Source of the DNA: Paragordius varius
Lineage: Eukaryota; Animalia; Nematomorpha
Reading direction: 5' to 3'
NCBI GenBank assembly: GCA_964247055.1
Contig: OZ176056.1
Span: forward strand, 2,480,001-2,544,000
DNA: 64,000 nt
Positions 1-64,000 of the stretch are shown piece by piece. Below the pieces are notes generated by a model, which ran no database searches, had not been told where the DNA came from, and worked only from the letters and a program-made list of their open reading frames with translations. Made by a program: the position numbers and the translations under genes. Within the stretch, counting starts at the first letter, position 1. The number at the start of each line of letters is the position of its first letter.

Positions 1-509
1 ATAAATGGCCCTATTATATTTTAACTATTATAATTAAATTTGTATCTTAGCAAATCAGTGTAAGCTCTGTTATGTAATAATAATTTTTAACAATATTTTA
101 AATATTATAGTATGTTTATCAGATTAATTGTATACACTCATATTATCAGTGCGAAACACTAGACAATAAATTTTGACTTAAGTCCGATTTGCCGGGTGCC
201 AAGCGCCTATTTATCTTTATATAAATTTTTTTATTTTTAGGCAATTTATGGAATAATCCGTAAAATATATAAAATATTTAAATGAGATCAAGATCAAACA
301 TTGTGTAAAAAACAACTTTTATGTAGGTTTTCCCTTCAAAAACATATGCATTATTTTTTTGCTTAACATTTTATTACCTTTTCACTTTTTTGTCCTAATT
401 TATCTTTTGGAGCTTGTCAGATTTTTAGGGTCAAAAAAAGATGCCTTGAAATTTCTAGCTTAACTAAGTAATAACACTTGTCCCTATTTAAAAATAATAT
501 TTATAACAT

Positions 510-1051
510 ACGGATTTCTAACCGGTTAGAGTGTAACCGGGGGTGGTTCCTAGAACACTAAAACCACAACCAGCCTGGTTTCTAATTCAAAAATAAACGG
601 GGTGGCTTCTAAAACTTTGGAATCGGAAGGGCTTGGTTTCTCAAAAATTAACGGTTCTGAAACCGGTTCCGTATATATAGAACAAAGTGGTTCCTTATTT
701 TTATTAATAATTTTTATACAACATTTATTATAAAAATATAAGTATTTATCCTGCTTTTCACATGACTAAGTTGCTTTTATCATCATTATGATAATAAAAA
801 ATTTTTCAGGCTTTACCTATCCTCTGAATATCAATCATATACCCTTTTTTGATGCCATTTCCTTGATCCTTTACAAATTACTTACATTTTAGTTCTAACA
901 CCCTTGCTCAGAGTTTATTATCTGACTTAAGGTCGTCACTTGTATGCATTATTACACATAATTTTTTGGAGCTCCTCTGTGTTAAAAGTTCAGAGAGTTT
1001 CGTAACTAATGTAATACCAAGCGCTTAGATTTAGGTTTAAAGATCATTTAA

Positions 1052-1092
<41 letters not shown>

Positions 1093-1960
1093 CAGTGGTA
1101 CTCACCAAAAAATTCGCCGCCTCTATAAAATATTTTAAGTCAAGCCAAAAGCTATATTAATACCGATTTGGTGTTGAACATAAAATCTGTTAATTTTAAT
1201 ATCCCATTTTATAAAATGTAAATATCCTAATTTTTACATTCATAATGACAGTAAATTCATGCATAATATTGTGTTGTAAGTCGCAATATGTACGGTGAAT
1301 GTAACCCTAGATAAAATGTAAATTTTTTGTCATATCTGTTGCCGAAAATTACTTTGAAAGTCTCATGAGGCCCCTGTGCTTCGGTTTGAGACCTGTGGTT
1401 CCTTTTTTTTCATTGTGGGTAATTAATTTGGATGGTATAGTTTATGATTTCGTTGATTTAGGGATTGTAAAATAATATAAAGTAGATTCAATAATTAAAA
1501 GTAAAACATATAAAAGGTTAACCTGGATAAGGTATTTTCCTTTTTAAATTATGACTCTTGTCTTAAGTTTTAATAGTAAATGTCAGAATAAAATTGTCAA
1601 CAAGAATTTATTTCAATCAGATACGAGGAAAAAAATGTTATTAAAATATTTAATTAACAGAATTATGATAGGGACTTTTGGAAAACCCAAAAAATATTAT
1701 TATAGAATTAAATTTAAAATTTAAACAATAAGTATTTTTAAAATAAATATTCATATGAAAACCGGTTTTTTAGGTCTGAAATCTAATTGGTTCCTAGACA
1801 TAGTTAAAAACGGCGGACTGGTTCCTAAGAATCTGAAAATGGAAACAGTAGTACTTAAATTTTAGAACTGAATTCAAGCAAGTAAAGCTAGAAACGGGTA
1901 GGTTTCTATCTAAAGATGTCGGTTTCTGCTAAAATCTCTGGAATCGGGTTTCAATTTCAT
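510..1960. repeat. Related element with two clusters of degenerate GGTTCC/GGTTTC direct repeats
   Basis: Clusters at ~520-700 and ~1760-1955 share their core with the 24894 element. A Charlie-type end CAGTGGTACTCACCAAAAAATT at 1093 is the same as the one at 33156. Confidence 0.5.
1050..1091. repeat. (TA)n microsatellite (others at ~12040, 19230, 22045, 25220, 27880, 45460)
   Basis: Directly visible. Confidence 0.95.
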
Positions 1961-3439
1961 GTGTCCAGGTGTCGAATTGATAGATATTATAATTGATATT
2001 ATGTTTTAAACAAATATAACAGCTAATATAAAAAATATTATGGAGATTATTTTCTTAGCCTACCTTTGCAATTCGAAGTCGTTTTTCTTATCAAGCAATA
2101 GGTGCCTTTATGAAACGAAATTTTTTTATAACAAATTCTAAAATTAGGATATTTTTTAAATTTAAAAAAAATAGCTGATTCAAAGAAGAAATTATATTTA
2201 AATGATTTTAAAAAATCATAATATACTTTAATGCATAAAATTTGTATCAAATAATTACGGTTTTCAATAATTTAAAAACGTTTTCCCTATAGTAAGCATG
2301 GGCCTTAGAATGCATTTTATATTAGAAATAATTTTTAGAGATTTAATTTGAACTGGCATAGAAAAGAAGTAAAATAAAATCAATGCAGTTATTTTTCCAA
2401 TGTTACAACCGCTATAAAAAAATTTTAGTTTTTTTATTCGAAATTATTTTAAAAAATGCATTCTTATTATGTGAATTATTATAGCATATTTTATTCTTAT
2501 CATAATGAAATGTCCATAAAAATTTTAAAATTAATTGCATATATATTATAGATCATATGATAACATTTTTTTCACGTATCCGATTGAAATAGATTTATAC
2601 CATGTTCCTAATTGGTGTCGAATGTTAGGGTTTCATATTAGGCGAAGAATTAAATTGGTAAAACTAAAAAAGATAATTGAAGAACGCATTTAATTCAGAT
2701 TGTAGGTGCCTAACACTTTACATTATTATACCCAAGAAAATAAGTAATAAGCTTTATCAGAAATTAAAAGATTTTAATAACAAATAATCTCATATTTTAA
2801 ACATTTGCATTATATTATTTATTTACTTACAACTTACTACAGAAGAAATAATTTCTTAATTATATATTCACATTGTCCAAAATCGTTGATTTAATCCTAA
2901 CAGTTTAAATTGTCAGAAATAGCTTAAATTTATTTTCTTTTTTTGTACTTTTTTATATTTATAAGTTTGATCTGGGAAACATTTGATAGAGTGGCGGTTT
3001 CTATCGACTGCGAAAAGGTTGATCTATCTTTAAAGACGTCAGGATTATCCGATTTTTTAGAGGGAAGTAGTCGAAATTTCTTTTTTTTCTTATGTTCTTC
3101 AATATTATCATTTTATTTCGAAAGTTATACTTTATTTAAGATTTGATTAGATTGTTGGTATCAAAATCACCATACACACGATTTTTATAGGTTTATTTAT
3201 CTTCTGTGTTGTAGAGTTTTCATATACGTTAATATCAATCATTTTGAAAATAATATTTATTTTTTAATTTATGCGATTTTTGAAATAAACAATCAAATTG
3301 AAATACCCTTATTATTCATTATAATCGACAACAAATTTTAACTTTTTATAAGTGTCATTTTTGTAAATTTAAAAATATTTCATTAAAGTACATAAATAGT
3401 ATTCTGAAAAAAAATTGGTTTAACCAATAAATTTTTATA

Positions 3440-3730
3440 ATAGGGATTATCAAATTTTGGCCCCGACCTAACATTAAACGAATTTCCAAAACTAAAAATT
3501 TCAGTATAGAGCTATGTATTATCATAAGCGCACAAAATTATATCTTTCGAACGGTAGTTATTCAATCAAATCAATCTGATGTAAAAGTTAGGTTTATATG
3601 GTAAAGATTTTTAACCCTTAAATAAGTCAAAAATTTTCACAAACACACTAATTTAAAAATCATAAAATTACTTTAATATAATTATTAGGGTTACATTAGT
3701 ATAAATAAAAAACCTTTGAAAAAGCTTTTG
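3440..3730. repeat. Dispersed repeat, inverted copy at ~23800-24060
   Basis: TATCTTTCGAACGGTAGTTA versus TAACTACCATTCGAAAGATA, and TTATTAGGGTTACA versus TGTAACCCTAATAA. Confidence 0.65.
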
Positions 3731-4874
3731 GTTGGCTCTTTAAATAAAAATTATTTATTATCGAATTATTTTACTTAGTGGATAATCAAACGCATAATAA
3801 CTATTAATCTATAACATAATCGTTAAAAAGATCAAAAATACCTCAAACTTTGTTTTTAGTCTTGGATAATTAAAAGCTTCTTAAAGAAAATAAATTAATA
3901 TTGGTGAGATGGTAATTTTTTAGAAAACCAAACTTAAAAATGGCCGTTTTGAATGACATAAAGGCAATAAATAAGTTATTTGATCAAAAAAACTTTCTTG
4001 TGTTATCTAAACATTCATTGCCACGTAGACAAAGTGTGAGCTATTTTCATCCATTAGATTTTAAAGTACATTTATTGACAAAAAAACAAATCATTTTTAC
4101 TTCTGAAATTTAAAAAATATCAACATTTTATGCAAAATGCAATCACCTTGTTTAATATACATAATTTCTGCATAAAAATTTATAAATTATCTGATTTAAA
4201 ATATGTTTTAGGATAAATGAACATATATTGTCGGAAATTTTTTTCAATTACCTCTTTTTAATTTTCTAAATAAAACCGCAGATATCTTAATACTAAAAAA
4301 TTTAAAAACATCTTTTTTTACATGTATGAAAAAATTTTCTCTTTAAAAACTTAATAGTACATATGTTTCAAAAGATAATCATTTGTAAAATATTTTTTTA
4401 ATTTATTTTAAAAGTATGCTATTTAAAAATTTATTATACAAATATATGTATATATTATACGTTTAGTTGCAACATAATATATATTAAATTATTTTTAAAA
4501 TTAGTAGTTTATATAAAAATATGAATGTATCAATAATTTTTAAATAATATAAATATTTTGAATGTTAAAATATCACAATATAATTAATTTCATCAACATA
4601 TTTTAATATCAAAGTTTTGGAAATTATAATTTTTTATATTTGTTTAAAAACTGAAAACTGTATTATATTAATATATATATCTTATGTTGCATTTTAAACC
4701 TGTAAATAAATTATTATATTAATATAATTATTGTCGACGACAATCTAAATCTTATGCTTTTTTGGGTTATTTAAAAAACTAATATAATAGTGAATTGTAT
4801 TGAAAGGTTTTAATCAAACTCAAAAAGATTTAAAATATATTTTTATTTATTAGCCATGGCTGTTTGTTAACACA

Positions 4875-7800
4875 TTAGAAACTTGTCAAGGATGGACTTT
4901 TCACAGAAAAAAGTGCACGATATTTCGGATCACATTCTTCGAACTAAAATATATTATGGAGAATAAATAATATACCATTTACAGATCAAATTCAACCTTG
5001 AACAATTCAAATTCACCCTTGAACAATTCAAATTTACCCTAGAACAATTCAATTCACCCTTAAAAATTCAAATTCACTCTTGGATAATTAAAATTCACCC
5101 TAAAATAAATTATGTGTTATTTAAAATTAAAAATTGCCGATATTTTTATATATTTTTTTTATGAAATGAAATTTTGTTCAAATTTAATATAATATCTTTG
5201 CAATAAGAATATATTTAATATTAATTATGAGTTATATTAGCCCGAAAACATATAATTTATATTTAAGGTGAATTTGAATTGTTCAAGGGTCAATTTGAAT
5301 TGTTAATGGTATATATACAGTAAAAACAGAATAAAGCAAGGAGAGCTCTGTTAATGGCCATTTTGGTGTTTGAATTGGCTAAAATATTGTTTACAGTCAT
5401 GTATCCTTTATTTTATCAAAAATTTATTTTTTTTGTTAAATGGGTATAAATATTTGGTAAAGAATGGAAAAAACAAGAGCTCTATATGGTAATTCTTATA
5501 CTTTTTTGATAAATATGAAATTAATACCGTAGAGCTCTTGTTTTTTCCATTCTTTAACAAATAATAATCATACTCATTAAACAAAAGAAAATAAATTTTT
5601 AATAAAATAAAGGATACATGACTGTAATTATACTAGTTTAAAAAAAACTAATCCCAATGAAAAATAATCACACATACACATGTGGTAACTAACATGGGAA
5701 TATAATCCCCTTCTATCTATAATTTAAAATTCCGAAATAGCTAGAGTATGTATATAAAACAGAAAATAAAAAGCGAAAGACAATATCTTTTTTAGGTGTA
5801 CCAAAACAATAGTTTATGAGCAAGCCTAGATTTTTTAAGTAAAATATTGGGATAGCGAAATTATTGAATAGTTGTTTGGTAACATATTACATGATTAAAT
5901 TATTAAAGTTAATTCAAAAAATGGGGTTTAAAATAACTAAAAAAACTAATTTGTGTTTTTTTTGACGCTTTATATTTCTAAATTGTAAATTTTTACATTT
6001 GTCGAATAATATATATGGGGTATACCAATTACAGTAGGATATACACATTGCTAGATTTTTATAAAATATTACCAGATATAACATATACAGCAAAGAAAAG
6101 CCTATTAACTAATAGTAATTAAAGCTTAAAAAATTAATTATTGGCAATCTGGAAATATTATTAATGAAAAAAAAACTTGCAAATAAAATTATTCGTACTG
6201 CAAAAAAAAATTATATTACTATATATGAAAACACATTTGTGTTTTTATTTTTTTGACCTAGTAGTATTTATACAATATAAACATTTACGCTCGTCAATCG
6301 TTAATACAGTAGCGTATGATATAAAACAAATCTTGTCATTAATATATATAAATTTAAGAGTAAACTGTTTAATTTAACCATTTGTCCTTTTTACCCATAT
6401 GATACTGTGTTGCCAATTGACTAACAATAATGTGAATTGGACAACACATATTGTAATTAATAACTTCCATATACTTCACATTAAATTAAAAAAATCGCAG
6501 TTTTTAAAAATGTATTTTACTTAGAAACACAGTTGTGTTATTTTTTAGTCCTTGTCGTTATAAAATTATAATACACCTATTATACTATATTAAGAGATAA
6601 GAAAATTTGATCTTTTAATAAAAACATATTAACAGCTTTTCATATCTCTCTAATAAATTAAATTAAATAAAAGTTTAAATAAGCATTAAAAATATTTTTA
6701 CACTAAAAGTGGTATTTTCGGATGGCGATTGAAATTTGTATTTTATCATTAAATTCTTTCCACTGCCTGACCAGTTTGAGATATCTTCAAACCCAATATT
6801 ACATCCCAGGCTTCCTGGTTCTGAAGTGAATTGTCCACTTACTACAATGGAACCTTTTGCATTCTTGACAACTAAAAATTAATTACTTTTATCGTATAGA
6901 AAAATGTTTATCTTGATATAGTAATTAATTAGCAAAAAAACTAAATGCATGCCTATTTAATTTAATAAAAATAATAAATTATCAATTCTAATCTCAAATA
7001 AAAAATTTAGTATTTACTATTTAATTATTAATTATAATGCCGCCTTTCTCTCTTGTTCATTCTATAAAAGACAAAATATTATTTTTACGATAAACCATTA
7101 TTTTTTTATTGCTTATCGTTTTGGGTTGAAATATAGAGAGGTACAGAAATTACAAAAATTATACAGGCGGATTTTGAGTAAGAACAAAAAATTTTTTTCT
7201 ATTTAAAAGACAATCATGTTTTATGAAACCGTGATATATTAAGATAACCTATCGTTTTTGGTTTGCAAAATATGGAATAAAAATGTGAATTAGTCTTTCA
7301 ATCACAAGTTTTTAAATATGGCAGTCTTTCCTATAAAATGTTTTTCTTTCTAATGTTTTATTTGTAAAATAAAAAAAATGAAATTAAACAAGCCTGTTTA
7401 AAATTATAAACTTTAAAAAATATGGAAGGAATCAGAACCATGGCAATATTTTGCACTCATATAACATTAATAAACTGAAATATATAAAAAAATATATACA
7501 AAAAGACTTGATATTACTTATTTTAAGCTGAAACCGAAAGGTAAAAATTTCGTCAACGTGACATGTGTCAAATTATAAAATCAAAAAATAATACAAAATA
7601 AACCGCTCTTTCTAATTCTATCAATGTTAGATGTAATTTAAATAAAAAATTAGCTTTAATTTTACCCTGAAAATTAAATGAAGACGATATTTTGCAAAAA
7701 TTTTGTAAAATAAAAATGGCGTCGAAGTAGTTTGACATGGAACTCTTTTTCAAAATAAAATTGTATTAAGATATTTTGGCATATTTATATAATTTCTATT

Positions 7801-9212
7801 AGGATAAAAGCATAAATTCAAATTGAGACCGTTTCCTTCAGTAGTTTTTTAAAAATATTAATTTAAATTTAGTCTAGGATATTTGGATACCTCAATTTGA
7901 ATCGAAGTGTTAATGTTTCAATAAATATTGCTGTCGAAATTCATACCAATATTTAAGTATTAATAACAATTTAAAATCATAGACCAAATAATTAAATTTA
8001 CATTTTTTGGGGGGTTTGTTATGTAATAAAAATACTTTTTATCTATTGTTAAATTGAAACCATGTTTTACAAAGAATATGTCCCCTATTTGCACCTAAAG
8101 TTAATCCTTAAACATTTTTAAAACTTGCATACAAATTAATTTATTTGAAATACCCATCTTTTTACAATTTTTTAATTTGATATTCTTATTATTAAAATAC
8201 ATTTTTCAAAATTAACATTTTTTATAATTATTTTTTCTGTTATTTCGAATCCAAACGTATTTCTAAGATTAACTTAAGAGTTAAAGGACCAACTTGGGTT
8301 TAAATGGTATATTTAGTTTAGACTTAAAACTCACAAAAATTCTCAAATATACATTACATAAAATTACGATACTTACCATATCTACAAGAATTGGGATATG
8401 TAATTAGGATATCAGCATAACACCCTTCTGATACCACAACTTCATCCTTCGGTTTAATTGAAAACAATTTTCGGTTAATTCTCTGTCCTTGTTGATGAGT
8501 TATTTGGCATTCCGACTTGGCTATATATATATATATCATATTTTGTCAGAATAAATTCAAAAATTACTGTAAAATAAAAACCTTAAAGGTAAAACGTAAA
8601 AATAAATGACAATTTTTTGCTAAAAGACAACCAACCATATTTTTTAAATCTTGATTTCATACAATATTAATTGTACAAACAAAAAGTTTTAATTAAATAT
8701 TTTTCCAAAAGACAACCATATTTTTTCAATCTAGATGATATTTATACATAATTAGTAATTATACAGGCCAAACTTAAAATATAATGAAAGACAAAACCGT
8801 AAATTTTAAATCATGATTTTGTATAGTATACATTGATTGATTTTATTCAATACTAAACGTTAAAGGACAAACCTTTTATAAAATGCTATAGGAGACCTAC
8901 CATATCATTTATATTTTCAATTTAAATATAAAAACTTATTGTTTTAAATTGCTGATAAAGGAATAAAAATGGAAAATCGGAATAAACTCATTTAGGGCAA
9001 AATTGTAATGAAATCAAGGTTTCTGAAAAAAAGTATAGCAGTTGTCTATTTTAAATAAAAATATTTGTCTTTATATTTTTACATTTTGTCTATATAACTT
9101 AATTTTTACTTACTGTATATAATTAAAAATAAATTTTAAAATTACCATCGTTTATTCCAAGTGATACCACCATAATAACTAAAACAAAGTATTTCAGTAA
9201 AGTCATCACCAT
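4875..9212 (-). CDS. Gene C: 7-exon predicted secreted Cys-rich protein, 215 aa (tentative CUB-like N-terminal half, WSC-like C-terminal half)
   Basis: Exons (minus): 9212-9146, 8520-8377, 6871-6702, 6364-6289, 6050-5997, 5716-5649, 4943-4875. All introns are GT-AG, phases match (1,1,0,1,1,0) and the total is 648 nt, giving an open frame. N-terminus MVMTLLKYFVLVIMVVSLGINDA looks like a signal peptide. The mature part has 10 Cys (...CRYVVKNAKGSIVVSGQF...GKNLMIKYKF...FSFTLKF; LTIDEPMCISYC...HMCMCDY...EECD). AATAAA lies downstream of the stop. Domain names are inference from motif resemblance. Confidence 0.75.
4971..5313. mobile_element. MITE with TATACCATTTACA TIR and subterminal 21-bp tandem repeats
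   Basis: The unit TTGAACAATTCAAATTCACCC is repeated ~6x on the left and inverted ~2x on the right. Related copies at 15564-15904, 53383-53633, 10753-10850 and 57369-57480. Confidence 0.75.
5394..5624. mobile_element. Fold-back MITE flanked by TA (copy 1)
   Basis: TA|CAGTCATGTATCCTTTATTTTAT ... ATAAAATAAAGGATACATGACTG|TA. Almost the whole element is a hairpin. It lies in gene C intron 6. Confidence 0.85.
7700..7930. repeat. Dispersed repeat, direct copy at ~12960-13140
   Basis: AAAATAAAAATGG(C/A)GTCGA(A/G)GTAGTTT and GGATAAAAGCATAAATT are shared. Confidence 0.6.
8567..9115. mobile_element. Longer CAGTAAAAA-family MITE with ~85-bp internal tandem units (gene C intron 1)
   Basis: Ends match the 42912-43197 family. 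The motif AAAGACAACCATATTTTT recurs about every 85 bp inside. Confidence 0.6.
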
Positions 9213-12039
9213 AGAATATTTGATATAAGCAAATTGAAGAGAAATTTTTTTAAACTGAAATTTATTTTGTAATACATCCCATCCCCTCCTTTATATATAA
9301 TATAATTTGGGAAATGACCTTGGAAAAATATATTTACCCCTATATTTTAGTAATAAAATTTTTATGAGAAAAAGCATGTTTTGCATTGATTTGGCACAAT
9401 TTGATATGTAATCCAACACAAATATTTACCTAGTTGGTTAACTGGTTAAACAGTAAAAATATATTTTCAGTGAGATTATCAAGTAAAAATTAATTGCTCA
9501 AATTTAAAAGTGTGGTTGGTGTTTTTAACATTAAAAAATGGCATTTTGAATAAAACTTTTTCTGCTGTTAAGCATGGTTGTTTTGGGTTATGAACTATGC
9601 CATATGTAGGCAGCTCTTATTTAGTTAGATGGTGTTGGGCGGCTTGTTTTTGAAAATAATTATTATATAGAATGGAAAAAATCAGATTTAATATTAAAGT
9701 AAGTTAAAACTAATATTTTATAGATGTTTTGCCAAGTACAAACATTTACAGTAAAAATTTTAAGTTCCAATATGAACTATTGATGTAAAACACATTAGTG
9801 TACATTATATATAGAGTTTTCATTATTCTTTCGATTGATATATATTACAAATGGCCATTAGGTGTATATTTTCAAATAAAATATTTTTAGCAAATATTTG
9901 ATAAAGAGGGCGCATTATTAAATAATTTACGGATAATTCTTAGTTACCATAATTTTAATATCAAACTTACTGTTAAAATGATAGCAAAAATCAGAAAATG
10001 CAAAAAACTCGAGTGTCAGAAAAATTTGTTGTTTAGTGTTATATATTATTTACGAAAAAAAATAGCATAAAGCCAATATTTTTATCATAATAATTAAACT
10101 GTTAAATAAATGTTTCAATGTAAAAATGTAAGTAAACACTGGTTGTTTCAAACCTTTTTTAATTATTTTAAAGCGAGCGGGATTACATTTTCAAGATCAT
10201 TAGCGATTTTTAAAACTCCATTATTCGATTCGGTTTGGGCTCTAAGGATAGTTTTGTAAAGAACAATATTTAGTCCATCCAATATGTTTGCGACATTTCC
10301 CAATTTTGAGACGATCTTTGAGGGCATTATATTTTTTCCGAAAGAATTTCCTCGCATTCCTTAGGTATCCAAAGTAGTTCTATTTTTGATTAGCTATTTT
10401 ACGACGTAATAATGTTTTTGTGTATTGAATTTGTTTACGATATGGATGTTTTCAAATCCTTATAGATTATATTCGATATATATAAGCAGCAGAACTTGGA
10501 TTCATTCTTGAGTATACATTATAATGCTCTTAAATTTTATGCATTTGGTGATAAATACAGTGGCATAGCTAGGGGGCAGCTTCGGGCGCCATAGTTGAGA
10601 GGTTACCGTATTTTGAATAATTTAATTTTATTTTTTAAAAAATAGATATTTTTAAGTTATTTACGCTAGTAACTTATAAATATTTTTTAATATCCTAATG
10701 TAAGGTGTATTCGCTGTAAATAAAATATTATCCAGCAATTTTAATGCTTAAATATACCATTTTCCTCAAAAGACTTTAATCAAATTTACCCTTGGACAAA
10801 TAACCCTTGAACCAATCAAATGCACGCTAAAAATAATAATGTATTTTTGAAAAATCACCTATATTTTTCTGTTTTATTAAAAAATAAAATTCGTTTTAAA
10901 TTAACATAATACTTAAAAATAAAAGACTAAGCCATAAAAAAATAATTTTATTACTTCATTACCTTTTCACTTTTTTTGTCCTAGTTTACATTTTAGGAGA
11001 GTTTTATATCACAGAGCTCAATTTTTAAATAAACTACAGTTTTGAAAGTTATTTTAGTTGAAATTAAATTCACAAACGTGTTTTTATGTATTAGTTAAAA
11101 AAACTAATATTTTTTAGAGATTTGTGATGAGCCTAAAATTGGGACAGTTTCAAAACACGATTGAAATGAAGAGCAATTATTATAATGTAAATGTATCAAA
11201 TTTTTACTGGTAAATTATAGCCTGAAGCTTAAAGTTAATTATTTACGTTTTCAAACCATAATATACATTTTGCCAGTTATAGCCATTTAAAGAATTAGAG
11301 AAAAAATGGCTAAAAAAAGTTTGAGATGAGCATTTTTTAACAGTCGAAATTCTTCGTGGGTGAATTCGAATTGTATAGAATTTTTCAAGTATAATTGATT
11401 TTAAAATTATAATAAAGCATTCAAAATATAATCTCGCAATTATGGCTTTTTTCGTCCACGTTTAATTTATTAATCATTAAATTCATTTAAAGCTATTGTG
11501 CCGAAAAATTGCGCTTTTCCGATTTTGTATAGCTCCAATAAAAATTTTACAACTCTTTATACAGCTACCCCCTAGAAGAATTGTTAATCAATTTACATAT
11601 GTTATGGGTTATTTAAAATTATTAATTTAGCAAGTTAGAGTTTTTATTATTCCATTTTCAATGAAGATATATTTAAATGACTTTACTAGTATGATAAAAG
11701 GATCAAGTGCATTTTTTGATCCTAGAAACTCTTTGTTATATGACTTAAAAAATTTCATATTACTTTTATTACATAATTTATCATATTTATTTGATCCATA
11801 GAAAAATGGTTGAATAAATATACATTGCCAGTTTTAAATTAACCAAATAGCTTCTGCACCATGAAAATATAATAAGCTTACATTGATTTTCTTTCAATTC
11901 ACTAATACTGATTATTGCTGTAATTCATAAATGGCCGACCTTTTTTCCCTCGGGCTACTATTTTGAAATAAAATTTCACACGGGCTCATGAATATTAATT
12001 CTTAAAAGATTCTTTTATAAATTTAACACAAAGGATGCA

Positions 12040-12072
<33 letters not shown>

Positions 12073-13537
12073 CTATATTTCGGATTGAAGTGACTAACAC
12101 CAGGCTCCTTAAATAAATTTTGAAAAAATATTACAAAAAATAGTTATTTTGAGGCAATTATTTTTATTTATGATCTTATTTTCATCAAGATACATAAATA
12201 ATACTGATTCAGAATACCTCGAGTTGCCGCACTAATTGAAAATACTGATTTACATGATTGAATTTATTAACTCTGCAATGATAGTGGCGTGTTATGAATT
12301 TCATAATGATCTTTTCTTAATAATTTTTAAACAGCACTTGAGAAACTTTAATGAAAGCTTCTTTCCTAATTTCTGCGTCCTGATAAGATTTGTTGTTTTT
12401 ATTAAAATTTCGCATATTTTGTTAGTTAAATTATGTTGATTTTTGATTTTCACAATGTAGTGTTTGTGACCATTTAGTTGCTCTTTCAATAGCTTAATTT
12501 TTGATTTGCGAATATCTGAATTGTATTTTATATAGTTCATGTGAAGTGTAGGATAATGTTTTTGAACATTTAAAATATAAGTTTAAAGGAAACCTGCTTC
12601 TGTTATTTGCTAGATTCAAACTATTTTCGGAACAAATTATTAACGATTTAAAGTTCGATAAAACATATGATTAATTATATATATTAATTAATTAATTTAG
12701 TTAATAGTTGGATACAACACATCATTTCCGTCCTTAGATTCAAATTAGGGTCTTTGGGGTCCCCATGACTGTTAATTTAATTCCTAAAAATATAAACCAA
12801 GCACTTATGTAATATTGATGCAGCGAAATATAAATAGATTTATTTTAAAACCCGATACTTTTTACGGATAAAACTTAATGGTAAAAAGTTAGCCAACAAG
12901 ATATGTGTATATTAGCTAAATATAAAAATAATTCAAAAACCTAATAGAATAACACGATATAAATTGTGTAAAAATAAAAATGGAGTCGAGGTAGTTTTTA
13001 TGGATTTTTTTAAAAATTAAATTTTATTTATATAATTTTATTGGGATAAAAGCATAAATTAAAACTAAAAACAGTTTCTTTCTTCAATTTTTTTGATTAC
13101 ATACCCCACTTTAAATCGATGTGTAAAATATAAATTTTTGTTAACAATTAAATTATTTCAAACACAAGATATATTAAGAAAAATAAATTGTGAAAAAAAA
13201 TTCGATGCAAAAATATTTTATAGGTTTTTTTTAAAAATTTTCAGGGGTTACGTTTTGACTAGCGGTTATCAGTCGACCGTTGTTATATGACATTTTGTTT
13301 TTCATGAAAACTGGGGTGGTATAGTTACTAACACTTTGTATATTTCTTAATCTATTGTTTACATCTTTTTATAAGAAAGAAATTTTACTATGTATAATAT
13401 GTTAAATCTAAAATATTACAAAATAAGAAGTATTTTCATTTAATTTATTTTTAGGACAATGATAATGGCGCTTAATTATTTAGATTGATTGTTTCGAACA
13501 TTTTAATAGGTGATACATCATTTAATTTTGGTCATAA

Positions 13538-15023
13538 TCTATATATTTATAAAAATGGAAAGTGGTGACTTTGTGATCTGTTTCTGGAAAACCGGTAGAC
13601 CCATTCAAATCCAAATGTCGAAAAAATATAATCAATAATGAATGCCCCGACAATAGCTTAGCCCTTTTTTTGAATTAGGTCCCAGTTCGGGCCCACTCCG
13701 TTTAAAAAACGGTTTTTTTTGAAAAGACAAGTCCACAAAAATCGTGTCTTTGAGACAATTTTCCGAAAAACGTGTTGGACCATTCGGTTTCATATATAAT
13801 TTTTTTGCTTATTTTCGATTATGACGAACATACTAGCCTTTTGATTTAGGCCCTCGTTTTACCCGCCACCCCCGTAAAATGCCATTTTATTCAAAAAGTC
13901 CACAAAAAAAATTTCTGAATCTATTTTTCGCCCAAAGTATGAGCGTAAAAATTCAATGAGGATTCCAGGTATTCCCTGTCAAAAGGCAAAAATTTTAGTC
14001 AAGCGTTTCTTTGATGATAGCTGCTGGGTAAGGAAATACCCACTAAAAACTGACCCGTCATATCGAAATGGTGTGCCTTTGGGGCTAAGTTTCAGAAAAC
14101 CTATCAGGCCATATGAGTTCAATAAATGCTTAAGGTATTACCCGTAATAAGGCAATTTAGATCGCGGTTTTTTTAAATTAGCCGTGGCTCTTCATGCCTT
14201 GAAAAATGCCCCACCATAGAAGGATGTTTTAATTTTGAGGCAATTTGTCCAAAAATAATGAGAGCATATGGAATCAATCTTAATTCCAGGTATTCTCCGT
14301 AAAAAGGCAAAAATTTTAATCAAGCGCCTTTTTGTATCAGCTTTTGGGTAGGGAGCCACCCGCCAAAAACTGCCCCAGTATATAGAAATTACGTTGTTTT
14401 GAGACTATTTAAAGAAAACTTATGACATATAAGCTCATTGAAATATTACCCGTAACTAGTAAAAATTAAGGTCAGGCCTTTTTTTATTAGCCGTTAAAGG
14501 GCCTTTATGCCCTAAAAATACGCCATCATATACCGATTATTTAGTGTTGAGGTATTTTTTTCGAATAACCCATGAGACGATGGTCTCAAAGATGATTCCA
14601 AATATTTTCCCTATAAAGGCAAAAAATCTAACTTAGCGCTTTTTCCATGTAAGCCTATGGGTAGGGGTCTACCGGTTTAAAACTGAGACGCTATACAAAA
14701 ATGTCGTGGCTTTGGAAATAATTTTCAAATAACCTAAAAAGCTATAAGAGTTGAATAAAGGCTTTAATACCCATAAAAAGGTAAAAATTATAGCACCGCG
14801 GTTTTTTCCGTTAGCCGTTAATTTGGGGCCTTTACACCAGTAAACAATATATTAATATGAATGCAACGTTTAGAAAATCCTACGAGATCATAGCTAATAA
14901 ATAATGTTTCGAAATAATCCACATATATGGATCATTTTATTGATCCCTTTTTCAAATAGCCCCCCCCCCCCCATAGAAATCCGAAGGTCCTCGGGCTGCG
15001 TAGCAGCACGAGATCTACGTTAG
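13538..15023 (+). mobile_element. Non-autonomous Helitron-like element with ~312-321 bp internal tandem units
   Basis: 5' end A|TCTATATATTTATAAAAATGG. A 3' GC-rich hairpin CTCGGGCTGC-GTA-GCAGCACGAG (14990-15012) lies 11 nt before the TTAG|T end (a degenerate CTRR). No TIR or TSD. Three internal units are anchored at 13962, 14283 and 14595. Confidence 0.7.
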
Positions 15024-15290
15024 TTAATATATATATATATAATTCTTTTAATTTAAAAGTGGATTAAATATTTTCATTTATTTTTATATCACCATTTAAA
15101 TCACAAAACATGAAGTTGACAATATCCAGAAATTATAATCGTATATATAAATTAAACATAAATAATGTATTAATCAAAAAATCAATCACATTATCCCGTT
15201 AGTGACTAGACTATTTTATGTGAAAACCCATCATTACTGATTATTAATTATATTTATATTTTTTCTTTCAGTTAGTATAATTGGCTTTTT

Positions 15291-18200
15291 TCATGCGTGT
15301 GTTTCAAAACGATTCAACAACTTAGAAAACTCAATCCTTCCATTAAATATGGTATCTAATGAAAGTGACCCCCCAGATTCCAATGAACATTTCAAATTCA
15401 GTAGAAAAGATGTATCATAATTTCGATGCACAGGTCTGTTTTCACCATCTTTGTACCTCAAGGATAAGTTTTCGTGTCGTTGCTCCAAATATATCTACGA
15501 TATTTGGATATTTTTGTGTAACATAAGTTAATTTACGGGCAATGATAATATATATATATATAATATACCATTTATAGTTCAAATTTACCCTTGAACAATT
15601 CAAATTCACCCTAAAAATAAATTATGTGTTTCCGAACTCATAACTCATTATTAATATGGCATAGTTTATTATTTTTTCAATATTATTTTAATTTCAAACA
15701 TAATTTTATTTTTCAAATTTTAATCTTAAAAAACATAATTGAATTGTTAGAGGGTGAATTTGAATTTGTTCGAGGGTGAATTTGAATTGTTCAAGGGTAA
15801 ATTTGAATTGTTTAAGGGTGAATTTGAATTGTTCAAGGGTGAATTTGAATTGTTTAAGGGTGATTTTGAATTGTTCAAGGGTGAATTTGAATGGTAAATG
15901 ATATATAATCATATATATATTATTTTATAGACTAAGGGTGTATAATCATATATTATTCAACGTGAGCTGCATTCATGACTAAAAAAACCGTCGAGACGCA
16001 TTGGCAATATATATGGGCATTGATAAATATTTTATGAGATTTTAAACAATGCAAATTGTAAAATACAAATTCCTTATTTTTTTCATGTTTGTTGCCAATT
16101 GGAATATATCCATTTTTTTGCGGGCCGTTTTTATCCAATTAATCACACACATATTTTTTATGGTGGCGGCACAATTTATATTACGTGATACATAAAAAAG
16201 TTATATCTTATATAATAAATTCCCAGTCTTATTTACCCTATTAGTTTTTAAATTTATCATACCTGTCCCATTTTATCCGTTATACTTTCTAAGCGTCCAT
16301 TTGTTCTCATAAAAGTAAAGGTACAATCTTCAGTAAAATCCACAGTCGAATTAATGGTAAATGGCTACAAAATATTAACAAATGGGAAGAAATCGTTTTA
16401 ATACTTTTTAAAGCCAAATCGTAATGTATGACTAATTTTGAAATTTAATTAGTATATGTATATACGTAAATGGAGCTTCTAAGCCGATAATTGCGTATGG
16501 CTTTTCGCAAAGACTTAACCATAGTTGATGAAAAGGCTCGACATGTTCGGGTTTTATTTCGGTTACATTTTTCACAGGAATACGTTCCATTGTAAGAAAC
16601 ATAAATACCAGGACCTTGAACATTCATATAGGATAAAGGAAGGTCTCTATATCCGAATATATCAAATATTATTCCATATATTTTTATTCAAAAAACAAAG
16701 GATTGATGTATCCCATTCACCCAAAATTTAAATTAGTAAAAGAATTTAGAATGGAAGATAAAATGTAATCTTTTTTAAAAGAGGTTTTATTTTAATATAC
16801 CAAGGCATTTTGACGCCAATTCATAACAAAATAATGTACAGCCATAAATAAAAATAATGTTAGTATACCTTTTGGATTTTATATCTATGTGCTCAATTTT
16901 TTAATATTTTTGTTATATAATTTTATCACACATTGTTATCATTTAAAAGATAAAAAGCTGTATATTTCACAGTTTTGTGATTTCTAGACTCTAAAATTGA
17001 GACAGTTGTAAAACACCAATGAAAAACTCATATTAAAATTAAATATCAAGTTACTGGTAAAATGTAGCAGCTTTTTAAAGTCATTTTTTACATCATCTAA
17101 CATTATAATTTTCCTGTTTTAGCGATAATAGATAAAAATGGTGGCAAAAAAGTTTTGAGTAATTTTATTATGATTTTACATTCTTTAAAAAAATATTTGT
17201 ATAATGCGCCTAAAGGGCTAAAGAAATTATATTCGCCATATACCTTAAATACTTTTTAATATTTTTATATATTAAATCGCTCTGGGATATTAAACTACCC
17301 CAATAGGCAATGAAATGTTAACACACGATATGAACATTAGAATATCAGCAGAAGATACATATCTCAATCTTCTCAAATTTATTTTATACCCAATCATATA
17401 ACAATTTACACTATTTATACAACAAGGCTATCTTACAAAAACATATAAAGTATTAATTATAATTTTGAATCTATAAAGTTATCATTTCAATAAATGTGCT
17501 CACAGATACTAAATTTGCAATATAAATAAAATTAAGCTTACTCCGAAAAATGGTTATTTACATCCCCCGACCATATATTGTATATACCAGGCAGCTTCAC
17601 AGCATTTCGTAAATAATAGGCTTTCACGTATACCGGTTCTTTCATAATAAATTTATAACAGTATAAGCATATATATAAATAATATTAATGTTAGTAATCA
17701 TATAATGTATACTTTCAAAATGATCATAAATGTGGGTCAATCCATTCCATTCTAGAAAAATTGCAAACAACTTTATATTCATTTGCATTTATAAAATATT
17801 GTATAGTGTTAATAGTATAGTTATACCAGTTAATTTGTTTGGGTCTGGAGAACATTTTGATAAAACGGCATGAATATGAGCTGCATGGTTCGGACTTTCG
17901 GTTGAGGAATCGCCGATGCGAGTTAAAACTTGATTTTCTCCTCTTTCTTTTTCGAAATAAAGATTAGTTAGGAAATTAACAAGTTCAAAGGGTCCAGCCT
18001 TGGCTATAACGTAGTTCGGATAGAATTCATAGATCATTAGCTTGTCAGATTCTTGCCAAAATCGCAACTAATTGATGCAAACAATTACACTGTGAGTAAA
18101 TATACATTGCTTGTTTTTCATTATAAATACTGCCAGGTAACCGAGCATTATTTTTAATAGCAGTATGAATTTGATCCCGATTTTTGCCGGACAGTTTAAT

Positions 18201-19228
18201 CACCATTTTTAATGTTTTAGGAAGTTTTCATAAATTTTACAAAAATTATAGTAATTTTACATATGATTATATTAGACAATAAATTTCTCTGCCACTTGTT
18301 TGCATTTTCTGATATTTACTATCATTTTAACAGTAAATCAATAAAAATTATAATTACACCTAATAATTTTGCATGATTTGTTATTTTATGATTATGCGCC
18401 TTATTTTACTAAAAAATGTTTTTCTTTGAAAATATACAACAAATGCCCATTTGTAACATATTATTCGAAAGAGTGAACTCTATAAAATATACTAATATGT
18501 TTGACAGTTTTATGTTTTTAATAAAATATTTATGAAGTCCTATATATATTTTTCAATGCAGCCCGCGGGATTTTTTGAGTCAACAAAAATCCGCAAAGCG
18601 ATTTTTGTTGGGACACTCTTGCTTTAGTATATTCATTAGCCTTAGTATTTGCTTATTTGCCTCATTTAAAATTTGACATTCTAAAAAGCTAGCAGGCCAA
18701 AGTTTAAAAGTCGTCGGCATGTGATTTCCCTTTGCAAAATTTTTTTCTGAAATTCACATTTTGTTGCATATGTCTTTTCCTATTGTTTTAGGAATTGGCT
18801 TTTATATCATCCAGATAATATTAGGTGATTAAGAACCCTTATATATAAAAAAAGTTTTAAATAACATTATGCATCATTATTCTAATGAGGTGTCCAACAT
18901 ATATAAGTTTGCGGGCTGAATTTTTTTCTCAGAAAATCGAGGGGCCCCCTTTATAGTATATATTGTAAATTAAGCATTTTATTAGATTTTAAACATGAGA
19001 CTGTAAATGCAAAACACATATAACTGGTATTTATTCTATTCACCAAAATTTCTAGTTCGTTGTCTATTGAAAGATTTATTCAAAATTAAAATATATCATT
19101 TTTCACTAAAAACTGTACGGGCAAAACGTAAAAATATAAAGACAAGCATTTTTTTTAAAAGCCCCATACTTTTTAATTTTTGATTTATTTCAATATAACT
19201 CATTGTTTTAAATGCCAAAGTGTGAAAT

Positions 19229-19262
<34 letters not shown>

Positions 19263-22043
19263 CTAAAACAATCGATTCTATATTCTACAATTGTTGTAAC
19301 TAAATAGCTTATATATGAGAAACATTAAGGTTTTAAAAAGTATGGTTGTCTTTTAGAAAAAATATTTGTCTTTATATTTTTACGTTTTGTCCATATAATT
19401 TCAATTTTTACTCTACTAACACTGTGTGAGCCTATACATTATGGAATATCGTATTTATCTGGAAATTTTCAAGAAATTTTGCGGGCCGCCTGTTGAACAC
19501 CCATTTTAAAAACCATAACACTCACCTTAAGTAAATCATTGACGTTATCCAGAGCAAAATGAGACTCATCCACACAATGGATATTGTAATCGGTAGAAAA
19601 CGCAACATCCAATGTTTGTTGACCATAGGCATATTGTCCAGTTCGGTTTTCATAACCACAAAATTTGTGGAGCCTTATGCGTTTCCAATCAATATCAATG
19701 TAAAACTGTTAGTGCGCAAAAAGAGTTAAATGAATTCAATGATAATTCTATGAACCGTTTTTTGTTAAATGTTCCGGCATTAATGTAAGAGAAATATAAT
19801 AATATTATTCATATACTTCAATGGGGTGACCAAGCTTATTTTTAAGGTTCGCTAACTCAGAAAAACTTTCGTTCGTTAGTAAATACTCCATGTGCGTACT
19901 ATTTTGGTTTCTATGAATGATTTGTGGCAACTGCAGCACAACTAATTTGTGTGGAATGGTTTCGATTTTCTGTGGTTGTACTGTGATAGTGTCTAGGCTA
20001 TAAAATATGAGAGATTATTAAAATTTTATATAATATATTTCTGTAAATAAAAGAAATTTTTTCTACAAATTTTTAAAAACCAGTTAGATATTTATTTGTA
20101 AATGGGCTTAAAGTTGTTTACTATAGGACCGCCCATTATGGCTCCGTCTTAGTAAGGTTCTCGAAATAAACTGCGCTTTGAACTAAATAACCCTTAAGAT
20201 TATCATTTTAAACTTTTCCGATTTTCAAACAATGTCTAATGTCCTATTTTTTAGTATCGTTAAAAGTAAACTCTTCCAAAAGTCTAATCTTTGTGGGTTT
20301 CTTAAATTATCAAAAATATAGAATAATACAAAATTATAAGTTTTAAAAAGGTTTAATATAGATAAAATTAATAAACAATGAATTTATATATTTTTCAAAA
20401 TGGTTTATGATAATAATAGATAATGGTGATGATGTTTTTACAATTTGGTTCATTATGAGAGGAAGGGGTAAGGCTATCTCGTAATTAAAACAAAAAATAT
20501 CTTTTTAAATAAAATTTATAATTATTACTTTTGCATAGTATTATCAAAAATGTTCGGAAGACTCAAATAAATTTTATTCAATTCCACCTTTTGATTTGAA
20601 GCGCATATGTCTTTGTAAAAGATATATTCATCTATTTAACAACATATATATATATATATATATTAAGGTTAAAGTTATTGTAGTTCTCAAAGTAGCCAAT
20701 CTCAGAATTAAAAACAGGTATCACAATGCATATAAGGAAATGCTCAAAAAACTGATTTTGAGCAATCAATTTTTCTAAATTCAGTAAATAAAACTTTAAT
20801 AGAGAATTATTCACAGATTTTGCTTTCAATTAGTTATAAATATACCAAAAAATGCCCCATAATAAAACAAATATTAGCAGCACTATTTTATCAAAAACAG
20901 TTGAGTGTTAAAACTATTGTGTTCTTTTAATAATGTTGACCAATATATTGATTTGCATGTAAGGTTTTATTAATACATAATGATTAAATGATTATGTTTT
21001 TTATAAAGGAATATATTTTTGTTGGTTTAAATATAACTATGATTACGATAAAAATTGGTGTATTCCTTAATATATGCCCCTTTCGCCTCCCAAAAAGATA
21101 GATTATTTTTATAAAAAAGCCTTTTTTACTTTTTGACATTATAAATCAAATTTAACTGGATAATGGATATATAATTTCTATTTACTTGGTGATTGATTGC
21201 AACTAAGACAAATTTTAATTGGAGGACTTTGTGTTATTTGGCTATGAGATCCAGTAGAATCGGGCCGAATGGAAAAGATTATTCGGGTAATTTTAACTAA
21301 GTTTGGGGCGATAATATGTTCGAATGTGTGGTCATATTTTGTATATTGCAATTTTGGCGGTTTCCCAGGTACTTTTTTGAGACTTAGCTTAAATAAAATG
21401 AAAAAATTTAAAAATATGAATTTAATTAAATCCCTCTCTATATTTGGATAAATTCTTTGAATTATTTAGTATTAATTATATGGCAACTAAAACTTTATAT
21501 TTTGATGCTTTTGAGTTCATGGACTGTGAAACATCTATGCGCCGGATAACAGGAGGGTCATGTTCCGTTATGAAATTGTGCATTTCATTTTCCATATCGC
21601 TCACATTATACGACGATCGGCCATATTGATATCTGGATCGGATAGTATAAAAATTTGCGACATTTTCAGGATACGTTTCAATACCTTCCAAATATTTAAG
21701 GTGCATGTTGGCTGGTATATCGATATAGAACTAAAGAACGAATGAACATAAAATATGCGATATGCCAAATATCTTTAATAATAATCAATTCTACACACTA
21801 AAAAAATTAATAGTTAATATTTATCTATAACCCTGTAATCGTTCATTAATTGATCTGCTATGGCATAACAGTCGGAACTTATAATATAATACATTGTATC
21901 GCTACCATGAATCATATTTTGCTGTTGAATAGTCAAATAGCCACTATATAATTTTAAAATATTATTTATTTTAAAATAATTTTAATAAATTAAATATCAA
22001 AATTTTACCCATCAAGTCCGAAGCGACAGTTGGTATCTGTTTA

Positions 22044-22074
<31 letters not shown>

Positions 22075-22914
22075 AAATTGTAAGTAAGATATATTTCGAA
22101 AGTTTGTTTGAGAACAGTTTCAAAGCCAGTGAATACAGTTATATTTGGCGGCATTTATTTTGTAATAGAACAGATATTACCATTAAAAATAAAATTATTT
22201 TTTTGCTGTCTTGATATATTTTTAGGTGAATCGGTAAAAATACAAATTTATAGAGTCCGAAGGGTTAAATGCAATATACATGATCGAATACAAAAGCAAC
22301 CAGTATAAAAAAGCTATTTTTATCGTAGCTTTGTTATAAATTTGTTTTAATTTATTTGACCTTATGTGGAATAAAAATGTGAAACAGAAAATTAAAATAA
22401 TTTTTTTTTCTCGTATTTTAAACGCTTATATCATTTTGATATTCATTGTCCTGAAACCTTTGTCCATCGAATGTATAATTCATTAACATTTATTTTTGCT
22501 GAGAACCGTGTAATATATAAAACCCAATAACAGAGGCGTAGAGGGCGAAGGGGGGCTGATACACCGGCTGCCATAGTTAAAGGGGCTCCGAATTAAAAAA
22601 AATTTAATATTTCAAAAAATATGTATTTTAAAGTTATTATTAATAATAAATAAAAAAATCACCTATTTATGGGTAGTCACGACCACGATTTTAGATTATT
22701 TTTTTAAATAGGCATTGAAGAATAGGGGGATGCAGCATGGATTCATGTACCGGGGGCCAGAAATTCATAAGCCAATAAACAACTTATTTGTTGGCCATTA
22801 CACTGGAAATATTTTATCAAATACGCATTTATAAATTTTAATTAGCTAACCTTCCAACATACATTGAGAATATGCGATGAGAATACCATACAAAACAATC
22901 GTTAACGCCAACAT
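15291..22914 (-). CDS. Gene A: 14-exon predicted secreted glycoprotein of unknown family, 656 aa; paralogue of gene B
   Basis: Exons (minus): 22914-22851, 22036-22009, 21943-21832, 21730-21494, 21387-21186, 20631-20529, 19997-19817, 19705-19526, 18067-17827, 17751-17713, 17638-17542, 16646-16466, 16364-16263, 15494-15291. All introns are GT-AG with matching phases, total 1971 nt, no internal stop. Signal-peptide-like start MLALTIVLYGILIAYSQCMLE. Every exon aligns with gene B. The ORF-track entries at 21476, 17789, 16445 and 15291 are pieces of these exons. Confidence 0.88.
15564..15904. mobile_element. 21-bp-repeat MITE copy (gene A intron 13)
   Basis: About 7 inverted 21-bp units at 15750-15895. 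This is the source of the spurious FKFTLEQ-repeat ORF. Confidence 0.75.
16950..17270. repeat. Dispersed repeat family (copies ~11090-11340, ~60290-60625, ~62500-62590 inverted)
   Basis: Shared blocks AAATTGAGACAGTT..AAAACAC, AAAAATGG(T/C)GGCAAAAAAGTTT and TTTGTATAATGCGCCTAAA. Confidence 0.7.
18280..18515. repeat. Dispersed repeat family (copies ~23215-23480 direct, ~9780-10050 inverted)
   Basis: Shared TTTGCATTTTCTG(A/G)TATTTAC.ATCATTTTAACAGTAAA and AAATGCCCATTTGTAA blocks. Confidence 0.7.
18885..19505. mobile_element. hAT-type MITE containing a nested TA-MITE (gene A intron 8)
   Basis: GGTGTCCAACAT...GCGGGC at the left and GCGGGCCGCCTGTTGAACACCC at the right, similar to the 54994 TIRs. No TSD recognised. 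Similar lone ends occur at ~18620, ~40077, ~42887 and ~48962. Confidence 0.5.
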
Positions 22915-24893
22915 AATTGTAATTAATTATTTCTTGTCTAAATTACAGCCTTTATACATTTTTTTTCTGAACTTGAACTCTACATTTTGAATAAATGTTG
23001 TTTGAGATGTGAACTTGAAATGTCAAAAAAAACATAATGCTTGTTTACATATAAAATCAAATAATGTTTACCACAGCAAAAAAATAGGGTAAACGAACTA
23101 GTAATATATGTTTTTATAACGTTTAGAGAGTTAGTTTTGACTGGTAAATATTATTTTTTACTACAGATTATTGTACCAATGCACTAACGGGTTGAACTAA
23201 AAAATAATTATACTGGATAACAAATTTTTCTCCCACTCGAGTTATTTGCATTTTCTGGTATTTACCATCATTTTAACAGTAAAACTGAAATAAAAATTAT
23301 AATTTCACCTAAGAATTTTTTAAAATTCTATTTTTTTATGATTATGTGCCCTCTTTATCGAAATTTTACCAAAAAATGTTTTTCTTTGATATACAAGAAA
23401 TGCCCATTTGTAATATATCATTCGAAAGAATAAGGAAAACTCAATGAATGCATACTAATATGTTTTACATCGATAGTTTTTATTGGAGAGAGGAAGCGAC
23501 AAACTAGCGAAGCGAGAGCGTTTTTCTTAATTAATATATTTTTAAAACTAATGGATGAAAACAGCTAACTTTGTCATGGCGATGAATGTCCAAAAAAGAT
23601 AACACAAGAAAGCTTTTTTGATTAATTTATTTGTTGTTTTATGCCATTCAAAACAGCCATTTTTTAATTTTTTTAGTTATATAATTTTAAAATTTCAAAG
23701 ACTAAATTGTTGATGATTTTAACTATTATGTAATGAATTTACAGATATAACTATGCATATTAGTTTCTAGGTAAAATAATATAATAATTTAAAAAAGTAA
23801 AACAAAAGTTTTTCAAAGATTTTTTTAGTGTAACCCTAATAAGTATATTAAAATCATTTATATTTATTATAGTTAGTCTTTAAAATTTCTTGACTTATTT
23901 AAAGGTCGAACCCAAATGACTTTTACATCAAAGTGATTTAAATGACTAACTACCATTCGAAAGATACAATTTTTCGCGCTTTTTCGAATGATATAAAATA
24001 CATGCTTATCTAATTTCGAGTTTAATGTTACAGGGCCAAAAATTATTGATAAACCCGAATAAATAAAATTTTTAGGTGTTAGACCTATTTTCAGAAATAT
24101 TATTTATGTACTTTAATGAAATAAAATTTAATTTGGCAGTTAAAATAAGTCAAAATTTGTTGTCTTGTGTTGTATAAGATAGATACTATTATTATTTTCT
24201 ACCACGCATAATATTTAGATTTAATACATATTTAAAAGACAACGAATTAGTTGATTTTAAAGGTATATTATAAACGCACACATGAAATTTAGTTCTGGCG
24301 GATATGTTAATAGGTGGAATAGCATATAAAATGTTACTAAAATAGCGCTAAATAAGGCATTCACACCTAAGTTGAGTTACGAATTATAATACAAGTAGGA
24401 TTAGGATTCTCTGATATAATTCTTCCTCTTCCCAAATGTATTTAAACGGTATAACAACATCGTCATTCACCACTTTAAGCGATATAATAGTTTGATTATA
24501 TACACAATGCACAAAAAATTTATATCCTTATGAAATATAATTTGTGATCGTTTGGTTTTGGGGCTTTAAGAGTGATATAAGATTATTATCACTTTTGTGG
24601 TAATACCCCATATCAGAAAACGGCAAATTTGAGCAAATTTGAATTTTTTGGTGAAAGCTAAATGCATTTCAATAAATATAAAATATATCAACTATATCAA
24701 AAAGGCAAAACAATATTTAATTAAATAAATATGAGTTGTAAGATATGAAAGTCTCAAATTTTTCGGACCCCTCAAAAATGGGATGGTTTTTTTAAATAAA
24801 CAACGTAAAATACAGTGTGTTCATGACATTAATTTGTAATATATGCTAAAATATGACATAAAAAAAGTTTTTTCGGAAAAAAATGCATAGTAA

Positions 24894-25664
24894 CAGGCTA
24901 GGAACCGGAACCGGACTTCGGTTCCTGGGATTTTAACAAGAACCGGTTCCATTTGGATGGAACCAACGCGGTCCGGTTTCAACCGTTCAGAAACCAACCC
25001 GATTCCGGTTCCACGCCCTTATGGTTCCCATATGGTTTTTGTTTTTAAAAACTTTATTTTATTATTTAAATTTGATTGTACCACTACATATTACATACTT
25101 CCAACTTTAAACCTAAATTCAAGCGCTTAATATTAAGCGATGCTCTCTGAATTTTGGGCGATTTGGCTCTTCTAAAAAAATAATAGTCATAAGTCGAGTT
25201 TATTTATAACACATATATTCATATATATATATATATATATATATATAGGTCTCCATTGAAAGGAGTTTTTTTTACCCTTAATTTTCTATTTTCAGACCTG
25301 AGAAGCAGTTCCAGCGAATTGCTTGGTGCAATAATTTTTTAAAATTAAATAAAGATTTTTTTGGATGCCATACTTAAATTAACTCTCAATTTATACCTTT
25401 GTACTAATACATTTTCTATTATATTTTTATAATTTGTTTAATTTATTTGCTACACTATATTTCTTTCAGTATACATTTGGCAATTTATAATAAATTGTTT
25501 GATTTATAATTGTTAATATTTTGGTTTTTTTATTATAATAATAATTTTGCCAATCATTTAATCAAAAGCCGCAATTTTTGAAGGAACGAACGCGGTTTCG
25601 GTTTCACTTGTTCAGGAACCGACCCGGTTCCACCTCCACTTTTTTGAACCGGTTCCAAGCCCTG
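24894..25664. mobile_element. Non-autonomous element with CAGGGCTTGGAACCGG-type TIR and clustered GGAACC/GGTTCC motifs
   Basis: CAGGCTAGGAACCGG at the left and CCGGTTCCAAGCCCTG at the right. The internal part 25090-25200 matches 940-1045 in reverse. No TSD found. Confidence 0.6.
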
Positions 25665-26899
25665 ATAAAAATCAATATATAAATTTGGAGCGCGTTTTAT
25701 CCAAGGTGGTAACGGTATAAATAATTTTTCCATAGATTTCGATGAGGTTGAAAAATTATATCATCACTTGGAAATTTTTAATTAAAATATGTTTATTCCA
25801 AACATTCTGAAACTTTTTTTGACTCAATTTAGCACATGGTTTTTTCGCAATTTCGGACGGCGTCGGGCATTTTAAAAAAATAAATAATGTGCCAAACATC
25901 TTAAGTAAAGTGTAATACTGCATTTATATCAGTCTTGAGTATAAATAAAAATGTAAAGAGGCATGCTATCGAAAGTGTTTCAAAAATTTAATTTATAGAA
26001 TAAAGAAAATTTCAGCACATAAAAATCTATTTTAAAAAAGTTACATATTGTCATAACTGGAATAGACCATCGATTTGTTAAGAATTCATGAAATAGCACA
26101 GCATTTTACAAAACTTGTTGAAAATCCTGCATCGCAAACTATTTAATAGACTTATTTTATTCACCACTATGAATGGCAACTTTGACGAAATTTAATCCCT
26201 CAACCTCGTTTTATTTACAAAATTTATTTTTGTAAATGTTTATTCCTATAAATAAGCATTAATATATACAAAACATTGTTACTAACATTCTGACAAAAAA
26301 AATTTTTTGGTAAATTGGAATGAATGTAATTCTATTATTTCCAACATTATTTTATAAGCACTGCTAAACAAATTTAATTCCAATTGAACATACAATATCA
26401 AATTTAGAAGAAAATTTTCAAACCAATAAGGCAATTATTGATCTAGTATATTTAATTATATAAGAAAAAACATGGACATTGTGTCGGTTTTAATTACTAA
26501 CAATTGTAATTCAACAAAATGACAGTAATTTTTCGATGCGATAAACAATTTTATTTAAGCTGAAACGTTTTCGAACACCTTGTAAGGTTGAATTAATTTA
26601 TTTGGGTAAGATTATATGTCCAGTTAATTTGAACTCTTTACCATTCAAAATTTCAAATAGGTATATCCCTTATTGTAAACATTTTGATCTCAGATATAAA
26701 GTTAATCTTTTTTTTAAACTTTTGGCGGGCGAGCCATCTTATATTAAATTAGTTGATATCTTTATATACAACGTTAACTTTTTTCAAATTTCGATATAAT
26801 CTATTACTACCGTTTCGCACATAATTGATGGTTACTACAATCATAGTATTTTCTACATTAACTTTTGAGGATAGCCAAAATTAAGGATACAAATCACTA

Positions 26900-27560
26900 A
26901 ATATACCAACTAGTATTTTAAACCGTATGTTTTTTGGACCAATCAGGAGTTTTTTAATTGTTTGCATTAGGTGTAAATATCCAGATAGCATAAATATATC
27001 TTCACCTCATGTTGACTTTTAATACAGATTTCCTTTAAGCAAAATTGTTTATTACCTGGCATAATGGGAAGCAGAGCGGTTTTGCAATATCATTGCTTTC
27101 ATCCAGCGCTATAGAATATATATGGGATATTTCTTTTAAGCTTGGAAACGATGAAATATTTTCAATACATCGTATAATGGCTATGTGCAGTTAAATATAA
27201 AATTTTAAAATTTGCATTTTATAGGGCAAATTTTTTTAACGGCAACCATGCTTTTTTGATGAATCCTCTTAATGAAGTGTTTGTTGTTTCTATATTGATT
27301 TCGAAAAATCAAAGGAAGTCTTATTGGATGAGGTGCTGATTTCTTTTCTCCAAAATATTTTGTTGATTCTTTGAAGTTTATTGCAAAAAATCAATTTTGT
27401 TTAGAATGAATTGAGCTCAAATTTAACATAATTAATTTTGAGTTTCGCCTTGTAATAGCGACGCACATTAAATTCTTTGAATACATTCGTTGATTTGCTT
27501 CGAGCATAATGCTTTATTGTAACATTTAATAAATTAATAATCAAAAGTTGACTTTATATT
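26900..27560 (-). pseudogene. Remnant of a Charlie/SPIN-like hAT transposase
   Basis: Minus-strand fragments in shifting frames: KEFNVRRYYKAK, YSIALDESNDIAK and KST*GEDIF. These resemble the KEYNLRRHY, SIALDESTD and TTRGEDIF motifs of this family. No termini found. Confidence 0.7.
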
Positions 27561-27876
27561 AATTGGCGGTTTTCTTCCCTATATCTTTGGCTATTATTAC
27601 AATAAATACCACTCCTTTCACCAATATATTTAATTTTAAAGTATATGTTAGCATTTAAGTGTTCATCCACGTTATGTGCTAACATATCAACTTAGAGATA
27701 AAAATTTTAATTGCTAAATTTTAATATTAAAAAAGATTTCAAATAGGTATTTTGTTAATATTTATTAGCAATTTAGGGTAGATCCTACTATTTTGAGTCA
27801 TGGTCGAAATTTAAAAAAGCAAAAACACTTTATATAAATCGATGATTCTGAACGTTTCTTTCACGGCAGAATTTTG

Positions 27877-27911
<35 letters not shown>

Positions 27912-28030
27912 GATATACCCAAATTTAAAAAGAAACAAAATTTTAAAAAAATAGAGATGATAGAAATGTTCGGCAAATATTAAGACAATAGCTTTTATTT
28001 TTAAGCCCCTTCATCCGTTTCCCTCATGCC

Positions 28031-31000
28031 TAAGGTGACCAGATTTTTTGAAGGAAAAAGCGGGACAAATCTGAGAATGGAGTGGGTCATTGGGGGATAC
28101 AACCAAAAAATTTTATTCAAAAAATTTATTGTAATATTTATTTATTTTTAACAAAATACATTATAAATATAAAAAAATTTGTACCTCACAGGTTGTTTGT
28201 ACCTTATTGAATAAATTTCCATGTGCACGAACAAAGGGTGAAGTTATTTTAATATTCTAGAAAAAAATATTAAAGACAAAATCATCACAAAGTGCGCTGG
28301 GTGATGCAAGAAGCGGCACAAAAATATTTTTAACAATTTAGCGAATAATCTTAATCAAAACATTATTGGCAGATACACAACGCTATTCAAACAGCTACTG
28401 ATTTGTTACCCCTGGATGTGGAAAATATAGATGTTAAAATGCTTGAATATTGTAGAACTGTTGGTTAGCTCTTTTGCCAGCGATTGAAATATTTATAAAA
28501 ATGTGATCTCCTAGAATCCTATTTTTTATCACAGGACAAAGGTCAAAATTCCAAAAAAAAGGTTAGAAAATAATTCTATACCATTACCTAATCGCAATAT
28601 TATAAAGCATCCAGAAAAACAAGGCTCAATGAATAGCCAGAATATAAAAATGTCTTATACAAACAGAAACGATTATTTGGAAGACAAGACGGTGCACAAT
28701 GACACTTTTTGATGACTCACTATTAAATAAATATATTGAATGAAAACTTATATTATGGACAACAGAAAAAAATACGTAGGATAGAAATGGTTACAATAAT
28801 CATTTTTAAACAAATTGTGTTCCATACAAAATTATTTTAATTGTAGAATTTGCATTATCTTTACCTGAACCACTGCTATTGAACGCGTTTTTCCACAGTA
28901 AATTAAGTAAGGACACGGAATCAAATTTAAATGTTGAATAAAAGCCATTTTGTGTGTTCAAATATAATTTGACAAATTATGAAGACTTATACAATATTTT
29001 ACGTGATTTTGTTTATTTTTTACACAAAAACTTTAAAGAAAATATTTTATTCTTTGGTATATTTTTTGTTTGAGTGAATGCGTTTTAGTCATCATTTTTT
29101 AAATATTGTAGAAGTCTTCACAAGAATTTTTCAAATTATATTTGACAGATAAAACGGCCTTTAAAGTTTCAACATTTAAATTTGATTTTTCCGATGTCCA
29201 CACCTGATTTACTGTGGAAAAAACGAGCTCAGTAGCTGCGTTGGTTCTAGGTAAAGATAGTGCGATTTCCACAATTTTTAAAATATTATTGTATGTAATA
29301 TAGTTGGCTTCAAAATGATGAAATATTTCCAACCATTTCTTTTCTAGTGTATATTTTCTTTTGTCCATAATTTAAGTTTTTCATTATTAATATATCTTTT
29401 AACTGATACTTCAGAAAAAAAGATCATTTTCTGAAAGATTACCTTTTGATAAATTTTGGGAGCAGATATAATCAAATGATTTTTGAACATCGCACCAATT
29501 AAATTCTGATTTTAATGTTATCCAATGAAAATGATCAACTTCAATGAATTGGGTCGTCCAGTCTTCCAAATAATCTTTACAGTTTGTATAAAACATTTTT
29601 AAATGGTACAGGATATCTTGGCGATTTATTAAGCCTTGTTCTAAATTATATATTATATTGCGGATGGTTAATAGTATAAAATTATTTCCTAACCGTTCTT
29701 GACATTGGAATTTTAGGTTACTAACTTCATTGGCTACTTCGATTGCCGAAATTTTGTCACCTTCTATAAATTTAATAACATTTTGAAAGAGAGAAGCTTG
29801 ATTATGTAAGAATTCTAACCATATTTTTGAACAATCACTTTCAAAAAACTTTTTTAAAGTTGTAGGACATTTGTCCTGTGATAATAAAAAAGATTTTAAA
29901 GGATCATACATTTTTAAAATTCTTCGATAGCTGGCATAAAAGCTAACCAACGAGTTTTACAATATTAAAGCATTTTTTGATATTGAACTTCTGCATTTTC
30001 ACAGAATTTTTTAAGCGTTTCCTACCGTGTATATATAAAAATAGGAATATATTTTAACAACTACATTTTCCACATCTAGGGGTAACAAATCAGCAGCTGT
30101 TTGAATAGCGTTGTCTATTGCGCTGCACACCCAACGCCAATAATGTTTTGATTAAGATTATCTGTTAATTTATGAAAAATATTTTTTTGTTCCTCTCCTT
30201 GCTTTTCCACCAAAGTTCATATTGGTGTTGTCAGCGCAATATACGATAATTTTGTATTTTAAATTACATTATTGAAGTAAATATTATTTCGGAATTTTCA
30301 CCGGGTAGGGAAATTAAATCTAAAATTTTAATTTTTTACTCCGGTTTCTGAATCAAAATATCTCATCAAAGTGGGAAATAATTTTGTTTTATGGTGATTT
30401 GATGCATCAGAGTATAGCGATATGGAATTAATTTTCAGCAAATCTTTTTGTATTTCAGAATATATATGTGGCGAAAGGACATTGCACACAATGGCTTCAG
30501 CCTTTGTACGGGCACATGTAAATTTTTTATGGAATAACGTGCGAATAACTTGTGAGGTACAGTCCATAGATCTAAAGGAATGATTGTGATTAACGGCGTG
30601 AAAAGATAACACGCACTCAGCTAGTGCCAAATTCTTTTCTTCCTCTCCAAAAGCGGTTTTCCAAAAAATCGCTCATTTTGTAAGATGATGCCGCCATATC
30701 TAAACATGTTTCTGTGTTTCCATATGCTTTGTAATATCATGCTTGCCGCCATGTGCTAGGGTGAATTCCCCCTCGCATATAAGACATTTAACAAATGATT
30801 CATTCTTCGTTTTTTTAATAAAAGGAAAATCCTTCATTAATTCATCGTTGAATTTACAACCTCTTTTTGTGCTCATATTTATAAACTACTATTAGTATAA
30901 TAAATATTATATTACCTTAATTTTCTGTGATAAACGTGTAAGGTACCGATTTGTGGTATTAATTTGGCTTTTTAATAATGTTGGCAAGTAATAAAACTAA

Positions 31001-31408
31001 AATATTAGTATAATAAATATTATATTACCTTAATTTTGTGAAATAAACGTGTAAGGTACCGATTTGTGGTATCAATTTGTCTTTTAATCTAGAGATTTGT
31101 GGTATTAACTTGGCTTTTTGATAATAATGACAGTAGTAGTAGGAAGTATAGTGTATAATCACATGATATAAATTCGAAAAAATAAATATTTTTAATTTAA
31201 AATAAAAAATTTTAATTTAAAATTGAATAGATTTTAAAGATATTTAATGATAAAAAATTTAAACGGACAAAAAAAATTTATTTGTATTAAAAAAAATTTT
31301 TTTTATATAATCATGAAAAAGCGGGACATTTAAAAACGTAGCAGGAAGCGGGACAAAGTGTGAAAAAGCGGGACTGTCCCGCCAAAAGCGGGACGTCTGG
31401 TCACCTTA
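28031..31408 (-). mobile_element. hAT DNA transposon, Blackjack-like, with decayed transposase
   Basis: TIR TAAGGTGACCAGA at both ends, perfect 8-bp TSD CTCATGCC (28023-28030, 31409-31416) and subterminal GCGGGAC repeats. Ends resemble the TAGGGTGACCA ends known from hAT-Blackjack (recalled, not searched). Confidence 0.93.
29060..30876 (-). pseudogene. hAT transposase pseudogene (frameshifts and stops)
   Basis: Starts MSTKRGCKFNDELMKDFPF and has a zinc-finger-like KCLICEGEF...KHMETQKH. Also SLYSDASNH (first catalytic D), ADNTNMNFGG, KTRWLAF and the dimerisation motif ALSLPRTNAATELVFS. It is split across ORF-track entries 30328, 29411 and 29099. Confidence 0.9.
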
Positions 31409-33155
31409 CTCATGCCTCAAATAAACGCATTATTTTTTAGCCAAACATTTTGTCGCAAAAAATTGTTTTGATTTGGAAATTTAGATATTAAAATTTTTAT
31501 CACAAAATCATATTTTTGTGTTTATTCAATAGCAATGCGTCCAAACTTTAGGCTATTAAAAAATAACCTGATGAAATTTTAACTGATATAATATGTCAGA
31601 ATTATCCAGGTGCTTTTGGTTTAAACACTTTCGAGTGATTTAAAAAGGTCATTTTACTTTTGTTGCAAGGGTTCATATAAGAAAATGGCAAAGTTGCGCA
31701 ATTTTTTGGTAAAAGTTAAATGTTTTATTTCAAAAAAATACCCCTAAAATATATAAAAAATCACATATAAAAACCACAGTAATAATTTAAAATTATTTTT
31801 AGGATGTGTGCTTCGAAATACAAATTTATTTGCTTAAGATGATATAATCTTTTAAAATAAAAGCAACAATGTAGAGATTGCCTTTAAGTTTTTTTTTGAA
31901 ATGTATAAAAAAATTCAATTAGAGAAATTTTGAATGCATACAATTTTGAGGCGTGATGGAAAATGTAAAAGACACTTTAAGAAATTTTTAAAGCACTTTT
32001 TATAGATTATGTCAAATATTTCTATCGCTTCATAGTTTAAATTAAAGCTGGCTTTCTTTAAAATTTTGATTATTTGTAAAAAGCAAATTTAACTTATTCA
32101 TGAAGATGAACAAATATTTCAATTCTGAAGTACTATAAATCTTCAGCATCATCGAGTGTTATTATAATGTTTTAAAGCGTTATACCGTTTCCATAATCCC
32201 TTAAAATTTAATGATGTACGCTTCAAAATTTTATAATAATTAAATTGAAAATACATTAATATTTTTCTACATATTTTACATTTTATCGCACAAGGCGTTT
32301 GCTCTTTCATTTTGAGAGAACTAGCCTATAGAAGAAAAAATGCAATATAGAGCCCACAAAAATTTTTAAAAATAGTTTTAATGCCTTTTTATCTAGTTTA
32401 AGATATATATTGAACTGATTTTGGAATGAAGCAAGCACAAAGTTTTATTTAAAAACTCAAATTTTTTTGTGACATGGATCACTTACCACAAAGTATAAAT
32501 TCTTAAATCGTAAGCGCCACTAAACTAACACAAAAATACTAATATATATATATTTATATATACAAGAATCACATATTACATCATTTTTTAAACCAAATGT
32601 TAATAACTTGGTTATTTTGTATTGACATGGTTTGGATAATTAATATGATATATTTTTATATATTGTTTTTAGATGATATAAACACAATCAATATAATATT
32701 GTAAAATAGTACATTAACAATTTTTTTAAAAAATATTTATAAATAATAATTTATAAAACATTTTTTCACATATCATTGTTTGGCTTACGCCATTTCTTGT
32801 GCCACATGATGATACAAAGGCGAATATGAATTTTTTTCTTAATTTTACGCTCGTTAATCTTAGTAGATGTCCATTAGTTCCGGCATTTATTGTAAGGCGC
32901 GAGCTATATAAATTATTTTTATATTTAAATTTTTATACATTTTATGTATACTTTTTATATATATGACAATGACAATTACCTTGACAACGTTATATGAATT
33001 GAGCTTTAGTAATCTGATGGCACAAATATTTTGACTATAATATTAGAATTCACGTTGAAAAAATATAGTTAAAACTTTTTTTGGAAATGAAGTAATTTAA
33101 AACTTATGCCTATTTTTAATATATGTAATTTATAGGAAAGTACGTTGCCTTACGA

Positions 33156-35553
33156 CAGTGGTACTCACCAAAAAAATTTGACAGCCAAATAAAACAATTT
33201 TTTTCGAGGGCCATGAACTTTTAATGGCTTCCATAGCTATTTAACACATATGCACATATTTATATTCTAAATCAGAATAATGAATTTTTGCAGATCGCAT
33301 GTAAATCCTAAAAACTGGTTTACCATTTAGTTTAAAAAATTAAAATATTTTGATAACAATTTTATTTCATTATGAACCAATATTTTTTGACAAATTTGGT
33401 TTCACCTCATGAGAGGCCTATCTTAATACGTCGTCCATATGATCATCGGTTAAGCAGTTTCTGTATGTATTTTTGACATATTTCATTTAATAATAAGACG
33501 TCTAGCACGTACATGTTGAGGGGAAAAGATTTAGGATAACTTGAGCTTAATATATTCTCATATTTATTTGGCACATCTTGTCAAAACTCCACATATCTTT
33601 CTTCTCTAAGATTCTCCTTGAATATAGCCTCCAAATTGGAATCATTTAAAATCTACGAATTCTTCAATGATATGCGCCTGATCAAAACCGAAATGCTCAA
33701 GTTGTTTAATATTAAATATATCCATATGCCATGGTTTTCAACGAGTTTTAAGCAATTTTTAATATATCTTAATTTTTGAAATTTGAATTATATCATTAGA
33801 TAAAAATGTTAGATGATCTATTATTAAATTAATCTCCGCGGTAAATTCCATATTTTCTTCATAAATCGTTTTAAGTGTTGGAAGATATGGGAGTGTTTTA
33901 TAAAATCTAGTTTATAATATTAATATTTAAAAGTTTATTTGCAAATTGGGTTATTATTTTGCTTCCTTGACGACGTATTAAAAAAGTATCTATGTAATGT
34001 CGCAAAGGTAGGCTAATAAAACCCACCATATGTCACTATTAATTTCCTCGTCCAACTTTCTGTTATCGTTTATAAAATAGAATTTCATGTCTTAAAACAA
34101 AAAATCTATATATCTGCTAAGGTTTAGCCATCTCAAAGCGGTGTACAAAAGAATATAATCAAACTGACTGTGGATATCTTTCAGAAGGTTTTTGAATTTA
34201 CGGCGGTTAAATTTTCTGCCACGGATGTGGTTAACTATATCCATAACCGTTTTAATTACTGAATTGAGTGAACGCGAAAAGTTTGATGAATAAAGCAGCG
34301 AAAGGATAAAATATTTTGTAAATTATATTTGTTTTTCAAAAGAGGAATAAATCCTTTGGTTATTGCAATCATAGAGGGACATCCATCTCTGCAGATCGAA
34401 ACCAATTTTTCATAGATTTACCATTACAATCGAAAATAATTATTTCGGGAAAATCACTTCCTTTCGTGGTATTATTCATTGGTAATAATTTAAAATATTT
34501 ATCGTTGGTTATGTTAAATCTTACGAAGAGCGCACATTGAAGTGTTTTACTAATATCAGTGCTAGAATCAATAGCATTTCTAAAATATTTGCAGTTTTTC
34601 AAAGCCAATAATGTATTGTTAAAAATATATTTAGACATATCTTCAATGCGTCGGCACATGTTGCAGAAAGTTGAAGTTTTCTAATTTGCCTCATGATTTG
34701 AACGTTATATGGAATTTATCAAATAAAAAAGTGCAACCATTTATTAGACATTCTTTTAGTTGGGTAAACGGTTTCATATTTTTTTCCTAAAATATAACAA
34801 ATATCATACGAATCTAATTATACAACTTTCTGGGAGAAAGCTATGGACATAATAGCTTTTCCTTTCTGGTATAATTCCTTAATTTTGTTATATTGGTAAT
34901 TTATGAGAAAAATAAATTGTAAAATTCTACAATATTGTATTTTTTTATAATAATGTTGTCCTTACATATAAGGTAGGTAACAACATTTTTATTTTAAACG
35001 ACAAAGGATATTTCTTCCCATTCTTTTTTAAAGGGCGATTTTCATCGGATAATTTACGTTTTTTAGCATTAGATGTCATCCTTTGAATTTATGTTTAAAT
35101 ATTATGTAAATTTTTTCAAAAAATAGAAATATAATTTGAATTACGCTATAAAAAAACAAGTTGAAATTTAATGATGTTTATTTGAAAAATATTTTATGGG
35201 AATGAGTTATAAAAAATGAGGCAGGATAGCTATGAAAAGAATATGTATATGCAAGTTTGGGTGAAAGGCTTGCTTAAATACAAAAAAGGAATGCAATAAA
35301 AATTTCAAAATAGAAAAGAAAATAGAATACAGAAACAGAAACAACGTGTGCCAAAATTTTGAAATTATTTTAATGTAGGGAAATTTTTCTACATTTTGAA
35401 TTGGGTAAAAAATAAAAACTACCAAAATTAAATCTAAAGAAAATATATAATAATATTAAAATAATCGAAAATTCGTTTATGTGTTAAAAAAATAATATAA
35501 ATGGTCAAATGGAAATTTATAGCATTCTTAGGGCCGCGGTTTGAGTATCACTG
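33156..35553 (-). mobile_element. hAT (Charlie/SPIN, GTF2IRD2-like) transposon with decayed transposase
   Basis: TIRs CAGTGGTACTCA / CAGTGATACTCA (reverse complement of the right end) and perfect 8-bp TSD CCTTACGA (33148-33155, 35554-35561). Minus-strand fragments: CRRIEDMS..AIDSSTDISKTLQCALFVR (ORF 34369-34659), RCFIHQ and YTALRWLN. Confidence 0.9.
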
Positions 35554-37104
35554 CCTTACGATATAGCAGAAGTACCTATACACCTCGCCTAACGTATTTC
35601 AATTACTTACGCGTCTTGGTTTTCGTTAGTAATTTAATAGAATTTACATACTACAACTGTTTTATAATATTTTTTTATAAATATAGAACATTCATATATT
35701 AAATATTAAAATCCTTTAAAACTACTTAATCCTTAGTTTTGGCTTTGAGGAATTTTTAACTAGATTGTGCGATTTTTTATCTGATCTACGTTGCGCATAT
35801 TCCTTGTTTCCTAGTCCTTGTACTACATGAGGCTTTTATATAGTAATATCATGCCAAAAATTTGATAAGAAAAATAAATTTACCATTTTTCAGTCAAAAG
35901 CAACATTTAATAACATCCAAACGCAATATTTTATCTTCTAAATTCAACATTTTTTCAGTTGTCTTTGCTTGAAAAATGTTACGTTTGGTCGAAAAATGAT
36001 GTTGACTGAAAAATGGTATCGTATTCATTGCCTCAAAAACTCAAAATACATTATAACAAGGCTTCTAGCAAATTCATGAGAAGGCTAAGGTGTTGCTTAA
36101 ACTATTAATTCGTATGCTGTTTTTTCTATAGTTTGTAAAAGATTTTTATAAAAAAACGGTCTCGAACAAGATGGCTGGCTGTGCCAAATCAATTTAAACA
36201 TAGTAAAAAATATGCTTAAGTCATCCTTACATTTCCCTTCAATTTACAATAAAAATACATATTGAATTTGTTGATTATGGGCAACATATTAAGATAATGT
36301 ATATATTTGTTTTAACTTCAAAATTTTTATACTTAGGTTATTATCCAATGATATTAAAATATTCATTTAAACTGAATGCAAGAAGCTCTTTGTAAGCGAC
36401 TTATCACAATCTAGTTATTCTGAATTAGAATATAAATAATGTGTGGCAAACAGCTATCCACCATTTAATAATTACTACTATTGTCGAAAATTTGCAACAA
36501 CCAATTCCCAAGATTACGGATATAAATTAGGGTAAAAAGTTAAAAAATTATATGTATTGGCATTTTTAATACCATATAAAATAAAGAAAAACATCCGTTT
36601 GCGACACGTAATTTGCAATTAATTAATGGCTGTCAATAACTAATTAAATTAAAAATAAAATTGTCCGGGATTGTATTTCTCCTAACTAATTAAACTGGAT
36701 ATATATGCATAGTTAATATGCCAATTTATAAAAAAATGTTTTTTGACATTAAATATGCATTAAAATTTTTTGCTAACAAAATGTAACTTCCTCATATATT
36801 GATGTTTTTAATTTCTGACGATCTTGACGCTAATAATTTGAGAACTAGATTTTTTAACCTATGGGTTTCGTAAAATAAAAGCAAAAATGTCGATATTGCG
36901 CTAAAATTTATGTATACGAAATCATGACATCAATTTTTTTATAACAACATTTTATTTAAAATATAATTTATAGAAATAGTATGTTGAAGCGGGTTTGGCA
37001 TTTTGAAACATTGTGGAAACGGTTTAAGATCTCATCAAAACACTTCTGACACTGAATCATGTATTTGGTCATAATATTCCTTCATCTTCAAATTTAATTA
37101 AATA

Positions 37105-37150
37105 TAGGGTGACCTAACGTCACGCTTTGGCGGACAGTCCCGATTTTTTA
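37105..37150 (+). mobile_element. Isolated Blackjack-type hAT terminus
   Basis: TAGGGTGACC..CGTCACGCTTTGGCGGACAGTCCCGATTTT closely matches the reverse complement of the element end at 31360-31408. Confidence 0.65.
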
Positions 37151-38623
37151 GCACGGGTAATATTTCAAGCTTTTAATGAGCTCCTATGGCTTCATAAATT
37201 TTCTGTAAGTTAACTCAAAAACAAAGCAATTTTTATATAGTGGCACTTCTTATGGGTAGCTCCTTACTCAGAGGCAGGTATAAAAAAGCGATAGCATTTT
37301 TCCTTTATATGGGGAATTTCTGGAATTATTATGGATTCCATATGTTCCTACAAGTTCTTAAAAATATTGCATTAAAACTAAAAATTGTTATATGGCGGCG
37401 CATTTTTCAGGGCGTAAAACTTTAATTAGCGACATAAATCAAAATATTTGTTTTTTAGGGTAATAAATATTTTCGGCCTTATTGAACTCACATCTCATGG
37501 GTTTTCTAAATTGGCTTCAAAGGCATGCTGCATCGATATGGTGACGCATTTTTACGCGGGTAGCCCCCCAGGGACGAAACAAAAAAACGCTCGATTAAAA
37601 TTTTTGCCTTAATTAGGGTAATGCCTAAAATCAAGATTGATTCGATATGCTCTCGTGGGATTTTCAAAAAATTGCCTCAAAACCAGAAAGTCATTTTAGG
37701 GTGACGCTTTTTTTATAGCGTAAAGGGCCTAATTAACGGCTAAATTAAAAACTCGACTAAACTTTTGTCTTTTTACAGGCAACCTTATTAAACTTAAATG
37801 ACCTGATAAGTTTTCAGAAAATCAACTCCTAAACAGCGCATTCTTGAAATAATGGCACAGTGATACAAAAAAGCGCTTGATTAAAATGTTGGCCTTTTTA
37901 CGGAGAATACCTGGAATCATGATTGATTCCATATGCTCTGATTTGTTTTTGGAATTGTCTCAAAACTGAAAGTTCTCTATGGTGGCGCATTTTTCAGGAC
38001 GTGAAGGGCTTAATTAAAGGCTAATTTAAAAAAACCGCACGACCTAAATTTTTGCCTTGCTACAGGTAATATTTTAACCTATTGAACTCATATGGCGTGA
38101 TAATTTTTCTGAAATTTAGCCCCAAAGGCACGCTATTTCGATATGACGGGTCATTTTTAGCGGGTATATATTTACCCAGCAGCCAATATAAAAAAAATGC
38201 AACACTAAAACTTTTGCATTTAAACAGGGAATACTTGGAATCCTCATTGAATTTTTACGGTCTCAGACGAAATTTTTTTGAAAAAAATGGCATTTTACGG
38301 GGGGAGCGGGTAAAAAGAGGGCCTAAATTAAAAAAGCGAGCCGACTATGTTCGGCGCAATCGAAAATAAGTAAAAAAAATCATATTTGAAATCGAATGGT
38401 TCAACACCTTTCCGGAAAATTGTCTCTAAGACACGATTTTTGTGGACTTGTGTTACCGTTTTTTACACGGGGTGGCTCCGAACTGGGATCTAATTAAAAA
38501 AAAGGCGAAGCTATTGTCGGGGCATTCATTAATGATTATTTTTTTTCAATGTTTGGATTCGAAGGTCTACCGGTTTTCCGGAAACAGATCACTAAGCCAG
38601 CATTTTTCATTTTAATAAATAGA
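37150..38623 (-). mobile_element. Second copy of the Helitron-like element, inverted and 3'-truncated, with four internal units
   Basis: The reverse complement starts A|TCTATTTATTAAAATG and is collinear with 13538-14900. Unit anchors are at ~38241, 37917, 37631 and 37326. The 3' hairpin is absent, and the copy abuts a Blackjack-type end. Confidence 0.7.
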
Positions 38624-39508
38624 TAATTTAAAATTGATAACAACCGCTCAAACAAAATTACTCAACTTAAAAATATATTAAGGAATGAAATATTATACTT
38701 TTATAGTTATAAATTGTATTATTTTAAAATTACGATATTATTTTTTGTTAGAGTTGATAATGACCCCCCTTCCCTTCAGATTTTTCCCGCTTTTTCTATT
38801 TAAAAATCTGGTCACACTAGTTAAATACAAGTTTTTTTACTTTATAGCTTGTGAATCACATCATATCAATAAAGTGATAGAATTATTCAGCATTATCGAA
38901 ATTAATATTCTTTTTATTTAATAAATTACCACAAAACTGGTTCTAACATTTCGATATTAATTAAATATTTTTAGAAAAATATCCATTTTTTATAAAAAGA
39001 TTCAAATCTTATAATTTAGCATATAACAAAAATATTTATTGCGCAATCACGATTTCTGCGTTTATAAGAGGAGTTGCGTATTTTGGAGAAGTCCATAATT
39101 TGCGACTTTAGAAGCCGGATAAATATTAAAAGTAATATTGGTCTGCTTTTTTAAGCTTATGATATTTTTAATAGTTTTTAAATGAGGTTTGATTTTCACC
39201 AAAATATTGAAATTTGTGATCTGATATGGAGCAGCCTAAGTAAAAATAATTATTTTAAATTACTGGTAAGGCCCAAAACCTAAGCATCATGAAAACCCTA
39301 ATAAGAATATATATATATTTCGCATTTTTCAGAACCCGATTTTTACTGTGTATATTTGAGCTCTCCCAAATTTAATAAAATTGCTATAATGAATGGTATC
39401 TACAGATATTTTTGTGAATATATTTTTTGATTCATTCTTAATCCCCTAATAAATAATATTTTTTAAAATTTGGTATGTATCGCATATTTCCACCTCATAA
39501 TTAGTTTA

Positions 39509-39731
39509 CAGTCATGTATCCTTTATTTTATCAAATTTTTTTTTCGTTAAATGGGTCAAAATATTTGGCAAAGAATGGAAAAAACAAGAGCTCTATGGTA
39601 ATTCTTATACTTTTTTGATGAATATGATATTGTTAGTACCATAGAGCTCTTGTTTTTTCCATTCTTTACCAAATATTTATAACCATTTAACGAAAAAAAA
39701 TTTTTTTGATAAAATAAAGAATACATGACTG
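39509..39731. mobile_element. Fold-back MITE flanked by TA (copy 2)
   Basis: Same termini and near-identical arms as 5394-5624, with ~95-bp arms and a ~35-bp loop. Confidence 0.85.
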
Positions 39732-40824
39732 TAAGTTTGGATTTATATATTCTAATATAATAATAAATCGTATATAGTGGTTTGGCCCAATCATATATTA
39801 TGATTTAACCTTTATTTGGATACAAATATGGGGCTAAGAAATCTTGGACCGAAAATTGTAGTAGATACGTGCTGTGATACTTTTTTATTCTTTTGATTTG
39901 ATTATAGGGTTATGTTAGATTTTTATCGTTTTTAGTGGCTTTTAATTACCTAGCCTTTTAAGATGCAAAAACATTCGCAAAGTAGATATTGCAGGCTTCT
40001 TACTTTATAAAAAATATGAAAGAAAAATCCCATTTAAACTTGGAAATGTAAAAATTGGCTTTTAGATATTTTATTATAGAAGTGTCGAACATGCGGCCCT
40101 TAGAAATACTTTGTGCGGACCACGAAAAATTGGGAAAATACAAAATAAGTACTGATTCCTCAATTTCCAAAATATGCTGAACACAGTAATTTTGGCAAAT
40201 TTTAATCTTAATATATGTTTTTACCAAATTTTGGCACCAAATTATGAAAAATGCTTATAAAAATAAGAGCGAATTTTCCTAAATTTTTATAGTCTTATGT
40301 TTGAAACATATAATATTATTAATGTTTATTATCGAATACTACCCTACTGAAATTCTAATAACCAGGTTCAGGTTTGCCCTAGTTAAAAACAATAAAAATA
40401 CATTTTACCAACTTTTAATCTAGCAATAATGAAAAACGAACGATGTAATTTCAATCACACATAGCTTAAGTATAAATTTAATTTCAATACATGATGTTTT
40501 TTTAGTAATTTAGTTACCTATATTTAATTTTTAAATGTTATAGCCTGCTGGTGGTATATTGGTTGCTATATATAACATATATAAAATAAAATATTTTTCC
40601 AGTCAAAACAAGCACTAAAAACCTTGTAAAAACAAGTTTTTTTTAGTTCGTTTACCCCCTTTTTTGCTGTAGTAGACAATTTAAATTCAAATCATTATTA
40701 TAACTTGTAAACAATCCCATAAATTATTGTATTTTAAATATAAATTTGTTGTAAATAAGTTCAAGTTCCATAAAATATATAAAGGCCTTTAATTTAAATA
40801 TAAAGATATATTTTACAATTAATT

Positions 40825-43800
40825 ATGTTGGTGTTGACGATTGTTTTGTATGTTAGTATCCTCATCGCGTATTCTCAATGTTTGTTGGAAGGTTAGCTTA
40901 TAAAGATTTTATAAGATGCGATTTATACTAAACTTTTAAATCAATATCAACATGTAATCATTCAGAAACCTAATAACTTTATTGAGTTTTTCAAAAATAT
41001 TTTATTTTTAATAAGATTATCTAAAAAGTATAAGTTTTTTGGGTTATTAACTACAATTATTGGATGAAAGCATTTATAATTGAATAATATTGTTTAATGG
41101 GAAAAAATCACAAAAAATTAGTTTAAAATTAAAATTTAATTTAAATAAATAAATTTATGCAAAATTTTTGGGTAAATTCAAACTTAAAAAGCTTAAGGAC
41201 ACACTTGTTCAAGGATCAACTTGGATGCTAAAGGACATTCTTGAACTGTAAATGATAATTAAATATTTTCAGTATTAGGACTAACAATTTTGGGGAAAAT
41301 AATGTTCTCTCATATTTTTAATGTCATATATAAAAACAGTATAGAGCAATTAAAAATGGTACACAAGCTGTTCTATGATTTTATTGGAATTTTAATTTTA
41401 CATCATGTAAGAGTTTGACACATTTTGTTTTTTTTTCAATTATTTCTCATTTATGGCGTTAACCCATTTTTTTGGATTCTGAATGCCCGTGGATTAGCCA
41501 CCTCCTCCAAATACAAACATATCAAGTGCACCCTAAAATATAACATGGAAAAACATTTTGAATCTAACTATATCATGAACTTGTTTATTTAGCTTAATCC
41601 AATCTTGCAAATAAATTTCGATAATAAATGATAATATGCGTGTGCTTTTTAATATTTGTGTATTCCTATTCGCAAATGATTTATAATAATTTATTAATAC
41701 AACTATCATATCTTAAAACGATAATAACCATTTTTTATCTTAGGTACCAACTGTCATTTTGGTAACGATGGGTAATTTTTTTATTAAATTTATTTCAATT
41801 CATTCCACATAACAACAATATGTTTTTTATAGGGGTTATTTGACTATTCAGCAGCAAAATATGATTCATGATAGCAATACAATGTTTTTTACCATAAGTT
41901 CCGAATGTTACGCCATAGCTGATCATTTAATGAACGAATACAGGGTTTTAAATATATATATTAACTAATAATTTTTTAATGTAGAATTAAGTATTATTAA
42001 AGATATTTGGCAATATTTATCGCATATTTATCATATTTTATGTTCATTCGTTCTTTAGTTTTATATCGATATACCAGCCAATATGCACCTTAAATATTTG
42101 GAAGGTATTGAAACCTACCCAGAAAACGGTGCATATTATGCTATTCGATCCAGATATCAATATGGCAAATTGTCGTATAACATTAGTGATATGGAAAATG
42201 AAATGCACAATTTTATAACGGAACATGACCCACCTGTTATACGGCGCGTAGATGTTTCACAGTCCATAAACTCAAAGGCATCAAAATATCAAGTTTTAGT
42301 TGCCATATAATTAATTTTAAATAACACAAAAAATTTATCCAAATAAAGAGAGGGATTTTATAAAATTCATATTTTAGCTATTATCTTTTTATTTTAGCTA
42401 AGTCTTAAAAAAGTACCTGGGAAACCGCCGAAATTGCAATATACGAAATATGGCCACACATTCGAACATATTATCGCCCCAAACTTAGTTAAAATTACCC
42501 GAATAATCTTTTCCATTCAGCCCGATTCTACTGGTTCACATCGCCATATAACACACGATCCTCCAATTAAAATTTGTCTTAGTTGTAATCAAACCCCAAG
42601 TAATTATATATAACATAGTAAAATTAACATATTTTGAACCAAGGCAGCCAAAACAATTGGCCCACCCTGCATTCACAAAATATTTGGACCTTTGATAAAT
42701 TTATACGGTTATAAATGATTATTTGAACCAATTATTCGTTGCTGAAATTCTTAAAATCTTTTGAGAATTATCATTAGATTTTGTAAATAGCACATTTTTC
42801 AAATTATGAATCTTCGCATTCATTAGGTAATTTACCGTCGCGAGCAGTACAAAGCATCATGAAGGGCCGCATGTTGGACATTTTTTGGACTAAATAATCA
42901 ATATATCTATACAGTAAAAATTGAACTTATACGGACAAAATGTAATAATATTAAGACAAATATTTATATCTAACATACTTTTATAAACCTTAATTTCTCC
43001 TATATAAGCTATTTAGTTACAATTGTAAAATATATAGAATTGATTGTGTTAGTAATGTATATCTATATTTCACACTTTACCATTTAAAACAATGAGTTAT
43101 ATTAAAATAAATCAATATTTAAAAGGTATGGTTGTATTTTACAAAAAAATCTTTGTAGAATTTTTACGTTTTGTCCGTATAATTAGAGTTTTTACTGTAA
43201 TAGACATGCATACCACGACGATTTAAAATTTTCTTTTAAAGTTAAAGTTACATTTAATTGATTAAAAATCGGAAAATTTAATATAAATATGGATATTTTA
43301 AGACTTTTACGATAAATTTATATTAAAAATTTACAAAACTAAAATATACTTTTAGAAATAAATTAATATTTGAACCTTTTACTGTGGTAATAATTCTATA
43401 AATATAGGAAATAAATTATAAGTATATAAAATACTGATATCAGATGTTTCGCGCATTTTTGTGTAATTATTATCTTATATGTGGCTCTCCTTTTATTTCG
43501 CCAGTTCATCATTGACATCATATATATGTATATATATAAATTTAAATTATAAACACATAATATTGACTAGGAAAAATATAAGTTTTCAAATAAAAAAATA
43601 TATTTCATAAAGTATTACTAACACTAAAAATTTAAATTTCTGCAATTAACGATTTTTCCTGGAATCATAAGGGTTATAGTAAGATTTAATCACAACCAAA
43701 AGATAAGACTTGCGTTCTTAATTAAATACCACACAAGATTTAAATTATTAATAGCGAAAAGACAAAATAGCCGAATATGGAATTTATTGAAACCAAATAT

Positions 43801-46800
43801 ATTTATTCTCTGACCCATATACTTAATATTATTAACATTACAAATTCAAAAAATTAATTACTAAATATTTCATATTCACCTTCATCACTGCATGTTTGAT
43901 TAACGGCCATTAAATTGTTTACACGAATTCCATTTAAACGGTTTCTGTGGGAATTAAGAACATATTTCTGCATAAAACTATGAAAAAAATTAAAAGGATT
44001 TTAATCGTGACCTTAGATTTTTGACTTGGTCGGAGCACAATCCTAGTTGCGATAATTGAAACATCTAAATTATTCTTTTTTAAAAAAAAATAGTTTTTAA
44101 GTTTTGTCTAATTTTATTGTATATAACAATATTTATTTATATATAATAGGTGAATATATCTTTTACAAAGATATATGCGCTTCAAAAAAGGTGGAATTAA
44201 ACAACATTTATTTAACTCTTCCGAACATTTATGGTAACACTATGCAAAGGTAAATATATATATATATATATTTTGATTTTTATTTGTACTATTGAATCAC
44301 GAAATTATTACATAGTGCCACCCCATGCCGCCATAATGCCCGCAAAACTATATGGCTCATGATCCTTCTCATGATACTTTTTGAATATATGGAATTAATT
44401 TCAATTTATATTCAGTTTTTTAATTGCTTACCGGTTATTTGGTAAAAAAATGTAATTTTATGGGGTGCAGGACAGTTAGGCGGATACGAAAAAATTTATC
44501 ATTGAAGTAATTTCAAGGTGTCTCTGGTTTTGCTGGGACGGAACAATGTCATGTATCAAAATGACTTTGCCCTTCGTTTTTCGATAAAATGCTTGGGTTT
44601 AAAATCATTTGTTAACGATATTGTGTATCCACCAGTTTGACAGAGGTTTGCAAAAGCTCATAATACACACTTGTCATCAATATGTATCGAAATTCGATGC
44701 AAAAAAATGAATTTCTTTCTTAGTCGTTGAAGCAGGATTCCACAAGTATTTTGCGATTTTTTTGACGTCATTAAAATTTTTGGGACCTAACTACTGAGTT
44801 TATTAATCTCTTTCCCATTGAAATTGAAGGACACATCAATTGATTCTTATTTGTGATACATTATATGCTTCTCCTAATAATTGGTAAGTTTGAGTTGAAT
44901 CATCCAATAACTCTCGTTTAACGTCTTTGCAGTTGTCTGGTTTCGAAAACCCTCCCAAAAAGCCTTATTCTTCTGATGACAATGCCTGCCGCAAATGTTC
45001 TTTTTAAGGCACAAAATTCGCATGATTACTTAATAATGAAAGCAAGAGAGTAGTGTTTAGGGAACTCAACTTGTGAGTGTTTATCGTAAAATGTCAAGTG
45101 AGAGCAAATTATAGCTAGTATCAAATAATCGTCTGCCTACTTACGGCTTCTCTTAGTTAAACGATAATAACTAATAATTACAGGTGCCATTAGCGTTGTG
45201 CCCATTAGTCAATGACCTAGGTCATGACCATGGTCATGACCACGAAAAAAAATGACCTAGGTCAATTTTTTTATTTTTTTAAAATTTTTATTTTTTTAAT
45301 TTTACGATTTTTGGTAAAACAAAACCTTATATTATCTCTATATGTATTATTTTGTTTTAAATATCATATGATACACATCTTTTCCTAAATCATAATGAAA
45401 TCAGCCTTGTGGAAATTTTCGATTAAAAAATTCAAGTTACATACAAGAAATGCAATTACCCTATATATATATATATATATTTAAATAAAAACCGAATGAA
45501 GAAACATCTAAAAGAAGTTCATGATGGTCGAAAGCAAGCTAATTATTTAGTTTCTTAATTTTAGTCTTAATTCTGTTTTCAAGAGAAAATAGCCAGAAAC
45601 ATTCAGCAAAATTTATTTTTACATCCTCAACTCTTAACATAGTTGAAAATAAACATTTACGGAGTTTCATCATAGTTTAAACCTAATTATGCTATTCCAA
45701 ATAGAAAACAGATTTCTAATAAATTACTAGATATATGTTATGAAGATATAAAAATAGAAGTTATTGGAATATGTAAAAAAATATTCATTAATCGTCGATC
45801 CCTTTATCAATATTCGTAGGGAGCAAATTAATATTATTTATTGAAGAATCGCAAAAATTTTTTATTAACTATTGACGCATCTTATCATAGTAAGACTGCC
45901 GAATATATCTATAACATATTATAACCAATTATAAACGAAATACAAAATTTAAAAAATTAATGCCATTGTGACCGATAATGCAGCGAACATGAAGGCTGCT
46001 GAATTGATTAATAAAGAATATCCTAATATAATATGGCATGGATGCCAATGTCATATTTTAAATAACTTGATCAAAGAATATAAACTTAATAAGATTAATG
46101 AAATTTTAAATGTAGTGAGCACGGTTATATATTAAATCTAATAAATCGTATAAAAAATTTCAAAGTATAAAAAAACTTTGAACCATTCCAGGTTAACGTT
46201 AAGTTCATGGACTTACACAATCTAAATAATTAGAGCATAAATAGGTTTCAATAAATCCATATTTTCTCGTTGCTCTTATCTTTCTGGGATTTGAAACTTT
46301 TTATAAGTCTTTATGTATGATTCCAGGAAAGATCGTTAATTTTAGAAATTTTTATCATAATTGGTGAAAATATAATTTTAAAAAAATATATACTTTATGT
46401 AAAAACCTTTTTTATGTGATTCAATCAATTATTTATGTATGTAATTATTTATTATTGGCAATAACATATGGTATGACCTAGGTCGGACCTAGGTCTGACC
46501 CCCTTTTTCAAAAAAGGGGGTCAAAATCACAACCCTAGGTGCCATACATTATTATACGGTTTTTTTGTATTTTTGGCTGAAAGCCATCCAAATCCTCATT
46601 ATTTAATTGTGGAAAAGTGCATGATAATTGGCATAAATATTTGTTTTCAAGGATATAAATTTCCAGCTTATGACTAATGGCCTGGTGTATATTGAAAACA
46701 AATACATTTCTAATGGTGCTTGAAAATTTGTTGACGAGTCATATATTTTAATAAACAATGATTTACACTTTTTCATAAATCTCCAATTTATAGCCTGAGT

Positions 46801-49800
46801 ACTATCACATTAAAAGCTCAGAATATTGAAACTATTCCAAACAAGTTAATTGTGCTGCAGTCTCCACAATTTATTCATAGAAGACACAATAGTACCAACA
46901 TGGAGTATTTATTAACAAACGAAAGTCGGGCTCAATTAAGGAACCTTAAAAACACGCTACGTCACACCATTGAAGTTTGAAATCAATATGATTACTAATT
47001 TTATTATTTTATTAAACAAAAAAGTTTGTTTGTAATATTAAATACGTTTTTAGCTAATATTTAACCACTTTTTGTTTTTAACAGTTTTACATTGATCTTG
47101 ATTGGAAAAGCATGATGCTACAACGAATATGCGGTTATAATATCACAAATGGAGAATTGGCCTACGGAGAGAAGGAATCGGATATAGCATTTTCTATCGA
47201 TTATAATATCCATTGTGTTAATAAGTCTCAATTAGCTCTAGATAACGTTGACGAATTAATTAAGGTTATTTGTGAGTTGATTATAAATTTGTGAATAAAT
47301 AAACTTTGATAAATAACAATATGGGATGTTTAAATAGGTTTAAGGCAAAAATCAATTTTTAAACCGATAAAATATGCTGAAATGTTTAATAACACGATAG
47401 ATATATAAAAATAAATCGTCCTGAATTTTTAGGGAGGATATAGTTTTGATTAAAATTTATATATATATATATATTTCGCATCTAGCAGTAATATCAGGTC
47501 ATTTTTTTATAGGTTGTAACTCATATCTAACACCTTTTCCCGATATCATTGTGTACAAAAAAATTTTTAATGAAAAATTTTTTTTTATGAGATATCTTAT
47601 GACCAGCGTATTCATTTGCCGCAAAAATTTTTATTTGTTGACAATCTATTTTTTGAAATATTGAGCGAAAATCGAAATCGGGCAAAAAGTGAAAATTAAG
47701 GATAATTAAGGATAATTTAAAAAATGATAAAATCTTAAATATTATCGTTTTTATCATTTTAGGAGATATTTTTAATATCTAAATAGCTTAAATCATATAG
47801 TTAGAATTTCTATAAAATTTCACGTCAAAAGATGGCGTTTTTCTTTTATCAAACTTGATAGACAAAAAAAATTAATGAAACTCTATTAAAATAATTTTTT
47901 TAAATTATTTTCTACCTAAACTCATTATAAAAATCTTAACATTTATATTTTATTCAGAAAAATAAACTTCTATATCAAAATAAAATCAAAAATATTGTTT
48001 TTCGATTTTGCATTTTTTTGTCATCTGGTTTATGAGTGTATAAAAAATTTATAGTGTTCTATTTTGGATCCAACAATCCGTATAAATCCCAATACAAATA
48101 TTAATTTGTCTTAAAACAGATTGTTACAGGAAATTGTAAGGATTTTTGGTTTATTCCACTAATTTTCATTCCTATTTTGCATAAATTATATACTTAATAA
48201 TTCCCACTCATGTAAGAATCATGTAAGAATCCAAAATAAACCAGTATAAATTTTTTATACACTCATAAACCAGATGACAAAAAATGCAAAAATAAAAAAC
48301 AATATGTTTGGTTTTATTTTGATATAGAAGTTTATTTTACTGAATAAAATATGAATGTTAAGATTTTAATAGTGAGTTTAGGTAGAAATAATTAATAAAA
48401 ATTATTAATATAGTTTCATTAATTATTTTAGTCTTTCAAGTGTGATAAAAGAAAAACGCCATCTTTTGACCTGAAATTATATAGAAACCCTAACTATATG
48501 ATTTTAGGCTATTTAGATAATGAAAATATCTCCTAAAATGATAATAAACGCTAATATTTCAGATTTTATCATTATTTTTGAATTATCCTTAATTTTCACT
48601 TTTTGCCCGATTTCGATTTTCTCTCAATATTTTAAAAACTAGAAACTGCCATCTTCAATCTATATGCATTTAAGTCACCCAAAACGTAACATGAATCCAA
48701 AATTTGATATTATATGTGCGAACGCTCTTATTTCCAAAGATTTCATAAATACACCTGAAATCCAACTTTTGAATTCGTTATTGTTCCAGTTATTATAATA
48801 ATACTAGTGAATTATTGCTAAAATGCCATCCTAAACGTTATACTTATGTATTAGTATAAATTTTTAGTATATATATAAATTCTATTGTCGTTATTAAATC
48901 CAGAGTTAAAACAAACAACCTATAAAACCCATAAATTTTATGACTGTCAATATGTAATCATGGGTCTCCAACTCCGAGATATTTTATGCGGGCCACGTAT
49001 AATTCGATTAGAGTGTCCTTGAACACTTCAAGTTGGTCCTTTAACTTTTTTATTTGTTTTTAATTTTTATCAATCTAACCCAGTGTATCATCCATATATT
49101 TTATTATATCAGTTCAGAAACCGTACGTTATTATTCAGTTTTTATAAAATATATTAATTAATATGGTTTAACATATATGAGTTTACTCGGTTATAAATTA
49201 AAATTTTTCGTTGAAAACATTTAGAAATGAATATTGTTGAATTCAAAAAAAAATAATTTGTAATAAAAAATTAGCAATTAAATGATAAATATTAATTTTA
49301 AATGAAAAAATATAATACATGCAAAAACGATGAATTTTAAAAAGTTTAAGGACAACTTGAAGTGTTCAAAGACCAACTTGAAATATTCAAGGATCAACTT
49401 CTACCTAAAGTTTTCATGGACACTCTTGAAGTGTAAATGGTATATTTATAAAATAAATCTTATATAAGTCTTTACAAATTTTGACGTTGCAGGTAAATTA
49501 AATATTGTTCTCCTTATTTTTACTGGTTCTAATATCCTTAATGGTGGCCTCGGGATTTTTGGGGTGAAAATTCCGCTAAGCCATTTATGTTGGGTACGCC
49601 TGGCTAATATCTTGGAATGTATATTATTATGGAACATCAGTGATTTTTAAATTTTGCTTATGCAAAAAACACCTAGTGTTAAAGGCAAAAATTAAATTTT
49701 TATTATATAGTTAGTGTGTGTGTTAAAAAATGTTGGTTATATTAATTAGTTGCGATTTTGGCAAGAATCTAACAAACTAATGATCTATCAATTTTATCCG

Positions 49801-52800
49801 AAATATGTTATTGCCAAGGCTGGACCCTTTAAGCTCGTTGATTTTATCACTAATATTGACTTTCAACAACGAGATATAAATCAAGCGCCTGAAACATCAA
49901 ACCATGCACTTCATTTTCATGCCATCTTATCAAAATGTTCTCCGACCCCAACTCAATTATCTGGTAAAACTTTACTTTTTACAGAGCACATCATTCATTT
50001 ATTTTTAAGAAATTATAAAGTTATTTGCAATATTTCTAGAATGGAATGGATTGACCCATGTATATGATCACTTTGAAAGTATATTATTTAATTAAAAATG
50101 ATATTTATATTATTATTATATTCAAATGTTACAAATACTATTTACACCTCAAATTAATCCTTATAAACATTTAAAATTTACCATAAAAATGATACATGTG
50201 TTTTTGGACAAATTTAACTACTTAATCTATGATATAAATATTTCTTTATGGCATAGCCATCAATTTATCTGTTTTGTATTAATATGTAAAAAATTTAATT
50301 ATGTATAAATCCAAAACTATGGGTAATTTTTGATCAGTGGTTGTTTAATTTTAAAAGTTTATTTATTTATTATAAAAGAGCCGGTATATGTGAAAGCCTT
50401 TTATTTACGAAATGCGGTGAAGAGGCCTGGTATATATAATATATGGTCGGGGAGTCCAATAAACCGTTTTACAGAGTAAGTAATTTTATTTTTATAATCT
50501 TTAATTTTATTAAATTTTTTAAATAAATAATTTGTGATATAGAGATCTTCCTTTATCCTACATGAATGTTGAAGGTCCAGGTATTTATGTTTCCTACAAT
50601 GGAACGTATACCTGTGAAAAATGTAACCGAAATAAAACCCGAACATGTCGAGCTTTTTCACCGACTATGGTTAAGTCTTTGAGGAAGGCTATGAGCAACT
50701 ACCAGATTAAAAGCCTCATTTACGTATGTGTCTTAATATATATATATATTATGCTGAATAAAATTTGGAAAAACCTCTATTTTTAATTTTTTAAACGAAA
50801 ATATTTAATATTTTTTATTTTTAACATATTAGCCATTTACCCTTAATTCGACTGTCGAAGATGTATTTGAAGATTGTACCTTTACTTTTATGAAAACAAA
50901 TGGACGCCTAGAAAGTATAACGGATAAAATGAGTCAAGTAAGTTTAAACTTTTGTTTGATACATTAAGAAACTTATGAGTTATAGGGTCGAGATGCTTAA
51001 TATTAGGTAATGGGTGTCATTCTTCTACGGTTAAAAAACAGAAACATCGGGCTAAATTAAAGTTAATTTTATTATTAAGGCCTATCGGAAATTTTTTCAG
51101 TTAGTAGTTGGTTATATAAAAACGCTTCCGGTGCTATCTTAGCCTCAATGGGTAAATATTCCATTCAATAATCGTATGCACTAAGGATTTTATTAACATA
51201 TAATATATTTATAAGTCCAAAGTAAATATAATTATTTTTTAAAGGCAAAATTTTCATACGCGATTCCATTAATTTGCCAATCAATTTTTGCTTATAGAGG
51301 CCTAAATTGTAAATAGTGATGTATGGGAACATATATAACACTGTACGTACGTTTATGCAAAAATAGCATTCGATAACTAAAAGCTTCAAACATATTGAAA
51401 TAAAAAATGCGGTTAACTGGCTAGAAAAAAGTTATTTTACATTTTCGGCTATTAGGCGAAATCGAATCGTATACCATAAAAAACGTGCCAAAGAATTTTA
51501 TTTGTTAAGATATACCATAAGGATAAAATTTATGAGGACCTTGGTAGAATCCTAACTTACATACATTATGTACATATTGGAATTTTCTCTAATCATTGTC
51601 TAAAAGATGTTAAAAGTTATAATTAATATAACAATATTATATTGATAATACATGGAATACTATAACTAGTGGACATGTCCCTCATGATCTCCAAAATTTC
51701 CTTTTCTGAGCATCCTCGATTCAAACTAGAGCTTATTAAATCTTTCCTTATTATACCATTAAATTTTGTTTTTGGTTGACAACTCAATCTCTTACCTTCG
51801 GCTTTAAAAATATAAATTTCCTTTGTTCTATAAAGCTCTCTCCTCTCTATATGCGCAAACCATCTCACTGTGCCATAGTTTTATCACTTATGATTCCAAA
51901 AACTGCTTTTATAGTTATTTTTGACTTTATTCCTGACTTCACTCATCTGCCTGGGAATTCTCATCCGTTTTATTCGCCCAGCTTGTGAGTTTATTATCAT
52001 GCTCGGCTGAATCACACTGCTATAAATCTTACCTCTAACTTAAGATATATACTGCACAAACTATATTGCTTTATGTGTTTTATGATAAGCGCTCAACTCC
52101 ACACCCAAATACCGTCAATTATTTTTAATATCCAATTTTGTCTTAAATCAAGATAGAGAAATCTATGCCGAAAGACACAAACTATGTTTTATTTTTGTTT
52201 ATCCTAAACTCACAAAATGAAAAATTTTAAGCTGTTTTGTTTGTACAAATAAATTCGAACTTCCAGTAATAAATATTTATATGCATAGATAAAAGTGCAC
52301 CTTCCTTAACATCAAGAACTAAAATCTATTTCTAAACTCCGTTTATAAATTGAAAACCATCAGATACTTCTTGTGCCTATCTGGCTAATTATTTCCTTTT
52401 CTAACTTCTCACTGCATGTAATTTTTCTAGGCATATATCCAAACTGATAACTCTCTATACTTAGTAACATTAATCATTCAATGAATTTTTAAATAACTTT
52501 ATAATATGAGGTCAAAGTTTATTGCCTCTGTGATTATTAGAATCTTACGCACCCCCCTCTTATATATAAACACCGTATTAGTGCCGTTCCGATAAGTTTG
52601 GTTAAATATTTTTGTCAATTATTTTCCAGTTTCAGACAACTGTTTCCAGCACTCAATGTTTATATCATCTGGCCCGGTATTTTTATTAACCTTTTTTATA
52701 TTATCCATGAAATAGCTTATGTCACATAAAAGTATGTTGCCAAATATTATAGATTTGTTTGGAACAACGACACGAAAACTTATCCTTGAGGTACAAAGAT

Positions 52801-52977
52801 GGTGAAAACAGAATTGTGCATCGAAATTATGATACATCTTTTTTATTAAATTTGAAATGTACAATAGAATCGGATAGGAACTCACTTTTAATAAATACCA
52901 TATTCAACAAGGGGATTCAACTTCATCATTTGTTGTATCCTATAGAAAGATCCAATATAAATACTAATCTGACATGA
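40825..52977 (+). CDS. Gene B: 14-exon predicted secreted glycoprotein of unknown family, 654 aa; paralogue of gene A
   Basis: Exons (plus): 40825-40891, 41744-41771, 41833-41944, 42059-42292, 42398-42599, 44150-44249, 46794-46974, 47085-47264, 49750-49963, 50040-50078, 50379-50475, 50543-50723, 50833-50937, 52753-52977. All introns are GT-AG with phases identical to gene A, total 1965 nt, open frame. Start MLVLTIVLYVSILIAYSQCLLE. All exonic indels versus gene A are multiples of 3, and there are synonymous differences such as CTT/CTC, CCG/CCA, ACG/ACA and TGT/TGC in exon 5. Confidence 0.88.
42912..43197. mobile_element. TA-flanked MITE, CAGTAAAAA family
   Basis: TA|CAGTAAAAATTGAACTTATACGGACAAAA ... 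TTTTGTCCGTATAATTAGAGTTTTTACTG|TA. Related copies at ~19090-19415 (inverted) and 8567-9115. Confidence 0.8.
44360..45180 (-). pseudogene. Degenerate mariner transposase remnant in gene B intron 6
   Basis: Minus-strand GKVILIHDIVPS and SYPPNCPAP resemble the mariner VILLHDNARPH and HPPYSPDLAP motifs. The 44980-45170 part is similar to 61660-61850. Boundaries are approximate. Confidence 0.6.
45191..46537 (+). mobile_element. Internally deleted hAT element in gene B intron 6
   Basis: TIR TAG(C/G)GTTGTG ... CACAACCCTA, perfect 8-bp TSD GGTGCCAT (45183-45190, 46538-46545) and subterminal TGACCTAGGTC motifs. Plus-strand fragment AIVTDNAANMKAAELINKEYPNIIWHGCQCHILN (~45960-46070) carries the hAT DNAANM and CxxH motifs. 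Confidence 0.9.
47645..48645. repeat. ~1-kb imperfect palindrome (arms ~425 bp, loop ~160 bp) in gene B intron 8
   Basis: 47645-48070 is the reverse complement of 48228-48645, for example TTGTCATCTGGTTTATGAGTGTATAAAAAATTTATA versus TATAAATTTTTTATACACTCATAAACCAGATGACAA. Confidence 0.9.
49010..49444. mobile_element. Variant 21-bp-repeat MITE (TTGAACACTTCAAGTTGGTCC units)
   Basis: Inverted subterminal 21-bp units and the same TAAATGGTATA right end. Fragments also at ~41190-41255 and ~8280-8311. Confidence 0.6.
51690..52720 (-). mobile_element. Old, heavily deleted RTE LINE remnant in gene B intron 13
   Basis: Minus-strand TGPDDINIECWKQL (start of the RT domain, ~52620-52680) and LRWFAHIERR...GKRLSCQPK (RTE C-terminus, ORF 51623-51868). 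Confidence 0.75.
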
Positions 52978-53382
52978 TCATGAAAAAATATTAAAATCAA
53001 TTGATAATAATGTGAAGGGTCCTCACCAAAAACTAAATAATTATAAATGGAAATGTGATTATTTTGTAAATAAATTATATATATTGCTTTCTGTATTTAT
53101 TACACTGCGATCGAAATTGGGGATCTATATGAATATCCTGATAAAATATATTTTTGCCAGATAAATGTATCAGGATATTTAACATTTTTGACAATTGCCT
53201 CACATCGAAATCGCAAAATTTTCGCAAATTATGCCAAATAAAATTTTTTGGTTAAAGCTTAATGCTTCATTTTAAAAAATATCAATAAAGATTTATAAAC
53301 TATCTAAAAAAGTAAAAAAATATTTTAAAAAAATTTAAATTTACATAAAATTTTTGAAATTGTTATATTAGGAATAATCACA

Positions 53383-53633
53383 TATACCATTTACAATTCA
53401 AATTCACCCTTAACAATTCAAATTCACCCTCAAATAAAATACATGTTTTTAGATTAAAAATTACCTAATATTTTTATATATTTTTAAAAAATAAAAATTT
53501 TGTTTAAAATTAAAATATAATTGAAAAAAGAATAAACTATGACCTAAAGATATATTTTTCATTAATAATGAGTTATATTAGTTCGAAAACACATAATTTA
53601 TTATTAGGGTGAATTTGAACTGTAAATGGTATA
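53383..53633. mobile_element. 21-bp-repeat MITE copy
   Basis: TATACCATTTACAATTCAAATTCACCC ... GGGTGAATTTGAACTGTAAATGGTATA. Confidence 0.75.
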
Positions 53634-53889
53634 TAAAAACATGAAATATATTAAAATCAATCGATTGTGCGTCCATATAAAAAAATTCAATTATAAATGA
53701 AAATGTATTTTTATTATGTTTATTTAATATATATTTTTAGAATTATAAATATTAAGTAGTTTACATATAATTTAGGTGCCCATGTTATAATTGCGCAAGA
53801 TTATTTTATAATTCTTTGTATAATTATTATAAATGTATATATGACTTTAAATCTATGAAGTGATTTAAATTAATAGACAAAACTTTTAC

Positions 53890-54700
53890 TAAAAATGAGT
53901 CGGAATCGAAAATAAAAATGGGAAGGCCCCCATAATTTCAATACCCATGAAGAAATTAACAGATGCTGATCGTCATGCTTTTTTCCGATTTCAAAACAAG
54001 GTCCTAGTTTTTAACTTATCATCGTTTTAAATTAAATATACATGCCCAAAACTTTCTTTGTTTATGGACATTGGGAGTCCTTCTAATAAGCCAAAAAACA
54101 ATTTAAAAATAAAATTTAAATATTTTATATAATTTTAGAAAAACTGAATAACAATTGAAAATATTTAATATGCCAAAAAAGGCTTATGATGAAGATTTTG
54201 AGCCAAATATATTTGCCACAATTAAATACATTATCAGGCAAGTCCACAAAACGCTTCTAGTATTTTGCTTAAAATAATTATATGCTTTGATAAATTTATT
54301 TTTATTAAAATACAAGATTTCAGCATATAATTATTTAAAGATATGCATAATATTTTTAACTGATACAAAGTTTAAAATTTTAGGAGAGATTAAAATTTTA
54401 CTATGGATCAAATGTGGACGTTAGATTTAAAAGGTGAGAAAATATCATTTATGTTGGAGATCATTAACTTATCCGAATTAGGTATGGTGATTTTTTGAAC
54501 GAACATACCAATTTATGTGTTTTCCAATGCTGAGTTTGACAAAGTTTGCTGCAATAATTAATTGACCGAGATTTACCACACACAATAACAGCTTACCAAT
54601 TTCGATTTTTCTATCAAAATTTTTTTGTCACCGGGCTCTTTATCTGTGAGGCTTGGCTTATATCCACAATTTTCACATTTTGTCTCTTGTCCTCTCTAAA
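53890..54700 (-). pseudogene. Decayed MYND zinc-finger gene fragment
   Basis: KCENCGYKP...SCYC (frameshift in a TG repeat) then CGKSRSINYCSKLCQTQHWKTHKLVC at ~54690-54500. Stop-riddled coding-like sequence continues to ~53890. Confidence 0.7.
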
Positions 54701-54993
54701 TAATGATGTTTTTAGAAAATAAGATATGTCAAAAAATTGTCTTGAGACTCGAATATAAATTGCGACAATTCAAGCACTTTGATACATAATGAGTGATTTA
54801 CTACTGAACCCTAGTTAAATAAAATGGCATGTATGTATTTTAAGAATATATCATATATAAAAACTTCACACAATTATTTTTTAATTAAATCACATAAATT
54901 TTTAAAATTAAATATTTAATAAATAATAAATGTTGTTATAATTACTTTTTCAATAAGAGGGGCTGCCAATAATATGGTTTATATTGTATGTAA

Positions 54994-55810
54994 CAGGGGT
55001 GATCAACACAAATGGCTTCGCGGGCAGCATTTTTAACTCAAAATCGCCGGGCCACATTTGAAATATATAATTTATAGATTTCTAACATAAGACTGTAAAA
55101 TACAATCATTATTTTAGAATGATATAATGTAATATCAGCAAATTAATAATAAATTTATTAATGAATTTTCGTTAGATTCATCTAACTTCTTCGGATTAAC
55201 ATAAAAATAAAATTAAAATAAAGATACAAAATAAAATCAAAAATTTATAAAAACAAAGATGTGTATCTATTTATGAAGAAATCCGTTACTGGGTTAACAC
55301 GATTAATTTCATTTTGTCTGTTAATATTGGGAAAACGTTGAGATTTTAGATAACGAAAAAAATGACACTAGAAGTTTATTAAAAGAAAGTTACTATATAA
55401 ATAATGAAGATAAATTGATTAACAGACAAAAAAAATTAATCGTGTTAACCCAGTAATTTCTTCATAAATAGATACACATCTTTATTTTTATAAATTTTTA
55501 ATTTTATTTTGTATCTTTATTTTAATTTTATTTTTATTTTTATGTTAATCCGAAAAAGTTAGATGAATCTAACGAAAATTCATTAATAAATTTATTATTA
55601 ATTTGCTGATATTACATTATATCATTCTAAAACATAATGATTCAGCCTAATCCACAATCATTATTAACAATTTTTTCTAGGCTCTTGCCAATTGGATAGA
55701 CTTATTTGATAAAAAATTTTAAGAAATATCGTATTTATTAATATGTAGCCTATTTTGCAAATTATTCTAAATTTTAACAGGCGACGCTATTCGCATGTTG
55801 GACACTCCTG
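54994..55810. mobile_element. hAT-type MITE with long internal fold-back
   Basis: TIRs CAGGGGTGATCAACAC / CAGGAGTGTCCAACAT (reverse complement) and 8-bp TSD GTATGTAA / GTATATAA (7/8 match). Internal inverted arms at ~55104-55325 and ~55418-55642. Confidence 0.8.
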
Positions 55811-55819
55811 GTATATAAC

Positions 55820-57330
55820 AACGCCTAAAACAATGTTTGTACTAAAGAAGAAATTGAATGGGCCCTGAAGCATTCATCAACCGGCAAAGCAGAAGGATTC
55901 AATGATATCCCTACCGAGTTACAAAGGCACATTCCCATAAAATTAATTCTTTCGTTATTTCAAAAAATTTTCAATGAGGCGACATTCCCGATGGACTGGA
56001 ACAAATCACTAGTGGTCCCTATATTCAAAAAGGGCGATCCTAAACTATGTGAAAATTACCGTACAATAGCATTGATCAATCAAACCTCAAAGGTTTTCCT
56101 AAAAATAATACAAAACCGTCTACAAACATATGTCAAACCGGAAATATCAATGACACAGGCAGGCTTTAGAGAAAAAAGAGGATGCCGAGACATGATCTCA
56201 AACCTTAGATGGATAATGGAAAAAAACTGTGAATTCCAAAATGAGCTACACCTATGTTTCGTGGATTTCTCTAAAGCCTTCGATACCGTTCAACATGACA
56301 TTCTCTGGAAGGCCCTAAACAAATAGGAGTTTCCGATCACCTAATCAAACTAATTAAATCCATATACTCCAACTCCTACCTATCACTTAACACCCCGCAT
56401 GGCCCAACCTCTTGGAGCCCAATGAACATAGGTCTGCGTCAAGGCTGCATTTTATCCCCCATGTTGTTCAACATATATTTGGAATGTATCATGAGGGATC
56501 TAAATCTGCCAGGAATAAAAGTAGGGGGTCACACTCTGACGACTCTCCACTACGCAGACGACACGGTTATCTTAGCAAATTCACAAACAAACCTCGAAAA
56601 CAGTCTCCGAACTTTTATAAATGTGTGCAAAAAATACAATCTTACATTAAACCTTAACAAAACTAAAATTTTACATATCAACTCCCCTCATTCCTATGAC
56701 TCGCTTCGGATTAATGGCGAAACAATTCAAGTAGTCAACGAATACACATACCTTGGAAGCATCATCAACAACTTAAGCTCCAGTTCCCAAGAAATAAGAA
56801 GACGCATAGCTATCGCCAAATGCGCTCTATCCTCACACTACAAGTTATGGAAATCTCATGACATAACCCTTAAAACAAAAATCCGACTAGTAAATGCATT
56901 AATCTTCCCTATCATGTTATACGGATGTAAAGCTGGACCATCAAAAGTGAAGATGAAAGAAGAATAAACGCGTTTGAAATGTTTTGCTGGAGAAAGATAC
57001 TTGGTATAACATGGAAGGACAAAATAAAGAATATCGATATTGTAAATAAAATTAACGCACAAACAACGCTTCGGGGTAAAATAATAAAACAAAAATTCGG
57101 TTACTTTGGACACATTATTCGGGGCAATTCTTTGGAAAAGGATATTATGTTAGGAAAAGTAAATGGTAAGAGAGGAAGGGGACGCAGACGTATTCGCTGG
57201 GTAGACGAAATCTTATCACTTTCCAAATTGTCACTGCAAAAACTATCTCAAAAAGCTCACGACAGAACCGAATGGAGGAGGTTTTCCTACAAAATCGCTA
57301 ATGGTCGATAACCGACTACAAGCTCAACAA
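55820..57330 (+). mobile_element. 5'-truncated RTE-clade LINE (reverse transcriptase), two frameshifts
   Basis: ORFs 55991-56326, 56422-56967 and 56979-57311 join into an RT with DWNKSLVVPIFKKGD..CENYRTIAL, GLRQGCILSPMLFNIY, HYADDTVILA and FGYFGHIIRG..GKRGRGRRRIRW. A short CAA-repeat tail lies at ~57324-57334. Confidence 0.95.
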
Positions 57331-57984
57331 CAACGAAACCAAAAACGATATTATCTTACTTAAATTTCTATACCATTCACACCACTAATTTACTCTTGTT
57401 TGAAATTCACTCCTGAACAATTTAAATTCACCCAAAATTTCATATTAACCATTGAACATCTGAAAAGCACCCTAAAAATGATATCCCTTTTTAATCTTCT
57501 TACTATTTTTAATCTTTCGTTTGATTTTGACTTTTGTAATTTTTTCATGGTAAATCAATAATAAAGTATGGAGAAAATTGTTGATTAGTAATGTCCTACT
57601 CGTTTATCCTATTCATGATAGAAAATTTAAAATTTTTTTCGTTTTTCGATGAAATTCCAAGAACATATAACATACTTGAGTTAAACAATGTTAGCAATAA
57701 ACATTTAATAATATATTTATTATAAAAATAATTATTGGTGCCATATGTTTCCCCCCTTCTCAGACTTTGCAAGATTATGGTTGACATAATAGCAAAATTC
57801 TTTTGACATCTGACGCTGTTATTTTTTGACTTACTAAATGAAATCTTTTCCCGTGACATTACTTTCATTATTATTAATTGGGGAACAAACATAAGATTGT
57901 GAAACCCGTTTTTACTAGGATAGATGTAGTTTTAGGGGGGTCAAAATAAAAATATTATAGGTGTAACTATCAGCTATATTTTTT

Positions 57985-58260
57985 GCAATCTCTTTCATGT
58001 AAAAGATTGCATTACCCATTATGAAACGGCTTCCTTCCATGTTCAAAGAAGTCACATTCTATTTTATGACCCTTGCGCACCCCAGAGGAGCGATTAGAAT
58101 AAGATTTCTTCCTTTTAGTTTCCGCGTTTAAATCTTCCAAAATTTCTCTTGATGGAAACCGAACTCATCGATAAACACGAGATTGTTGTATTACATTCAA
58201 AAGTGTCGTTGAAATATTTTCAGTATTCTTTTCTTTTCCCGATTGTGTCAGGATCATATA
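57985..58260 (-). pseudogene. IS630/Tc1-like transposase remnant
   Basis: Minus-strand frames give YDPDTIGKRKEY, LVFIDEFGF, GRNLILIA and FIMGNAIFY, resembling VFIDExGF and FIMDNAxFH, with stops and frameshifts. Confidence 0.7.
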
Positions 58261-58689
58261 TTTTATTTATTTCCGATGTTTTTATTCGCAAGTAGGGATT
58301 AAAAAGATTTATATAAAACTAAAACATGATGGGTAACGTTTGAAAATTATGGTAAAGAGATAAAAAAAAGTAACTGAATCATTGGATGTCAATTATATAA
58401 TACCGACAAATCATTTGTAATGAAGTACAAATAATATTAAGTGTGAATTGAGAGGAACTAATCATATTGTTATCATAGAGGAAGAAAAAATTAGCACAAA
58501 TTACATATCAATCTTGAACTGCTTAAATTATTTCTGAAAATGATTTATTTCTTGCAGCACTATTCAATATATTGTCAAAGATCTTGCCATAACGAAAAAA
58601 AACTCATTTTGGAAATAAAATAAATGATCCCGTTACTATATAATTATTACATTTTATATATTAGCACCTTAAAACGGCGAAATAATCAT

Positions 58690-59990
58690 ATTTTACTTCT
58701 TGCACAATGCACACATACTTAAATTTATGAGAGCTCCATATCAAAGCCCTGCGTCTTGCCAAACTGGTTCCATCTTCAATCGAACCAATATAACTTGTAG
58801 TTATCTCTTCTCCTGTTGCTATGCTACACAAAGAAGATTCGCTTTATAACCAAAGATATCAAAATCGTTTATTGAAATCTACAAATAGCCATATATATCA
58901 TTTAATATATTTCCCTACAAATCATCATAATTTAAGCTATTTATTAAATATATGATGTATGGTTTTAAAATTGGTAATAGGGAAGAAAATTTTTATTTAC
59001 CACAGACAGATTTAATTTCCTCTATTAACAATTTGAAAAATCATCTAACAAAACGTATTCATTGTATAAATAAAGTATTTTAATTAATTTTACCTATGTT
59101 TAAAAGATTCTTATTCATCAAAATATACAATAGCTATAACATATTAATAGTAATTATATGAAACTGTTTTAGATGAGCATTCAAAGTGTCCTCCAAAGTT
59201 GAATCTGATATCACAGCATTACGATCACAACTATGATTTAAAATTGAAAAATAAAAATTCCACAAAATTCTGGATAATTATCGAATATTTCGGCCGAAAA
59301 TTCGCTGATATTAAAGTCTAACTTGTTGTGTTTGAGAGTAGTATGAGATTGCTTATGGAATTGTTTAAAAAAGTTGTCCAGGTCGTCACTTGTAGAAGCG
59401 CAAAAACTTGCAAATTTTTCGCCACAATAAGGAATATTATGGCAAATTCTTTGGGTGATACTCTAAAAACCTCAGTATCATTTGGATTTGTTAGTAGTTC
59501 AAAAATTTGTTTAGCCCTTTGTAAGTGCATAACGTATACATGGATAATTCCAATTCATTCCCTGGACACGTAAATGAGCCCAAAATGTTGTGTATAATGT
59601 AAAAACCTACCCAATAGTGTAACATGGCTCTTAGATTGCTCATTATCAATTTCATTAAGATATAATTTAATGGTGTTTTTAGCATCAAACATATTTAAAT
59701 ACTTTATACCCTGAACAAATATTTTAATGAACAAAATCGGATTAATATTTGCCGGACAATCTTTTTCAAGAGGGGCGTTTTATGCATAATTCACCTAATT
59801 TTGAAATGAAAGTTTAGCCCTTTTTATATCTTGCCTATTTCGGTGGTCTAAATTATGTGTACACATATAGGAATGGAAAGAATTCCAACTCTCTTTTTTA
59901 CACTGAAGACTACAATAAAATTCTTCATGATACATTCACATTCAATAGGCTGCTTATCAATCAGACAATTTCTATAACAATGAGAAAATT
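58690..59990 (-). pseudogene. SMYD-type (SET + MYND) lysine methyltransferase pseudogene
   Basis: Motifs in order on the minus strand: MYND-like CYRNC...CEC..EFYCSLQCKKESWNSFHSYMC (~59985-59860), SILNHSCDRNA (NHSC at 59238-59227), then after a probable intron IATGEEITTSY...RRRALI...F(K)xCALC (~58820-58690). At least three in-frame stops and several frameshifts. Confidence 0.8.
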
Positions 59991-60989
59991 ATATTAACCT
60001 TTTAATTAATATTTGTGAAAAATATATTTTTTGTTTTTTTACAAGAGGCATTATATCGTTATAAAAAATATATAATTATATCCATTTATTTAATACACTT
60101 TGGTTATTTATAAGGTCTAATAAAAATTATTGAAACAAACAGCTAATTAGTTTTGATATCAGCTATTTTTTGTCCTAGATTACTTTTTGGGACAGTTTTA
60201 TATGCCCGAGTTTAATTTTGTTTAAATACAGTTTTTGGATTTTTTAGTTAAAATTTAATTATCAAACATTGTTCTCATGAATTACATAAAAAGCTAATAT
60301 TTTTACAGTTTTGTGACTTCTAGAGTCCAAAATTGGTATACCTCCAAAACACGATTGAAATGAACGATACTAAATTCAAAATATATCAAATTTTTGTTGT
60401 TAAAATGTGGCCTGAAAGCTTTTCGAAGTTAATTATTTTTCTCATTTGCCTGTTGCATAGCGATTTAAAATTATCAAAAAATGGCGGCAAAAAAGTTTGA
60501 GATGGTTTTAATATAATTTAACATTTTTTTAATTTTTTGTATAATGCGCCTAAACGCCTAAAGAATGCATATTTTGGCTTTATATCTCAACTATCGCTCT
60601 AATATAAAAAACTACCCCAAAAAATAAGGGAGTTTAGATAAAACAAAGATTCGCCATAAAAAGTTTGATGATGTTTTTTTTAATTTGCCCTTTATTAACA
60701 ATCTTTTATTTGAATATAGTAACGAGTACTGTTGGAGACCATATATGTATTTTAAATGACTAAATGAGTAATTTACCTCTTATAGCCATGTAAGCTTTGT
60801 TTTGTTCCATTTTTAAAAATTAAGGAGAAAATATACAGTGATATATAACTAAAAAAATAAAAAATGTCAGGCAGGAAACAATTAAATTTTAGCTTTCAAA
60901 AAATAAATAAATATTTTATTGTAATCATATCTAGTCTTAAGTTTTTACAGTTATTTGGTCAAAAACAAGTAATGTTTGAAAGGAAATCA

Positions 60990-61850
60990 ATGTATTATCT
61001 TGTACATCGGCTTCGATACATTTCGCCTATCTACCAGGTAATAATTGAATGCCGAGAAATGTGATTGACTATGCGGCAAACCATTTTTTATTTTCCAACA
61101 TTATTATATTTCTGTCTATGGAGATTATCATGTGTTAAATTTGCCATGGCCAATTTCGGTCTTTATTTAATTAATGCATAAAATTGATTTGAGATAGCAT
61201 GAATTAACAGATATACTAGGTTAATACACAAAATCGCTCTGGTCTTATCAGACACACAGCACGCTATCTGAAATAATTTGGCATTGGTATGATGCTTGGG
61301 GTAAAAGACACAATTTTTCTGCTTATTATAACGCCATTTTATTATTACCCATTCAAAGATGAATTCTTTTCGTGAGGTGAATAGGCAATTTTCGATTGGA
61401 CGATTTAATATGTGTGGGGCCATTCACCAAGTTTATTGGTCGCATTGCTCCTAGAAAACTATTGATTATTTGTGATATTGCACTGCCAATTGTTGTTGGG
61501 TTTCAGTTGGGGGATCTTAGTAATTTCGCAGTTGTGTGGTGCAAAGAGTACTTTCTTTCAAATGATATCACTCCTATTAATTTTTCAAACCATGTTTCAC
61601 ATGTTTTAATCGATACTTGTTCACGTAAATGTTTCTGTCAGAAAACGATAACTTTTAACAAACTTCTTTTTCAGGCACAAAATTCGACATTCATGAATGA
61701 TAAAAATAAGGCGCTAGTTTTTGACGCAACTTATTTGTGTTAATCGTTTAATGTCTAATGAATAAAATCAAATCTGTATCAGATAAATCGTCTGCTTAAT
61801 TTTTGCCGTCTTTTTTAGTTAAACTGGTAATAATTTATAACTGATTATGC
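60990..61850 (-). pseudogene. Degenerate mariner transposase remnant
   Basis: MAPHILN (like WVPHEL), AILCINLVYLL (like KVMLCVWW...YELL) and LPGR*AKCIEAD (like LPERWQKVI). Same family and orientation as 44360-45180. Confidence 0.65.
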
Positions 61851-64000
61851 ACAGTTTCTTATCTTATCATGAAACAATAAATAAAATGTTTAATAATTCA
61901 AAACTTTTTGTAAATTTATACTTTTAAATATACATTGCTAGGGATTAAATATTGATGACGATGTGCCTTTGTTGATAATTTCGGAAATAATAATTGGTTA
62001 ATTTTGATTATTACCATCCTCACATCAATTTATATTGTACTCATATTTTGTAAAAATTCTAAAAACCAAATTTAATTTTTAAATGGATTAAAATTGTTAA
62101 ACTAAAATAATGCCGAATTTATTTTATTGCAAACAGATTCAGATGCCAGTTTTTTCCACATATATTATATTAACTCCAAAAATTAAACTATACATGCTAA
62201 AAGGCATGTAAATTTAGAACCCTTTTAACAGTTTATAACTTTTCGGGTCAGTTTTATATCCCAATTTGATATTTAATTCAAAAGTATTTAGGGATTAAGC
62301 CGAATATAAAAATATGCTTTTTTAGCATTTTTGGCACATTATACAATTTTTTTGTAAAAAAATGTAAAATCGTACAAAAATCTCCCATCTCAAATTGACG
62401 CCATTTTTTAATGTTTTTTCTGAATACAACAGGGTAAATAAATATCTTTAAAAGAGCTATCAGGCTACATTTCAGCAAAAGCTTGATATATTCAATGTTA
62501 ATAATAGCTGTTTGTTTTAATCGTGTTTTAGAGCTGTCCCAATTTCGGATTACAGAAGTCGCAAAACTCTAAAAATTATAAGCATTTTATCTTAATATGA
62601 GAACCAATTATTGAAAATTCAATCTAAAATTTTTCAAATGATATTTACCAAATTGTCTGGCATAATTAACCCAACATGTCAACAAGGACAGAAAAGTGAA
62701 AAGGTCATGAACTGTTAACAAAATATAAAACCACCGATATCCAATGATAGCTCGCCTTACTGCAATGTATATATAAATAATATAGATCACATTTATAATA
62801 AAAAAGTTTAAAATAAATATAATAAAATTTCTAATTTAATTTTTTAAATTATATTCATTTATTTGAATTATGTAAAATCAGCAATGTTTTTAATGACTAT
62901 TTTTATAAGCGTTTCTTTTTAAACGATGTCATTCATGATCAATTACCTTATGTGTTTTGCAAATGTACCTTGGAATAAAATTCAAATCTTATTATATGAT
63001 GCATAACACTGAAAATGGCAAAGTAAACACGAATTTAACCTATACCAAAAAATGTTGTCTGATATATTTAAAGCTAATTCACTAATAATTCGATCCCATA
63101 ATACCAAAAACAATCGGAAATCTTTTTTTTAACCAAATTTTTAGCCGATTTTAATACACATCCACAAAAGAGTAGCCTAAAACAAGGTTATTTTAAGTTT
63201 GTTGATGTAGTAACCACATTTAAAATTTTAATATATATACCAATTGTTTATAAAATGAATATCAAAACATCTATTTTTGGAAGTGGGGGAGTTTTTTAAG
63301 TAAAAAATCCATCAATATACAAATTTACCCTAGATACATATAAAACTATATTTAAATTTTTCATAAAAAAAATTAAAAAGATTGGCTAGACGAAAATGTA
63401 TTGGTTTTCACGCCTGTAAACATATAGAAAAAATAAAATATGATATATTTTTAGTAAAGTAAAGTTTAAACAGAGCAACACTATAAATAGATTTCAAAAA
63501 ACTGTTAAATTTTTTTAACGAGAATACAATATATATATAACGTTTAAAAAACAAAAATCATTTTTTAATCTTTAGTTTTTTTTAAAAAAGTGGTTAATAT
63601 CAAAATGATCTTAGTAGCCCTTTGTTGCATATTTTTTTCGGGGACCCTTGCCCAATCAACTCTGTTTTCCAAAACGACAGGTATTGATTAAACTAGTAAT
63701 ATATACGAATATTTTAATTTTACAAAATGTTGCACGCTTTAGCGTTTAAATATATTAAAAAAAAGTTAAGCCAAATATTTTAGATTAGGATAATTATTTT
63801 TTTATTTAAGGCAAAATCCACACTATCAGGTTAAGTCAAGAAAACCTTCCAAGAACCCATTCACTTTCGGATAAATTTAAGAATCCAGCTCAAATGTTGT
63901 CAGGTTTGTTCATTCCATTTTATTTTATTATATTTCATAATTATTCGGAATTAAGTATGATCATCAATATTTTAGATTTAAAGAGATATGAAAACTTATG

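Follow-up and report, generated by a model that had tools for sequence, protein, structure and literature searches.

Two head-to-head 14-exon genes for predicted secreted glycoproteins in the horsehair worm Paragordius varius, members of a divergent gene family

Few animal phyla have received as little study as the horsehair worms, which are known to manipulate their insect hosts. Lineage-restricted secreted protein families are common in parasite genomes; among parasitic worms, the schistosome micro-exon genes and the nematode-specific secreted families are generally known examples. The gene pair described here shares with these a (predicted) signal peptide, rapid divergence of paralogs, relatives that are undetectable outside the lineage, expansion through local duplication, and occurrence in a parasite. 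No homology to such families was found in the searches made.

The two genes lie on opposite strands of a 64,000-nt stretch of P. varius contig OZ176056.1 (GCA_964247055.1), here called the window, whose positions serve as coordinates throughout. Gene A runs from 22914 to 15291 on the minus strand and gene B from 40825 to 52977 on the plus strand (Table 1). Each was modeled with 14 exons, with borders set by coordinates, and joins into a single open frame (1971 nt or 656 aa in A, 1965 nt or 654 aa in B). By blastn and tblastn, the conserved blocks of A and B are collinear on opposite strands. All 26 introns are GT..AG, with identical phases in the two genes, and both genes have a 28-nt micro-exon (exon 2; the sole conserved AG-28nt-GT candidate in a search of intron 1) and a 39-nt micro-exon (exon 10). 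The first-pass annotation had proposed two complete spliced genes with the same exon number, intron phases and micro-exons, and the coordinate-based models bear this out. It had also listed exonic indels in multiples of 3, again correctly (3 nt in exons 1, 4, 6, and 13; 27 nt in exon 9); exon 14 adds a difference of 21 nt, absent from that list and made up of a 3-nt indel and a later stop, and all exonic length differences are multiples of 3. The exon 4 donor is ambiguous by 6 nt in both genes. A stop codon lies just 5′ of each ATG, and the proteins of A, B, and a third paralog, C (see below), have the same aligned end point. Rfam and tRNA scans of the 64-kb window gave no matches. From the sequence, we infer that A and B are spliced, expressed, and secreted.

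Table 1. Positions of the exons of genes A and B and of associated features in the window.
Feature	Positions	Strand	Length	Remarks
Gene A exon 14	15291..15494	-	204 nt	includes TGA stop
Gene A exon 13	16263..16364	-	102 nt	
Gene A exon 12	16466..16646	-	181 nt	
Gene A exon 11	17542..17638	-	97 nt	
Gene A exon 10	17713..17751	-	39 nt	micro-exon
Gene A exon 9	17827..18067	-	241 nt	RFWQ...YPNY motif common to 12 genomic loci
Gene A exon 8	19526..19705	-	180 nt	FYIDI at start; first half of family core
Gene A exon 7	19817..19997	-	181 nt	
Gene A exon 6	20529..20631	-	103 nt	
Gene A exon 5	21186..21387	-	202 nt	
Gene A exon 4	21494..21730	-	237 nt	alternative donor 21488; FYIDIP motif at start; most constrained exon, omega 0.13
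Gene A exon 3	21832..21943	-	112 nt	
Gene A exon 2	22009..22036	-	28 nt	micro-exon
Gene A exon 1	22851..22914	-	64 nt	start codon ATG at 22914; hydrophobic, signal-like N-terminus
TATAAAGG 5′ of gene A	22949..22956	-		42 nt upstream of ATG, within duplicated ~250-nt upstream stretch; putative promoter, read from sequence
Spacer between A and B start codons	22915..40824	.	17.9 kb	degraded remains of hAT transposons, along with dispersed repeats
TATAAAGG 5′ of gene B	40778..40785	+		47 nt upstream of ATG
Gene B exon 1	40825..40891	+	67 nt	ATG at 40825; signal-like N-terminus
Gene B exon 2	41744..41771	+	28 nt	micro-exon
Gene B exon 3	41833..41944	+	112 nt	
Gene B exon 4	42059..42292	+	234 nt	alternative donor 42298
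Gene B exon 5	42398..42599	+	202 nt	
Gene B exon 6	44150..44249	+	100 nt	
Gene B exon 7	46794..46974	+	181 nt	
Gene B exon 8	47085..47264	+	180 nt	
Gene B exon 9	49750..49963	+	214 nt	27 nt less than gene A exon 9
Gene B exon 10	50040..50078	+	39 nt	micro-exon
Gene B exon 11	50379..50475	+	97 nt	
Gene B exon 12	50543..50723	+	181 nt	
Gene B exon 13	50833..50937	+	105 nt	
Gene B exon 14	52753..52977	+	225 nt	includes TGA stop

The pair would have arisen by inverted duplication of a single gene unit, whose limits are the stop codon and a point some 250 nt 5′ of the ATG. The two arms comprise this unit only, with about 72–85% DNA identity where they can still be aligned; between them lie 17.9 kb of unrelated DNA, in which no additional gene of the family was found. 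The arrangement reads as an old inverted duplication rather than a near-perfect palindrome. The upstream element TATAAAGG is presumably a promoter in both genes. On another contig (C2), too, two members of the family lie head to head.

The A and B proteins are 77% identical in amino acid sequence. Their differences fall at codon positions 1, 2, and 3 in the ratio 98:63:143 (p ~1e-7), the pattern expected of coding sequence. With dS at 0.41 and dN at 0.13, dN/dS is 0.31 (bootstrap 0.24–0.40), where a value of at least 0.5 would be expected had one copy drifted freely; omega is below 0.6 in each exon that allowed its computation (dS is undefined for exon 2). Derived changes, counted with paralog C as outgroup, are distributed symmetrically (15 vs. 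16). One could suppose that A, B, or both are silent relics, or that aligning two similar sequences with one another produced spurious exon models: the short introns of A and B are 78–92% identical, so a fairly recent duplication accounts for part of the exon similarity. This seems very improbable. At a dS of 0.41, numerous stops and frameshifts would be expected in an AT-rich 2-kb frame left to drift freely, yet A and B have none; omega, even at its upper bound of 0.40, and the symmetric rates argue the same way, and the intron positions are unchanged in a paralog with 26% identity. The data thus support retention of both A and B by purifying selection. That both are functional and selected had been proposed beforehand, with a dN/dS near 1 across all exons named among the outcomes that would count against it; the intact frames and 26 splice sites, together with the values above, favor the proposal.

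Each gene would give a soluble protein of about 74 kDa, directed to the secretory pathway by a short N-terminal signal peptide. In a Kyte-Doolittle scan with 19-residue windows, strongly hydrophobic windows lie only at residues 1–6 (the runner-up, at residue 169 of A, scores 1.09), and neither protein has a transmembrane segment or a hydrophobic GPI-type tail, as the first-pass annotation had described. The N-terminal hydrophobic run is about 15 residues long, with A-x-S preceding the likely cut; the signal-peptide call is heuristic, combining this hydrophobicity profile with the -3/-1 rule rather than a trained predictor. Cysteines occupy 14 columns shared by A and B, an even number, of which 13 or 14 (depending on the cleavage site) are in the mature protein, where 13 had been counted before; shared N-x-S/T sequons number eight, against an earlier count of at least seven. 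Several N-glycans per protein are therefore predicted, as are disulfides that would hold the proteins together, 8 of the shared Cys also being present in the 26%-identical paralog.

Secretion of A and B is plausible on this evidence. They might instead stay inside the cell or at its surface, as ER or lysosome residents or attached through a signal anchor or some unseen modification, as the hydrophobic run lacks a charged n-region and its cleavage site is deduced by rule. We consider this unlikely: about 15 residues is short for a membrane span, and the C-termini of A, B, and C carry neither a KDEL-like nor a hydrophobic GPI-type sequence. Signal-carrying, Cys-bearing proteins with predicted glycosylation, close to transposon remnants (which lie within the spacer and also beside other loci of the family), also bring to mind a transposon or viral envelope-type glycoprotein captured by the host. 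Such an origin is barely credible for genes with 13 conserved introns and no membrane anchor; no gag/pol or transposase is adjacent in frame with A or B, and the hAT and reverse transcriptase pieces are separate decayed insertions.

Genes A and B are not the whole story, as the first-pass annotation had taken them to be. The search for further copies that it called for turned up paralog C (G000:C2:7172653-7184842, minus strand), on another contig and 26% identical to A and B, with an open chain from exon 4 to exon 14 in the same phases. The borders of its exons 4 and 9–12 can be read directly in the DNA; the acceptors of exons 4, 9, 10, 11, and 12 and the donor of exon 11 have the codon positions and phases seen in A and B. 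Profile E-values for C are 1e-23 (exon 4), 1e-31 (exon 12), and 4e-22 (exon 9), and 8 of the 11 Cys columns within exons 4–14 are present in it too. A, B, and C are placed in one family by these common intron positions and phases together with collinear similarity.

Across the genome, 12 loci match the exon 9 profile and 8 match that of exon 8, while family matches to the exon 4 and 12 profiles are restricted to A, B, and C. The exon 12 profile also weakly matches a 748-aa open frame that encodes an unrelated protein with several membrane passes. At least seven loci, and about ten in all, have in common a core of FYIDIP...CG...YG...C (exon 8) followed by RFWQ...YP-D/N-Y...C (exon 9); an iterated HMM over the family loci recovered mainly the exon 9 motif in the distant ones. 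Exons 4 and 8 both begin with FYIDI, in phase 0, but the internal repeat this might suggest is not significant (Smith-Waterman against shuffles, z ~1.3). The family would include three genes with the complete 14-exon structure and some ten loci with the exon 8/9 core, and A and B appear as the youngest duplication within an older, fast-diverging family in the same genome. They were earlier labeled the best candidate for an undescribed system in the window; they are better called a gene family.

Searches for relatives used exon-sized pieces (30–145 aa), and remote homology is hard to detect with queries this short. No Pfam-A family was matched (at E-values up to 1–10) by 28 such pieces of A, B, and C or by five ORFs of a further locus (C1); the best matches (E 0.004–0.15) scored 12–17 bits against cut-offs of 24–34 and were scattered over unrelated families. 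A PDB sequence search, with exons 4 and 9 singly and with profiles of exons 4, 9, and 12, gave nothing below E 0.37. The ESM Atlas had no usable match to exon 4 or to a 145-aa paralog exon. Neither did a word search with exon 4 and a four-sequence exon 9 alignment find any, within a length window that leaves out full-length proteins. A metagenome scan with the exon 9 profile gave 234 pattern sites, of which none was confirmed. HMMER found no match to exon 4 among 1.84 billion protein representatives, but this search missed even the genome's own protein, suggesting that hairworm proteomes may be missing from the libraries searched. Exon 4 is in any case a weak probe, since the comparison with paralog C shows it conserved across the family for only about 17 residues at its start; exon 9 would, in retrospect, have served better.

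The earlier statement that the proteins belong to no known family thus stands for exon-by-exon comparisons and reaches only as far as such pieces: with exons rather than the joined protein as queries, a known fold could have escaped detection. The proteins could be very divergent members of a described family or fold, for instance a beta-rich extracellular domain, to which queries of this size are blind. The sole fold attempt, with AlphaFold2 on paralog D2's fused exon 9+10 (145 aa) and four aligned sequences, was uninformative (pLDDT 35), and with family members themselves about 26% identical, relatives outside would be weaker still. Against this, 28 pieces from three paralogs gave no Pfam match better than E 0.004, the families hit being unrelated, and three exon profiles found nothing in the PDB below E 0.37. 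We regard membership of a described family or fold as possible but less likely than not. So far as the searches reach, the family most likely consists of lineage-restricted soluble extracellular proteins.

Overall, we lean toward reading A and B as intact, divergently oriented paralogs for selected, soluble, disulfide-held secreted N-glycoproteins, the youngest in a lineage-confined family. As to their role, the positions that never vary among A, B, and C are for the most part Cys, Pro, Gly, and hydrophobic or aromatic core residues, and no motif of catalytic type is preserved. This argument from missing motifs suggests binding or structural proteins rather than enzymes, acting extracellularly, and our best guess would place them at, e.g., the body surface or the host-parasite interface. 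A bolder proposal, which we hold to be rather doubtful, is that A, B, and C are founders of a horsehair-worm-specific extracellular superfamily of at least ten loci, with an undescribed fold in the exon 8/9 "FYIDIP-RFWQ" Cys module, and that the superfamily acts on the parasite's surface or, once released, in the insect host. The evidence from A and B points to no new mechanism, but a selected family of large, predicted secreted glycoproteins without recognizable relatives is a sensible starting point in the search for surface or host-interaction molecules. The pair is also a useful annotation test case for hairworm genomes, since ORF-based views give fragments only.

Among known systems, immunoglobulin-like domains offer one comparison. 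Exon 12 of A and B is beta-rich in composition, with a Y-x-C context, and its profile weakly matches CD276/B7-H3 in the PDB over 27 residues. However, the upstream hydrophobic motif lies at a different spacing, and paralog C does not have the Tyr. On present evidence the proteins do not belong to the immunoglobulin superfamily: the CD276 match (E 0.37), the sole Ig hit, is not significant, and none of the exon-sized pieces matches a Pfam Ig family. The parasitic-worm secreted families are alike in the general traits listed at the outset, but A and B depart from them in structure: they show no sign of exon shuffling, their intron phases are mixed rather than symmetric, and they are large (~655 aa), built mostly of ordinary exons of 100–240 nt with just two micro-exons.

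Genes A and B form a head-to-head pair of paralogs in an AT-rich window (GC 21-34%) containing animal-type spliced genes and retrotransposon remnants. When the reverse strand of A is compared with B (blastn and tblastn), conserved blocks are collinear, beginning ~250 nt ahead of the ATGs and continuing through to the stops; every block was inspected with its flanking sequence, and the models were then put together from coordinates. Each gene has 14 exons (A, 1971 nt and 656 aa; B, 1965 nt and 654 aa), with no internal stops in either spliced frame, GT..AG borders in all 26 introns, and phases that match exactly between the copies. Intron 1 offers a single conserved AG-28 nt-GT candidate, giving the 28-nt micro-exon (exon 2). 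The coordinates and counts in the first-pass annotation are correct, including its proposal that both copies contain this exon and a second micro-exon of 39 nt (exon 10), and its list of exonic length differences (3 nt in exons 1, 4, 6, and 13, and 27 nt in exon 9). Exon 14 differs as well, by 21 nt, and every one of these differences is a multiple of three. The exon 4 donor placement is uncertain by 6 nt. In both genes a stop codon lies close upstream of the ATG, and the sequence TATAAAGG is found identically 42-47 nt upstream of it.

Had one copy drifted freely after duplication, a pairwise omega of at least 0.5 and a broken frame would be expected. The observed omega is 0.31 (Nei-Gojobori; bootstrap 0.24-0.40; dS 0.41, dN 0.13), and is below 0.6 in each exon for which it could be computed (dS of exon 2 is undefined); differences at codon positions 1, 2, and 3 stand at 98:63:143. 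With paralog C, a third family gene on another contig, as outgroup, 15 changes are specific to A and 16 to B. The suggestion that both copies are under selection therefore holds, and A and B are two intact, constrained paralogs. The short introns (2, 3, 4, 7, 9, 10, and 12) are 78-92% identical, above synonymous sites (~69%), possibly through constraint on these introns or some patchy gene conversion.

The inverted homology is limited to the gene unit. The 17.9-kb spacer between A and B contains remnants of decayed hAT transposases along with dispersed repeats, and no further members of the family were found in it; its remaining ORFs near the hAT remnants look transposase-like, judged by eye only. 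The 800-bp inverted repeat lies outside the gene duplication. Sequence related to the 21-bp minisatellite also occurs directly downstream of gene B (53393-53623) and at 5056-5282, and shorter repeats of several families recur across the window.

Features of the window and of family loci elsewhere in the genome. Plain positions are window coordinates, the window being C7:2480001-2544000; G000 is the genome assembly, C1 and C2 are contigs, and L009 and L017 are stretches fetched from the same genome.
Feature	Position	Strand	Remarks
Decayed hAT-type transposon remnants	29099-30630 and 34369-34659	-	spacer between A and B
89-aa ORF, hAT dimerisation domain	29099-29368	-	Dimer_Tnp_hAT, E 1.3e-6
Non-LTR reverse transcriptase	55991-57311	+	broken into three ORFs; RVT_1, E 2e-14 and 4e-19
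21-bp minisatellite	15739-15892		7.3 copies, 91% matches; intron 13 of gene A
800-bp dispersed repeat	13540-14339 vs 37861-38625		two copies, inverted, 79% identity
Paralog C	G000:C2:7172653-7184842	-	matches profiles of exons 4 (1e-23), 9 (4e-22), and 12 (1e-31)
Two tandem family members (L017/L009)	G000:C1 ~14888300-14897500	+	split by non-LTR retrotransposon at L009:145-2063
Second head-to-head pair with exon-9 motif	G000:C2:7368888-7369082 and 7379128-7379346	- and +	~10 kb apart, much more diverged

As single-exon queries against the genome (110.6 Mb, 44 contigs), exons 4, 5, and 12 match only A and B; exon 9, searched with a permissive cut-off, yielded two weak matches, which were pursued by local comparisons and exon profiles, leading to paralog C and other loci. 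In C, the intron borders at exons 4, 9, 10 (33 nt in this gene), 11, and 12 agree with those of A and B in codon position and phase. A phase-constrained scan gives an open exon 4-14 chain of 579 aa, with exons 1-3 and 5 uncertain; over this chain C is 26% identical to A and keeps 8 of 11 Cys columns. The C-terminal ends of all three proteins coincide in alignment.

With an exon-9 profile built from eight sequences, 12 matches turn up across five contigs; two of the 12 contain stops. An independent profile for exon 8 gives eight, seven at E <= 1e-9, and one of these adjoins an exon-9 match absent from the exon-8 training set. Together with the gene structure of C, these matches show that the full architecture is common to A, B, and C, and an exon-8/9 core to about ten loci. 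The tandem members on C1 retain splice acceptors in front of FY(I/M)DIP and (I/L)R(I)(W/R)Q; in the downstream one, exons 9 and 10 have merged into a single open frame of 146 aa, and L009:2669-2989 may be its signal-peptide exon. Elsewhere on C2 (~3742586-3744829; L020:3587-5830, minus strand), an open frame of 747 aa in one exon, by eye resembling a multi-pass, receptor-like membrane protein, was rejected as a chance match of the exon-12 profile.

The original reading of an unassigned gene pair is thus supported in part: it stands as to two intact, constrained copies, and needs widening, as A and B are members of an old family whose gene structure is conserved. Exons 4 and 8 (starting at 21730 and 19705 in A) both begin in phase 0 with FYIDI(P/D), as do those of B and the paralogs, which hints that a module was duplicated within the protein in ancient times; tested against shuffles, the similarity between the protein's two halves was not significant (z ~1.3).

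The A and B proteins are 77% identical, with 14 Cys columns and 8 sequons in common, a strongly hydrophobic window only at the N-terminus, and predicted pI values of 7.1 and 8.4. They are probably soluble, secreted, N-glycosylated, disulfide-bonded proteins of ~74 kDa. Because the 124 columns invariant across A, B, and C (mainly L, Y, S, I, E, N, and C) contain just one His, and no catalytic-type motif is conserved among them, an extracellular binding or structural role seems likelier than an enzymatic one.

Databases were queried with short pieces, exon by exon; the joined protein was used to check the frame, to build alignments, to estimate dN/dS, and to compare the pair with other loci in this genome. 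Pfam gave no match to any exon piece from A, B, C, or the C1 locus; exons and exon profiles reached at best E 0.37 in PDB by sequence; and exon 4 and a 145-aa paralog exon (its predicted fold unusable at pLDDT 35) had no usable match in the ESM Atlas. A word search with exon 4 and the exon-9 alignment, blind to full-length proteins, returned nothing, and a metagenome scan with the exon-9 profile nothing that was confirmed. HMMER with exon 4, of which no more than about the first 17 residues are conserved family-wide, had 0 matches among 1.84 billion representatives; not even the protein encoded by this genome itself was recovered, and the library may therefore lack hairworm proteomes. The family is probably lineage-restricted, and it seems rather unlikely that a full-length analysis would reveal a known fold. 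Though undescribed, it is of modest interest and ordinary in kind: a parasite's family of lineage-restricted genes for secreted proteins.
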